From the IMG/VR virus record IMGVR_UViG_2713896900_000010: a stretch of DNA of 16,377 nt; one strand, given 5' to 3'. Shown here one piece after another: positions 1 through 16,377 of the stretch. Source of the DNA: a virus (Duplodnaviria; Heunggongvirae; Uroviricota; Caudoviricetes). The position numbers and the translations under genes are program-made. Positions within the stretch are counted from its first letter, which is position 1. The number at the start of each line of letters is the position of its first letter. The notes beneath the pieces were generated by a model. That model saw only the letters and a program-made list of their open reading frames with translations. It searched no databases and was not told where the DNA came from.

Positions 1-348
1 CTACTGCATACGGCGCTGTTGCTGCTTTTCTGTATGCACGCGTTTTACTATCTTATAAATCCATTGCAGCGTCAGATTATATTTCTTCGCTAATTCGGCG
101 TAGTTGCGCCCATCGCACTCGCTATAGATTTGATAGTCCCGCTCCGAGGCTCGCCTGGCGATTCCTTTTGGAAAATAAATGCTTTGTCCGCCCCAGTTTC
201 GCATCATGCGATCGGCAATGGCATAGCCAACATTTTCCGCAGATGAGCTATCCAGATTGATGCTCTCAATCAGAACTTGCGAAGCATGAAACGCCAAATC
301 GTTAATGATCTCCGGTGTCCGGGTCATCTCTTTTGCTTTTTGTATCAT
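1..348 (-). CDS. Mor/C-family transcriptional activator (115 aa)
   Basis: Complete minus-strand ORF (ATG at 348-346, stop at 3-1) with GGAG 7 nt upstream of the start. The C-terminal half (GGQSIYFPKG...DGRNYAELAKKYNLTLQWIYKIVKR) follows the conserved HTH region pattern I recall for phage Mu Mor/C activators (GGxxxYIPxG...NGRNxxEL...Y...T...YK). Recalled similarity, not a database hit. Confidence 0.75.
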   Translation of the reverse strand: MIQKAKEMTRTPEIINDLAFHASQVLIESINLDSSSAENVGYAIADRMMRNWGGQSIYFPKGIARRASERDYQIYSECDGRNYAELAKKYNLTLQWIYKIVKRVHTEKQQQRRMQ

Positions 349-903
349 TTTTCATCTCCATATATCTTGCACCCTGTATGGACTCTGATGTGAGTTACAC
401 CACGGATATCCGCTAAGTTGGTGCAATTACTGCTTTTCAATACATTCAACACGCAAATAAATAATCACAATGTATATGCAATAAAAATTAAAACGAATTA
501 TAAATTCACAAAACAAATATATTATTTTCATTACATGTCTTATCAACAGGAGTGCCATTTTACACGATACTGTATACATATACAGTGCTATTTATCATTT
601 TTATCGCCTACTTTTCAAAAAGCTCGTTTCCCTCACAGTCGAGGATTTTTTTAAACAAACTTTAAAAATCAAATAAGTAACGACCATGATTGCAATATGT
701 CATCCCCTTCATTACACATAACGCAGGATTTATCTAACTGGCAGCCATTTTATCCTTAGTTCTCTATTTTGAGTTGGGAGATTAATTGGCGAACATGTTA
801 ATTCGAAGAGAACACATTTTTTAAAGTTATTTATTAAAGCTTTTTTCATTCTTCAGCAAAGAGATAAGCAGACACTGGTATCTCACTTATCAGGAGATAT
901 CGT
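349..903. promoter_or_regulatory. AT-rich divergent intergenic control region between the activator gene and the lysis/tail genes
   Basis: 555 bp at roughly 30% GC versus about 50-55% in flanking genes; many A/T tracts. The only ORF here (418-654) has no RBS and a low-complexity product. Contains the LexA-box-like palindrome at 568-587. Confidence 0.5.
568..587. promoter_or_regulatory. LexA (SOS) box-like operator
   Basis: TACTGTATACATATACAGTG matches the enterobacterial SOS box consensus TACTGT(AT)4ACAGTA at 18 of 20 positions, including both CTGT and ACAG half-sites with exact 8 bp spacing; the arms ACTGTATA/TATACAGT are a perfect inverted repeat. Which promoter it controls cannot be resolved from sequence alone. 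Confidence 0.6.
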
Positions 904-1191
904 ATGAAAAAAATCACTTTTCCCCGTCTTTCCGGTTGGCTGGCTGCAGCCATTGCTCTGATTGCATTGATCGGCTGGACATCTTCAGCACAAATTCCGG
1001 TCGTCATTTATAAACTAAGCCTGGTTTCACTTTCCGCAGTGCTGGGATACTGGCTCGATCGTAGTTTGTTCCCCTGGGCACGGCCTGACTTTTTTTGCCC
1101 CAGGAAGGAACCGCGTTGCTACGCAGCGGCAATGATTCGTCGCGCCATCATCGTGGCTGCAGTCTGCCTTTCCGTCGCGTTAGGGCTATAG
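904..1191 (+). CDS. Putative holin / lysis membrane protein (95 aa, about 3 predicted transmembrane segments)
   Basis: AGGAG 7 nt upstream of ATG; MKK start; three hydrophobic stretches (WLAAAIALIALIGW, IPVVIYKLSLVSLSAVLGYWL, AIIVAAVCLSVALGL); its stop overlaps the start of the downstream endolysin (TAGTGATG). Function inferred from size, topology and position. Confidence 0.5.
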   Translation: MKKITFPRLSGWLAAAIALIALIGWTSSAQIPVVIYKLSLVSLSAVLGYWLDRSLFPWARPDFFCPRKEPRCYAAAMIRRAIIVAAVCLSVALGL

Positions 1192-1193
1192 TG

Positions 1194-1799
1194 ATGTGGC
1201 TAAAATATATCGCGCCTATGATTATTTTCGTTCTTTTCCCGCTTAACGCGTCTGAACCACCACAAGCCTCTCTGGCATGGAGAAATGAATTGATTCGTAC
1301 CGCCCGAGAAGTCTGGGGACTGAACGCTCCGGTGGCTGACTTTGCCGGGCAATTACACCAGGAGTCCGCCTGGCAGCCAATGGTACGTTCCCCCGTTGGC
1401 GCACAAGGTATGGCGCAATTTATGCCTGCCACAGCGACATGGATAAGCCAACTGTATCCACAGCTACATGAAAACAAACCGTATAACCCAACCTGGGCAA
1501 TCCGGGCGTTGGTACAGTACGACCAGCATTTATGGAACAACATCTCTGCAAAAAATGATTGTCAACGTATGGCGTTTACTCTAAGCGCCTATAACGGTGG
1601 TCAGGGTTGGATTAACCGGGATAAAAAACTGGCGACAACAAAAGGGTTAAATGCCGCCATCTGGTTTGGTCATGTTGAGCAAGTCAACGCCGGGCGCAGC
1701 GCCGCAAACTGGCGAGAAAATCGTCACTATCCGAAGATGATTCTCTATCAACACGCCGCCCGCTACTTACTCTGGGGACAGGCAAGCTGTCTTCACTAA
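1194..1799 (+). CDS. Endolysin, soluble lytic transglycosylase (SLT domain) with N-terminal signal peptide or SAR domain (201 aa)
   Basis: Contains hallmark SLT motifs (catalytic-Glu context LHQESAWQP; GMAQFMPATA; AYNGG). The ORF track extends it to 1095, but the ATG at 1194 is coupled to the upstream stop, has AGGG upstream, and is followed by a hydrophobic N-terminus (MWLKYIAPMIIFVLFPLNA|SEPP). Confidence 0.8.
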   Translation: MWLKYIAPMIIFVLFPLNASEPPQASLAWRNELIRTAREVWGLNAPVADFAGQLHQESAWQPMVRSPVGAQGMAQFMPATATWISQLYPQLHENKPYNPTWAIRALVQYDQHLWNNISAKNDCQRMAFTLSAYNGGQGWINRDKKLATTKGLNAAIWFGHVEQVNAGRSAANWRENRHYPKMILYQHAARYLLWGQASCLH

Positions 1800-1811
1800 T
1801 CAGAGGGGCCG

Positions 1812-2126
1812 ATGAAACTCAGTATCGATTTTTGGGAAGTGATCTCCTTTATGCTTTCATTCGTTGGATTAATGTTTGCTGCCGGAAAATTGCTGTTAGC
1901 GCAAATTGAAAAAAGACTTAATGAGCGTTTTGAGTCCCTGGAAAATGCCCGCAGGGAATCAGAAACAAGCTGGTCGAAACTGGAAAGAGAATTTCTCGAA
2001 TTTCGTGCCGAACTTCCACTGTATTATGTCCGCAGAGAGGATTATCTTCGTGGACAAGCAGTATTAGAAGCAAAGCTGGATGCCTTATATAGCAAAATAG
2101 AGTTATTACAACGTGGCAGTTATTAA
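1812..2126 (+). CDS. Lysis-cassette accessory protein; N-terminal transmembrane anchor plus coiled coil (i-spanin-like or releasin-like), 104 aa
   Basis: GAGGGG RBS 4-9 nt upstream; one N-terminal hydrophobic helix (VISFMLSFVGLMFAAGKLLL) followed by a charged heptad-like region; position immediately after the endolysin. Function is an inference. Confidence 0.45.
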   Translation: MKLSIDFWEVISFMLSFVGLMFAAGKLLLAQIEKRLNERFESLENARRESETSWSKLEREFLEFRAELPLYYVRREDYLRGQAVLEAKLDALYSKIELLQRGSY

Positions 2127-2130
2127 ATAC

Positions 2131-2165
2131 ATCCCCACCTTTACGTAAGTGTGGGGATTTTTTAT
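2131..2165 (+). terminator. Rho-independent terminator after the lysis cassette
   Basis: Inverted repeat ATCCCCAC (2131-2138) / GTGGGGAT (2151-2158) followed by a run of six T (2158-2163), 5 nt after the stop codon of the 1812-2126 gene. Confidence 0.6.
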
Positions 2166-2272
2166 AACCATTCAATTTTTTCTCTAAATCACATTAAAAG
2201 ATTCTTCACTCTCACTGCTTCAGAATACATTTCAACGATAACGAAGTGAGCGGTAATTAAGGTACACCTCAT

Positions 2273-2728
2273 ATGAAAATTTTATCTGTAATGAATTATG
2301 TCGTGGTCAGATTACGTGATCGGCATCCTGAAATGGACATATTCATTTCATCTACGGATGCCCAAAAATATATTCCACAGACACAACAGATTACGGTGAT
2401 TATTAATTATAGCGGTTCTGTCTTCACCACGCCCGAAAGTAGTGATGCCATTGTACAACAGCAAATACTCCGCTTAACCGCCACCGTTATTGTTGGCAAA
2501 AATTGTGATGCGTTAAACGCACTTGATCACATACGCAGCGCATTGGGAGGCCTTCAGCCTCCTGATTGCGATCATCTTATTTGGCTTGAAAAAGAAATTA
2601 ATACGGGTGAGAGCGACGGTTTCTGCCGCTACATCCTGGAAATGGCGACCAGCTCGCTGTTTATCGCTGAACAGGACAGCACGGATCTTCCCCTGCTTAC
2701 TGAAGTTAATTACGAGGAAACTGAATGA
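2273..2728 (+). CDS. Hypothetical protein at the head-proximal end of the tail operon (151 aa); possible tail completion / sheath terminator-type protein
   Basis: ATG with AAGG upstream; first gene after the terminator; stop overlaps the next start (ATGA); occupies the position held by small tail-completion genes upstream of the sheath in Mu-type clusters. No motif recognised. Confidence 0.45.
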   Translation: MKILSVMNYVVVRLRDRHPEMDIFISSTDAQKYIPQTQQITVIINYSGSVFTTPESSDAIVQQQILRLTATVIVGKNCDALNALDHIRSALGGLQPPDCDHLIWLEKEINTGESDGFCRYILEMATSSLFIAEQDSTDLPLLTEVNYEETE

Positions 2729-2922
2729 AATATATCTACAACGGTCCGGCAAGCGGCGTCACCCTTGCCGACGGTCAAGAAATCTTATTATGGCCGAACA
2801 GTGAAATTGATCTGCCAGAAGACAATGAGTGGGTTATGACCATGATTGCCCGAAATCACTTGATTCTCATCATTCCCCAGGAAGAACAAAATAACGTAGA
2901 GGAAATTGTACATGGCAGCTAA
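2725..2922 (+). CDS. Small hypothetical protein (65 aa), translationally coupled between the upstream ORF and the sheath gene
   Basis: GAGGAAA RBS, ATGA overlap with the upstream stop, and its own stop overlaps the sheath start region. No recognisable motif. Confidence 0.4.
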   Translation: MKYIYNGPASGVTLADGQEILLWPNSEIDLPEDNEWVMTMIARNHLILIIPQEEQNNVEEIVHGS

Positions 2923-4333
2923 TTATCTGCACGGTGTAGAAACCATTGAAATTGAAACCGGCCCGCGTCCGGTAAAAGCAGTAAAATCTGCTGTAATCGC
3001 TTTAATCGGTACCGCTCCCTGTGGCCCGGTAAACCAACCGACGCTGTGCCTTTCTGAAAGTGACGCGGCACAGTTTGGATCGACTCAGGCTAACTTTACG
3101 ATCCCGCAGGCGCTGAAGGCGATTTATGATCACGGTGCCGGTACAGTGGTGGTAATTAATGTGCTGGATCCAGTAAAACATGGACTACACATTACCAATG
3201 AAACCATTACGTTCAATAGTGACGATAAAGCTAAATTAACTCATCCGGGGGTAAGTTCGGTAACGCTAAGAGCAAGTATCAGTTCCACTACATACAAAAA
3301 TACATCATACAGCGTTAATGCCGCTGACGGCGTTATTACCCGTACAGGAACTGAAATTGCGGCAGGAGCAAAGGTTTACGCGACTTATACCTATGTTGAC
3401 CCTACAAAGGTCACCGCAGCCGATATTATCGGGGCCGTTAATACCGCAGGCGATCGCACGGGGATGAGGCTCCTTCAGGACACTTATAACTTGTATGGTT
3501 TCTACGCCAAAATTCTGCTGGCACCCGTTTTTTGTACGCAAAAATCAGTGACTACCGAGCTGATTGCACAAGCGGAAAAACTCGGTGCGATTACCTACAT
3601 TGATGCCCCAATTGGGACTACATTCCAGCAGGTATTGGCTGGACGCGGTTCGCAAGGCGCAATCAACTTCAATACCAGCTCTGATCGTGCACGTTTATGC
3701 TACCCACACGTCAAAGTTTACGATGGCATCACTAACCAGGAAATTCTTGAACCTCTCTCTTCGCGCGCTGCCGGGCTACGTGCCAAAGTAGACCTCGAAA
3801 AAGGTTTCTGGTGGAGCAACTCAAACCAGGAAATTCAGGGTATTACCGGTATCGAACGTTCGCTTTCCGCAATGATTGATGATCCACAAAGCGAAGTGAA
3901 TCAGCTCAACGAAAACGGTATTACCACTATTTTCAATAGTTATGGTTCTGGTCTGCGCCTGTGGGGCAACCGCACAGCGGCATGGCCAACCGTGACTCAT
4001 ATGCGTAACTTTGAAAACGTTCGCCGGACAGGCGATGTAATTAATGAGTCAATCCGTTATTTCAGTCAACAGTATATTGATATGCCGATCAATCAGGCAC
4101 TGATTGACGCGCTGACCGAATCGGTAAATACCTGGGGCCGAAAACTGATTGCCGACGGCGCACTGCTTGGCTTTGAGTGCTGGTACGATCCGGCGCGAAA
4201 TTCACCGGCTGAACTCAGTGCCGGGCATTTATTGCTCAGCTATAAATTTACCCCACCGCCGCCGCTGGAACGTCTGACGTTTGAAACTGAAATTACCTCT
4301 GAATATTTAGTCTCTCTGGAGAGCAATCGCTAA
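2912..4333 (+). CDS. Contractile tail sheath protein (Mu L / P2 FI-like), about 473 aa
   Basis: Size and position immediately upstream of the tube gene; overall sequence character typical of myovirus sheath proteins. Preferred start is the ATG at 2912 (GAGGAAA 7 nt upstream) rather than the TTG at 2906 reported by the ORF track. Confidence 0.85.
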   Translation: MAANYLHGVETIEIETGPRPVKAVKSAVIALIGTAPCGPVNQPTLCLSESDAAQFGSTQANFTIPQALKAIYDHGAGTVVVINVLDPVKHGLHITNETITFNSDDKAKLTHPGVSSVTLRASISSTTYKNTSYSVNAADGVITRTGTEIAAGAKVYATYTYVDPTKVTAADIIGAVNTAGDRTGMRLLQDTYNLYGFYAKILLAPVFCTQKSVTTELIAQAEKLGAITYIDAPIGTTFQQVLAGRGSQGAINFNTSSDRARLCYPHVKVYDGITNQEILEPLSSRAAGLRAKVDLEKGFWWSNSNQEIQGITGIERSLSAMIDDPQSEVNQLNENGITTIFNSYGSGLRLWGNRTAAWPTVTHMRNFENVRRTGDVINESIRYFSQQYIDMPINQALIDALTESVNTWGRKLIADGALLGFECWYDPARNSPAELSAGHLLLSYKFTPPPPLERLTFETEITSEYLVSLESNR

Positions 4334-4857
4334 TGGCTGGAAAAATTCAAATTAACCGTATTACCAACGCCAATATTTATCTCGATGGTAATAATCTTTT
4401 AGGCCGTGCAACAGAAATTAAATTGCCAGATGTCAGTTTAATTATGCAGGAACATAAAGCACTGGGCATGGTGGGTAAAATAGAACTCCCGGCTGGTTTC
4501 GATAAACTGGAGGGGGAAATTAAATGGAACTCCTTTTACCAGGACGTAATGCGTAAAACGGCAAACCCGTGGCAGGCTGTAGCATTACAGTGTCGCTCCA
4601 GTATCGATTGTTATAACTCTCAGGGGAAAGCGAATCAATTAGCGTTAGTCACACATTTAACCGTGATGTTTAAAAAAAATCCACTGGGCACATTTAAACA
4701 GAATGAAAACCCGGAATTCAGCAGCGCCTTTGGCTGCACTTATATTAAACAAGTAGTCGATGGTGAAACGCTGCTTGAACTGGATTATATGGCGAATATT
4801 TTCCGCGTTAACGGCGTGGATCAATTAAGTACCTATCGCAATAACATCGGTGGCTAA
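4333..4857 (+). CDS. Tail tube protein (Mu M / P2 FII-like), 174 aa
   Basis: TAATG stop/start overlap with the sheath gene; size and position canonical for a tube protein following the sheath. Confidence 0.8.
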   Translation: MAGKIQINRITNANIYLDGNNLLGRATEIKLPDVSLIMQEHKALGMVGKIELPAGFDKLEGEIKWNSFYQDVMRKTANPWQAVALQCRSSIDCYNSQGKANQLALVTHLTVMFKKNPLGTFKQNENPEFSSAFGCTYIKQVVDGETLLELDYMANIFRVNGVDQLSTYRNNIGG

Positions 4858-4861
4858 GTTA

Positions 4862-4881
4862 TTCGGGGCTACGGCCCCGAA
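4862..4881 (+). other. Intercistronic stem-loop between the tube and chaperone genes
   Basis: Perfect 8 bp GC-rich stem TTCGGGGC / GCCCCGAA with a 4 nt loop (TACG), 5 nt after the tube stop codon; no following U-tract, so more likely an mRNA-stability or attenuation element than a full terminator. Confidence 0.5.
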
Positions 4882-4907
4882 CTCCGAAAAATAAATAAGG
4901 ATACAAA

Positions 4908-5225
4908 ATGAAAGAGCATTATATCTTACAGTTTCCCTTTACGTCGGCAGCAGGAAATAATATCGACACGCTACAATTACGTCGCCTGAAAGTCAAAGAT
5001 ATGCGTAATGCACGCCGGGTCAGCGAAAAGCCGGAAGAATGGGATGAACCGCTAATGGCAGCGATGACCGGGCTGGTACCAGAAGATTTAGCTGAAATGG
5101 ATTTGCTGGATTACCAGGCGTTGCAGAAACGATTTCAATCCATGCTTACCGTGGCTACAGAATCCCCCCTTGCTATGGCAGGCAATGGCGCTACTGGCGA
5201 GATGGTTTCGCTTTCCACCCAGTGA
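4908..5225 (+). CDS. Tail assembly chaperone, P2 gpE-like (105 aa)
   Basis: AAGGAT RBS; size and position between tube and tape measure; residue pattern resembles P2 gpE as I recall it. A possible frameshift extension is described in the findings. Confidence 0.6.
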   Translation: MKEHYILQFPFTSAAGNNIDTLQLRRLKVKDMRNARRVSEKPEEWDEPLMAAMTGLVPEDLAEMDLLDYQALQKRFQSMLTVATESPLAMAGNGATGEMVSLSTQ

Positions 5226-5300
5226 GATTGACTCGCTCACGATAGATGACTTTAGTCACTGGCTGGATGAAGCCAGCGCTCAAATAAAAATCGAATATGA

Positions 5301-5323
5301 CTCGCAGACCTGATGTCTGCGAG
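5301..5323 (+). other. Stem-loop in the chaperone to tape-measure spacer
   Basis: Perfect 9 bp inverted repeat CTCGCAGAC / GTCTGCGAG with a 5 nt loop (CTGAT), followed by TTCTTC; the loop contains the stop codon of the +1-frame extension ORF. Confidence 0.45.
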
Positions 5324-5413
5324 TTCTTCAAAGCTCGCCAGGTTTATTTCTTCCCAGCCCATTTTTCAGAAAACTAACCAGCGGGCCATCACCAATCTAT
5401 AAGAGAAACAATT

Positions 5414-7789
5414 TTGGCCAACGATATTATTACCCAGCTTCAGACGCGTAATGAGACGTTGACGCAGGCAATAGCCCGTTACGGCTCACTCAACGCCAGA
5501 ACATTGTTAGCACTCTCTTCTCAGCAAGCGGCAGTAATCAAACTAACGCAGCAACTTGCCGATTCCGCTCTCCGCCTGGAGGAAAATAGCCGAAACCGCG
5601 CTGATCTGATGGAGAAAACCCAAACATTTGCCGGGCAATTTAGCAAAGTATTCAATGTTGAAATCCTTGACTGGAAGTTGCCGTATGAGTTTCAGGACAA
5701 CATGGTCAATTTGGCGACCAAAGGTGGGATGAATGATACAACCCGCGAGACACTCAGCCTTAATCTGCGCGACTGGAGCATGGATTTTAACCAGCAGCAG
5801 ACCACCTTACAGAACGCAGCCCAGGTGCTAATCGAAGGTAATTTGTCGTCGATGCAGGATCTCAACCGTTATATGCCGGAGATCGCCAAAGCGGCCACCA
5901 CCACGCGCGAAAGTGCTGAAACATGGGCGAATGCCGCGCTCGCGACTCATGATCGACTGAATATTGCGCCAGAAAATTTCCACGCCGCGCAAAACATGAT
6001 GTACGGCATTAGCAAAAACGGTGGGCCTACCGTTGCCGGGCAAACACAGTGGATAGACAAATTTGCAGTTAAAACTGGCGCACAGGGTTTAGAAGGTATG
6101 GCTGAACTGACCGCCACAATGCAGATCGCAATGAAAAATGGTGCCAGCGCCAGTGTGGCGGCGGAGAATTTCGACCACTTTCTGCAAACCATCTTTTCGA
6201 AAAAAACCGATAACTGGTTCGTCAGCCAGGGCGTCGATCTGCAAGGCTCTCTGCTTGAACATCAGCAAAACGGCATGGGTGTTAGCGAAGCCATGATTCA
6301 TATCGTGCAAACGCAACTTGAGAAGATGAATCCGGCGATCCTCGACACCTTCAAACGCACCATGCAAATTGAAGATTTATCTGCTCGCAGCAACGCACTG
6401 CAATCGATAGTGACGCAATTTAATCTGGGCGAAATGTTCGGCGATGCGCAAACAGTGGAATTCCTGGCACCTGCGCTGGCGAATATGGAAGAGTATCGCC
6501 AGTTAAAAGCCTCCGCCATGCAAGACAGCGGTAAGAATCTGATTGACAACGATTTTTCTGTGCAGATGGCCTCGCCCATTGAACAAACTAAAACGTTACA
6601 ACTGGCGTTAAATGATTTATGGCTCAGCATTGGCTTGCAATTAATGCCGCTGATTGGCGAGTTGGCGCAAAGCCTTACTCCGGTGATTCGCCAGTTCAGC
6701 GCCTGGCTACGTGAACACCCGGCGCTGGTGCAAAACATTGCGAAAATCGTCGGAGCGATTTGGCTGTTTAACGGCGCACTGAATGTTTTAAAGCTGGGCG
6801 CGAACGTCATCGCCTCGCCGTTTATTCGTCTGGTCGATATCTTCCTGAAAGTCAGGGCAAGTCTGACGCTCACAGGCGCGGCAAGTAAGATGCTATCAGC
6901 GGTTAAGTCATTATATAACGGCGCAAAATGGCTAACGCAACTGCTTGGCCGTGGCCTGATTGGCGCATTGAAACTGGCAGGTCAGACCGTCTTCTGGTTG
7001 GGTAGAGTTTTATTGATGAATCCCATTGGTCTGGTCATCACCGCGATTGCGGGCGCTGCTTATCTGATCTATCGCCACTGGGAACCTATCTCCAGATTCT
7101 TTTCCGCCATCTGGCAACGTATCACCACGGCCTTTGACGGCGGCATTGCAGGGATTTGCCGGTTAATTCTCGACTGGTCGCCGCTGGAGTTGTTCTACAG
7201 CGCCTTTTCCAGTGTGATGAATTGGTTTGGTGTCGAGATGCCTGCAAGTTTTAGCGAGTTCGGCAGCAATCTTCTGGGCAGTCTGGTTGACGGCATAATG
7301 AATGCTTTCCCCGCTCTGAAAGGCATTATTGATCAGGTCAAAAACGCCTTACCGGACTGGCTAAAAACCACGATGGGTATTAGCACAGAAGGATCGGCTA
7401 CGGCTGTTACAAGCACGACGAATACCGCATCAATCTCCCCCACAACCGTTGTTCCAGGCGTTGCCGGAGCGATTTTAACGCCTCCTGTGGGCAAACAACT
7501 CGCGCCATCCAGTAAAACGACAACGTCGCCATCGACACCAGCGGCAAAAAATACAGCCGCCAAACCCGCATCGGCCTCTTTACCTGGTAAATCTGTAACC
7601 AAACCGGCGACGCTCCCCTCCCGTTCCTCTGGAAAAGTTCAGGTGAATTTTTCGCCACAAATTACCGTGCAGAGTAACGGACAAAACACCACTAAAGACA
7701 TTCAGAACGTGTTGACGATAAGTAAACGCGAACTGGAAAGAATGATTAACGACGTAATGGCGCAACAACAGCGCCGGGGGTATGCCTGA
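5414..7789 (+). CDS. Tail tape measure protein (791 aa)
   Basis: Largest gene of the cluster, directly after the chaperone; coiled-coil-rich N-terminal half, hydrophobic segments in the middle/C-terminal part, Ser/Thr/Pro/Ala-rich tract near the C-terminus. The first in-frame start after the upstream stop is a TTG at 5414 with a weak AAGAG motif upstream. Confidence 0.85.
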   Translation: MANDIITQLQTRNETLTQAIARYGSLNARTLLALSSQQAAVIKLTQQLADSALRLEENSRNRADLMEKTQTFAGQFSKVFNVEILDWKLPYEFQDNMVNLATKGGMNDTTRETLSLNLRDWSMDFNQQQTTLQNAAQVLIEGNLSSMQDLNRYMPEIAKAATTTRESAETWANAALATHDRLNIAPENFHAAQNMMYGISKNGGPTVAGQTQWIDKFAVKTGAQGLEGMAELTATMQIAMKNGASASVAAENFDHFLQTIFSKKTDNWFVSQGVDLQGSLLEHQQNGMGVSEAMIHIVQTQLEKMNPAILDTFKRTMQIEDLSARSNALQSIVTQFNLGEMFGDAQTVEFLAPALANMEEYRQLKASAMQDSGKNLIDNDFSVQMASPIEQTKTLQLALNDLWLSIGLQLMPLIGELAQSLTPVIRQFSAWLREHPALVQNIAKIVGAIWLFNGALNVLKLGANVIASPFIRLVDIFLKVRASLTLTGAASKMLSAVKSLYNGAKWLTQLLGRGLIGALKLAGQTVFWLGRVLLMNPIGLVITAIAGAAYLIYRHWEPISRFFSAIWQRITTAFDGGIAGICRLILDWSPLELFYSAFSSVMNWFGVEMPASFSEFGSNLLGSLVDGIMNAFPALKGIIDQVKNALPDWLKTTMGISTEGSATAVTSTTNTASISPTTVVPGVAGAILTPPVGKQLAPSSKTTTSPSTPAAKNTAAKPASASLPGKSVTKPATLPSRSSGKVQVNFSPQITVQSNGQNTTKDIQNVLTISKRELERMINDVMAQQQRRGYA

Positions 7790-8742
7790 TGTATGCCGTT
7801 TTAGGAGAGATTGAATTTAAGGTTGTCACATTCTGGGACGGCTTTAAAAGCACAATGGGCGTGGACTACGCCACACATGCCCGTATAGAAGGCAAACCCG
7901 GCGTGCAGTTTATTGGCGATAAGCTGGATATGCTGGCACTGGAATTTTCCTTGCACAGCCAGTTTTGCCAACCCACAACAGAGCTGAATCGACTGCGTGA
8001 AGCCATGCTTACCCACAAAGCGATGGCTCTGGTGTTTGGCAATGGCGATTATCGCGGCTGGTTTGTGATTACGGAGCTAACCGCCACCCACCAGCACACC
8101 GATCCCTGGGGCAATGTGATTGCTCAAAGCGGAACAATGTCGCTCCAGGAGTACACCGGCGCTCCTAAAAATCCACTCTTGCCCCCGGCAATTACTACCC
8201 AAGACCCGAATATTGACGAAAAGGCGAGCGATTTTCCAGACATGGTGGAGTCCTGGTTTGATCAGATATTGAACGCCATTGAAGAAGGTATGCGTAAGGC
8301 CAAAGAGATGCTCGATGAGCTGACTCAAGCCATTGAAGATATTAAAAAAACGGTGGCAAAAGTGAAAGCACTGGTTAAAGAGGCCAAAGCGTTAAAAGAA
8401 AAGTGTGAAAAGATAATTACGTCGTTGAAAAAGACTATCGACGCCATCGAAACCCTGTTTAAACAGCCCATGGATCTGCAAACGCTGGCAGGACTCCCAA
8501 AAGCGTTGTCGGCGCAGATTAACGCTTTACTGGGTAACATGCCAGGTATCCGGGACTGCGCCAAAGACGCCAGCACGCTGGTTGACCATGCTCAGGCGCT
8601 TTTCGACGACATTACCAACGACATCGCTGAAGCGACGTTCGATAAAGCCGCAACGTTGGTTGAGCAGGCACGAACAACGGTACAACAAACCACTCCCGCA
8701 GTGAGCCAGCTTGCTGCCGCGACCATTACGAGGAGCTGGTGA
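7789..8742 (+). CDS. Tail protein with gpU / Mu N-like N-terminal domain and long alpha-helical C-terminal extension (317 aa)
   Basis: ATGA overlap with the tape-measure stop; N-terminal ~120 aa follows the pattern of P2 gpU-type tail proteins; C-terminal half is Ala/Lys/Glu-rich and heptad-like; occupies the Mu gene N position. Confidence 0.55.
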   Translation: MYAVLGEIEFKVVTFWDGFKSTMGVDYATHARIEGKPGVQFIGDKLDMLALEFSLHSQFCQPTTELNRLREAMLTHKAMALVFGNGDYRGWFVITELTATHQHTDPWGNVIAQSGTMSLQEYTGAPKNPLLPPAITTQDPNIDEKASDFPDMVESWFDQILNAIEEGMRKAKEMLDELTQAIEDIKKTVAKVKALVKEAKALKEKCEKIITSLKKTIDAIETLFKQPMDLQTLAGLPKALSAQINALLGNMPGIRDCAKDASTLVDHAQALFDDITNDIAEATFDKAATLVEQARTTVQQTTPAVSQLAAATITRSW

Positions 8743-8951
8743 TGCGATACCTTGAACATATCACCACCGACGGCGAACGCTGGGATAATCTGGCATGGCA
8801 TTACTACGGCGATGCGCTGGCTTATGAACGCATCATCGCCGCCAATCCACATGTCGCCATTTACCCGGTACTGCCTTCCGGTATTCAACTCATTATTCCG
8901 GTCATTTCCGTCAACAAAACCTTATCGGAGATACCACCATGGCTGAGATAA
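8742..8951 (+). CDS. Tail protein X-like (LysM-like, P2 gpX family), 69 aa
   Basis: ATG at 8742 overlapping the upstream stop, AGGAG 6 nt upstream; the motif LEHITTDGERWDNLAWHYYGD...IIAANPHV resembles the gpX LysM-like signature; sits just before the gpD-like gene as in P2/Mu-type clusters. Confidence 0.65.
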   Translation: MRYLEHITTDGERWDNLAWHYYGDALAYERIIAANPHVAIYPVLPSGIQLIIPVISVNKTLSEIPPWLR

Positions 8952-9979
8952 GCGTATCTGGTGGCGTCTTTGCCACACTCGCGCCCATTTTTACCCTTTG
9001 GTATGGACATAAAGATATCACTTATGACATCACGCCCTATGTCACCAGCATCAGTTACCACGACAGCATCAAAAACGAGTCAGATACCATCGCCATTACA
9101 CTGGATGACACCGATGGACGTTGGATAAAAGAGTGGTATCCCGGCAAAGGCGATACGCTGGCGCTGCATATGGGTTATCAGGGGGAGACGCTCCTCGATT
9201 GCGGTCAGTATATTATTGATAAAATTGATATTTCAGCACCACCTTCCACGGTAAATATTGATGGCATTGCCACTTCCGTCAATCAGGCGCTGCGTACCCG
9301 TAACAGTCAGGGCTTTGAAGAAACGACGCTTTCGGCCATCGCCAGTCGTATCGCGCAAACTCACGGTCTGAAGCTGGTGGGCAAAATCGAGCCGCTGGCG
9401 ATTGACCGGGTGACACAGTACGGCGAAACCGATGTTGGATTTCTCAAGCGTCTGGCCAGCGAATATGGCTATGCCGTGAAAGTGACGACAAAAGAGCTAA
9501 TTTTTTCACATCTGCCGACACTACGCTGCCTGGCGCCAGTGAAAACCATCGACCGCAAAGAGGTTTCGCACTTTACCTTCAAAGACACCATTAATCGCAT
9601 CTACAAGAACGCCACCGTACAGCATCAAAATAGTAAGAAAAAAGAACTGGTTATCTACACTCACGACAGCCAGCAAAAACCGTCAGCCCGTGGAGTCGGC
9701 ACCAGTGCCGACACGTTGAAACTCAACAGCCGGGCGACGGATGTTGGCGCGGCACAGGCAAAGGCCAACGCTGCACTCGACAGCCACAACGAATATCAGC
9801 AAACCGGAACACTCAGGATGATGGGCTGCCCGGAACTGACAACAGGCAATAAAATCGAACTCATTGATTTTGGTATTCTTTCTGGACAATGGCTGATTGA
9901 TAAATCTACTCACAGTTTTGTGCGCAGCGGCTATACCACTGAAATCGACGTTTCGCGCGGGCCAGCAACCAGCCAGTAA
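8939..9979 (+). CDS. Baseplate hub protein, P2 gpD / Mu P-like (346 aa)
   Basis: Size, position after gpU/gpX-like genes, GGAG RBS; overall pattern consistent with late control gene D family tail proteins. Confidence 0.8.
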   Translation: MAEISVSGGVFATLAPIFTLWYGHKDITYDITPYVTSISYHDSIKNESDTIAITLDDTDGRWIKEWYPGKGDTLALHMGYQGETLLDCGQYIIDKIDISAPPSTVNIDGIATSVNQALRTRNSQGFEETTLSAIASRIAQTHGLKLVGKIEPLAIDRVTQYGETDVGFLKRLASEYGYAVKVTTKELIFSHLPTLRCLAPVKTIDRKEVSHFTFKDTINRIYKNATVQHQNSKKKELVIYTHDSQQKPSARGVGTSADTLKLNSRATDVGAAQAKANAALDSHNEYQQTGTLRMMGCPELTTGNKIELIDFGILSGQWLIDKSTHSFVRSGYTTEIDVSRGPATSQ

Positions 9980-9988
9980 GGAGGCACT

Positions 9989-10648
9989 ATGAAGGGAGTA
10001 ACCCGGCAAACGGGGATTATCAGCGATATTGACGAAACCAGCGTTCGGGTGCGAGTCACACTGCCAGAGTGCGACAATCTGAAGAGTAACTGGCTTGCGG
10101 TACTTCAACGTAATTCCCAGGACAATAAAGACTACTGGCTACCGGATATGGGTGAGCAGGTGGAAGTTCTGCTGGACGACAACGGCGAAGATGGCGTGGT
10201 ACTTGGGGCCGTTTATTCTACGGTTGACACCGCGCCTGTGGCCTCGCGAGATAAACGTTACGTCCAGTTTTCTGATGGCGCAGCGTTTGAATATGACCGC
10301 AGCACACACCAGCTTACGATTAACGGCGGTATTGAGAAAATCGTGATTGAGGTTATTGACCGTACTAACCTGACATCACCCAACGTTGAGGTTAAAGCCC
10401 AACAAGTCACCGTGACTTCCGATACCGTCGATATTAAAGCGGCGACAGTGACGGTAGATGCGCCCATGAGCACCTTTACTGGTAACGTCACGGTAATGAA
10501 AAAACTCACCTGGCTGGGTGGCATGGCAGGAAGTGGAGGCATCGGTAACGCCGCCACGATAACTGGCAATGTCAACGTGATTGGTAACGTTCAGGCCAGC
10601 GGCACATTGCAGGATAGCGGTGGTAACTCAAATCACCATTCACACTAG
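9989..10648 (+). CDS. Baseplate central spike, P2 gpV / Mu gp45-like (219 aa)
   Basis: Strong AAGGAGG RBS; N-terminal OB-fold-like region followed by repetitive beta-strand-rich Val/Thr segment (VTVTSDTVDIKAATVTVDAP...) and a C-terminal His cluster (NHHSH) typical of spike apexes. Confidence 0.8.
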   Translation: MKGVTRQTGIISDIDETSVRVRVTLPECDNLKSNWLAVLQRNSQDNKDYWLPDMGEQVEVLLDDNGEDGVVLGAVYSTVDTAPVASRDKRYVQFSDGAAFEYDRSTHQLTINGGIEKIVIEVIDRTNLTSPNVEVKAQQVTVTSDTVDIKAATVTVDAPMSTFTGNVTVMKKLTWLGGMAGSGGIGNAATITGNVNVIGNVQASGTLQDSGGNSNHHSH

Positions 10649-10653
10649 CTTTT

Positions 10654-10684
10654 AACCCGCCTGATGGCGGGTTTTCTCTTTTTA
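10654..10684 (+). terminator. Rho-independent terminator inside the baseplate module
   Basis: Stem AACCCGCC (10654-10661) / GGCGGGTT (10666-10673), loop TGAT, followed by TTCTCTTTTT; 6 nt after the spike gene stop. Confidence 0.7.
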
Positions 10685-10746
10685 ATCAATCAGTTTTCTA
10701 AATCGCTTTAATATCCCCACTGTCCGTTCAGGGCGAAAATAAGCAC

Positions 10747-11106
10747 ATGAACACAAAAACACGCCCCTCAACGCTGCACTGGCAACCCGCCTTGCAGCGG
10801 CCTGAAGAATACGTCTGCGGACTGGATGATATTCACCAGGCAATACACATCATTCTGCGCACGCCGCGCGGCAGTGATCCCCACAGACCGCTGTTTGGCA
10901 GCAACTTGTGGCACTACATCGATTACCCCATCGAGCGGGCAATCCCGCATGTGGTACGGGAGTCGATGGAAGCCATCCGCCAGTGGGAACCGCGATGTCG
11001 GTTGCTGAAGGTAGCACCGATAATCGACGGTGAACATCTGACGTTACGTGTGCAATGGCGCGCCGCTGACGGCGTAATCAACTCAACGGAGGTGTTATGG
11101 CGATAG
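10747..11106 (+). CDS. Baseplate wedge protein, gpW / gp25-like (119 aa)
   Basis: Size and position before the J-like gene; product overlaps the downstream start by 10 nt. Confidence 0.75.
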   Translation: MNTKTRPSTLHWQPALQRPEEYVCGLDDIHQAIHIILRTPRGSDPHRPLFGSNLWHYIDYPIERAIPHVVRESMEAIRQWEPRCRLLKVAPIIDGEHLTLRVQWRAADGVINSTEVLWR

Positions 11107-12212
11107 CCGAACCCAATTTTATTGACCGCGATCCTGCGCAAATTACCAGCGAGATGATTGCGCAATACGAAGATGCCAGCGGTAAAAAACTCTATCCGGC
11201 ACAGGCCGAACGGTTACTCATCGACCTGTTTGCCTATCGTGAAAACCTTGTGCGCATCGCCATTCAGGAAGCGGCGAAACAAAACCTGGTCGCGTATTCC
11301 CGCGCACCAATGTTGGATTATTTAGGGGAGCTGGTGGGTGTTCACCGTTTACCTGCGCAACCGGCAAAAACGACGTTGCAGTTTTCGGTCGTCAGTGCGT
11401 ATACCAGCAATATCCTGATTCCCCAGGGGACGCGGGCCAGTGCCTCTGACAGCGTGATGTTCGCCACCGATGAAGATGTTCTGCTTCCGGCCAGGAGTTT
11501 GCATATCGCCGTTCCGGCCACCAGCCTCGCAGCAGGTGAACAGGGCAATGGCTGGCAGCCTGCACAGATTAGCGCCCTTGTTGACAGGATCGGTTATTAC
11601 GATATCAACGTGACTAATCTGACTCCCACAACCGGCGGTTGTGGTGAAGAGAACGATGATGCACTACGCCAGCGTATACAACTGGCGCCAGAAAGCTTCA
11701 GTAATGCCGGCAGCTATGGCGCATATCGCTTTCATACACTTTCGGTTAGCCAGTCAATTATTGACGTTGCAGTACTGGGGCCAGATGAAGGGTTGCCAGA
11801 AGGCTGCGTCGAGCTCTACCCGCTAACCCTGAATGGTCTGCCGGGAACCGAGCTACTCGCGCAAATTGAACAAGAAGTGAGTAAAGAGAAAAAACGTCCG
11901 CTGACTGACAAAGTAAGTGCGAAATGTGCTCTTAGGGTGCCGTATGAAATTCGTGCGCAGCTAACGCTGTTTACCACCGCCGATCAGGAGACAACACTGG
12001 CTGCGGCGCGTAAAGCGATTAGCCTCTGGACGCAACAGCGGCAGAAACATCTGGGGCAGGACATTGTGCCAAACCAGATAATCAAAGTGTTACAAGTCGA
12101 TGGTGTCTATGACGTTGTGCTGAACATGCCTACAAAACGTATTTTGCAGGCGCATGAATGGGCGGAATGCACTGTAATAGACGTCACGATTGCCGGAGTC
12201 AGCGATGGATAA
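11097..12212 (+). CDS. Baseplate J-like protein (P2 gpJ / Mu gp47-like), 371 aa
   Basis: GGAGGTG RBS; size and position canonical for the baseplate J family; overlaps the downstream start. Confidence 0.8.
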   Translation: MAIAEPNFIDRDPAQITSEMIAQYEDASGKKLYPAQAERLLIDLFAYRENLVRIAIQEAAKQNLVAYSRAPMLDYLGELVGVHRLPAQPAKTTLQFSVVSAYTSNILIPQGTRASASDSVMFATDEDVLLPARSLHIAVPATSLAAGEQGNGWQPAQISALVDRIGYYDINVTNLTPTTGGCGEENDDALRQRIQLAPESFSNAGSYGAYRFHTLSVSQSIIDVAVLGPDEGLPEGCVELYPLTLNGLPGTELLAQIEQEVSKEKKRPLTDKVSAKCALRVPYEIRAQLTLFTTADQETTLAAARKAISLWTQQRQKHLGQDIVPNQIIKVLQVDGVYDVVLNMPTKRILQAHEWAECTVIDVTIAGVSDG

Positions 12213-12837
12213 ATTGCTGCCACCGCCGCCGCTTGCCAGCGATGAGCGTTTTTCAACTCTGGCAAATATCGCCGCCGAACGTTTTGCGCAACTCGATCTG
12301 ACGGCATTAATGATATACCTGGTCGACCTGGTTGATGCTTCGGCATTACCTGCCCTTGCAGAACAATTTCACGTTCAGGGGCTGGAAGGTTGGTTATTTA
12401 CTACTGATGAACAAGAGAAGCGTGAGTTAATTAAGCGAGCCATTGAGTTACATAAATATAAAGGAACAGTTTGGGCGGTACGGCGAGTACTGGAAATACT
12501 CTCATTGCCTGGAACTATTGCCGAATGGTTTGAATATGGCGGGAAAGCTTATTTTTTTAAGGTTGATATAGAACTGGTGGATAAAGGCATGGATGAAAAC
12601 CTTTTCAATGAGTTAGTTGAACTCATTCATGAATATAAAAACACACGTTCAAAACTGGAAGCATTAATCGTCTGGATCATTAACCAAAGTGCTATCCCTG
12701 TTATTAGCTGTGCGCTTTATGGGGGTGAACTGACGACGCTTTTACCTTTCCAGATACGGGAAGTACAACAAAACACAACAATCTTTTACGGAACAGGGCA
12801 ATGGAGCCTTGAAATTACATCTATTTACCCGGAGTAA
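12190..12837 (+). CDS. Baseplate/tail protein I-like (P2 gpI / Mu gp48-like), 215 aa
   Basis: Follows the J-like gene with overlapping coupling and precedes the tail fiber gene, the conserved J-I-H order. Confidence 0.7.
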   Translation: MPESAMDKLLPPPPLASDERFSTLANIAAERFAQLDLTALMIYLVDLVDASALPALAEQFHVQGLEGWLFTTDEQEKRELIKRAIELHKYKGTVWAVRRVLEILSLPGTIAEWFEYGGKAYFFKVDIELVDKGMDENLFNELVELIHEYKNTRSKLEALIVWIINQSAIPVISCALYGGELTTLLPFQIREVQQNTTIFYGTGQWSLEITSIYPE

Positions 12838-12839
12838 TT

Positions 12840-14498
12840 ATGGATAATGAGTTTTATACCCTCCTGACCGACAGGGGGATGGCAAAAATTGCCAGTGCTC
12901 TTGCGGATAAAAAACAACTACATCTGCAAAAGATGGCCGTTGGAGACGGCGGTGGGCAATATTACGAACCCTCGGCGAGTCAAGCAAAATTACGTCATGA
13001 AGTATGGCGTGGTGAGTTAAATACATTAACAGTTGCACCCAGTAATCCTAACTGGTTAATTGCGGAACTTGTACTGCCCGAAAATATCGGCGGCTGGTAT
13101 GTACGTGAAGTCGGCGTTTTTGATACTGACGGCGAACTTATTGCTATCGGTAAATTCCCAGAATCGTATAAACCGCTATTACCCGGCGGCAGCGGTAAGC
13201 AAGTTTGCATTCGTCTCATTATGGAAGTTTCCAACACGACTGCGGTAACACTCACCGTTGATCCCAGTATTGTACTGGCAACACGTGATTATGTTGATTC
13301 ACAACTGGATAAACATGCACGTTCGACTAATCATCCTGATGCTACGTTAATGCAAAAAGGCTTTACGCAGTTGAGTAACGCCACTGACAGTGATGACGAA
13401 ACTAAAGCGGCTACGTCAAAAGCGGTAAAAGCGGCGATGATTGAGGCACGAAACCATCGTCATACCTGGAGTCAAATTACTGATATTCCAGATGGTACGC
13501 TGACTCAAAAAGGAATTGTGAAGCTAAATAACGCGACCAATAGCACCAGCACGACGGAGGCAGCGACACCGAGCGCGGTTAAGGCGGCGTATGACCTGGC
13601 AAATGGTAAAGCTGCAGGCAGTCATACGCATCCCTGGGGGCAGATTACGGGTATTCAGGATGGCACCCTGACGCAAAAAGGGATTGTGAAGCTGAATAAT
13701 GCGACGGACAGCAACAGCACGACGGAGGCAGCCACGCCGAGTGCGGTTAAGGCGGCAATGGATAAGGCTAATGCTGCAGCTCCGGCTAATCATACTCACA
13801 CTAGTTTTTATACTACAAATGGAACATTTACAGTTCCTGATGGCGTAACTACATTATTTGTGGAAGTTATGGGCGGCGGCGGTGGTGGTGCCGGAGGAGC
13901 ACAATCATCATATTATGAAGCATGTGGTGGCAATACAGGTGAATTGCTCGTTGGTTACTTAAACGTGGAACCAAGCCAGCATTTTTCAGTAAAGGTTGGG
14001 GCTGGAGGTAATGGAGGTCCATTTTGGAATAATCCACCTGTTTCACAAGTAAAGTATTCATCGGATAACACAGAGAAAACACAAAAAAGCTTTGATGGTG
14101 GTGACTCTTCATTTTCTAATATGATTGCCAAAGGAGGTCATGGGGGATATAACATTTATCACTTTAACACTACGCAGCCTTGTATAAAATTCATTGACCA
14201 TCCAAATACTTATGCACCTGGCGCAATACGGTTATATGCAGAATTTTATCCTGGCAAGAATGGTGAAAATTCCATATATGGAAAAGGAGGGAGCGCTGGC
14301 ACTGTTATTACAGAATATCTGGATAATGGTGGAAGTAAGGCAATAATGACACATCCGACACCAGCAATAGGCTATGGTTCTGGAGGAGCGGGAGGATCTT
14401 ATTTGCCTCCTTTTGAATATGACAATAATGAATTAACAAACTTAGGCAATACTAGCGGAACAAAAGGTGCCTCTGGTTTCGTAAAAATATCATGGTAA
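12840..14498 (+). CDS. Tail fiber protein (552 aa) with conserved N-terminal domain, tandem shaft repeats and Gly-rich low-GC C-terminal receptor-binding region
   Basis: N-terminus (MDNEFYTLLTDRGMAKIASALA...WLIAELVLPENIGGWYVREVGVFDTDGELIAIGKFP) is the conserved baseplate-attachment domain of Mu S / P2 H / lambda Stf-type fibers; three tandem repeats with the motif TLTQKGIVKLNNAT...AATPSAVKAA; C-terminal ~230 aa rich in Gly motifs. Confidence 0.85.
   Translation: MDNEFYTLLTDRGMAKIASALADKKQLHLQKMAVGDGGGQYYEPSASQAKLRHEVWRGELNTLTVAPSNPNWLIAELVLPENIGGWYVREVGVFDTDGELIAIGKFPESYKPLLPGGSGKQVCIRLIMEVSNTTAVTLTVDPSIVLATRDYVDSQLDKHARSTNHPDATLMQKGFTQLSNATDSDDETKAATSKAVKAAMIEARNHRHTWSQITDIPDGTLTQKGIVKLNNATNSTSTTEAATPSAVKAAYDLANGKAAGSHTHPWGQITGIQDGTLTQKGIVKLNNATDSNSTTEAATPSAVKAAMDKANAAAPANHTHTSFYTTNGTFTVPDGVTTLFVEVMGGGGGGAGGAQSSYYEACGGNTGELLVGYLNVEPSQHFSVKVGAGGNGGPFWNNPPVSQVKYSSDNTEKTQKSFDGGDSSFSNMIAKGGHGGYNIYHFNTTQPCIKFIDHPNTYAPGAIRLYAEFYPGKNGENSIYGKGGSAGTVITEYLDNGGSKAIMTHPTPAIGYGSGGAGGSYLPPFEYDNNELTNLGNTSGTKGASGFVKISW
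13314..13790 (+). repeat. Three tandem ~55 aa / ~165 bp repeats within the tail fiber shaft
   Basis: Protein repeats ending at HRHTW / HTHPW / HTHT; the DNA of units 2 and 3 (about 13501-13590 versus 13669-13758) is roughly 85% identical. Confidence 0.6.
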
Positions 14499-14504
14499 TT
14501 AAAA

Positions 14505-15119
14505 ATGACAAAATATGCATGTTTTGATCCTGAAACATTTGTTGTTTTGGACTGGTTCGATACAGAACGTTACAACTATCCCAAAGTAGAACATTTAGTT
14601 GAAATAACTGATCAGCAATGGCAGATATATGCAAGAGATAATATTCCAACTTGGATTAACTGTGAAGATTTATCCTTCATTTCTATGCCACCACCAGATA
14701 AATTTCACAAACTGAAAAAAGGAGAATGGATAGTTGATACAGATTCAATACTTAAATTTATTTCAGAAATAAAAGAAGATATAATAAGAAGAGTAAAATC
14801 CAAACGAGATTACATCACAACCGATTACATCATCCTCAACGGCCATCACTTCCACAGTGATACAAATAGCCGAATCCAACAACTCTCACTCACAAAAATG
14901 GGAGCCGAAAAACAAATTCCGCCAGGTTTAATGTGGAAAACTAAAAATAACGGTCTGATTGAGTTAACCAATGAAATCGCCGCCCAGTTTGAATCCGTCA
15001 CCATGGCTCACGATATGCGCCTGTTTGCCAACGCCCAGCGCCATATTACGGCGGTGGAAGCTCTGGGCGATATTCAGGCGGTGCTCGACTACGACTACTC
15101 CACAGGCTGGCAACCATGA
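14505..15119 (+). CDS. Tail fiber assembly protein (Tfa/U-like chaperone), 204 aa
   Basis: Immediately downstream of the fiber gene; C-terminal half (higher GC) resembles the conserved Tfa domain ending ...DYDYSTGWQP; N-terminal half is low-GC like the fiber C-terminus. Confidence 0.7.
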   Translation: MTKYACFDPETFVVLDWFDTERYNYPKVEHLVEITDQQWQIYARDNIPTWINCEDLSFISMPPPDKFHKLKKGEWIVDTDSILKFISEIKEDIIRRVKSKRDYITTDYIILNGHHFHSDTNSRIQQLSLTKMGAEKQIPPGLMWKTKNNGLIELTNEIAAQFESVTMAHDMRLFANAQRHITAVEALGDIQAVLDYDYSTGWQP

Positions 15120-15571
15120 GTAAAACCACTGTCTGGCTCGCTTGCTATAAAGGCAGAACAGAGCACCGAGGTATTGCGCAACTAGCTGACTGGCTTACCC
15201 GTAAAATCACACGCGGCAGTTATTCCCACTGCGAGTTAGCAGTGGTACATGGTGAAAAAAATTACCTTTGCTACTCTGCATCACTGCGCGATCGCGGTGT
15301 ACGCGGAAAGATAATGCCACTACCGTCAGATAAGTGGGATATGCTGCCGCTCCAGGCTAGCTTTCAGGATGTGGAAGCTTTTTTCCATAAACATAATGGC
15401 AAAAAATACGACTGGCGCGGAGCCTTAGGAATTATCACTGGCAATAAAGAACAGCGCAATCGTCTGTTTTGCAGTGAATTTTGCGCCGAGTTTCTGCAGT
15501 TAAAAGAGAGTTGGCGCTATTCCCCAAACCATTTGTATGCTTTAGTCAGCAGTTGGCAATATCAGCCGTAA
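15116..15571 (+). CDS. Hypothetical Cys/His-rich protein (151 aa), translationally coupled to tfa; possibly a permuted papain-fold (NlpC/P60-like, YaeF/YiiX-type) enzyme
   Basis: ATGA overlap with the tfa stop; the motifs SHCELAVVHG and LFCSEFCAEF put a His upstream of a C-terminal Cys as in permuted NlpC/P60 amidases. Family assignment is tentative and from recall. Confidence 0.45.
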   Translation: MSKTTVWLACYKGRTEHRGIAQLADWLTRKITRGSYSHCELAVVHGEKNYLCYSASLRDRGVRGKIMPLPSDKWDMLPLQASFQDVEAFFHKHNGKKYDWRGALGIITGNKEQRNRLFCSEFCAEFLQLKESWRYSPNHLYALVSSWQYQP

Positions 15572-15576
15572 AATAA

Positions 15577-15597
15577 CGCCGGGCTTTACGCCCGGCG
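15577..15597. terminator. Bidirectional terminator-like hairpin between convergent genes
   Basis: Stem CGCCGGGC (15577-15584) / GCCCGGCG (15590-15597), loop TTTAC; the minus-strand side is followed by a U-rich tract (TTATTTTAC); the stop codon of the minus-strand gene lies in the loop. Confidence 0.55.
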
Positions 15598-16377
15598 CAT
15601 TACCGTTTGATACAACACCCCATCCAGCTCACTGGCATCTCCGTCCCTGCTATCCGGTAACATGGGAGGGAGCTCACCGCGCACCAGTTCCGTACTAATA
15701 AACACATGCAACAAAGGACGACGCGGACCATATTCCGCTTCACCCGCACGCTGTTTACATTCCAGCAACTCGTCTATTTCTGCGCGTAACGGCGCATCAA
15801 GTCCGCTTCCCGCCAGTAATTCGGCAAACCGCATTGGCGGTACACCTTTACCCGCTTCAACCCAACGCACAGCCAGCAGTGGCCGCAGCACGTAAAAGTA
15901 TTTTTTCAGCCAAACTACGTTGCCCTGCAAATAACCGCGAAAATTTTTCCGCGCCATCGAATAATAATGCCAACGCGCGCGCAGCGGAGAAAACCACTTC
16001 GGCACCATTGCCTTAAGCGCCGTTATCGTTTCTTCATCTTGTTGATAGACCACCGGAGAATCCAGCCATTCAATCAGCGTCGGATTCGCGTCTTTCAGTA
16101 ATCCCAGCGCCTTGCGCCACTCCCAGCCTGAAACATCTAACTCGTCGTCAATAGGCAACTCAATAACATCGCGCGGCGCCTCCACCCGCAGATACCATTC
16201 CGGCGGATGAACATACAAGAACCGCACATCGTAGTCGCTGTCGGGTGAGGCAAATCCCCAACCGCGACTCCCCGATTCACTCGCATACAACACTTTCACA
16301 TCATACCGCCGTTCAATTTCTTTTAACTGCTGCGATACCCGTTCGTGCATCGCAACACTGACTCCATTTAATGGCAT
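15586..16377 (-). CDS. Pol-beta-superfamily nucleotidyltransferase (263 aa)
   Basis: N-terminal active-site signature GS-x10-DxD (ESGSRGWGFASPDSDYDV) typical of the polymerase-beta nucleotidyltransferase fold, followed by a ~170 aa helical C-terminal domain. Its start codon coincides with the window edge, so the true N-terminus and upstream partner genes cannot be verified. Confidence 0.65.
   Translation of the reverse strand: MPLNGVSVAMHERVSQQLKEIERRYDVKVLYASESGSRGWGFASPDSDYDVRFLYVHPPEWYLRVEAPRDVIELPIDDELDVSGWEWRKALGLLKDANPTLIEWLDSPVVYQQDEETITALKAMVPKWFSPLRARWHYYSMARKNFRGYLQGNVVWLKKYFYVLRPLLAVRWVEAGKGVPPMRFAELLAGSGLDAPLRAEIDELLECKQRAGEAEYGPRRPLLHVFISTELVRGELPPMLPDSRDGDASELDGVLYQTVMRRA

Follow-up and report, generated by a model that had tools for sequence, protein, structure and literature searches.

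A head-less, BcepMu-like tail and lysis gene cluster beside lysC in enterobacteria: a candidate SOS-inducible R-type tailocin

Results

Extent and chromosomal setting of the element

The window, which is the whole stretch of 16,377 nucleotides that was analysed, holds a 15.5-kb block from Escherichia albertii whose last gene ends at 15571 and whose mor gene ends at base 1. All 20 reading frames of this element are intact, and their lengths are equal to those of their orthologues. The last gene in the window, which encodes an RlaP nucleotidyltransferase (15586-16377, minus strand), lies outside the element.

The window begins inside the element, with mor ending at base 1, and taken by itself it would also suit the terminal part of a complete Mu-like prophage, with head and transposition genes immediately beyond the edge. 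In E. albertii contigs that are 99.99-100% identical to the window (e.g. CP025676), however, pgi and lysC lie directly to the left of mor, while on the right the final, 151-aa gene of the element is followed by a small variable island and then by yjbD and rluF, with the sorbose operon beyond them. Neither flank of these contigs contains head, transposase or integrase genes, and there are no phage genes within 10 kb on either side; the inspection of the flanks proposed in a preliminary description of this DNA therefore yields core genes on both the lysC side and the yjbD-rluF side. Since the element lies between lysC and yjbD/rluF in near-identical genomes, there is no head module beyond either edge, and the suggestion in that description that one might lie past the left edge falls away. 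The flanks in E. coli, Salmonella and Citrobacter agree, which leaves the complete prophage with a negligible probability. Neither the window nor its flanks contain transposase, MuB, repressor or head morphogenesis genes, so that an intact Mu-like or BcepMu-like prophage is ruled out.

The late activator and the lysis genes

1..348, minus strand: mor, Mor/C-family late transcription activator, 115 aa (PF08765, E = 8e-38)
904..1191, plus strand: holin, 95 aa, three hydrophobic segments (PF13272, E = 7e-26; PHROG 1528 'holin')
1194..1799, plus strand: endolysin, a lytic transglycosylase of 201 aa with an N-terminal hydrophobic segment (PF01464 SLT)
1812..2126, plus strand: gp25-like membrane/coiled-coil protein, 104 aa (homologue of BcepMu gp25 and PhiKM g25; PHROG 462)

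The mor product belongs to PHROG 532 ('late transcriptional activator'), is 48% identical to BcepMu gp01 and has a dN/dS of 0.05 against the E. coli copy. The holin is a homologue of BcepMu gp21, and the endolysin has 52-64% identity with BcepMu gp22 and with the transglycosylase of PhiKM. An accessory lysis gene, as previously suggested, is present at 1812-2126 (dN/dS 0.03-0.06); it is a homologue of BcepMu gp25 rather than a spanin, and its embedded ORF has no lipobox. A tblastn search of the six frames of the window with phage proteins found no Rz/Rz1, whereas BcepMu, PhiKM and carotovoricin each have a spanin. The lack of a spanin, which leaves the disruption of the outer membrane unaccounted for, speaks against the tailocin reading.

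Control signals

557..586, both strands: two overlapping predicted sigma-70-like promoters that share the LexA box
568..587, unstranded: LexA (SOS) box TACTGTATACATATACAGTG between mor and the holin gene, with 18/20 matches to the E. coli consensus
650..672, orientation ambiguous: late-promoter-like dyad TAAACAAACTTTA, a pattern match
815..876, plus strand: P_lys, predicted late-promoter block, with TTTAAAGTTATTTA at 820-833 and a -10-like GACACT at 871-876
2131..2164, plus strand: T1, intrinsic terminator that ends the lysis operon (-15.5 kcal/mol, z = -3.7, then U6)
2176..2228, plus strand: P_tail1, predicted late-promoter block, with TCTAAATCACATTA at 2183-2196 and a -10-like GAATAC at 2223-2228
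10654..10684, plus strand: T2, intrinsic terminator (-15.3 kcal/mol, z = -4.8; also in the terminator scan)
10690..10742, plus strand: P_tail2, predicted late-promoter block, with TCTAAATCGCTTTA at 10697-10710

The LexA box occurs once in the window, against 0.01 occurrences expected by chance. Its CTGT-N8-ACAG core is near consensus and overlaps a predicted promoter, as an operator would; this core is present in all seven aligned lysC-locus sequences and also in Citrobacter, and the box is conserved in eight of the nine lineages examined; the Enterobacter copy lacks it. The BcepMu, PhiKM and carotovoricin loci have no such box, and the near-consensus box is, on this comparison, a gain made by the element, the parent-type phages being without it.

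The plus-strand promoter of the overlapping pair, TTTACA (559-564)-16-TACAGT (581-586), scores 9/12 and its TTTACA is invariant in the alignment, while the minus-strand promoter found by the promoter scan, TGTATA-16-TAAAAT (562-557), is directed at mor. A second minus-strand promoter, TTGATA-16-TAATAT (546-519), also scores 9/12 and lies just to the left of the box in Escherichia. These scores give some substance to a different wiring of the tailocin, in which the LexA promoter fires rightward into the lysis operon or an untranslated leader, and mor is transcribed from the LexA-independent promoter at 546-519, with the activity or abundance of Mor set in some other way. This wiring is possible but doubtful: neither a conserved ORF nor an Rfam family or RNA fold is present in the 300-350 bp that follow the rightward promoter, the direct firing of lysis genes without tails would be wasteful, and conservation of the 546-519 promoter is confined to Escherichia. 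We infer that LexA controls mor rather than a rightward transcript.

The three late-promoter blocks are conserved across genera and match blocks at equivalent positions in PhiKM and carotovoricin; each was also a hit in a motif scan of the window. P_lys is almost unchanged across seven sequences and has a homologous block upstream of the holin genes of PhiKM and carotovoricin; P_tail2 is conserved in the alignment and has homologous blocks upstream of gpW in both. P_tail1, likewise conserved in the alignment, is nearly identical to a block at PhiKM 5036-5060, upstream of the protease gene, and to one that precedes the carotovoricin Gp37 gene; to judge from this resemblance, P_tail1 is derived from the phage promoter that precedes the head protease gene. 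All three blocks would depend on Mor. The dyad at 650-672 is common to Escherichia, Salmonella, Phytobacter and Citrobacter. The T1 hairpin is retained in six of seven aligned sequences, the exception being Dryocola, and it precedes the tail genes as first described; these are not a single block behind one terminator, however, but fall into two parts on either side of a further terminator and promoter (10654-10742).

The tail module and the right end

2273..2728, plus strand: Gp37, tail terminator protein, 151 aa (PF09646)
2725..2922, plus strand: 65-aa protein, homologue of BcepMu gp38 by tblastn (PHROG 895)
2912..4333, plus strand: tail sheath, 473 aa from ATG (PF04984, PF17482)
4333..4857, plus strand: tail tube (PF04985, E = 4e-56)
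4908-5225, plus strand: gpE-like tail assembly chaperone, with an alternative-frame extension to 5313 (PF10109)
5414..7789, plus strand: tape measure protein, 791 aa (PF10145)
7789..8742, plus strand: gpU-like tail protein with a coiled-coil C-terminal extension (PF06995; PHROG 788)
8742..8951, plus strand: gpX-like tail protein (PF05489)
8939..9979, plus strand: gpD-like baseplate hub (PF05954)
9989..10648, plus strand: gpV-like spike (PF04717)
10747..11106, plus strand: gpW/gp25-like baseplate wedge (PF04965)
11097..12212, plus strand: gpJ baseplate protein (PF04865, E = 3e-62)
12205..12837, plus strand: gpI baseplate/fibre-attachment protein (PF09684)
12840..14498, plus strand: tail fibre, 552 aa (PF12571, PF03406, PF21722)
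14505..15119, plus strand: fibre chaperone/tail-fibre assembly protein, DUF4376 (PF14301; PHROGs 1807 and 2837 'tail')
15116..15571, plus strand: 151-aa protein, predicted permuted-papain (YiiX/C92-like) cysteine peptidase fold (residues and predicted fold)
15577..15597, unstranded: GC-rich hairpin between the convergent 151-aa and RlaP genes, at the right end of the element

With these genes, the Pfam matches bear out the earlier inventory of a Mor/C activator, a holin, an endolysin and a contractile tail through fibre and Tfa-type chaperone. The earlier statement that there is no room for head genes at 2126-2912 also holds, as this interval contains only the terminator, the promoter block, Gp37 and the 65-aa gene. 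Gp37 matches its Salmonella orthologue in PDB entry 2GJV with E = 6e-53; that entry comprises six deposited chains, with a homohexameric ring as the biological assembly, and it is cited in the literature among hexameric tail terminator proteins, which is the reason that Gp37 is counted as a tail part. The sheath is 70% identical to BcepMu gp39 and 75% identical to its PhiKM counterpart, the tube is 100% identical in amino acid sequence to the E. coli copy, and the gpD-like hub has 97% identity with its E. coli counterpart and 84% with that of Salmonella. For the chaperone extension (...LLARWFRFPPSEID...), which is in the +1 frame and conserved throughout the relatives, BcepMu and PhiKM among them, no slip site could be identified. 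In the 151-aa protein, H38 and C119 are invariant in 36 homologues, and the AF2 model (pLDDT 86) has a single significant fold match in the PDB, the cysteine peptidase 3KW0, so that a C92-like cysteine peptidase fold is predicted; the dN/dS of its gene is 0.045-0.06.

The fibre has a conserved collar N-terminus, fibre repeats and a variable glycine-rich C-terminus. Fibre alleles are swapped among E. albertii strains, with breakpoints near 12713 and at 14773-14821, and the DUF4376 chaperone varies together with the fibre. In Salmonella, the distribution of the fibre allele STM4200 is largely limited by serovar, with 46/49 other serovars tested being negative (PMC6201931). Indole induces the S. 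Typhimurium sheath gene STM4213 about 6-fold (PMC3405474).

Relationship to BcepMu-type phages

From mor through gpI, each gene of the element has a homologue at the collinear position in both BcepMu and the E. coli phage PhiKM. In both phages the head genes sit between the lysis genes and gp37, in keeping with the preliminary description, which had placed them after the lysis genes. The six frames of the window were searched by tblastn with every BcepMu protein and a representative PhiKM set covering head, packaging, transposition, lysis and regulatory proteins. This search found no terminase, portal, MuF, MuG, protease, capsid or adaptor, and no transposase, MuB, GemA, repressor or Rz/Rz1, all of which distinguish the Bcepmuvirus phages from the element; the Pfam profile search of the window ORFs, a check that had been proposed, likewise found no head-family domain. 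The element corresponds to the BcepMu gene order minus gp02-20, Rz/Rz1 and gp26-36, while it shares with the Bcepmuvirus group (BcepMu, PhiKM and a P. carotovorum prophage) its collinear genes, its late-promoter blocks and the alternative-frame chaperone extension. By gene order and homology, it descends from a BcepMu-type transposable phage and has been domesticated with loss of the head, so that the Mu-like rather than P2-like descent first suggested can be stated more precisely as BcepMu-like.

Distribution, selection and decay

Copies of the element are also found next to lysC in E. coli, Salmonella (STM4198-STM4219 in LT2), Citrobacter, Enterobacter, Phytobacter, Superficieibacter and Dryocola; at least eight enterobacterial genera have it at this chromosomal position. 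It is dispensable, since most E. coli genomes are without it: it is present in 3.6% of the complete genomes, and only 191 of 5,426 carry at least 80% of it. The dN/dS values of the 20 genes all fall within 0.00-0.27, between genera the synonymous sites are saturated or close to it, and the synonymous divergence of the element between E. albertii and Salmonella (dS 0.6-2.2) resembles that of the neighbouring housekeeping genes lysC (1.47) and pgi (0.79). These values indicate that the element is maintained and largely vertically inherited, and that it is not a decaying prophage.

The alternative to maintenance is an inert prophage remnant that lost its head and early genes and survives by chance and by linkage to lysC. 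Its absence from most E. coli genomes fits this view, as do the missing spanin, the lack of any functional study that could be found, and the existence of disrupted or gene-losing copies: the CP034212 copy is truncated by IS1, the chaperone and fibre genes are uncalled in CP045690, and the Enterobacter copy carries an IS. Against it stand not only the intact frames and the low dN/dS, but also the conservation across genera of the LexA box, the three promoter blocks and the two terminators, and the fact that the deletions took exactly the parts that a tailocin can spare while the tail terminator was kept. A remnant is therefore very unlikely, and the decayed prophage offered as the alternative in the preliminary description is a poor fit to genes under such constraint at a position conserved across genera.

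Comparison with known tailocins and injection systems

The head-less Mu-type tailocin architecture is already known, since carotovoricin (Ctv) of Pectobacterium has the same layout. Ctv is reported to be a Mu-type, SOS/LexA-regulated tailocin that is induced by DNA damage (PMC13566846; PMC13195805). The two elements have in common the parent phage group and the head deletion pattern, in which holin, SLT and gp25-like genes are followed by a terminator and a protease-type late promoter, then by Gp37 onward to V, and then by a late promoter with W, J, I and fibre; each also has a conserved chromosomal position, in Ctv within its genus, and a variable fibre locus. They differ in that Ctv lies at tolC_2-ybiB, with tolC_2 (OEP) upstream, rather than at lysC-yjbD. 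Rz and gp26 are retained in Ctv, mor is lacking in cis, no LexA box occurs within 21 kb, and a fibre invertase is often present. Identity over the core tail proteins is 64% overall between the lysC element and Ctv, against 74% between Ctv and the phages, and a neighbour-joining tree of seven proteins (1,858 columns) places Ctv with the intact phages in 200/200 bootstraps and the lysC elements in a clade of their own in 200/200. Ctv as the closest relative, through a common domestication, was rejected on the basis of this grouping and these identities; in this tree the lysC element is a separate lineage, probably one that was independently domesticated.

The R-type pyocins of P. aeruginosa, which are derived from P2, also combine a head-less contractile tail with a lysis cassette, a positive regulator, DNA-damage control and a fixed site, but they have the P2-type order (baseplate and fibre before sheath), PrtR/PrtN rather than LexA/Mor, and another parent phage. 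The tail Pfam families FI, FII, E, T, U, X, D, V, W, J, I and H are common to the pyocins and the element. The R-type tailocin of Pseudomonas syringae, in another genus and at another locus, has a Mu-like rather than a P2-like parent. A tailed phage is reported to have been co-opted independently in that case to form a killing complex (Hockett et al. 2015, PMC4542187).

An Afp/PVC-type eCIS or a T6SS was rejected, because the Pfam and PHROG matches of the ORFs include no Afp15-type AAA+ ATPase, toxin cargo, TssB/C, ClpV or membrane complex, and a lysis cassette is present instead. A functional tail could still have another use, whether by supplying tails to capsid-only satellites or tail-less phages, by acting on non-bacterial targets, or as the passenger of a selected lysis cassette that releases other SOS-induced goods. 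The retention of Gp37, which is a docking surface for heads, the separate promoter and terminator of the lysis cassette, and the conserved C92-like protein that closes the fibre operon would suit such uses. Tailocins keep terminators too, however, and carotovoricin keeps Gp37; no toxin payload or secretion genes were found by Pfam or PHROG, fibre swapping among strains has the pattern expected when specific bacterial strains are targeted, and purifying selection on all tail genes is not expected of a passenger. Another use for the tail is accordingly regarded as unlikely.

Discussion

The cluster combines a full contractile-tail set with a linked lysis cassette and regulator (Mor and the LexA box), it is maintained by selection in its host lineage, and capsid, packaging, replication, transposition and integration genes are absent from it and from the adjoining DNA. 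This gene set, the flanks and the conservation support the R-type tailocin architecture that was originally proposed. The element most likely works as an SOS-inducible R-type tailocin, which would assemble particles and kill; no report of particles or killing by it in any species was found in the searchable literature.

In the mechanism that we propose, LexA bound to the 568-587 box would shut the overlapping promoter pair in the undamaged cell. DNA damage would lead to the self-cleavage of LexA and the synthesis of the late activator Mor, which would turn on the three phage-type late promoters: P_tail1 for the tail terminator, sheath, tube, chaperone, tape measure, gpU, gpX, hub and spike; P_tail2 for the baseplate wedge, fibre, fibre chaperone and C92-like protein; and P_lys for the holin, the lytic transglycosylase and the gp25-like membrane protein. 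Head-less tails of roughly 120 nm, a length estimated from the 791-aa tape measure, would assemble and be released by lysis of the producer, and the swappable fibre C-terminus would set the receptor to which they bind on related strains. The bound particles would then contract and kill by puncturing the envelope.

As to origin, we tentatively propose, as a scenario that may be correct, an ancient domestication apart from that of carotovoricin, in which the element became fixed beside lysC before Escherichia, Salmonella, Citrobacter and their relatives split, and in which LexA was wired directly onto Mor in place of the whole phage early region. If this is true, then the deletion pattern shared with carotovoricin marks a repeatable route from a BcepMu-type phage to a tailocin, in which the terminator, the protease-type late promoter and gp37 onward are kept; next to carotovoricin, the lysC element would count as a second, probably independent, reduction of one phage family in the same way. 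The comparison with Ctv also marks the late activator, the three late promoters, the tail terminator onward, the holin and the endolysin as the indispensable parts.

If this scenario of origin is true, a functional tailocin that has not yet been studied is present in S. Typhimurium LT2 and in some E. coli. A functional element would be a conserved SOS-triggered weapon in the best-studied enteric bacteria (Salmonella, E. albertii and about 4% of E. coli), and engineered tailocins against Enterobacteriaceae could be built on it as a native chassis. In Salmonella, the fibre alleles of the element already follow the serovar, and, if functional, it could shape the competition between strains in the gut.

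Gene content and the missing head module

Plus-strand reading frames follow one another almost without gaps from 904 to 15571, with one divergent gene at 1-348, and nearly all reading frames in the window can be assigned by profile searches; no tRNA genes were found there.

Principal features of the lysC-locus element and its right-hand neighbour
1-348, minus strand: Mor/C-family activator (PF08765, E = 8e-38)
815-876: conserved late-promoter block P_lys, before the holin gene
Plus strand, lysis genes: 2/3-TM holin; SLT lytic transglycosylase; 104-aa membrane protein
2176-2228: conserved late-promoter block P_tail1, before the Gp37 gene
Plus strand, tail genes: Gp37, 65-aa protein, sheath, tube, gpE-type chaperone, tape measure, gpU, gpX, gpD, gpV, gpW, gpJ, gpI
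10690-10742: conserved late-promoter block P_tail2, before the gpW gene
Plus strand, 3' part of the tail genes: tail fibre with collar/fibre repeats; DUF4376 fibre chaperone; 151-aa protein
15586-16377, minus strand: RlaP nucleotidyltransferase, the last gene in the window

The preliminary description had proposed a regulator, lysis and tail set without a head, and this is confirmed both by the profile searches and by tblastn comparison of the window with all BcepMu proteins and a representative set from PhiKM that covers head, packaging, transposition, lysis and regulatory functions. Matches are limited to mor, holin, SLT, gp25, gp37, gp38 and the genes from the sheath through gpI; even at E = 0.01 these queries give no match in the window for TerS, TerL, portal, MuF, MuG, protease, capsid or adaptor, for GemA, MuB, transposase or repressor, or for Rz/Rz1 or gp26. 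The interval 2126-2912, where it had been argued that there was no room for head genes, contains only a strong terminator, a conserved promoter block, the Gp37 gene and the 65-aa gene. The Gp37 family bears the label "portal" in PHROGs, an assignment which is ruled out because 151 aa is too small for a portal. The Salmonella orthologue STM4215 is PDB entry 2GJV (E = 6e-53), for which six chains were deposited and the biological assembly is a homohexameric ring, and 2GJV has been grouped with lambda gpU among tail terminators found as hexamers in crystals (bioRxiv 10.1101/2024.10.16.618446). Since Gp37 is a tail terminator, the tail part begins already at the first gene after the lysis cassette.

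Flanks and chromosomal site

Inspection of the flanks for head and transposition genes was the main test proposed in the preliminary description, whose alternative reading was a decayed prophage. Two E. albertii sequences, both retrieved by exact-protein look-ups, extend the window: a contig (L010; 100% identity over 11,262 bases) and CP025676, the chromosome of strain SP140150 (PMC5820351; 99.99% over 10,348 bases). On the left, lysC lies 48 bp from mor and is followed by pgi, yjbT, psiE and malGFE, while on the right the 151-aa gene is followed by a small variable island and then by yjbD, rluF and the sorbose operon. These are core genes on both sides, and neither flank of the source-identical contigs contains phage genes.

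The variable island holds RlaP and slipin genes in the strain of the window and a GT4 glycosyltransferase gene in other strains, and in some E. albertii (L011-L013) this GT4 "conflict" glycosyltransferase stands immediately to the right of the element. The RlaP and slipin (Band 7) pair (window 15586-16377 onward; L010 10471-12395; also L024) is a separate island: the RlaP gene occurs without the tail element in about 1,430 further E. coli genomes, and in the one such genome that was opened, E. coli LY180, the slipin gene is also present and a zeta-toxin gene lies between lysC and RlaP. Searches of PADLOC and NCBIfam gave no match for the element's proteins of unknown function, nor for the genes next to it (RlaP, slipin, GT4). 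Between E. albertii SP140150 and E. coli G3X16-2, dS is 0.87 for lysC and 0.28 for pgi, one gene farther away, which suggests that lysC travels with the haplotype of the element, by recombination or hitch-hiking.

Descent from BcepMu-like phages

The nearest intact phages by sheath identity belong to Bcepmuvirus (E. coli PhiKM, 75%; Klebsiella KP12, 73%; BcepMu and phiE255, 70%). In BcepMu, gp01 (Mor, minus strand) is followed by an early region, gp02-gp20, with MuB, transposase and repressor; by holin (gp21), SLT (gp22), Rz/Rz1 (gp23/24), gp25 and gp26; by the genes from TerS to the adaptor (gp27-gp36); and by gp37, gp38 and the sheath (gp39) through to the fibre (gp52). All window genes from mor to gpI have a collinear match in this series, and judged by gene content the element is BcepMu minus gp02-20, minus Rz/Rz1 and minus gp26-36.

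The gene which had been described as "accessory lysis" is present, and its 104-aa product is a homologue of BcepMu gp25. The spanin genes Rz/Rz1 lie between SLT and gp25 in BcepMu, PhiKM and carotovoricin, the tailocin of Pectobacterium, whereas the lysC-locus element is without them. With a dN/dS of 0.03-0.06 the gp25-like protein is under strong constraint, and it may replace the spanin in disruption of the outer membrane. An embedded reading frame at 1906-2067 was considered as an Rz1-type lipoprotein and rejected.

Relative to the chaperone reading frame, the conserved extension of the tail chaperone (4908-5313) is shifted by +1, here and in the Salmonella (L001), E. coli G3X16-2 (L002) and L014-L019 sequences, BcepMu and PhiKM included; the usual frame of tail chaperone frameshifts is -1. 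No slippery site for the extension is conserved across the relatives, and the C6 run at 5164-5169 occurs in E. albertii only.

Distribution, selection and decay

A profile search of genome contigs with a gpD alignment found four carrier loci, the same search with gpU found none, and the remaining carriers were found by protein look-ups. In E. coli the block is present in 191 of 5,426 complete genomes, at 91% DNA identity, always in the chromosome and always in the lysC-yjbD interval, which is also the position of the Salmonella copy (STM4198-STM4219; 78% DNA identity). The same layout, from lysC, mor and holin to the fibre, occurs in Phytobacter massiliensis, two Superficieibacter species, one Dryocola species, Citrobacter freundii and one Enterobacter contig. 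Across these other genera, identity to the E. coli copy is 90-94% for the tube, 92-97% for gpW and 83-86% for gpD.

Nei-Gojobori estimates on codon alignments give, in all scorable genes, a dN/dS of 0.00-0.22 for the pair E. albertii and E. coli, and of 0.04-0.27 for either of these against Salmonella. Between E. albertii and Salmonella the dS of the element (0.6-2.2) is like that of the neighbouring lysC (1.47) and pgi (0.79), so that element and hosts have diverged to about the same extent, and the low dN/dS shows that the proteins of the element were conserved meanwhile. Individual strains do show decay: the copy in CP034212 is truncated by IS1, the chaperone and fibre genes are left uncalled in CP045690, and the Enterobacter copy carries an IS.

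Within the Salmonella tail cluster, the O-antigen glucosylation operon gtrABC (STM4204-4206; L001 25229-28064) is inserted between gpV and the gpW promoter. The usual tailocin receptor is LPS, so this insertion could bear on self-protection. An intact BcepMu-like prophage of P. carotovorum carries a gene with an AbiJ N-terminal domain between gpV and gpW (L020 18123-18977; L021 8165-9019), and since both insertions occupy the same slot it seems to be a preferred cargo site.

The Salmonella-type element also turns up in pieces, 74-87% identical to the window, as five short, unannotated GenBank "phage" records (OR845313, OR845696, OR851066, OR850896, OR850955) under the name "Escherichia phage ECO95 1-6-1" or "Salmonella phage S.Kent 1-2-1"; these seem to be either mislabelled contigs or host DNA carried along in preparations of particles.

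The LexA box and the late promoters

When the mor-holin spacer is aligned across seven species, conservation is poor apart from a few blocks, the best conserved of which, CATTTTACAC..TACTGTATACATATACAGT, is a near-consensus LexA box at 568-587. It occurs once in the window, where 0.01 copies are expected by chance, and once in each of the seven aligned lysC-locus sequences and in Citrobacter; it is absent from the BcepMu, PhiKM and carotovoricin loci and from the Enterobacter contig, whose copy also has an IS. A plus-strand promoter, TTTACA-16-TACAGT, overlaps the box, and by our reading so does a putative minus-strand promoter directed toward mor, TGTATA-16-TAAAAT. By its sequence the box could control transcription either rightward or toward mor; a search beyond the rightward promoter yielded no conserved small reading frame, no Rfam family and no conserved RNA fold.

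The three late-promoter blocks, of which those before Gp37 and gpW each lie directly 3' of a terminator, have in common the motif TYTAAAK-N3-WTTA, whose absence elsewhere in the window is a circular statistic because the pattern was built from the same three sites. The real support for the blocks comes from their conservation across genera and from the matches in PhiKM and carotovoricin. In PhiKM, near-identical blocks precede the holin and gpW genes, and the sole exact motif match is upstream of the head protease gene, at the position of Mu P_I, which indicates that the Gp37 promoter of the element is the protease-gene promoter of the phage, joined to gp37 through the head deletion. In P_tail1 and P_tail2 the dyad stands about 44 bp before the presumed start, the position at which Mor and C bind in Mu, and in P_lys the distance is about 10 bp greater.

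At the gpW promoter a -10-like element stands 5-6 nt before the ATG (window 10736-10749; PhiKM, L019 17255-17274), and no Shine-Dalgarno sequence is found at a normal distance from the ATG, so the mRNA of the gpW operon may be leaderless. Insertions of 62-70 bp occur in the mor-holin spacer of Superficieibacter electus (L016, ~1480-1545) and before Gp37 in Phytobacter (L014, ~3150-3210); they resemble one another in alignments, leave the conserved blocks intact, and from their appearance are taken for REP-like repeats.

The fibre cassette, expression and the 151-aa protein

The fibre and chaperone region is exchanged as a cassette among E. albertii strains, which show three fibre/chaperone allele pairs (552/204, 498/217 and 582/235 aa); sequence identity is lost at about 12713 and regained at 14773-14821. 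A comparison of the fibre C-terminus with 50,697 phage records gives a weak Salmonella contig as the sole relative, and so no clue to the receptor. The Salmonella fibre allele STM4200 is usable as a qPCR marker for Typhimurium, 46 of 49 other serovars tested being negative (PMC6201931). Indole raises the sheath gene STM4213 about 6-fold in S. Typhimurium (PMC3405474), which shows that the cluster is not silent.

The terminal 151-aa protein has no match in Pfam or NCBIfam. It has 91 homologues, many of them adjoining phage tail genes, and His38 and Cys119 are invariant in 36 homologues. Its AlphaFold model is confident (pLDDT 86), and the sole significant PDB match of the model is 3KW0, a B. 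cereus cysteine peptidase (probability 1.0, TM 0.54-0.60); one homologue is labelled a YaeF/YiiX C92 amidase in one database entry.

Comparison with carotovoricin and other tailocins

Carotovoricin is described as a Mu-type tailocin from defective prophages akin to the Mu-like prophage ECA41, encoding no repressor but regulated by SOS/LexA, and situated in the tolC_2-ybiB interval throughout Pectobacterium (PMC13566846; PMC13195805). In a P. brasiliense carotovoricin locus, holin, SLT, Rz, gp25 and gp26 are followed by a terminator and a protease-type promoter, and then by Gp37, a 65-aa protein, sheath and so on to gpV, a promoter, and gpW through to the fibre, with promoter blocks like those of the lysC-locus element. 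The Mu-type head-less architecture singled out in the preliminary description is therefore present here and was already known.

A neighbour-joining tree built from 1,858 columns of seven concatenated tail proteins unites the lysC elements in one clade (200/200 bootstraps) and puts carotovoricin with the intact PhiKM and P. carotovorum prophage (200/200), to which it is 74% identical, compared with 64% to the lysC element. The two loci are not orthologous, and at this level of sampling independent domestication of each, with convergence on the same deletions, is more likely than a single event. The lysC element further differs from carotovoricin in its locus, in the presence of mor in cis with a LexA box and of a terminal C92-like gene, and in the lack of a spanin and of gp26.

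Several other candidates were set aside. The Pectobacterium sheath P0143 belongs to an intact prophage and is not that of carotovoricin, and what PMC9205054 describes as a "tailocin specific for ST131" is a P2-like prophage, intact and at another genome site. Kosakonicin is P2-ordered, and the passages covered do not relate BceTMilo to BcepMu; none of these last three corresponds to the lysC-locus element. Within the searchable library, no work was found in which that element is named as a tailocin or put to a test; beyond the literature covered, Bobay et al. 2014 (PNAS) may include it among domesticated E. coli and Salmonella prophages, and Yamada et al. 2006, on carotovoricin and a "Salmonella typhi prophage", may also bear on it. 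In a Salmonella T6SS survey, "tailocin/phage loci" were seen and then discarded (PMC12994826).

Proposed mechanism and significance

In the mechanism we propose, cleavage of LexA would lead to production of Mor, which would switch on P_lys, P_tail1 and P_tail2; tails would then assemble, the producer cell would lyse, and the released particles would kill strains recognised by the fibre, every step after transcription (assembly, lysis and killing) being inferred. Every test available here supports the tailocin interpretation, and the element is best described as a putative BcepMu-derived R tailocin of the carotovoricin type, with particles and killing as its predicted products. Its interest lies in its hosts, its age, the proposed wiring of LexA and Mor in cis, and its apparent independence from carotovoricin.

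Follow-up and report, generated by a model that had tools for sequence, protein, structure and literature searches.

A predicted LexA operator before a Mor-family activator gene in a tailocin-like lysis and tail island of enterobacteria

How a cluster of phage lysis and tail genes is switched on when no phage repressor accompanies it is the question raised by this locus. The window, by which we mean the whole 16.4-kb stretch of DNA that was analyzed, carries a leftward activator gene and, divergent from it, lysis and tail genes.

1..348, minus strand: mor, encoding a Mor/C-family late transcriptional activator of 115 aa (Pfam PF08765)
904..2126, plus strand: lysis cassette, with genes for a holin (904-1191), an SLT lytic transglycosylase (1197-1799) and a membrane/lipoprotein (1812-2126)
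2273..10648, plus strand: tail genes for Gp37, sheath, tube, chaperone, tape measure, GpU-like, X, D and V proteins (Pfam)
10747..15571, plus strand: genes for baseplate W, J and I, tail fibre and fibre-assembly (DUF4376) proteins and one further ORF (Pfam, PHROG)

The mor product matched PF08765 over profile positions 2-105 of 107 (E=8.2e-38; 129 bits vs a cut-off of 24.9 bits) as well as PHROG 532, 'late transcriptional activator' (E=7e-36), and is 48% identical to BcepMu gp01. The lysis genes matched Holin_2-3 and SLT in Pfam, and the holin, endolysin and lipoprotein families in PHROG. By the genes read, the contractile-tail module and the lysis cassette are both complete, as in an R-type tailocin. 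Genes for head, packaging, replication, integration or lysogeny were found neither in the window nor in the island of E. coli, which is bounded by lysC and yjbD, and the island encodes no repressor, integrase or transposase, in agreement with the original prediction that the cassette is controlled without a phage repressor in the window. The order of the island is lysC, mor and onward to the fibre genes, followed by RlaP, slipin and yjbD. The mor gene is monocistronic and is flanked on one side by lysC and on the other by its own 555-bp control region. Because the island adjoins lysC in the species of the window, E. coli, Salmonella and Enterobacter alike, its chromosomal place is fixed; it is also present in Phytobacter, Dryocola and Superficieibacter. 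From its gene content, the window is most likely a domesticated, headless tail and lysis island of BcepMu/Mu-like descent, namely an R-type tailocin-like cluster. A Salmonella variant in which the tail genes are deleted also exists.

The control region of mor contains the sequence TACTGTATACATATACAGTG at 568-587, which matches the SOS box consensus TACTGTATATATATACAGTA at 18 of 20 positions, the mismatches being confined to position 10 (C for T) and position 20 (G for A). Both this match and the location of the box, between a divergent Mor-like gene (348..1, leftward) and the rightward holin, transglycosylase and tail genes, had been claimed originally and were borne out. An exact CTGT-N8-ACAG occurs in the window only here. 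To score the site, one of the checks that had been proposed with the original prediction, we used a symmetrised LexA position weight matrix made from 28 E. coli SOS boxes, a list that follows published compilations and in which small errors are possible. The site at 568-587 scored 25.1 bits, compared with a range of 12.8-26.8 bits and a median of 20.4 for the 28 known boxes, and the runner-up in the window scored 8.9 bits, indicating a single box. A score of 25.1 bits was reached by none of 5000 dinucleotide shuffles of the intergenic region (32% GC; highest 22.1) and by none of 300 shuffles of the whole window (highest 18.9). When 121 loci (670 kb) were scanned, all LexA matches of at least 15 bits were located at this orthologous place.

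About 40 orthologous loci of at least five genera, with Mor proteins that are 79-100% identical, carried the box at the same place, and it was found in every Salmonella-type locus with an intact island that was examined. Across 30 distinct orthologous control regions, CTGT and ACAG were invariant (30/30), and the center of the box (positions 9-12) varied, with changes at positions 9, 10 and 12. Considering that the contact bases are conserved across genera and that the score lies near the top of the known range, strong selection for tight binding can be argued. The distance from the box to the mor ATG is constrained, typically to 219-244 bp, and is 291 bp where a 61-bp insertion intervenes. 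The interval from the box to the holin gene, on the other side, includes a hypervariable stretch, and nothing in it is conserved in Superficieibacter. Every Mor homologue of 66% identity or less, including that of the BcepMu-type phage KP12, lacked a LexA box. An Enterobacter lineage has lost the box and retains an apparently intact cluster, so that LexA control would be dispensable for the island.

Since the region is AT-rich and such palindromes are common in phage control regions, a chance palindrome or an operator of some other protein, with LexA uninvolved, was considered. However, the shuffles did not attain the observed score, the LexA consensus is matched at its informative positions, and the variation among orthologues falls where the consensus itself varies. 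Moreover, Mor is the only DNA-binding protein that the island encodes, and the putative Mor sites look very different. We regard this explanation as highly improbable. All available computational tests support function and, as judged from sequence, the 568-587 site is most probably a real LexA operator.

Which promoter the operator would cover depends on the elements around it.

556..565, adjoining the box: conserved decamer CATTTTACAC, nearly invariant in 27-30 of 30 box-bearing orthologues
559..586, plus strand: putative rightward sigma-70 promoter TTTACA-16-TACAGT, with 9/12 consensus matches and its -10 within the box
519..546, minus strand: a second leftward candidate promoter, TTGATA-16-TAATAT, clear of the box on its downstream side
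349..556, minus strand: putative long mor leader, about 200 nt if the start adjoins the box

The decamer is bordered by a highly variable stretch (548-555). It contains TAAAAT on the minus strand (562..557), a candidate -10 for mor, and TTTACA on the plus strand (559-564), a candidate -35. The leftward -10 TAAAAT that had been predicted beside the box is indeed present (ATTTTA on the plus strand, 557-562), although its coordinates are shifted by one base from the 558-563 given earlier. The decamer can be read as a leftward -10 (TAAAAT) just as well as a rightward -35 (TTTACA-16-TACAGT), and the box overlaps the rightward -10 (TACAGT) as well as the spacer and -35 zone of the candidate leftward TAAAAT promoter. 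For the latter, no recognizable -35 was found, and a generic scan returned the rightward TTTACA-16-TACAGT only. Phylogenetic footprinting was tried as a guide to promoter direction and set aside, since the decamer suits both strands and two clades conflict: the L016/L100 clade has kept the box and lost TAAAAT, and the Enterobacter clade that lacks the box has, in its place, a conserved element that reads as a rightward TATAAT.

These arrangements raise an alternative in which LexA mainly or additionally represses the rightward promoter (-35 TTTACA at 559-564, 16-bp spacer, -10 TACAGT at 581-586). It would produce an approximately 310-nt transcript into the holin and lysin genes, placing the lysis cassette under colicin-like direct SOS control, and the same box might in addition control mor divergently, as at uvrA/ssb. 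The promoter is the only sigma-70 match of at least 9/12 at the box, and it turned up separately in the window, E. coli and Salmonella, with TTTACA invariant or nearly so (28-30 of 30 sequences). The TATAAT of the box-less Enterobacter clade is a perfect match and has a similar spacing to the conserved block downstream, and the L016 clade, without the leftward -10, keeps a 4/6 match to the -35 (ATCACA). In the window, nothing between the box and the holin gene convinces as a terminator; a hairpin at 631-644, considered as an attenuator or terminator to the right of the box, was rejected at just -5.4 kcal/mol (z = -0.26). Against this reading, the DNA downstream of the promoter is hypervariable and, in Superficieibacter, unconserved, and in Salmonella the box is closely followed by hairpins that resemble terminators (-11.3 kcal/mol), which are convincing there only. 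The holin gene already has a strongly conserved activator-type promoter of its own, described below as P1, and making holin and lysin before the tails would be counter-productive.

Published expression data from Salmonella also bear on the direction. In strain 14028, nalidixic acid raised the mor orthologue STM14_5073 from 49 to 204.5 expression units, or 4.08-fold (PMC8072944 Dataset S1). The lysis and tail genes, including the holin and lysin genes next to mor, were outside the nalidixic-acid induced-gene list in this RNA-seq (PMC8072944), which is a population average from a single late time point, so that a subpopulation undergoing lysis could have gone unseen. With mor up and the neighboring holin and lysin genes outside the list, the data fit a leftward LexA-controlled transcript better than a rightward one, and we consider control centered on the rightward promoter rather unlikely. 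In the same experiment, sulA was up 27-fold, ribosomal genes were up as well, and the basal level of mor was not low (PMC8072944). The 4-fold induction of mor is modest for a near-consensus box; the mor orthologue is not among the 48 SOS loci of that study (PMC8072944) and appears in neither the 2003 nor the 2021 list of Salmonella SOS genes.

The second candidate leftward promoter has an AT-rich -10 position that is -10-like in most orthologues, and its -35 is unconserved; it could be a source of LexA-independent basal mor expression. Within the putative mor leader, a profile of 34 orthologous regions revealed conserved short blocks at 419-431, 437-447, 457-463 and 503-510. A conserved RNA structure in the leader was rejected, as RNAalifold on 10 orthologues gave a 5-pair helix of -1.7 kcal/mol virtually without covariation; an inverted repeat, TTGCACC...GGTGCAA, is broken in E. 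coli, and no Rfam family was found in the control region at E<=1. Also rejected were a 50-aa ORF that has its start codon in the box (minus strand, 579..427), which is unconserved and meets a stop after 8 codons in E. coli, an unconserved 11-codon ORF at 686, and a sigma-54 promoter, TGGCAC-N5-TTGA (553-568, minus strand), which has lost its GG in E. coli. In Salmonella, a different ORF is annotated at the place of the 579..427 ORF.

If the operator acts on mor, its effect would reach the lysis and tail genes through sites at which Mor could act, and candidates were found before the holin gene and after each of two terminators.

813..876, plus strand: P1, activator-type late promoter before the holin gene, with motif TTTTTTAAAGTTATTTATTAAAG (815-840), a weak -35 and -10 GACACT (871-876)
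645..672, minus strand: leftward copy of the late-promoter motif, reverse complement GATTTTTAAAGTTTGTTTAAAAAAA, whose core TTTTTAAAGTT is common with P1
2131..2165, plus strand: intrinsic terminator after the lysis cassette, a hairpin (-15.5 kcal/mol, z = -3.5) with a U run behind it
2166..2235, plus strand: P2, late promoter-like region, TTTTTTCTCTAAATCACATTAAAAGATTCTTC, with the motif common to P1 and P3
10654..10683, plus strand: intrinsic terminator after the baseplate V gene, an eight-pair stem and T run of -15.3 kcal/mol (z = -5.0)
10690..10740, plus strand: P3, late promoter-like region, TTTTCTAAATCGCTTTAATATCC, with -10-like GAAAAT

P1 is the most conserved non-coding block of the control region, and its 20-mer occurs once in the window, compared with 0.01 occurrences expected. 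P1, P2 and P3 share a TTTTCTAAA-N6-7-TTAAA-like motif, which is kept in E. coli and Salmonella, and they are without sigma-70 consensus promoters, none being found at P2. The terminator at 2131..2165 and P2 are kept in both E. coli and Salmonella, and P3 is kept in E. coli and, in Salmonella, before gpW. P3 further resembles GCGCTTTAAAATCC, located upstream of the holin gene in phage KP12. Considering that terminators follow both the lysis cassette and gene V and that the shared motif comes after them, the downstream tail genes would need activator-type promoters of their own. The leftward copy at 645..672 may be a site of Mor autoregulation, as its sequence suggests; in the Enterobacter clade, both this copy and P1 have changed to GAAATT.

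The same elements enter into another explanation, in which LexA binds the box and yet shifts mor only a few-fold, so that other inputs decide whether the cassette fires. Such inputs might be growth phase, silencing of the AT-rich region (32% GC) by H-NS, activation of mor by its own product, or a second mor promoter. The Salmonella RNA-seq, with an induction of just 4-fold, substantial basal expression and uninduced late genes, would be in line with this, as would the second candidate leftward promoter outside the box, the leftward late-motif copy upstream of the box and an Enterobacter lineage that manages without the box. However, a minor role for LexA is hard to reconcile with contact bases perfectly kept across genera and a box score near the top of the known range, and the averaged single late time point could have missed the cells that lysed. 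We consider this explanation distinctly unlikely, more so than the rightward promoter.

Taken all together, the best explanation, and one that we hold to be probable on the present sequence comparisons, is that a LexA operator represses mor, whose product in turn activates the lysis and tail genes through a late cascade in a tailocin-like island. In undamaged cells, a LexA dimer on 568-587 would occlude the core promoter that uses the adjacent decamer. Most likely, LexA would act mainly on mor, a monocistronic gene read from the putative leftward -10 TAAAAT at 562..557; in this arrangement, the box would lie over the spacer and the -35 positions, and the A-tract DNA at 588-605 could serve as an UP element. 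Upon DNA damage, RecA would become active, LexA would cleave itself and Mor would be made. Mor would then act at the three late promoters with a weak -35 and a bipartite A/T motif, namely P1 ahead of the holin gene, P2 behind the first terminator and P3 behind the second. Tail particles would be assembled, and lysis of the cell would follow. As such, the SOS response is most likely coupled directly to the activator, and through the activator to lysis and tail synthesis, without a phage repressor. The original prediction had the whole cassette derepressed together with the activator; we infer this extension beyond mor. The proposal that a LexA operator has taken the place of the phage repressor agrees with the conservation of the box, its absence from phage relatives, the gene content and the putative late promoters.

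A more elaborate version seems doubtful to us, though it would accommodate several of the observations above. Here, one box would gate two back-to-back promoters on the shared decamer, leftward for mor and rightward for a lysis leader, and the 645-672 site would let Mor reinforce its own synthesis. Such a LexA-gated feed-forward loop with positive feedback could convert a graded SOS signal into all-or-none suicide in a few cells, and it would have arisen by rebuilding of a Mu-type cascade once the phage repressor was lost, with another rewiring in Enterobacter, where the box has gone.

In the literature searched, neither this island nor any Mor-family gene was described as being under LexA control. 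SOS-inducible tailocins and LexA-controlled phage modules are already known; what would be unusual is a Mu/BcepMu-type late cascade in which the phage repressor and early operon are replaced by one host LexA operator before a Mor-family activator. As Escherichia, Salmonella and related genera keep the arrangement at a single place in the chromosome, it would make a clean example of regulatory domestication. If the proposal is true, a lysis-coupled weapon joins the enterobacterial SOS regulon, and quinolones and other SOS inducers are predicted to trigger the release of tail particles and lysis in carriers. For the evolution of the circuit, natural comparisons are offered by the Enterobacter clade that lacks the box and by the Salmonella variant whose tail genes are deleted.

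Among known systems, the R- and F-type pyocins of Pseudomonas are controlled by the PrtR repressor, which holds down the activator gene prtN, and PrtN activates P-box promoters. These details of pyocin control are established knowledge and draw also on PMC12066065. Like the pyocins, the island combines headless tail genes with a lysis cassette in the chromosome, and the proposed control is likewise a two-tier cascade, where a damage-sensitive repressor governs a small activator gene and the activator serves several motif-sharing promoters. The sensor differs, as that of the pyocins is the cluster-encoded, LexA/cI-like PrtR, whereas the island has no such gene and carries a box for host LexA instead. 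The activators differ as well, since PrtN is unrelated to Mor and the activator here belongs to the Mor/C family.

Colicin operons typically have two overlapping LexA boxes just downstream of the -10, and their toxin and lysis genes are driven directly. The proposed circuit would resemble them in that host LexA directly controls a lysis-coupled, suicidal bacteriocin. In contrast, there is a single box here, 317 bp from the holin ATG, and an activator and three putative late promoters are interposed.

Prophage functions directly repressed by host LexA include tum of coliphage 186, the Gifsy antirepressors, P1 of GIL01 and the prophage endolysins Epel1/2 of ExPEC (PMC3121763, PMC4551915, PMC9621596). 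In these cases, as proposed for the island, host LexA switches a phage-derived module, either replacing a phage repressor or acting upstream of one. Their targets are antirepressors, early promoters and endolysins, and a Mor-family activator governing a tail-only cluster is not among them. The LexA-controlled endolysins of ExPEC probably lie in other prophages, going by the places of the CFT073 genes. Kosakonicin is P2-like, and its paper is silent on regulation.

In the cascade of Mu and BcepMu, the phage repressor acts on the early promoter, from which Mor, then C and then the late promoters are brought into play. The island resembles these phages in its Mor/C-family activator, in late promoters with a weak -35, and in an upstream motif that also precedes the KP12 holin gene, and it shares with BcepMu-type phages the gene order lysis, Gp37, sheath and tube. 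In KP12 and BcepMu, mor is a distal gene of a long early operon, which in KP12 has TTGACA-17-TACAAT beside a putative repressor gene and is without a LexA box. Unlike in these phages, mor of the island is a unit of its own, preceded by 555 bp of control DNA that include a LexA box, and the early, transposition and head genes are gone; a tailocin that has given up the phage early operon would need a new promoter for mor.

One exact CTGT-N8-ACAG occurs in the window, and it is the LexA box of the original prediction, which lies between the leftward activator gene mor and the rightward lysis and tail genes:

568-587: LexA box, 20-mer TACTGTATACATATACAGTG; compared with the E. coli SOS-box consensus TACTGTATATATATACAGTA, its mismatches are confined to positions 10 and 20
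348..1, minus strand: mor, 115 aa, Mor family (Pfam E=8e-38; PHROG 'late transcriptional activator')
Plus strand, separated from mor by a 555-bp gap: lysis genes (holin, SLT transglycosylase, small membrane/lipoprotein)
Plus strand: tail genes, in the order Gp37, sheath, tube, chaperone, tape measure, GpU-like, X, D, V, W, J, I, fibre, and fibre-assembly (Pfam and PHROG matches)

The two mismatches correspond to the claimed 18/20 match. We scored the box with a symmetrised LexA weight matrix built from 28 E. coli boxes of the standard compilations; the matrix serves as a lead and not as a curated standard. The box reached 25.1 bits, inside the range of the 28 boxes (12.8-26.8 bits, median 20.4), and the runner-up in the window reached 8.9. 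A score of at least 25.1 bits appeared in none of 5000 dinucleotide shuffles of the intergenic region (32% GC) and in none of 300 shuffles of the window. The box is real, and AT-richness is not its cause. The observation is confirmed, and its interpretation as LexA control is supported as far as sequence analysis reaches.

The window is a headless phage-tail island, in which genes for heads, packaging, transposition, integration, or a repressor were not found. Among 5426 complete E. coli genomes, 197 contain a related island with 87-88% DNA identity to the window, flanked by lysC and yjbD, and the Salmonella island, the counterpart of STM4198-STM4219, shares ~75% DNA identity with the window. 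Over its first 3348 bases, the window matches NCBI CP025676.1 at 100% identity. Considering that lysC and pgi of L111, a locus 99.8% identical to the window over the island part, are 87% and 94% identical to those of E. coli, the source is a non-coli Escherichia, probably E. albertii. The tail genes and Mor are of BcepMu type: the sheath gene shows ~68-71% DNA identity to its counterparts in BcepMu-like phages, and Mor shares 48% identity with BcepMu gp01. At the far island end, an RlaP-family nucleotidyltransferase gene (15586-16377, minus strand; L001:31719-33643; Pfam E=1e-92) is convergent with the tail genes, and in E. coli a slipin-family gene comes after it. In the Salmonella island, a gtrA/gtrB/gtrC-like O-antigen glucosylation operon has been inserted after the baseplate V gene and before the W gene (L002:27062-29897); speculatively, altered producer LPS could shield the producer from its own particles.

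The comparison set, drawn from genomes, metagenomes, and IMG/VR, comprised 121 related loci with 670 kb of DNA. Wherever Mor was 79-100% identical to that of the window, enough upstream DNA was present, and the cluster was intact, the box was always found at 19.6-29.1 bits, except in one clade and one IS-disrupted copy. It preceded the mor ATG by 219-244 bp, or by 291 bp if a 61-bp insertion separated the two, and all matches of at least 15 bits across the 670 kb fell at this one orthologous position. CTGT and ACAG did not vary among the 30 different control regions with a box, and positions 9, 10, and 12 were freely variable, a pattern that would be expected under selection on LexA contacts. 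Mor homologues of 66% identity or less among the 121 loci had no box. In the exceptional clade, which includes Enterobacter hormaechei (L018, L019, L105, L108, L109, and L119-L121; control region e.g. L119:9496-10000; Mor 83-87% identical), the island is likewise located at lysC and its lysis and tail genes look intact, the best score is 1.5 bits, and TATAAT/AATAAT takes the place of the right half of the box. A Salmonella deletion variant (S. Stanley-type contigs L117 and L118) keeps mor and part of the control region beside a hexapeptide acetyltransferase gene, and the box and the entire lysis/tail cluster are missing. Since this clade and this variant exist, LexA control seems to be a lineage-specific solution, widespread and not universal. 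In an E. coli-like copy (L023:900-3260), mor is cut to 85 codons and a 383-codon ORF, possibly an insertion sequence, stands in place of the control region, without a box.

Expression data were available from PMC8072944, which surveyed the SOS regulon of S. Typhimurium across the genome. One entry of its Dataset S1 is STM14_5073 of strain 14028 (348 nt, 4,451,529-4,451,876, 'putative cytoplasmic protein'), which we regard as the mor orthologue because length and position agree. Strain 14028 presumably carries the box, as do all fetched Salmonella-type loci with an intact island. With nalidixic acid, STM14_5073 rose in RNA-seq from 49.0 to 204.5 (4.08-fold), and it is missing from the study's table of 47 SOS loci, from its 48 SOS genes, and from the earlier Salmonella lists compared there (PMC8072944). 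Considering that sulA and lexA rose further (27-fold and 6.9-fold) and that ribosomal genes rose too (PMC8072944), the increase of mor lends weak support to SOS control. No lysis or tail gene, and none of STM14_5042-5072, is among the induced genes (PMC8072944). The basal mor level suggests a LexA-independent contribution, perhaps from a second candidate promoter at 546..519.

The box adjoins a short element on its left:

556-565: nearly invariant decamer CATTTTACAC

The eight bases left of this decamer were highly variable among the 30 control regions. Read leftward, the decamer contains the proposed -10, TAAAAT (5/6, 562..557), in which case the box lies over the -35 zone and the spacer, and A-tract DNA at 588-605 falls at the UP-element position. 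The same decamer also reads as a rightward -35, TTTACA (5/6), followed after 16 bp by TACAGT within the box. TTTACA-16-TACAGT is the only sigma-70 match of at least 9/12 at the box and was found again in E. coli and Salmonella. That LexA acts on this rightward promoter, exclusively or additionally, appears unlikely, even though the L016 clade, divergent and still with the box, keeps a -35-like ATCACA and has no leftward -10, a rightward TATAAT is conserved at the corresponding position in the Enterobacter clade that lacks the box, and the window has no real terminator from the box to the holin gene. The box-mor distance is constant and the box-holin interval hypervariable, mor has lost its promoter, as phage relatives show, the holin gene is already served by the candidate late promoter P1, and in the Salmonella RNA-seq mor was induced and the holin/lysin genes were not listed as induced. 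On this evidence, mor is probably the main LexA target, and one box serving two divergent promoters is possible. Just right of the box, three GATC (Dam) sites fall within ~40 nt in Salmonella (L002:16620-16660) and at the equivalent place in Phytobacter, which both have, at the same spot, overlapping terminator-like hairpins on both strands; in the window block 617-636, the GATCs are lost and the hairpin is weak. An inverted repeat, TTGCACC...GGTGCAA (367-425), encloses ~45 nt directly before the ribosome-binding site of mor; most orthologues retain the sequence, the repeat is broken in E. coli, and the orthologue comparison revealed no covariation.

Downstream, three candidate late promoters and two terminators were located:

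813-850: block TTTTTTAAAGTTATTTATTAAAG... of P1, then a weak -35 and a -10 GAyACT at 871-876, ~30 bp before the holin ATG
2131-2165: intrinsic terminator 1, ending the lysis cassette (-15.5 kcal/mol, z = -3.5)
2131-2235: P2 region, terminator 1 included, with A/T motif TTTTTTCTCTAAATCACATTAAAAGA after the terminator
10654-10683: intrinsic terminator 2, after gene V (-15.3 kcal/mol, z = -5.0)
10654-10740: P3 region, terminator 2 included, with related A/T motif TTTTCTAAATCGCTTTAATATC after the terminator

The 813-850 block is the strongest conserved non-coding stretch apart from the box, and KP12, a BcepMu-like Klebsiella phage, has a similar motif upstream of its holin gene. The P2 and P3 motifs, both related to the one before the holin gene, recur in E. 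coli and Salmonella as conserved elements, and a sigma-70 consensus promoter is absent from both regions. The cluster is presumably split into three Mor-dependent transcription units. Since three activator-type promoters precede the three units and Mor is the sole encoded regulator, the economical reading is that LexA would repress mor and that Mor, once made, would activate P1, P2, and P3, where we infer that it binds. The late-promoter motif also occurs in a leftward-facing copy, GATTTTTAAAGTTTGTTTAAAAAAA (645-672, minus strand), which, seen from mor, is upstream of the box; Mor could regulate its own gene through this site, which Superficieibacter does not conserve. In the Enterobacter hormaechei-type clade, TTAAAGTT is changed to GAAATT in the P1 motif and in the leftward copy alike.

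In KP12, the Mor homologue is a distal gene of an 8-kb early operon, whose promoter (TTGACA-17-TACAAT) lies beside a divergent putative repressor gene and has no box. The box is thus a derived trait of the tail-only island, gained when the early operon and repressor were lost. The idea of a LexA operator in place of a phage repressor fits the repressor-free window and the box conserved across loci; the island of the Enterobacter clade does without the box. No description of LexA control of this island was found in the searchable full-text literature. That a tailocin should be SOS-induced is expected; the route used and the omission from published SOS regulons are noteworthy. Host LexA is known to control 186 tum, Gifsy antirepressors, GIL01, and ExPEC endolysins directly, and a Mor-family activator of a tail-only cluster is not among the known LexA-controlled prophage functions. 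The proposed circuit descends from the Mu/BcepMu cascade, although the defining arrangement of that cascade, mor inside a repressor-controlled early operon, is absent from the island. It resembles pyocin PrtR-PrtN control in its damage-sensitive repressor, small activator, and shared promoter motifs, whereas the island has no cluster-encoded repressor and its activator is of the Mor family. As in colicin operons, host LexA would be used directly; unlike them, the island has one box in contrast with two overlapping ones and interposes an activator.

Follow-up and report, generated by a model that had tools for sequence, protein, structure and literature searches.

Introduction

Tail assembly chaperone genes of tailed phages were reviewed to use -1, -2 or +1 ribosomal frameshifts depending on the phage (PMC5009743), and the phenomenon is therefore known as such. 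The FETUD operon of phage P2 encodes gpE and gpE+E′ (Christie et al. 2002, as cited in PMC3931495), a short and a long form (91 and 142 aa) with a common N-terminal Phage_TAC_7 domain, to which a GpE-type extension is added in the long form. The P2 gene is located between the tube and tape-measure genes, the shift is -1 on G_GTT_TTT_TG near the end of E, and E′ overlaps gene T. For gp41 of phage Mu a -2 frameshift is attributed to Xu, Hendrix & Duda (2004) in PMC5009743 and PMC3498833, and the G run CGG_GGG_CGA of this gene allows tRNA-Gly to re-pair in the -2 direction. In phage lambda, gpG and gpGT are made such that the long chaperone is kept in a constant low proportion to the short one; a ratio of about 30:1 is cited for lambda and an efficiency of about 2% for Mu (PMC5009743, PMC3498833), and recruitment of the tube protein to the tape measure is the role assumed for the lambda-type extension (PMC5009743).

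Two +1 systems are also of relevance. The E. coli prfB gene (RF2) shifts on CUU_UGA with an upstream Shine-Dalgarno sequence and is a bacterial example of +1 frameshifting by P-site re-pairing. In the influenza PA-X site UCC_UUU_CGU, P-site +1 slippage on UUU_C was proven by a junction peptide, and the same study predicted a wider UUU_C class with restricted A- and E-site codons (PMC3498833). PA-X-like UUU_CGN sites are known from fijiviruses, CBPV/Lake Sinai viruses and amalgaviruses. In an E. coli cell-free assay, TTT_C was among the efficient +1 tetramers (bioRxiv 10.1101/2025.10.02.679949).

The locus described here is a tail chaperone gene in a stretch of phage DNA of 16,377 nucleotides, below called the window. 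An original prediction made from its letters had placed a programmed +1 frameshift on a run of six C in this gene. Comparison with homologous loci supports the kind of event, its direction and the size of its product, and moves the site 30 bases upstream to CGA_UUU_C. A programmed +1 ribosomal frameshift at this element, giving a 134-aa product, is the best-supported model and one that we regard as likely.

Materials and Methods

Homologous loci were collected from complete E. coli genomes and phage records, from IMG/VR, from one genome per species, from phages BcepMu and phiE255 and from exact-match contigs. The resulting set comprised 172 loci with E′ in the +1 frame, representing 106 distinct 105-nt contexts. 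Substitutions were counted on a minimum spanning tree that joined 31 distinct close relatives, and they are given below as synonymous/non-synonymous changes for the frame concerned.

Results

The Chaperone Gene and Its Context

The coordinates of all features are given in Table 1. The chaperone gene starts at ATG 4908, preceded by a Shine-Dalgarno sequence AAGGA (4897–4901), and ends at TGA 5223–5225. Its product was shown to belong to Pfam Phage_TAC_7 (PF10109; residues 6–80, E=2e-19, 69.7 bits at a cut-off of 25), which is described in Pfam as "tail assembly chaperone proteins, E, or 41 or 14", and it also matched PHROG 166, "tail protein". Nothing informative was found in NCBIfam for E or for the E+E′ fusion, and a sequence search of the PDB gave no relative of solved structure. 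It belongs to a contractile-tail module, in which it is flanked by the gene of the tube and that of the tape measure. Elsewhere in the window there are genes for a baseplate and fibre of the P2 type (GpU, GpD, V, W, J and tail fibre), a late transcriptional activator, a holin, an SLT lysin and a lipoprotein are encoded upstream, and no head genes were found among the genes of the window. Both the family match and the position between tube and tape measure agree with the gpE-like tail chaperone that had been recognized originally.

Table 1. Features of the chaperone locus, with positions in the window.
Feature	Position	Strand	Basis or remark
Sheath gene	2906–4333		upstream of tube gene
Tube gene	4333–4857		PF04985; 5′ neighbour of chaperone
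Tail assembly chaperone gene (gpE/Mu gp41 type), frame 0, 105 aa	4908–5225	+	ORF list, Pfam
Interval confining the shift, if its position is conserved among homologs	5125–5159	+	stop codons
CGA_UUU_C, proposed +1 frameshift site	5130–5136	+	UUU 5133–5135 is Phe76; decoding would resume at AAU 5137–5139
+1-frame continuation, 58 codons and TGA 5311–5313	5137–5313	+	translation, substitution pattern
C6 tract	5164–5169	+	lineage-specific, indel-prone
E′-type domain (Pfam Phage_P2_GpE, PF06528), +1 frame	5185–5286	+	residues 93–126 of the predicted fusion
Conserved 9-bp hairpin with the E′ stop TGA 5311–5313 in its loop	5301–5323	+	RNAalifold, 12 homologs
Tape-measure gene	5414–7789		PF10145; 3′ neighbour of chaperone

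Translation confirmed that the +1 frame, which is closed by TAG 5089–5091, is open from 5092 to TGA 5311–5313, where it reads ...NPPLLWQAMALLARWFRFPPSEIDSLTIDDFSHWLDEASAQIKIEYDSQT. The -1 frame was found to close 24 codons past the C6 tract (about 25 had been given), and the chaperone gene contains no in-frame X_XXY_YYZ heptamer, as had been noted before. The stem of the hairpin around the E′ stop is kept in the 12 homologs aligned, and one pair shows a compensatory change from GC to AU.

A Probable E′-Type Domain in the +1 Frame

The peptide encoded in the +1 frame covered 34 of the 37 positions of PF06528 with 18.4 bits, which is below the cut-off of 23, while the same region of a Lonsdalea homolog from the same clade scored 25.3 bits and thus exceeded this cut-off. 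Besides, BLASTP aligned the E′ peptide of the window to residues 104–133 of P2 E+E′ (33% identity, E=7e-4). With a Phage_TAC_7 domain in frame 0 and a GpE-type domain in the +1 frame, the two frames appear to encode the two parts of a protein of the P2 E+E′ type. That the +1-frame peptide corresponds to the P2 E′-type extension, and that the gene would give an E and E+E′ pair through a +1 shift, is well supported by these comparisons. For the clade as a whole the homology to E′ is convincing, whereas the window peptide taken singly stays below the Pfam cut-off.

The predicted fusion consists of residues 1–76 followed by 58 codons, in total 134 aa, with ...LQKRF followed by NPCLPWLQNPPLLWQAM... 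at the junction. For a shift at CGA_UUU_C the letters across the junction are ...LQKRF and then NPCLPW..., that is ...LQKRF-NPCLPWLQNPPLLWQAMALLARWFRFPPSEID..., and the predicted tryptic junction peptide, with a single Phe and then +1 residues, is FNPCLPWLQNPPLLWQAMALLAR. A junction at the C tract also gives 134 aa, in agreement with the fusion of about 135 aa expected originally and comparable to the 142 aa of P2 E+E′.

Distribution and Annotation of Homologous Loci

An alignment with relatives had been proposed along with the original prediction. It showed that 172 related loci, from Enterobacterales and Burkholderiales, maintain both the frame of the +1 ORF and the sequence of its protein; phages BcepMu, phiE255 and PhiKM are among them. 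A full-length close match was present in 195 of 5,426 complete E. coli genomes, and the element was also found in Salmonella, Enterobacter, Pantoea, Lonsdalea, Pandoraea and Burkholderia phages. In RefSeq, only the 105-aa "phage tail assembly protein" is annotated, followed by an unannotated gap of 190 nt. In the BcepMu record slippage is assigned to the wrong pair of ORFs, and gp42, which is labelled as a "G" protein, was shown to be the +1-frame E′ ORF of gp41. Both BcepMu gp42 and phiE255 gp16 are annotated as separate small genes.

Localization of the Proposed Shift by Stop Codons and Substitutions

On the assumption that the site is homologous across the clade, stop codons in the homologs confine the shift. 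The nearest upstream stop in the +1 frame lies 11 nt before the conserved TTT in Pandoraea-like and Verminephrobacter loci (L061, L062, L065 and L078–L090), in which the +1 frame thus opens 8 nt before TTT; in L054, a +1-frame stop is located 17 nt before this Phe codon. Downstream, the nearest frame-0 stop is a TAA 27 nt after TTT in L034–L036, equivalent to 5160–5162 of the window. The shift is therefore bounded from 8 nt before to 26 nt after the first T of TTT, which corresponds to 5125–5159.

The substitution pattern was found to change from one frame to the other within this interval. At 5092–5132, the counts were 46/2 in frame 0 and 8/40 in the +1 frame. At 5148–5169, they were about 36/21 in the +1 frame and 10/47 in frame 0, at 5178–5225, 42/13 in the +1 frame and 7/48 in frame 0, and at 5226–5313, 124/73 and 27/170, respectively. 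The last change that is synonymous in frame 0 only was found at 5138, and from 5148 on, changes synonymous in the +1 frame are recurrent (5148, 5151, 5155, 5157, 5163, 5166 and others), so that the switch falls between 5138 and 5148. Since no clear selection was seen in either frame between 5136 and 5147, the switch is resolved to about 10 nt only, and the assignment to UUU_C rests on the invariance of the motif. Judged by these counts, the last 29 residues of the short protein are under essentially no constraint, and selection on the +1-frame protein begins 15 nt or more ahead of the C6 tract.

The CGA_UUU_C Element

Exactly one in-frame TTT followed by C was found per overlap in all 172 loci (106 distinct contexts), and in each case it was aligned to 5133–5136. 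Among the 106 contexts, the codon before TTT was CGA in 93, CGG in two, and TCC, GCC or TCT in 11, the latter being the BcepMu-like class, which does not have CGA at this position. The codon after TTT was CAG (51), CAA (28), CTG (15), CGC (10), CGT (1) or CTT (1), and thus encodes Gln, Leu or Arg, yet its first base is always C. None of the A-site codons CAA, CAG and CUG is rare. An A-site CGN, as in the PA-X-like sites, was found only in the BcepMu-like class (CGC or CGT, 11 of 106), the window having CAA.

In the group of the window, only four of 70 degenerate third positions upstream were unchanged, two of them being those of CGA and TTT, at a mean of 4.8 changes per site. The same two were among the three of 70 unchanged positions in the independent Pandoraea-like group (mean 4.3 changes per site). 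GC-rich relatives keep TTT although TTC exceeds TTT by about 5:1 in their long ORFs. The lack of any synonymous change at CGA and TTT in two lineages points to a functional nucleotide element and not just to an Arg-Phe dipeptide. Within the permitted interval 5125–5159, UUU_C is, in the sequences compared, the single invariant slippery element. The heptamer CGATTTC occurs once in the 16.4-kb window. In the genome to which the window belongs, Phe is mostly encoded by TTT (101 TTT and 46 TTC), and the tail genes contain 13 copies of TTT_C; the tetramer alone is thus insufficient.

The Phe and the following Gln, Leu or Arg belong to the conserved end of the chaperone domain, which accounts for part of the nucleotide conservation in this region.

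The C6 Tract and Other Explanations

The run of six C in the frame-0 codons GAA TCC CCC CTT was confirmed, and it is the only run of C or G of at least six in the 16.4-kb window, in which 17 A runs and 11 T runs of such length were counted. Slippage of tRNA-Pro in the +1 direction at CCC-C is known, and CCC_C is a plausible weak slippery site. At TCC CCC CTT (5163–5171), tRNA-Pro could slip +1 on CCC_C or -2 on C_CCC_CC with perfect re-pairing in both cases; the junction would then read ...ATESP(P)LLWQ..., and the predicted peptides are FQSMLTVATESPLLWQAMALLAR for +1 and FQSMLTVATESPPLLWQAMALLAR for -2. The tract is stable within the window's own lineage, and the Mu homolog reaches the equal relative frame through its G run (PMC5009743). 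However, C6 was limited to the nearest relatives of the window (L006 and L177–L181, with C7 in L007) and is missing from all others although the +1 ORF is retained; at the position of TCC CCC CTT, homologs have TCC TCC CCT, TCC GCC ACT, CCC ACA GCA, TCC GCA GCA and others. These variants keep the +1 peptide N-P-P/Q-L/Q-L-W-Q, the N-P-P-L-L-W-Q of the +1 frame being affected by synonymous changes, whereas frame 0 varies (SPLAM, SSPAM, SATVM, PTATV). The counts at 5163–5177 (42/16 in the +1 frame vs. 12/46 in frame 0) show that this stretch is already selected as +1-frame protein, and the changes upstream, at 5148–5157, likewise preserve the +1-frame protein and alter that of frame 0. In L034–L036, frame 0 ends at the TAA described above before the position of the tract is reached. 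In view of conservation, substitution pattern and this upstream stop, C6 was rejected as the conserved programmed site, and a programmed event at this run in the window is highly improbable; of the original prediction, the type of event, its direction and the product size stand, and the site is replaced by the conserved UUU_C at 5133–5136. A minor, lineage-specific contribution of CCC_C slippage may nevertheless occur at the run. In some assemblies, 1-base deletions at the C run yield exactly the predicted fusion protein: C6 is reduced to C5 in L182 and C4 to C3 in L183–L185, which gives the constitutive in-frame fusions P0001 (...ATESPLLWQ...) and P0002 (...TESSLLWQ...). As support for a junction at the C tract these fusions were rejected, since they result from 1-nt deletions and several of the assemblies have broken tube or tape-measure genes; they indicate that the run is indel-prone, by biology or by sequencing, and not that it is recoded.

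Another position or kind of event within 5125–5159, that is a +1 shift on CUU_A (5145–5148), a -2 event or transcriptional slippage, is very unlikely. The substitution pattern by itself places the switch only between 5138 and 5148, and CUU is a known +1 slippery codon, used in prfB and Ty1, but CTT_A is not conserved, relatives having CTC GGT, ATC ACG, GTC ACT, CTG TCT, GAA TTT and others. Direct reading of the homolog sequences gave no triplet in 5125–5159 that is able to re-pair 2 nt upstream, and since this interval has no homopolymer longer than 3 nt, slippage of RNA polymerase is implausible. Also very unlikely is a reading that does without a frameshift, in which translation starts inside the gene, at TTG 5170 or ATG 5185 of the +1 frame, and E′ is made as a free peptide of about 42–47 aa. 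An ATG is indeed present in this frame at 5185–5187, the ORF list contains a TTG-started ORF (5170–5313), one gene caller gave a 42-aa ORF at this place in L181, and the separate annotation of phiE255 gp16 and BcepMu gp42 would fit. On the other hand, no start codon of E′ is conserved: TTG 5170 is replaced by CTG, CAG or CAA in relatives, the Met is missing in the PhiKM-like, Lonsdalea, Pandoraea-like and BcepMu lineages, and a Shine-Dalgarno sequence is not evident for either start. The purifying selection in the +1 frame at 5148–5169 is already upstream of both starts, and in P2 the annotation of the homolog is that of an E+E′ fusion.

Proposed Mechanism

In the model of a +1 frameshift at CGA_UUU_C, most ribosomes would continue in frame 0 to TGA 5223–5225 and produce the 105-aa chaperone. 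A minority would shift at the element, decode Phe once, resume at AAU 5137 and end at TGA 5311–5313, giving a long form of 134 aa in which the chaperone domain is followed by a P2 E′-type C-terminal domain. By one route, peptidyl-tRNA-Phe (anticodon GAA) in the P site would re-pair from UUU to the better-matched UUC. As this tRNA forms a G:U wobble on UUU and a G:C pair on UUC, the +1 move would improve pairing.

A second route, compatible with the first, is suggested by the fact that CGA is nearly invariant. On yeast ribosomes, tRNA-Arg(ICG) on a P-site CGA forms a purine-purine I:A pair by which the mRNA backbone is shifted, nucleotide +4 is flipped and the A/P kink is moved to +4/+5 (bioRxiv 10.1101/755652). 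A similar distortion on CGA_UUU_C would offer UUC to the A site, and both routes would lead to an identical protein. In its strict form, CGA_UUU_C would be a dedicated bacterial +1 signal that acts without tRNA slippage, the first U of UUU being skipped next to the I:A pair on the P-site CGA and Phe-tRNA reading UUC; by analogy with yeast this is possible, and we put it forward tentatively as the less likely course. If skipping does occur, it would to our knowledge be the first natural bacterial use of the CGA-induced loss of frame described for yeast lacking Mbf1/Asc1, and the CGA effect would be exploited to set the chaperone ratio throughout a clade of P2/BcepMu-type tail modules and tailocins. 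The I:A mechanism is extrapolated here from yeast ribosomes.

No common fold was found in the 90 nt past the site in 12 lineages (MFE z-scores from -2.3 to +1.2), no upstream Shine-Dalgarno-like stimulator was conserved among the aligned homologs, and no known RNA family of the Rfam type was found in 4800–5500. The efficiency of the proposed shift is therefore probably low. It is expected to amount to a few per cent, and it would set the ratio of short to long chaperone for tail assembly. A hairpin at 5140–5188, proposed by RNAalifold in the close group, was rejected as a stimulator, since it shows almost no covariation and both arms are constrained by protein.

Discussion

For UUU_C in connection with tail assembly, a full-text literature search yielded no more than the PA-X paper and the 2016 review, and the site is possibly tabulated in Xu et al. 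(2004) or Baranov et al. (2006). The particular +1 motif, its breadth and its unannotated or misannotated state seem to be new. A conserved CGA_UUU_C would supply a concrete +1 pattern to frameshift predictors, and it would serve as a simple test bed for the effect of a P- or E-site CGA on frame maintenance. The locus also illustrates that the most conspicuous homopolymer need not be the recoding site.

The Phage_TAC_7 family was found to use several signals. P2 and L037 shift -1 on G_GTT_TTT_TG, L094 shifts -1 on T_TTT_TTC, the Pasteurellaceae members (L063 and L064) shift -1 on the lambda motif G_GGA_AAG, Mu shifts -2 on CGG_GGG_CGA, and the clade of the window would shift +1 on CGA_UUU_C or NNY_UUU_CGN. 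The window shares with P2 the place of the gene and the common N-terminus of a short and a long form, here predicted, of 105 and 134 aa. In contrast to P2, E′ is in the +1 frame, the candidate site precedes the frame-0 stop by 90 nt, and between E′ and the tape-measure gene there is a gap of about 100 nt, which includes a hairpin. With a +1 frame for E′ and no in-frame X_XXY_YYZ in the gene, the P2 -1 mechanism is inapplicable, while the protein family applies. The predicted 134-aa product is best explained as a functional analogue of P2 E+E′ and lambda gpGT.

The Pfam chaperone family name (E, or 41, or 14) is shared with Mu gp41, and the extension of Mu is located at the equal genomic position and in the equal relative frame (+1 being the same as -2). 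The C6 tract of the window resembles the Mu G run but is not conserved, and the conserved site, like the whole of 5125–5159, has no such run. A fixed low long-to-short ratio as in lambda would be the function of the shift in the window; the lambda shift, however, has the opposite direction and another slippery motif, and no sequence similarity to G/T is detectable. Compared to prfB, both the A-site stop or hungry codon and a Shine-Dalgarno-like sequence about 3 nt upstream are absent from GCGTTGCAGAAACGA TTT CAA of the window.

The closest parallel of the proposed site itself is PA-X. Both have UUU_C in frame 0, on which tRNA-Phe can re-pair better with UUC, both have conserved flanking codons, and neither has an obvious RNA structure; the BcepMu-class relatives carry UCC_UUU_CGC, a nonamer nearly identical to UCC_UUU_CGU of PA-X. 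The window differs from PA-X in that bacterial ribosomes and a gene of a DNA phage or tailocin are involved and that the site is predicted here from sequence comparison. In its class, the conserved neighbour is the 5′ codon CGA and not a 3′ CGN, the A-site codon being CAA, CAG or CUG. CGA_UUU_C would thus be a natural bacterial counterpart of the influenza PA-X site.

Gene content and closest sequence records

The window was found to be a tail-only cluster, with head and packaging genes absent from 1–16377 and with a complete contractile tail and fibre set of the P2/BcepMu type; genes and ORFs outside this set are listed in the table together with two hairpins. Related IMG/VR regions from isolate genomes were likewise only 13–18 kb in length. 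The window resembles an R-type tailocin or defective prophage more than it does a full Mu-like phage. At its right end, the ORF and the RlaP gene are probably either cargo or part of the flanking host sequence.

The 3,318-nt segment 3408–6725, which includes the chaperone gene, showed 100% DNA identity with a 4.88-Mb chromosome in NCBI (accession no. CP025676.1; compared as locus L179). Among complete E. coli genomes, identity to the chaperone region (4880–5420) was only about 92% at most, and the window probably originates from an Escherichia species other than E. coli or from a closely related enterobacterium.

Genes, ORFs and hairpins in the window
Feature	Position	Strand	Remarks
Late transcriptional activator	1–348	minus	
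Holin	904–1191		
SLT lysin	1095–1799		
Lipoprotein	1812–2126		
8-bp GC-rich hairpin	4862–4881		TTCGGGGC tacg GCCCCGAA; directly 3′ of the tube gene stop, 5′ of the chaperone Shine-Dalgarno sequence
Perfect 9-bp hairpin	5301–5323		CTCGCAGAC / GTCTGCGAG; E′ stop codon TGA in the loop
ORF at right end	15116–15571		PHROG match labelled enoyl-CoA hydratase/carnitine racemase-like (moron)
RlaP gene (RNA repair pathway DNA polymerase beta family)	15586–16377, continues past the window end	minus	

In-frame fusions of E and E′

In four homologous assemblies, L182 (817–890) and L183–L185, the C run was shown to be one C shorter (C6 to C5, or C4 to C3), which results in constitutive 134-aa fusions of the chaperone E with its +1-frame extension E′ (database proteins P0001 and P0002). 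The tube gene was split in L183 and L185 and shortened in L182, and short tape-measure calls were found in these same three assemblies; L184 was otherwise intact in appearance. The broken tube genes and short tape-measure calls therefore indicate that at least some of the one-C losses are probably homopolymer sequencing errors. Two further loci carried indels. Apirhabdus apintestini (L056, about 1400–1600) had lost 1 nt a few codons 5′ of the slip site CGA_UUU_C proposed for the +1 shift, so that the chaperone domain and the +1 frame are permanently fused (...DYLGCRPDFKKSQGW...). In Erwinia tracheiphila (L055), an indel further downstream connects frame 0 with the last part of E′. Both copies appear to be decaying.

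Upstream stop codon and recoding in related elements

In the Pandoraea-like relatives (L061, L062, L065 and L078–L090), a +1-frame TGA, contained within GTG AAG or CTG AAR, was invariant 11 nt before the TTT slip codon. Its G, at a codon third position, is a degenerate site with zero changes in this group, a property shared only with the third positions of CGA and TTT. This TGA might stop ribosomes that shift early, or its conservation might be coincidental.

In the GenBank annotation of BcepMu (L038, 803–1564), gp42 is given as the equivalent of lambda G and gp43 as a slippage product of gp42. By homology, gp41 is instead the chaperone (E) and gp42 the E′ ORF in its +1 frame, with UCC_UUU_CGC as the candidate shift site within gp41. 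In phiE255, a gene is annotated on the opposite strand across the gp43 region.

Within the same chaperone family, E′ is reached via −1 shifts in L037, L063, L064 and L094, with three classical motifs as candidate sites (G_GTT_TTT_TG, G_GGA_AAG and T_TTT_TTC). Together with the −2 shift of Mu and the proposed +1 shift, at least five recoding solutions have therefore evolved within one protein family.

Hairpins flanking the chaperone gene

The hairpin upstream of the chaperone gene was not called by the terminator scan because no T run follows it. The hairpin around the E′ stop was kept in relatives, with one compensatory pair (GC to AU), and may act as an attenuator, in mRNA stability or in translational coupling. 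In P2, E′ overlaps gene T, whereas in the window a non-coding stretch of about 100 nt separates the E′ hairpin from the tape-measure start.

Follow-up and report, generated by a model that had tools for sequence, protein, structure and literature searches.

An old and probably exchangeable cassette of fibre tip and chaperone half in a tailocin-like gene cluster of Escherichia albertii

Exchangeable targeting modules are a known kind of genetic element, and several described systems can be set beside the little-described locus studied here. In cyanophage Pam3 (fibre gp24 and chaperone gp25; PDB 7YPX/7YFW), the solved structure shows the non-conserved N-domain of the chaperone in contact with the TNF-like and Gly-rich domains of the fibre (PMC9608196). 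The Tfa proteins of Mu, lambda and P2 (Caudo_TAP, PF02413), whose genes come directly after that of the fibre, are exchanged with the tip and combine a variable, tip-matched N-domain with a conserved C-domain, the two-domain model of North et al. 2019 as cited in PMC7882524. Proteins of about 200 aa with a C-terminal DUF4376 domain follow the fibre directly in Alteromonas V22 (gp27), Alteromonas A5 (gp9) and Campylobacter CJIE1 (the partner of the H-fibre), and experiments have established them as chaperones required for a functional fibre (PMC7289586, PMC10579305, PMC7882524). The R-type syringacins (PMC6331570) and carotovoricin (PMC13195805) are headless tail clusters at a fixed chromosomal site, in which fibre and chaperone hold most of the diversity, and cleanly replaced alleles are at odds with their flanks and recur in different species. 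Finally, T-even gp38 (S16 gp38, PDB 6F45) interleaves glycine-rich motifs with hypervariable specificity segments, and the Gly-rich domain of Pam3 is locally similar to it (PMC9608196).

We analysed a stretch of 16,377 nucleotides (IMG/VR virus record IMGVR_UViG_2713896900_000010; hereafter the window), the tail genes of which form a cluster in the E. albertii chromosome, with lysC and pgi on the left and the chromosomal genes rlaP/yjbD on the right. The only genes between lysC and rlaP encode Mor, holin, SLT, sheath, tube, tape measure, baseplate, fibre and chaperone; no head, packaging, replication or integration genes were found in the cluster. As head genes are absent, this Mu-type contractile-tail cluster looks like an R-type tailocin, judged by its genes, and it has the gene content of one: a contractile-tail set with a regulator and lysis genes at a fixed chromosomal site. 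The preliminary description of this DNA had spoken of host range; in a headless tail cluster, 'killing range' is the likelier term. The site is common to E. coli and E. albertii, and in Salmonella yjbD and rluF lie to the right of the cluster. A literature search for an E. coli or E. albertii tailocin at lysC found no paper on the locus. The resemblance to the syringacins and carotovoricin extends to cluster, site, allelic diversity and sharing across species, with a different taxon (Escherichia, Salmonella and relatives) and different tip families. The features relevant to the following analysis are:

12190..12837, plus strand: baseplate protein gpI (Tail_P2_I; Pfam PF09684, E 4.8e-34)
12840..13289, plus strand: N-terminal baseplate-attachment domain of the tail fibre, aa 1-150 (Phage_tail_fib, PF12571, E 8e-61)
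13344..13781, plus strand: fibre shaft, three Phage_fiber_2 repeat units (Pfam PF03406, three stretches)
13803..14495, plus strand: fibre tip, aa 322-552, TNF-like beta-sandwich and glycine-rich lattice (Gly_rich_2); variable cassette, part 1
14505..14798, plus strand: N-half of the putative chaperone, aa 1-98, candidate tip-cognate domain; variable cassette, part 2, class-specific
14799..15119, plus strand: C-half of the putative chaperone, aa 99-204, DUF4376 domain (Pfam PF14301, aa 88-196, E 1.1e-12)
15116..15571, plus strand: conserved 151-aa ORF (PHROG 1128, E 1.6e-57)

We consider it likely that positions 13800-14800 are the specificity cassette of this tailocin-like cluster, consisting of the fibre tip and the N-half of its cognate chaperone, which are exchanged jointly. 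The presumed receptor-binding domain is the tip. It matches Gly_rich_2 (PF21722) with 34.4 bits against a cut-off of 24.3, aa 325-552 aligning to profile positions 1-225/226, and a profile made from its relatives retrieves 905 proteins, nearly all annotated PF21722. Structurally, it superposes on the solved Pam3 gp24 tip across most of the domain and has 278 viral structure matches, so the earlier view of it as a tip of receptor-binder type holds to the extent that it belongs to a phage fibre-tip family. Glycine makes up 19% of the tip against 7% of the remaining fibre, and all five Gly motifs listed previously were found, at fibre aa 345, 387, 431, 481 and 513; variable loops lie at about aa 395-420, 437-470, 488-510 and 521-540. 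The likeness to gp38 stands in a generic sense, in that Gly motifs are split by variable loops; no gp38 match was found by Pfam (GP38) or among the listed fold matches (PDB 6F45), and the Gly-rich domain is here the C-terminus of a 552-aa fibre ORF and not a separate tip-attached protein. The extracellular glycine-rich (TG) domain of ALK/LTK is a eukaryotic receptor domain of unrelated function, and the corresponding Pfam family (Gly_rich, PF12810) is not matched by the tip. Neither the fibre nor the chaperone has an NCBIfam match, and a literature search on PF21722 returned nothing relevant. Compared with Pam3, long allele-specific insertions are present in the Gly-motif loops, the fibre has a P2-H-type N-domain and Phage_fiber_2 repeats in place of a helical bundle, and it belongs to a headless enterobacterial cluster.

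The preliminary description had noticed a low-GC segment across the tip and the first half of the downstream gene, and analysis of GC content and codon usage confirmed that it is real. Segment 13790-14850 has 37.6% GC against 47.7% for the entire window and falls within the lowest 0.65% of all 1061-bp windows (minimum 36.9%, start at 13907). For the 60-bp windows sampled at 13561, 14101, 14701 and 15001, values of 62, 38, 25 and 62% had been given; we measured 60.0, 36.7, 25.0 and 60.0%. Flanks near 60% are found at those sampled positions, whereas the general level is lower (54.8% in the final shaft repeats and 48.3% in the chaperone C-half); given the window average, the 60% values are local peaks. 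The dip might in principle be a side effect of amino-acid composition, as Gly, Asn, Tyr, Lys and Ile abound in the tip and Asp, Ile and Lys in the N-half (30% GC overall), or it might be due to chance. The drop is, however, greatest at third codon positions, with a GC3 of 0.24 for the tip, where fibre aa 1-320 have 0.43, and of 0.19 for the N-half, where the chaperone C-half has 0.56; homologous tips and N-halves from GC-rich organisms reach GC3 of 0.58-0.74. As the dip is located at synonymous sites, amino-acid composition is ruled out as its origin. A two-breakpoint likelihood scan of 12840-15571 gave a log-likelihood ratio (LLR) of 19.9 against a maximum of 7.9 among 30 codon shuffles, and composition or chance is scarcely credible as an explanation. 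A second low-GC stretch, absent from the preliminary description, lies at 12380-12860 (39% GC) in the C-terminal part of gpI.

We then compared alleles from E. albertii, E. coli, Salmonella, Superficieibacter and Lelliottia, among which at least four cassette classes (A, B, C and D) occupy the locus. Similarity breaks at about 13760-13800, or further left at about 12520, and returns at about 14800-14830, or at about 15000 in one class. An exchangeable module of tip and N-half had been proposed before, and the main breakpoints fall within about 50 bp of the proposed ones. E. coli class B loses similarity to the window at 13752-13800 and regains it at 14782-14827. The class C locus of E. albertii is 100% identical as far as about 12520 and from about 14834 onwards, whereas in class D of this species the stretch 14789-14999 is 60-75% identical and identity reaches about 100% at about 15000. 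Similarity to Superficieibacter and Lelliottia resumes at 14796 and 14823, and in every cross-allele comparison it resumes at 14773-14830. In the class C and D loci of E. albertii, gpI is 100% identical to that of the window up to about 12520 and 65-72% identical thereafter, and its C-terminal part from this point is the left edge of a larger exchange unit in these two classes. Otherwise the conserved left homology arm is the shaft, the last two units of which are 168-nt tandem copies, at 13446-13613 and 13614-13781, with 77% identity (direct repeat D1); one E. coli fibre (L001) has an additional repeat unit. The conserved right homology arm is the sequence coding for the DUF4376 C-half. An invertible host-range segment of the Mu G or P1 C type was considered and rejected: the cluster contains no recombinase ORF and no significant inverted repeats (only imperfect ones of 15-18 nt), and no alternative tip lies on the minus strand.

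Within E. albertii, the flanks are identical around different cassettes, which indicates replacement within a resident cluster and not separate integrations. This bears on whether the cluster is a decaying prophage remnant, its allele diversity being a neutral relic of different ancestral phages. Head and integration genes are indeed missing, only 196 of 5426 complete E. coli genomes (about 3.6%) carry the cluster, and some copies are decaying, as indicated by a chaperone split by a frameshift in one E. albertii strain (L030) and by a frameshifted gpJ or an IS1 insertion at some E. coli loci. Against this, the window retains every tail, lysis and regulator ORF intact, structural genes have dN/dS of 0.00-0.17 between species, and the shared chromosomal site and the replacement of cassettes in a resident cluster also speak against a relic. 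We regard the remnant explanation as very unlikely. Among the E. coli genomes, class A was found in 40, class B in six and class C in about 149, always at one chromosomal place for class A or B and at most at two for class C. A scan of genome contigs with the DUF4376 half, which covered one genome per species, recovered only three loci, because of this sampling and because representative Escherichia genomes do not carry the cluster.

The low GC of the cassette had been taken as a sign of horizontal acquisition. One form of this explanation is recent import from a low-GC phage or host with incomplete amelioration. What favours it is a GC3 of 0.19-0.24 that is far below that of the flanks, the occupation of the same site by other alleles with clear breakpoints, and the common occurrence of Gly_rich_2 tips among phages. 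The age of the cassette points the other way. Relative to the E. coli class A allele, dS is 0.32 in the tip and 0.23 in the N-half, comparable to 0.13-0.64 in the other cluster genes and 0.51 in the chromosomal gene rlaP; having diverged like its flanks and rlaP, the class A cassette is older than the split of the two copies. The GC3 trough in tip and N-half is moreover common to classes A, B and C in three genera, and a Salmonella class-A-like allele (66% amino-acid identity in the tip) shows it as well, so that low GC3 does not mark the window allele as a recent import. Among 50,697 phage records none carries the cassette, the sole match, an unverified Salmonella fragment of 6 kb, being an orthologous cluster in its own right. 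Past allelic exchange at the locus therefore stands and recent import, on these data, is quite unlikely. The window cassette is an old allele: E. albertii and E. coli both have classes A and C, at species-level divergence (between the two, class C alleles share 85-92% identity), which makes this a long-lived polymorphism of targeting specificity, possibly held by balancing selection.

The second part of the cassette lies in the gene that starts at 14505, directly downstream of the end of the fibre at 14498, an order that is identical in all related loci. We infer from the described DUF4376 proteins that its product is a fibre-assembly chaperone. It had been called a Tfa, and identification as a classical Tfa did not hold: Pfam finds only DUF4376 (48.7 bits against a cut-off of 25, aa 88-196), with no match to Caudo_TAP above threshold. 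The accompanying statement that a variable N-half is joined to a conserved C-half was correct, as the C-half is near-invariant in five genera and the N-half differs by allele class. At this locus Caudo_TAP occurs only in class C, as an N-part fused to DUF4376 (31 bits in L003, 22.6 in L010 and 23.0 in L011, cut-off 22.1, N-part only). Homologues of the window N-half are found directly downstream of Gly_rich_2-tipped proteins whatever C-domain follows, be it DUF4376, a weak, below-threshold Phage_tail_APC/Caudo_TAP-like domain or one of unknown type. The family is tiny, and this rule of co-occurrence consequently rests on about eight loci: an exhaustive search of 1.84 billion representatives gave 12 matches, about seven of them apparently genuine and several being spurious long proteins, and a word-index protein search gave two fragments only. 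Unlike that of Pam3, the chaperone C-domain is a DUF4376 domain without detectable sequence match to any solved chain, and a profile of the chaperone had no significant match among PDB sequences, so that its likeness to Mu Tfa and Pam3 gp25 is an analogy backed by the literature. A single-sequence AF2 model of the chaperone alone had a pLDDT of 31. The N-domains and fibre tips of V22, A5 and CJIE1 differ from those of the window, and swapping of the N-half on a fixed DUF4376 half at one locus lay outside the subject of those studies. Unlike in the syringacins and carotovoricin, the exchange takes in just one half of the chaperone, as the right breakpoint falls within its gene.

We propose that allele-specific loops between the glycine-rich strands of the tip most likely touch the receptor on the target cell, and that the chaperone N-domain (about 98 residues) would, by analogy with Pam3 gp25 and Mu Tfa, grip the side of its cognate tip. 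The near-invariant DUF4376 domain, presumably an oligomerisation or assembly domain, would oligomerise and promote trimer assembly. As tip and N-domain must match, they would be inherited and exchanged as one unit, probably by homologous recombination with the shaft repeats (or the middle of gpI) as left arm and the DUF4376-coding sequence as right arm. Alternatively, the DUF4376 protein may do more than assist folding and remain attached to the finished fibre as a distal cap or adhesin, like gp38 on T2-type fibres, or as a transient chaperone cap, its variable N-half joining in or gating receptor recognition. TfaMu is reported to stay bound to the fibre (PMC7882524), Alteromonas DUF4376 chaperones have been described as transient caps (PMC10579305), and the N-half varies between classes as much as the tip. 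The class A N-half is nevertheless conservative between E. albertii and E. coli (dN 0.052, dN/dS 0.23, against dN of 0.099 in the tip), and the Pam3 chaperone sits on the side of the tip, its authors proposing release before virion maturation (PMC9608196). We regard a retained cap as unlikely.

Two further suggestions, to be read jointly, are each put forward tentatively and are somewhat improbable at present. The first is that DUF4376 is a universal socket for the N-domains of unrelated chaperone lineages, which may include a Gly_rich_2-specific type, the Caudo_TAP N-domain and a third type; a domesticated Escherichia tailocin could in that case maintain several targeting cassettes as a balanced polymorphism that predates the split of E. 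coli and E. albertii. The second, about as doubtful, is that the persistent GC3 trough common to all cassettes marks no foreign origin but a core in which suppressed recombination between alleles also keeps GC-biased gene conversion low.

The locus offers a natural map of swap points, after the final shaft repeat and at about codon 99 of the chaperone, and such a map is of direct use where tailocins or phages are to be retargeted against Escherichia and Salmonella. The locus also brings DUF4376 proteins under the two-domain chaperone model, with a previously unannotated N-domain paired with Gly_rich_2 tips, and adds an apparently undescribed tailocin-like locus, present in E. albertii and in the small fraction of complete E. 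coli genomes given above, whose targeting alleles are apparently maintained across species.

The cassette is followed by the 151-aa ORF, the start of which overlaps the chaperone stop. It has no Pfam or NCBIfam match and was found in every related cluster examined; in E. albertii, the identical 151-aa protein adjoins three different cassettes.

The stretch at 13790-14850, spanning the fibre tip and the first half of the downstream gene, had been read in the preliminary description as a horizontally acquired, low-GC receptor-binding module. We found that the observation is correct and that the structural part of the reading largely stands; what has to be revised is the family assigned to the chaperone and to the tip, the cassette's age, and the biological context, which is a tailocin-like cluster. 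The features concerned are the following.

1-15571: the whole cluster (equivalent to 1141-16900 of the E. coli class A locus L001)
12840-14498: fibre ORF, 552 aa; the N-terminal domain is of P2-H type (PF12571), three Phage_fiber_2 repeats follow, and Gly_rich_2 forms the C-terminus
14505-15119: chaperone ORF, 204 aa, with DUF4376 (aa 88-196) as its sole Pfam match
15116-15571: conserved ORF of 151 aa with a CSEFC motif, its start overlapping the stop of the chaperone ORF

The cluster encodes a Mor activator, holin, SLT transglycosylase, Gp37, sheath, tube, tape measure, baseplate, fibre and chaperone, with gpJ and gpI upstream of the fibre gene; it contains no head, packaging, replication or integration genes. 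It is thus a complete Mu-type headless tail cluster with the gene content of an R-type tailocin, which it resembles. Exact matches of its proteins identify Escherichia albertii as the source. In E. coli and E. albertii lysC and pgi adjoin Mor at the left border, and the right border (RlaP/slipin/yjbD) consists of ordinary chromosomal genes, RlaP nucleotidyltransferase lying on the opposite strand after the 151-aa ORF. Of 5426 complete E. coli genomes, 196 carry the cluster, which also occurs in E. albertii; RlaP alone occurs in 1629 E. coli genomes. Our literature search found no publication describing this locus, apparently a new, undescribed polymorphic tailocin-like locus in Escherichia. 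The 151-aa ORF is present in every related cluster, Lelliottia included; it has no match in Pfam or NCBIfam and matches only PHROG 1128, whose enoyl-CoA hydratase-like label is probably a mislabel.

Among the loci examined, the cassette falls into four classes.

Class A: the window's Gly-rich tip and N-half; 40 E. coli genomes, E. albertii, and a class-A-like allele in Salmonella
Class B: a different, GC-richer Gly-rich tip, with an N-half distantly related to that of class A; 6 E. coli genomes, Salmonella
Class C: a tip of a Collar domain plus His-rich repeats, and a chaperone that joins a Caudo_TAP N-part to DUF4376; about 149 E. coli genomes, E. albertii, Superficieibacter, Lelliottia
Class D: a 498-aa fibre with a short tip, and a 217-aa chaperone; E. 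albertii

Between the window and class B, similarity is lost from 13752-13800 to 14782-14827. With E. albertii class C the window shares 100% identity as far as mid-gpI (about 12520) and then from about 14834 onward, and similarity returns at 14796 with the Superficieibacter cluster and at 14823 with the Lelliottia cluster. Compared with class D, the window shows a mosaic junction on the right (60-75% identity across 14789-14999, about 100% thereafter). Thus the breakpoints proposed at 13790 and 14850 are off by no more than about 50 bp; on the right, the junction falls at chaperone codon ~99. Within E. albertii, an identical 151-aa downstream protein adjoins classes A, C and D. Inversion was considered as a source of the variation; neither an invertase nor meaningful inverted repeats were found at the cluster, so the variation comes from allelic replacement. 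The conserved 168-nt shaft repeats and the DUF4376-coding half are natural homology arms.

The shaft repeats (tandem 56-aa Phage_fiber_2 units at 13446-13781) also vary in number: with one additional unit, the fibre of E. coli class A reaches 608 aa against 552 aa in the window, so the length of the fibre changes with repeat copy number. The exchange unit of classes C and D begins at about 12520, within a second low-GC stretch (12380-12860, the C-terminal part of gpI, 39%). Their gpI has 238 aa, compared with 210 aa where the fibre is of the window's type. The N-domain of the fibre (12840-13300) is just 60-75% identical between the window and these classes, so that the gpI C-terminus and the fibre N-terminus seem to vary together, forming a larger, nested cassette. 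At the E. albertii class D locus L024 (2355-4504), the roughly 70-aa short tip has no Pfam match, the chaperone N-half is novel, and divergence extends into the DUF4376 part as far as window position ~15000.

The drop in GC content is real: the four 60-bp windows sampled in the preliminary description measure 60.0, 36.7, 25.0 and 60.0%. The 60% flanks are only local peaks, because the window as a whole has 47.7% GC, the last shaft repeats 54.8% and the chaperone C-half 48.3%. The interval 13790-14850 (37.6%) is among the lowest 0.65% of same-length windows, and a two-breakpoint likelihood scan gave an LLR of 19.9 (at most 7.9 in every codon shuffle). The fibre tip (13800-14495) has a GC3 of 0.24 and chaperone codons 1-98 one of 0.19, compared with 0.43 for fibre aa 1-320 and 0.56 for the second chaperone half. 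The signal thus resides at synonymous sites, and amino-acid composition is therefore not responsible. The GC3 trough is common to all classes in E. coli, Salmonella and Superficieibacter (tip 0.22-0.37, N-half 0.19-0.40, flanks 0.43-0.75), and thus low GC is a general mark of the exchangeable core, not a peculiarity of the class A allele. Homologous tip/N-half pairs from GC-rich organisms are themselves GC-rich. The low GC may stem from an AT-rich pool of shared alleles, or from recombination and gene conversion both being suppressed within non-homologous cores.

The age of the cassette bears on its supposed horizontal acquisition. Between the window and E. coli class A, dS is 0.32 (tip) and 0.23 (N-half), within the range for other cluster genes (0.13-0.64) and lower than for chromosomal rlaP (0.51), and class C alleles of E. 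coli and E. albertii are 85-92% identical. The classes must therefore predate the divergence of the two copies or be at least as old as it, which makes this a trans-species polymorphism. Acquisition thus holds only in a limited sense, given cassette dS like that of other cluster genes and a trough shared by all classes.

The downstream gene had been called tfa, but it is not Caudo_TAP. Published work has shown DUF4376 proteins whose genes follow a fibre gene to be indispensable chaperones: gp27 of Alteromonas V22, gp9 of A5, and the partner in Campylobacter CJIE1 (PMC7289586, PMC10579305, PMC7882524). In solved complexes the non-conserved chaperone N-domain grips the tip and the conserved C-domain drives assembly (PMC9608196, and the work of North et al. 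2019 that PMC7882524 cites). The C-terminus is conserved as proposed, being almost invariant across five genera from codon ~99 on. An exhaustive N-half search returned only 12 matches among 1.84 billion representatives; in the genuine ones the N-domain is fused to DUF4376, to a Phage_tail_APC/Caudo_TAP-like C-terminus (weak, below threshold) or to an unannotated C-terminus. In every context retrieved, the homologue lies directly downstream of a Gly_rich_2-ended protein, and Collar/His-repeat tips always have a Caudo_TAP-N chaperone as partner. These pairings make the N-half the tip-specific module, as had been proposed. No solved structure was matched in the chaperone sequence search. In E. 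albertii L030 (3891-4504) the chaperone is broken into 75 + 129 aa.

The tip belongs to Gly_rich_2 (PF21722; aa 325-552, above the Pfam threshold) and has 19% glycine, with all five claimed glycine motifs at fibre residues 345-521. Its model, from an alignment of 129 Gly_rich_2 proteins, is confident (pLDDT 83.8, pTM 0.80), and its three low-confidence stretches are the long insertions separating the Gly motifs. It matches 278 predicted viral structures (E<=1e-3); among the best 50, most named ones are tail fibre, minor tail or glycine-rich-domain proteins. The suggested resemblance to gp38 survives solely as a general plan of conserved Gly motifs and variable loops, since there is no gp38 Pfam match and S16 gp38 is absent among the structure matches listed; Pam3 gp24 also resembles gp38 locally (PMC9608196). 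Between E. albertii and E. coli class A, replacements are concentrated between the Gly motifs, and dN/dS is 0.31 for the tip versus 0.03-0.17 for other genes, both of which are consistent with receptor-contact loops.

Exchange of fibre tip and chaperone N-domain as a unit is already established in Mu, Pam3, syringacins and carotovoricin (PMC6331570, PMC13195805). Apparently new are the pairing of one N-domain family with Gly_rich_2 tips, and a DUF4376 half that may serve as a fixed socket accepting N-domains of different origin.

In several E. albertii genomes (loci L006, L008 and L024-L029) the right flank (beyond window position 15586) has RlaP and slipin genes replaced or truncated and carries instead a GT4 glycosyltransferase gene (Pfam GT4-conflict), accompanied in some cases by a 242-aa ORF; a gene for surface-sugar modification beside a tailocin could relate to self-protection. 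Some cluster copies are decaying, one E. coli genome having a gpJ frameshift (L004, 1501-2615) and another an IS1 within the fibre/chaperone region (H119). A contig labelled 'MAG: Bacillota bacterium' (L009, JAEZCC010000043.1) is 88-91% identical to the window and has the match pattern of L001; wrong binning of an Escherichia contig is the probable explanation. The 6-kb 'Salmonella phage S.Kent 1-2-1' record (L012, OR850896.1, UNVERIFIED_ORG) is an orthologous cluster piece with a class B tip, and is probably host DNA.

Follow-up and report, generated by a model that had tools for sequence, protein, structure and literature searches.

A YiiX-like permuted NlpC/P60 protein as a probable helper of the tail-fibre module in a Mu-like tail-only cluster

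The last conserved gene of a Mu-like tail-only (tailocin-like) cluster encodes a small protein, here called PPNE, predicted from its sequence to be a cysteine enzyme with the circular permutation of the YaeF/YiiX-like NlpC/P60 proteins. The gene lies directly behind that of a tail-fibre chaperone, and across related loci this pairing recurs whichever of the two genes the search starts from, whereas the gene downstream of PPNE varies. PPNE is probably a helper of the tail-fibre module that has so far gone unnoticed. We analysed the gene in a window of 16,377 nucleotides (the whole stretch of DNA under study), in which the cluster and its relevant parts are arranged as follows:

1..15571, + strand: Mu-like tail-only (tailocin-like) cluster with PPNE as its last conserved gene, from its ORFs and the E. 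coli D7 and Salmonella orthologues
1-348, - strand: Mor gene, within the tail-only cluster
1194-1799: SLT-type lysin, part of the cluster
12840..14498, + strand: tail fibre with a collar N-domain, fibre repeats and a glycine-rich C-domain (Pfam PF12571, PF03406, PF21722)
14505..15119, + strand: DUF4376 tail-fibre chaperone, tfa-like (Pfam DUF4376 E=1.1e-12; PHROG 1807/2837)
15116..15119, + strand: ATGA start/stop overlap with the chaperone gene, read from the sequence
15116..15571, + strand: PPNE gene, for a predicted YiiX-like permuted NlpC/P60 protein (ATG start, TAA stop, 151 aa)
15576..15598, no strand assigned: GC-rich hairpin (9-bp stem, 8 GC pairs) separating the convergent genes for PPNE and RlaP, starting 5 nt past the PPNE stop

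The PPNE reading frame is genuine, and its homologues, profile matches and dN/dS exclude a chance ORF. A word-indexed search recovered 91 homologues, and an exhaustive profile search returned 4520 family clusters (50% identity) at E<=1e-3. Purifying selection on the gene equals that on the structural tail genes, with a dN/dS of 0.05 against the E. coli D7 orthologue and values of 0.03-0.15 for the tail genes. The protein has a computed mass of 17.65 kDa and pI of 9.4 and is predicted to be soluble; its Salmonella orthologue is STM4198. The annotated orthologous cluster of E. coli D7 sits between lysC and RlaP, the Salmonella counterpart occupies the STM4198-STM4219 region, and Salmonella (STM4198), Superficieibacter and Phytobacter carry PPNE orthologues in this chromosomal position. 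Among 5426 E. coli genomes, the sheath-tube segment occurs in 196 and the PPNE gene in 196 (3.6% of complete genomes). PPNE is a constant and strongly constrained part of the Mu-like tail-only cluster at lysC.

The initial annotation had described the gene as overlapping the tfa stop by ATGA and as co-expressed with the tail genes; the overlap is confirmed, and co-expression is supported. The PPNE start codon (ATG, 15116-15118) overlaps the TGA (15117-15119) of the chaperone gene (14505-15119), a member of the DUF4376 type, for which experiments in Alteromonas phages V22 and A5 identified the proteins as tail-fibre chaperones (PMC10579305). Start/stop overlaps occur at at least eight other junctions of the tail operon by ORF coordinates; as they are common throughout it, the ATGA alone is no evidence of a special relation to the chaperone. 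The overlap does show that PPNE belongs to the operon and is probably translationally coupled to the chaperone gene. Co-expression is further supported by a search of the + strand upstream of PPNE, which found no sigma-70-like promoter, and by the hairpin at 15576..15598, the sole strong one, which follows directly on the PPNE stop. Terminator scoring assigned this hairpin to the - strand, and it probably marks the end of the late tail transcript. The GC content of the gene (46.7%) is close to the cluster mean (47.7%).

Comparison of loci also links PPNE to the chaperone. In 59 of 73 loci spanning four families (Enterobacteriaceae, Pasteurellaceae, Neisseriaceae and Moraxellaceae), the PPNE start overlaps, by 1-19 nt, the stop of an upstream gene of 200-250 aa. 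This neighbour was assigned to the DUF4376 type in 49/65 and to the classical tfa type in 26/65, and nearly all loci have one or the other. The reverse search, starting from the chaperone, found the PPNE gene immediately downstream in 70 of the 78 evaluable IMG/VR loci (~90%). What follows PPNE differs by locus: a D12 methylase, the tail sheath, the host RlaP gene or others. In P2-like prophages PPNE lies between tfa and the sheath, and it occupies the same post-chaperone position in the Pseudomonas siphophage pAN and in Moraxella Mcat2. Carriers include temperate Mu-like, P2-like and some siphoviral phages as well as the domesticated tail cluster, and a search of a phage collection (E<=1e-5) gave no PPNE match in classical Mu or P2.

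Two further observations bear on what PPNE might contact. An identical PPNE protein adjoins two chaperones that are 54% identical and whose fibres have unrelated C-terminal ends, so any contact must be made by regions that do not vary, for instance the ~30 residues at the chaperone C-terminus, which include an invariant YDYSxGW tail; these residues stay linked to the PPNE gene when the fibre/chaperone cassette is swapped. In Phytobacter the chaperone gene is gone and PPNE is retained, and the Ralstonia jumbo phage RP12 carries an isolated PPNE gene away from its tail genes. Both cases fit a target other than the chaperone.

Assignment of the fold relied on profiles, since single-sequence comparisons were too weak to establish the YiiX relation (phmmer against the PDB, E=1.6; hhalign against YiiX alone, 8.6% probability). 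A PPNE-profile search of the PDB found 3kw0 at E=4.6e-4 and 2if6 (YiiX) at E=1, the latter with both motifs aligned, and profile-profile comparison with a YiiX-family alignment gave 85% probability (E=6e-6). His38, Tyr98 and Cys119 of PPNE, invariant in 62 homologues, align with the catalytic His, Tyr and Cys of YiiX. The strings SHCELAVVHG and LFCSEFC, from which a His-then-Cys order as in permuted papain-fold NlpC/P60 amidases had originally been proposed, are both present (residues 37-46 and 117-123), and the PDB-profile and YiiX profile-profile alignments bear the order out. H38 precedes C119, as in a circularly permuted protein, and the two align to YiiX His49 and Cys128; the predicted fold has a papain-like core, with a five-stranded sheet carrying the His and with the Cys at a helix N-terminus; and Y98, upstream of the Cys, corresponds to the signature tyrosine (the papain Gln19 equivalent). 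The predicted active-site elements are encoded as follows:

15221..15235, + strand: codons for Y36-S37-H38-C39-E40, all five invariant in 62 homologues; H38 is the predicted catalytic His
15275..15310, + strand: codons for S54-A55-S56 and R58-D59-R60-G61-V62-R63-G64-K65; S56 or S54 is a candidate third active-site residue
15407..15409, + strand: codon for Y98, invariant, the predicted NlpC/P60 signature tyrosine (oxyanion-hole position); GKKYDW aligns with YiiX GKPYDF
15467..15478, + strand: codons for F118-C119-S120-E121, with the predicted nucleophile C119 at a helix N-terminus

In the model, H38 opens beta-strand 38-45 and C119 begins helix 119-126. H38 aligns with His49 of both YiiX and BcPPNE, and the C119 motif with YCSE (Cys128) of YiiX and ICSEF of BcPPNE; C119 and S120 are invariant, F118 is present in 61/62 homologues and E121 in 59/62. 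The tyrosine in YiiX GKPYDF is Tyr115 (PMC3142127). The region encoded by 15275..15310 was aligned to 'ESVEDDGVR' of 3kw0 and resembles the lysine-binding SVEDDGVR of BcPPNE, with S56, V62, R63 and K65 conserved in 62/62 homologues, D59 in 61/62 and S54 in 58/62. YiiX Glu64, the third triad residue, lands on S54 in the profile-profile comparison or on position 55 in the PDB profile alignment, and in the hairpin register inferred from the model the invariant S56 lies opposite H38, and S54 opposite E40. A serine or the invariant E40 may substitute for Glu64, and LRAT work indicates that a third triad residue is perhaps dispensable (PMC3142127). The description of the protein as Cys/His-rich stands in part. 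Its 5 Cys and 6 His among 151 residues make it moderately so, and H38 and C119 are invariant, together with C39 the only Cys or His residues that are; C52 is retained in 55/62 and C123 in 53/62, but H45, the second His of SHCELAVVHG, in just 7/62.

Pfam and NCBIfam scans of the PPNE protein gave no match. PF05708 (Peptidase_C92) did not match it even at E<=1, compared with E=2.9e-49 for E. coli YiiX itself, and a Pfam scan of all 62 relatives, with the cutoff relaxed to E<=10, yielded a single marginal C92 match (E=0.073). As PPNE falls below the gathering threshold of the PF05708 model and the relation is visible only profile to profile (85%), sequence comparison places its family as a sister to Pfam C92 and not a member. 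Residues 1-150 match a PHROG profile at E=1.6e-57 (profile positions 20-174 of 381), and its own family, PHROG 1128, is distinct, has not been curated and is misnamed "enoyl-CoA hydratase". For a family member from an Alicyclobacillus phage, HHpred has also returned cysteine peptidases and phospholipases (bioRxiv 10.1101/2025.06.28.662109). A scan of the longer members of the family found no informative fused domain.

Two other readings of the protein were considered and rejected. In a canonical NlpC/P60 or CHAP hydrolase the residue order is the reverse; PPNE also lacks the hydrophobic N-terminus and has no Pfam match. A lipoprotein had been suggested by 'WLAC' at residues 7-10, but Cys10 is present in 5/62 homologues and falls in a predicted beta-strand with no preceding signal peptide. 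The protein as a whole contains no signal peptide-like or transmembrane segment, and its N-terminus is modelled as beta-strand 6-11.

We consider the chances about even that PPNE is a conserved, soluble, cytoplasmic acyl-hydrolase or acyl-transferase that acts late and serves the tail-fibre/chaperone module. In the proposed mechanism, His38 would activate Cys119, which would attack an acyl carbonyl to form a thioester intermediate while Tyr98 stabilised the oxyanion; the acyl group would then be released to water (hydrolase) or handed to an amine or hydroxyl (transferase). Judged by the chemistry of the family (PMC3142127, PMC7387801, PMC12994826), this group would most likely be fatty acyl, because the YiiX crystal contained a fatty acid in S1 and the BcPPNE crystal a lysine in S1'; PPNE keeps the SH and D-G-V-R elements of this BcPPNE site. 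Working alongside the chaperone at a late stage in the producer cell, the enzyme would target the fibre/chaperone complex or a lipid encountered by this complex, for example by adding an acyl group to the fibre tip or chaperone cap or removing one from it. The outcome would be a contribution to functional fibres or particles, and not lysogen immunity. Among the three functions offered by the initial annotation, a fibre-associated enzymatic accessory is the best fit. Our literature search found no experiment on any member of the PPNE family, so we infer both substrate and role; it also found no functional study of STM4198, of the tail cluster, of 'carnithine racemase-like' phage genes or of an NlpC/P60 gene beside tfa, and neither the SuMu paper nor the Moraxella prophage paper mentions the protein. 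A bolder proposal, which we hold to be possible but unlikely, is that PPNE is a lipid enzyme dedicated to the tail fibre, which either adds a fatty-acyl group to the fibre tip or chaperone cap, or removes an acyl group from it, in the producer, or rides on the fibre or chaperone and, upon binding, severs an acyl chain in the outer-membrane lipids of the target cell.

Several other explanations share part of this evidence. PPNE could leave the cell on the chaperone cap or fibre tip and deacylate or cleave lipid A, phospholipid or a lipoprotein anchor of the target, an attack that would aid irreversible binding or penetration much like T6SS delivery of TseH and Tox-Act1. Tox-Act1, from the same permuted group, is a proven phospholipase (PMC12994826), Mu Tfa remains on the fibre tip and DUF4376 chaperones have been proposed as transient caps (PMC10579305), and PPNE is kept in a tail-only, killing-type cluster at a conserved place behind the chaperone. 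We nevertheless find a particle-borne enzyme rather improbable: the same protein stands beside different chaperone alleles, we found no proteomic record of PPNE in any particle, and five cysteines with a free catalytic thiol would be more typical of a cytoplasmic protein. A distant homologue was also absent among the 32 virion proteins of jumbo phage RP31, which is weak evidence given the distance of the homologue and the chance that low-abundance proteins escape detection. Alternatively, PPNE could be a late enzyme that works independently of the fibre on a lipid or acylated molecule of the producer cell, promoting envelope breakdown or particle release, or limiting re-adsorption of progeny to debris and sibling cells through receptor modification or exclusion; its place by the host-range module would then be mere gene order, as for T5 llp and phi80 cor. 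The isolated gene in RP12, its persistence in Phytobacter, its constancy across the fibre cassette swap and the action of relatives on membrane lipids (PMC12994826, PMC7387801) all favour this explanation, as does the cluster's lack of a recognisable o-spanin, which makes an extra outer-membrane-disrupting activity conceivable. We still regard such a host-directed role as unlikely, since a late cytoplasmic enzyme should be unable to remodel outer-membrane LPS that has already been exported, no separate promoter is present that could drive the gene in a lysogen, and PADLOC models identified no defence family at E<=0.01. Moreover, phages with normal lysis cassettes carry PPNE, and the one gene constantly found beside it is that of the chaperone, not a lysis gene.

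Two functions named in the initial annotation fare less well. A self-protection factor matched to fibre specificity is disfavoured because an identical PPNE protein accompanies two different fibre/chaperone cassettes. A lysogenic-conversion moron or selfish passenger, lodged in a cargo slot after the fibre genes and playing no part in particle production, is improbable, although the site between tfa and sheath in P2-like prophages is the position of P2 Z/fun (between G and FI), PHROG files the family under 'moron, auxiliary metabolic gene and host takeover', and classical Mu and P2 do without the gene. Only the hairpin after the stop, which is shared, recalls a moron; PPNE lacks both a separate promoter and a separate terminator, mostly overlaps its upstream gene, matches the cluster in GC content, co-occurs 1:1 with it in E. 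coli, is under strong purifying selection and is present at ~90% of sampled chaperone loci. Wall hydrolases are frequent in phage tails, and membership of the NlpC/P60 superfamily could suggest a classical peptidoglycan amidase or endopeptidase for lysis or for wall digestion during tail penetration. This is very improbable, as the topology is permuted and characterised members act on acyl, lipid or ubiquitin-like substrates and not on murein (PMC3142127, PMC12994826, PMC10318531); PPNE also has neither a signal sequence nor an SAR or wall-binding domain, shows no Pfam similarity to canonical P60/CHAP families, and the cluster already encodes an SLT-type lysin. Least probable is an enoyl-CoA hydratase or carnitine racemase, a reading that derives from names only (PHROG 1128 and several GenBank records) and is refuted at the fold level: there is no Pfam crotonase match, and the predicted fold, a papain-like beta-sheet plus helix, matches YiiX and BcPPNE and papain-like proteins only.

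Engineering of phage or tailocin host range targets fibre modules, which are usually viewed as a fibre plus its chaperone. PPNE adds a third, enzymatic gene tied to this module, from a family of thousands of sequence clusters that has no Pfam family and carries a wrong database name. If PPNE modifies the fibre or the target envelope, its omission could explain why some transplanted fibre cassettes fail, and the poorly understood bacterial YiiX-like enzymes would gain a tractable biological read-out in model organisms. Should the proposal of a lipid enzyme dedicated to the tail fibre prove true, phage tail fibres and tailocins would have in PPNE their first 'effector-like' accessory with enzymatic activity, a free-particle counterpart of T6SS effectors such as TseH and Tox-Act1.

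The closest known relatives of PPNE are YiiX (2IF6) and BcPPNE (3KW0; B. cereus) of MEROPS C92/PF05708, which have the same His...Tyr...Cys order, share the motifs YSH, GKxYD, CSE and DGVR, and are likewise small single-domain proteins. YiiX binds a fatty acid and BcPPNE lysine, and both have been read as lipid amidases (PMC3142127, PMC10318531). PPNE is shorter than these proteins (151 aa versus 190-202 aa), has an invariant Glu after SH+1 where YiiX has an invariant Gly, has a putative Ser in place of Glu64 as third triad residue, and lacks the hydrophobic N-terminal stretch of YiiX; its gene is phage- and tail-linked, whereas yiiX is a housekeeping gene (rpmE-yiiX-metJ). [quoted passage not shown] Their structural match to PPNE is far weaker than that of YiiX, and they come with immunity genes and with domains or adaptors for delivery, whereas we saw no immunity-like partner gene beside PPNE. 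The LRAT/PLAAT (HRASLS) acyltransferase-phospholipases and picornavirus 2A H-box/NC proteins use a Cys-thioester acyl-enzyme mechanism (PMC7387801, PMC3142127), with an NCEHF motif where PPNE has FCSEF; identity to this group is just 10-12%, and PPNE has no C-terminal membrane anchor. LnsA of S. aureus, which acts in lipoprotein N-acylation, and the MARTX RID domain, an Nε-fatty-acyltransferase, illustrate that the same fold can modify proteins. LnsA is secreted and requires the membrane partner LnsB, and RID is part of a large toxin; protein modification of this kind is the chemistry that we propose for a fibre or chaperone substrate of PPNE. In gene order, PPNE resembles P2 Z/fun, T5 llp and phi80/N15 cor, which also stand directly after the fibre or host-range module with its receptor-binding genes. 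The products of those genes are small exclusion proteins or lipoproteins without enzymatic activity, made early or in the lysogen, whereas PPNE, with no promoter of its own and unchanged when fibre specificity changes, is a predicted cytoplasmic enzyme.

The enzyme gene is the last gene of a Mu-like, tailocin-like, tail-only cluster that occupies window positions 1-15571 (compare loci L001 3413-19172 and L165 1-18456); head, packaging, replication and integrase genes are absent from the cluster between Mor and fibre. Its features are:

Window cluster, - strand: Mor-type activator
Window cluster: holin, SLT-type lysin and TM/coiled-coil protein
Window cluster: sheath, tube, tape measure and baseplate genes, leading to the fibre, chaperone and enzyme genes
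12840-14498, + strand: tail fibre (552 aa) with collar, fibre-repeat and glycine-rich domains, preceding the DUF4376 gene
14505-15119, + strand: DUF4376 gene (Pfam E = 1.1e-12), directly preceding the enzyme gene
15116-15571, + strand: enzyme gene, ATG start, 151 codons, TAA stop
15576-15598: hairpin, the sole strong one, starting 5 nt past the enzyme stop, between the enzyme gene and the convergent RlaP gene

The initial annotation had quoted two strings from the protein, SHCELAVVHG and LFCSEFC, and tentatively proposed a permuted papain fold of the NlpC/P60 type. Both strings are present in the 151-aa product, for which Pfam and NCBIfam scans returned zero matches. We collected 91 homologues and aligned 62 of them (alignment A1); Y36, S37, H38, C39, E40, S56, V62, R63, K65, W74, Y98, C119, S120 and P137 are invariant. 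Against PDB sequences, the A1 profile matched BcPPNE of B. cereus (3kw0; E = 4.6e-4) and YiiX of E. coli (2if6; E = 1), with the YSH and CSE motifs both in register in each alignment. Profile-profile comparison of A1 with an alignment of the YiiX family (A5) gave 85% probability (E = 6e-6; 97 columns), and paired H38, Y98 and C119 with YiiX His49, Tyr115 and Cys128, which serve in YiiX as catalytic His, signature Tyr and nucleophile, respectively (Xu et al. 2011, PMC3142127). From these matches and this residue pairing, the proposed fold is therefore correct, and the family-level reading is supported at the superfamily level. An exhaustive profile search recovered 4520 clusters (50% identity) at E<=1e-3 and 1949 at E<=1e-10, and the enzyme represents a separate, large and uncurated family among the permuted NlpC/P60 enzymes. 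“Enoyl-CoA hydratase”, as databases call it, is a misannotation, the profile matches being to YiiX and BcPPNE. The PHROG 1128 profile is 381 positions long, with the enzyme domain spanning positions 20-174; beside PHROG 1128, the GenBank records of SuMu, RP12 and Pm86 are concerned.

The enzyme is a hydrophilic protein of 17.65 kDa (pI 9.4; 5 Cys, 6 His), and we found no membrane-spanning stretch in its 151 residues. Because it has no export signal, it is expected to be made and folded in the cytoplasm with the fibres and the chaperone. Its ATG shares bases with the TGA of the 14505-15119 gene, confirming the ATGA overlap read earlier. Start/stop overlaps are common across the window's operon, so this junction is not special in itself; what it shows is membership of the late tail operon. 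There is no sigma-70-like site upstream of the gene on the + strand, and its GC content (46.7%) equals the cluster mean (47.7%). Comparison with the E. coli D7 orthologue gave a dN of 0.029 and a dS of 0.64; the ratio of 0.05 is in line with the 0.03-0.15 of the tail structural genes in the same comparison, and purifying selection on the enzyme gene is strong.

We next consider the neighbourhood in other genomes, using 80 loci from one-genome-per-species contigs of Enterobacteriaceae, Pasteurellaceae, Neisseriaceae and Moraxellaceae. The usual order is a baseplate gene, a long fibre gene, a gene of 200-250 aa and the enzyme gene, whose start overlaps the stop of the upstream ORF by 1-19 nt in 59 of the 73 loci that have one. 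The upstream proteins are of the DUF4376 type (PHROG 2837; 49/65) and/or classical tail-fibre assembly proteins (PHROG 105; 26/65), while the downstream neighbour varies: a D12 methylase at Mu-like right ends, a tail sheath gene in P2-like prophages, or host genes. Haemophilus phage SuMu, Pseudomonas siphophage pAN and Moraxella Mcat2 place the enzyme gene likewise. In a reverse search from the chaperone alignment (A6), the enzyme gene lies immediately downstream in 70 of 78 evaluable IMG/VR loci, a sample skewed to the chaperone subfamily used to build A6. Two exceptions are Ralstonia jumbo phage RP12, where the enzyme gene is isolated, and Phytobacter massiliensis (L005 4256-6456), where it is intact without a chaperone gene. 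In the latter, the fibre gene stops 71 nt ahead of the enzyme gene, and the last few chaperone-derived bases remain before the ATG. Experiments on Alteromonas phages V22 and A5 have established that their DUF4376 proteins act as tail-fibre chaperones (PMC10579305).

The orthologous cluster of E. coli D7 is flanked directly by lysC on one side and RlaP-slipin-yjbD on the other, and genes for head, packaging, replication and integration are missing from it; in Salmonella LT2 it is STM4198-STM4219, with STM4198 the enzyme orthologue. Of the 5426 complete E. coli genomes, the sheath-tube segment is present in 196, and the enzyme gene also in 196. We found no functional study of the lysC-yjbD / STM4198-STM4219 tail cluster in the literature searched. 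That literature describes neither the conserved association of the enzyme gene with genes for tail-fibre chaperones nor its retention in the tail-only cluster of Salmonella and E. coli.

Several other features of these clusters were observed. A 78-aa ORF with a TTG start (window 418-654) lies between Mor and holin. The lysis cassette (window 1812-2272 region) comprises the holin, the SLT-type lysin and an i-spanin-like 104-aa protein (TM plus coiled coil); no candidate o-spanin, in the form of an embedded or following lipobox ORF, was found there. In the window 4908-5414 region, a 190-nt gap after the tail-assembly-chaperone gene is a possible site of a frameshifted second chaperone product, by analogy with other contractile tails. 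In Salmonella (L165 10748-13583 in Infantis SARB27), the run of baseplate genes is interrupted in its middle, from gpV to gpW, by an inserted operon for O-antigen glucosylation (gtrA, gtrB and a gtrC-like gene; STM4206-4204), which is absent from the window and E. coli. The right flank beyond the enzyme gene (window 15586-16377, - strand; L167-L170) varies among strains with an identical enzyme, carrying either an RlaP nucleotidyltransferase and a Band_7/slipin gene or a 242-aa ORF and a GT4 glycosyltransferase; RlaP alone was matched in 1629 E. coli genomes.

The exact 151-aa enzyme is recorded in many assemblies next to two different fibre/chaperone cassettes. The window type encodes a 552-aa fibre and a 204-aa chaperone; the other encodes a 498-aa fibre with an unrelated C-terminal end and a chaperone only 54% identical. 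The breakpoint, at about 15000-15030, falls within the chaperone gene, and the DNA downstream of it is 97-100% identical. The enzyme is thus encoded in the constant portion of the cluster, outside the specificity cassette. The swapped segment, window ~13800-15030, covers the fibre C-terminal end and ~500 nt at the start of the chaperone gene, whose N-terminal half is a low-GC insert (30.7% versus 47.7% for the cluster). The last ~30 chaperone codons remain linked to the enzyme gene through the exchange; DUF4376 chaperones ahead of the enzyme share an invariant C-terminal YD[YF]SxGW (residues 196-202), plus R101, A177 and H180.

Characterized permuted NlpC/P60 enzymes use a Cys-His dyad to form an acyl-thioester and act on fatty-acyl or similar bonds; they include the LRAT/PLAAT acyltransferase-phospholipases, the phospholipase toxin Tox-Act1, LnsA (lipoprotein N-acylation) and RID (lysine fatty-acylation), and crystal ligands are a fatty acid in YiiX and a lysine in BcPPNE (PMC3142127, PMC7387801, PMC12994826, PMC10318531). 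By homology, Cys119 would form an acyl-enzyme, with His38 as its activator and Tyr98 assisting; the acyl group, probably lipidic, would then be transferred to water, an amine or a hydroxyl. The literature searched contained no experimental test of the enzyme's functional steps.

We give roughly even chances to the enzyme being a late-acting accessory of the fibre/chaperone module that contributes to functional fibres or particles, for example by adding an acyl group to, or removing one from, the fibre-chaperone complex. The more remarkable role of a lipid-directed enzyme of tail fibres is doubtful. Constancy across cassettes argues against receptor-matched immunity or masking, and against the variable fibre tip being what the enzyme recognizes. 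A host-directed late lipid enzyme, serving release or anti-readsorption, is unlikely; slightly less probable still is a particle-borne, effector-like enzyme acting on envelope lipids, for which RP31, the only virion proteome from a phage encoding a homologue, is a weak negative in that the homologue is not present. A plain moron is improbable for this gene of the late tail operon, a murein hydrolase very improbable beside the fatty-acyl chemistry of characterized relatives, and the hydratase of the database name has next to no chance.

The accessory we favor is YiiX-like and differs from YiiX in several respects. The Pfam C92 model (PF05708), which matches YiiX at 2.9e-49, does not match the enzyme protein and matches 1 of its 62 relatives, at E = 0.073; the enzyme lies outside C92, in a distinct YiiX-like family carrying a mislabelled PHROG. 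After the catalytic His, its family has an invariant C-E where YiiX has x-G; more distant relatives read YSHVE, so the hallmark of the family is the Glu, not the Cys. The third triad residue of YiiX, a Glu, aligns with a serine, S54 in the A1/A5 comparison (position 55 by the A1 profile against PDB), and by the hairpin register of the structural model the invariant S56 would face H38. Finally, the enzyme's SxRDGGVR motif is similar to SVEDDGVR of BcPPNE, a segment that binds a lysine (PMC3142127).

Follow-up and report, generated by a model that had tools for sequence, protein, structure and literature searches.

The right-hand end of the window, the whole stretch of 16,377 nucleotides of viral DNA analysed here, carries a nucleotidyltransferase gene that faces the genes of a phage tail cassette, and this raises the question of whether the gene is cargo of the cassette or belongs to an unrelated system. 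An earlier note on this DNA had seen it at a position typical of cargo and defence islands, and had listed toxins of the MNT/AbiEii type, signalling enzymes of anti-phage systems and RNA-repair-associated proteins as its possible relatives. The last of these proposals has held up best. The gene product is very probably an RlaP-family RNA 3'-terminal nucleotidyltransferase, encoded by the distal gene of a reduced chromosomal Band-7 RNA-repair operon of the RtcR/sigma54 type. Besides this gene, the window contains only a Mor-family activator, a holin, an SLT transglycosylase and tail genes.

The coding sequence of the nucleotidyltransferase (15586..16377, minus strand) is complete, with 263 codons followed by TAA, and its ATG start is formed by the last three bases of the window, as read from the list of open reading frames and the translation. 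The catalytic motif ESGSR-x7-DSDYD is encoded by codons 34-50 (16228..16278, minus strand) and comprises E34-S35-G36-S37-R38 followed by D46-S47-D48-Y49-D50, with G36-S37, D46, D48 and D50 as its key residues. The Pol-beta signature GS-x10-DxD of the earlier note reads GS-x10-DYD, and the additional Asp at position 46 also gives GS-x8-DSD. In an alignment of 19 sequences with identity reaching down to 39%, E34, S35, G36, S37, R38, D46, S47, D48 and D50 are invariant, as are 30-odd further positions, every one of which is carried by the window protein; D70, E73 and D81 are invariant as well and are candidates for the third, metal-binding carboxylate.

The exact nucleotidyltransferase family, for which a profile search had been suggested, was identified as Pfam PF10127 (RlaP), with an E-value of 9.5e-93 and a score of 310.9 bits against a gathering cut-off of 23 bits; residues 10-256 of 263 align to positions 1-248 of the 249 in the model. 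PHROG 14344, annotated as 'nucleotidyltransferase', matches the same protein with an E-value of 1e-114, and the RlaP family comprises 5069 clusters (50% identity) at an E-value of 1e-3 or below. The PF10127 match confirms the nucleotidyltransferase as real, far beyond chance, and the comparisons show the protein to be, as judged from its sequence, an ordinary full-length member of the known RlaP family with the predicted catalytic residues intact. The AlphaFold2 model (mean pLDDT 91.7) has strands and helices at residues 1-113 and is all-helical at 115-261, corresponding to an N-terminal alpha/beta nucleotidyltransferase domain and a C-terminal helical domain with a final helix at 248-261, a layout that agrees with the PfRlaP crystal structure as described in print, the comparison being one of descriptions only.

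Two members of the family, PfRlaP of Pseudomonas fluorescens and PaRlaP of P. aeruginosa, add one to two NMPs to the 3'-OH of RNA (Carruthers, Fatma & Huang, bioRxiv 10.64898/2025.12.29.696909). Both enzymes are inactive on DNA, protein and 3'-phosphate ends, prefer Mn2+ and, on a mimic of a cleaved tRNA, preferentially extend the end at the nicked anticodon loop; RlaP can restore the aminoacylation of a tRNA missing one nucleotide before ligation, has three strictly conserved catalytic aspartates, and has a role in RNA repair that is proposed from these in vitro data (bioRxiv 10.64898/2025.12.29.696909). The family owes its name to the occurrence of its genes in operons with RNA ligases (Burroughs & Aravind 2016, NAR 44:8525, cited through bioRxiv 10.64898/2025.12.29.696909), and both the family and an arrangement of Band-7, a tRNA-like RNA and RtcB were, according to the quotations in bioRxiv 10.1101/312249 and PMC7824862, predicted by the same authors. 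An SPFH protein of P. aeruginosa, PaFlo8, sits within the rtc locus in the order rtcR-PaFlo8-rtcB (PMC13086221).

The gene converges on the last open reading frame of the tail cassette (15116..15571, plus strand), which encodes 151 aa and is not part of the nucleotidyltransferase module. It matches PHROG 1128 (E 1.6e-57), gave no match in a Pfam search and is confined to the approximately 196 E. coli genomes with the cassette among the 5426 complete genomes over which all E. coli counts were taken. A GC-rich hairpin (15576..15598), identified from a terminator scan of the minus strand and from folding energies, is the only feature between the two genes. The stem is 8-9 bp long (9 if a terminal G-U pair is counted) and the loop 5 nt, and folding yields -27.3 kcal/mol on the minus strand (z -4.9) and -22.2 kcal/mol on the plus strand (z -4.0), the z values being relative to shuffled sequence. 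The scan of the minus strand reports the hairpin as GCGCCGGGCGTAAAGCCCGGCGT followed by TATTTTAC, and the minus-strand sequence directly after the hairpin is UAUUUUAC. This hairpin probably ends transcription of both convergent genes as a bidirectional terminator. The convergent arrangement and the single strong shared hairpin had been recognised correctly; its location between the genes needs amendment, for it is not purely intergenic, the stop codon of the nucleotidyltransferase (15586-15588) lying in its loop and the last three codons (R-R-A) forming its 3' arm.

The distribution of the two sides of this hairpin among the E. coli genomes separates the gene from the cassette. The rlaP gene occurs in 1629 of the 5426 genomes, in about 1626 of them intact at a coverage of at least 80%, and the cassette sequence in 196-197. 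Since rlaP is present in 1629 genomes, of which no more than about 197 have the cassette as well, it is part of the chromosomal flank and not of the cassette. The position of the cassette is taken in 1434 of the 5426 genomes by a gene of the zeta-toxin family, giving the order lysC, zeta-family gene, RlaP, slipin, yjbD, and the zeta-type and cassette counts add up to the number of genomes with the neighbouring slipin gene (1434 + 197 = 1631 of 5426). The tail-type and zeta-type loci agree over the 3' end of rlaP, through the hairpin and for about 10 nt past it, after which the sequences diverge; the hairpin, being common to both, is therefore assigned to the constant side, that of rlaP, and the start of the variable slot falls just after it, which places the cassette boundary about 10 nt past the shared hairpin. 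The tail cassette is an insertion between lysC and rlaP that is unrelated to rlaP. A functional link between the cassette and the nucleotidyltransferase was considered and rejected, being contradicted by the genome distributions.

The divergence of the gene leads to the same view. Between E. albertii and E. coli, dS of rlaP is 0.39-0.53, near that of the neighbours rluF (0.55) and yjbD (0.67), and its dN/dS is 0.09-0.12, which argues for a vertically inherited backbone gene under purifying selection and not for cassette cargo. The supposed cargo or defence-island position is therefore not upheld: the gene stands at the same yjbD-lysC locus in some 1430 E. coli genomes and several further genera that are without the tail cassette, with synonymous divergence like that of its housekeeping neighbours. 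The earlier note had held that a conserved chromosomal gene at the same locus in strains lacking the cassette, with no adjacent partner, would speak against its proposal; the gene is indeed conserved and chromosomal in cassette-free strains, and it does have an adjacent partner. A candidate defence gene is thereby removed, the nucleotidyltransferase being chromosomal backbone beside an insertion slot.

That partner lies just beyond position 16377, where the earlier note had expected one. The exact nucleotidyltransferase protein was found on contigs with a slipin that matches Escherichia albertii proteins at 100% identity, E. albertii being the source, and there a Band_7/SPFH 'slipin' gene (375 aa; PF01145, E 2e-26) lies on the same strand, 5 nt upstream of rlaP, with the AAGGA Shine-Dalgarno of rlaP overlapping the slipin stop codon. 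Slipin is thus the first and rlaP the last gene of a slipin-RlaP operon. Upstream of slipin in E. albertii follow a 528-nt spacer, yjbD, rluF and the sor operon. No RNA ligase is encoded within 10 kb of rlaP in E. albertii or E. coli, and RtcA, RtcR and RtcB are not encoded at the slipin-RlaP locus in the E. albertii and E. coli neighbourhoods, so that the ligase association from which the family was named is missing at the Escherichia locus; a ligase neighbourhood applies to part of the RlaP family and plays no role in membership as defined by the Pfam model.

The missing components are present at related loci. Within 6 kb of rlaP in 80 species-level loci, RtcB was found in 42, RtcR in 37 and slipin in 22. 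In Klebsiella aerogenes, Cronobacter and Kosakonia the yjbD-lysC slot holds a divergent rtcR followed by slipin-rtcB-rlaP, and the complete layout is found again in Burkholderia, Delftia, Chitiniphilus, Pseudomonas, Morganella and Providencia. Citrobacter, K. oxytoca, Superficieibacter, Mangrovibacter and Lonsdalea lack rtcB and keep slipin-RlaP, the layout at the yjbD-lysC slot in Citrobacter and K. oxytoca being RtcR / Band_7-RlaP, while slipin is missing in Leclercia, Pectobacterium and Erwinia. Only slipin-rlaP remains in E. coli and E. albertii; in E. ruysiae the leader and slipin are cleanly deleted and rlaP stands behind the old promoter region; and the whole module is absent from about 70% of E. 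coli genomes, K-12 among them. In the P. fluorescens loci the first slot is occupied by Ro60 (Rsr) and the Y RNAs YrlB/YrlA, followed by rtcB-rlaP-rtcA; this order matches the published one, and the RlaP between rtcB and rtcA is 58-59% identical to the window protein. In Chitinimonas, rlaP adjoins Hen1. The association with RNA repair is borne out by these loci, since the orthologous ones carry RtcR and RtcB. Judging from the gene orders, Escherichia has evidently lost RtcR and RtcB from the yjbD-lysC locus, which documents the stepwise reduction of a Band-7-type rtc RNA-repair operon in which RlaP is the piece kept through every intermediate stage.

The regulatory region of such an operon has been retained. 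In Escherichia, the DNA upstream of slipin still contains a sigma54 promoter TGGCACGCTTCTCGCA together with TTATC/GATAA repeats that resemble an upstream activating sequence (UAS), and both align with the rtcR-proximal region of the loci that still have rtcR. E. albertii and E. coli share 97% identity over the region upstream of slipin (about 530 nt), nearby synonymous sites being far less conserved; the sigma54 promoter is weakened in E. ruysiae. A K-12-type rtcR is present in 5425 of the 5426 E. coli genomes, where it adjoins rtcBA at the malT-glpR locus, and because this locus is found in nearly all E. coli, activation in trans and a supply of RtcB/RtcA in trans are plausible. It counts against the preferred explanation that the cross-activation by the K-12 RtcR, which we infer, would pair an activator only 62% identical to the locus-type RtcR with a UAS that is related to its own and not identical.

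The stepwise losses could also be read as those of a decaying remnant, in which slipin-RlaP, functionless since the loss of RtcR and RtcB, is heading for deletion. The erosion is indeed graded, from the full operon through loci lacking RtcB, loci lacking RtcR and RtcB, and loci from which slipin too has gone (E. ruysiae), to those from which everything has disappeared (K-12 and 70% of E. coli), and the absence of the module from most E. coli together with the deletion of slipin and leader in E. ruysiae fits an operon in decay. However, the open reading frame has stayed intact in the great majority of genomes that carry it, the dN/dS values of RlaP (given above) and of slipin (0.04-0.065, E. 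albertii vs E. coli) are low, and the 530-nt upstream region has kept its 97% identity while dS of the neighbouring genes is about 0.5-0.7. Moreover, E. ruysiae deleted slipin yet kept RlaP and the promoter region. A functionless remnant is therefore improbable. The retention of RlaP under purifying selection, together with that of the sigma54 promoter, suggests that RlaP is valuable even where the ligase is encoded elsewhere, an idea open to testing in common E. coli strains, O104:H4 and O111 among them.

A side observation, and the most notable one, concerns a structured, covarying leader RNA upstream of slipin, outside the window. In the slipin operons of beta- and gammaproteobacteria, two tandem tRNA-like units with odd and variable anticodons lie downstream of the sigma54 promoter and are detected by ARAGORN and by the Rfam tRNA model (30-55 bits). 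[quoted passage not shown] In the Enterobacterales leaders the canonical tRNA-like unit has been lost, and a structured 5' domain is kept together with a hairpin resembling a T-arm, GGGTTCGAtTCCC. ARAGORN found no tRNA in the Escherichia slipin leader and Rfam 15 gave no match to it even at permissive thresholds, YrlA being detected in P. fluorescens as a positive control for the Rfam search. Single-sequence folding gave the leader a stability no greater than that of shuffled sequence (z -0.65), so that its structure is visible only in comparative analysis. Across 12 genera, the 32 predicted pairs are 92.7% paired, as against 36-50% when the partner is slid, and compensatory changes occur in 24 pairs; the observed values were reached by none of 500 shuffles. 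The covariance model of the leader detects the element in E. coli as well as, with E-values of 5e-8 to 0.012, in eight slipin loci of beta- and gammaproteobacteria; in loci without slipin it has no match at E<0.05. This comparison shows the enterobacterial leader element to be a predicted homologue of the first tRNA-like unit of the beta/gamma loci, and the conserved leader offers itself for validating the RNA partner that has been predicted for Band-7.

The leader bears on a further alternative, namely that in Escherichia Band-7, RlaP and the leader RNA form a stand-alone ribonucleoprotein module whose role lies outside ligase-coupled repair, possibly in tagging RNA 3' ends for decay or in modifying its own tRNA-like leader. 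The joint retention of slipin, RlaP and the structured leader where no ligase is left speaks for it, as do the five lineages without RtcB (listed above) that keep slipin-RlaP and a leader whose conservation far exceeds that of neutral sites and which covaries strongly. Such an activity is purely conjectural, though, and RtcB is supplied in trans in essentially all E. coli, while the closest relatives adjoin RtcB; a stand-alone module of this kind is very unlikely. A more specific proposal, unlikely in its turn though worth stating, is that the ligase-less slipin-RlaP and leader of Escherichia constitute a self-contained SPFH-RNA-nucleotidyltransferase ribonucleoprotein, in which the 5' domain of the leader would be a new class of non-coding RNA partnering a soluble Band-7 assembly as Y RNA partners Ro60, and RlaP would act on, or be guided by, the leader RNA instead of being a mere accessory of RtcB.

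The functions in toxicity or defence that had first been entertained for the gene fared less well. According to this reading, the protein would be an anti-phage or toxin nucleotidyltransferase, MNT/AbiEii-like, CD-NTase-like or Hailong-HalB-like, carried as cargo of the cassette edge or in a defence islet. The module is patchy in E. coli and stands beside a variable slot that holds a zeta-toxin-family gene or the tail cassette, RlaP homologues are found in jumbo phages, and HalB is among the closest solved folds. The nearest folds in a Foldseek search with the model were ANT(4') (1KNY and 6NMK), 3C18, Hailong HalB (9DBH) and AadA, with TM scores of 0.40-0.50 (HalB 0.42-0.5), 8-14% identity and, for the ANT(4') and HalB chains, an rmsd of 11-14 A and Foldseek probabilities of 0.96-1.0; a sequence search of the PDB gave no match. 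Since the aminoglycoside nucleotidyltransferases match the structure as well as HalB does, the likeness to HalB is one of generic fold. NCBIfam yielded nothing significant, the best match, MntA, having an E-value of 0.18 and scoring 11.7 bits where 60 are required. PADLOC-DB 2.0, a library that covers CBASS CD-NTases and others and from which Hailong (described in 2025) is absent, gave no significant defence match for the nucleotidyltransferase (best PDC-S09, E 0.054) and none for slipin, and for the zeta-family neighbour in E. coli only an E-value of 8e-4 to PDC-M04B.

Other evidence also weighs against a role in defence: the locus has no HEPN, AbiEi, effector or channel partner, its position and gene order are conserved in Enterobacteriaceae without any cassette, its divergence is vertical-like, and the demonstrated substrate of the RlaP family is the RNA 3' end. 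The toxin and anti-phage signalling proposals accordingly find no support, and the defence reading as a whole is judged highly improbable. Among the papers searched, none mentioned SPFH, nucleotidyltransferase and anti-phage at once. The idea that slipin and the nucleotidyltransferase form a toxin-antitoxin pair was rejected for want of any support. The zeta-family kinase of E. coli, for its part, might be an RNA-end kinase that partners RlaP.

Under the preferred reading, that of an RNA-repair nucleotidyltransferase in a reduced operon, RlaP would, by analogy with the Pseudomonas enzymes, add one to two template-independent nucleotides to damaged RNA 3'-OH ends, for example those of tRNA halves short of one nucleotide, so that the missing nucleotide would be restored before ligation. 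It would be co-expressed with the Band-7 scaffold from the sigma54 promoter, and the hairpin would simply terminate both convergent transcripts. Since the ligase and the activator have been lost from the locus in Escherichia, RlaP presumably works, and is induced, together with RtcB, RtcA and RtcR of the malT-glpR locus, and would thus serve an RtcB-type ligation with a ligase encoded at another place in the genome. Membership of the family and the operon context are shown; activity, regulation and cooperation in trans are what we infer.

Among the known systems, PfRlaP and PaRlaP are the closest to the window protein, which has the same ESGSR...DSDxD core, a full-length match to the family and the predicted nucleotidyltransferase and helical domains, and whose orthologues in other Enterobacteriaceae directly follow rtcB. 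The operon of E. albertii and E. coli differs in consisting of slipin-RlaP alone, without ligase, cyclase or RtcR, and the activity of the protein here would be that of its Pseudomonas relatives by analogy. With the Band-7-type RtcR-regulated operon, the Escherichia locus shares Band-7 as the first gene and RlaP as the last, the sigma54 promoter with upstream repeats, and a T-arm-like hairpin in a structured leader. In Klebsiella, Cronobacter, Burkholderia, Delftia and some Pseudomonas this operon has an identical layout plus RtcR and RtcB, whereas the Escherichia version lacks RtcR, RtcB and the canonical tRNA-like unit. The rtcR-PaFlo8-rtcB locus of P. aeruginosa is likewise of the Band-7 type.

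The rsr-yrlBA-rtcBA operon of Salmonella and Pseudomonas, which encodes Ro60 and Y RNA, has the same class of RtcR/sigma54 regulator and the same ligase; in P. fluorescens, Rsr and YrlB/YrlA take the slot of slipin and the leader RNA, and RlaP follows RtcB. The scaffold in that operon is Ro60/TROVE and here an SPFH protein, and the slipin leader fits neither the YrlA nor the YrlB model. With MntA/MNT and AbiEii, the window protein has only the minimal GS...DxD Pol-beta motif in common, being a protein of 263 aa with a large helical domain and no HEPN or AbiEi partner. ANT(4') and HalB resemble it in having a Pol-beta nucleotidyltransferase domain followed by a helical domain; there is no relationship at the level of sequence, and the substrates of ANT are antibiotics, while HalB carries out dATP oligomerisation.

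A structured leader RNA was identified upstream of the gene for the slipin, the Band-7/SPFH protein encoded just beyond position 16377 of the window on the same strand as rlaP, the gene for the RlaP-family RNA nucleotidyltransferase. The RNA lies at 8575-8720 of locus L007 (Escherichia albertii contig CP117647.1), approximately 2.2-2.3 kb past window position 16377, and the order is sigma54 promoter, leader RNA and slipin gene. It comprises five helices with 32 pairs, including a hairpin resembling a tRNA T-arm, and compensatory changes were observed in 24 of these pairs; pairing is maintained in 92.7% of cells, compared with 36-50% in slid controls. Homologues were found in the loci L001-L004, L009-L012, L015-L019, L025, L050, L056 and L068, matches of the covariance model being restricted to slipin-containing loci, and a search of Rfam 15 with the leader RNA gave no match.

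The slipin and its upstream region are far less diverged between E. albertii and E. coli than rlaP and the housekeeping flanks. The leader RNA is 97% identical between the two species and the slipin dS is 0.21-0.27, while the values for rlaP (window 15586-16377) and the flanking housekeeping genes are 0.4-0.7, which suggests either that the RNA and the 5' region of the slipin gene are under additional constraint or that the segment was exchanged between the species more recently. The slipin itself (L007 8868-9995; 375 aa) carries an N-terminal extension of about 145 aa ahead of the SPFH domain, and no obvious hydrophobic membrane anchor was seen when the sequence was read by eye, an absence that is unusual among bacterial SPFH proteins. 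In Escherichia ruysiae, a clean deletion (L014 5690-6010) has removed the leader RNA and the slipin apart from its last codons; rlaP, which is intact (89% identity), is now immediately preceded by the UAS repeats and by a sigma54 promoter that has been weakened (TGGCCT...CTCGCA).

The leaders of the slipin-RtcB-RlaP operons of beta- and gamma-proteobacteria carry two directly abutting tRNA-like units (L035 3090-3214, L046 3085-3211, L048 2145-2289, L092 4367-4514 and similar cases), whose anticodons are non-conserved and in some cases impossible. In two of these loci, L048 and L092, there is an overlap of 2-3 nt between the units, which therefore cannot be ordinary tRNA genes. The tandem units appear to be the predicted 'band-7-associated tRNA'.

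The slot occupied here by a tail cassette is filled in 1434 of the 5426 complete E. coli genomes by a gene for a zeta-toxin-family P-loop kinase of 308 aa (L002 7035-7961 in E. coli O111:H- 11128, with equivalent positions in L003 and L004), which matches PF06414 as well as AAA_33 and KAP. This gene is convergent with rlaP, the hairpin between them being the same as in the tail-type loci. The tail cassette occurs in about 197 of the 5426 genomes at 82-88% nucleotide identity. Every E. coli genome with slipin-rlaP carries one or the other (1434 + 197 = 1631). The kinase may act on RNA ends in connection with RlaP, or its gene may be an unrelated insertion.

In the window, the cassette (1-15571) is tail-only and occupies the entire interval between lysC and rlaP. 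It encodes a Mor activator (1-348, minus strand), a holin (904-1191) and an SLT transglycosylase (1095-1799), followed in order by sheath, tube, tape measure, baseplate, fibre, DUF4376 and a 151-aa ORF; no capsid, replication or integration genes were seen in 1-15571. The cassette resembles an R-type tailocin.
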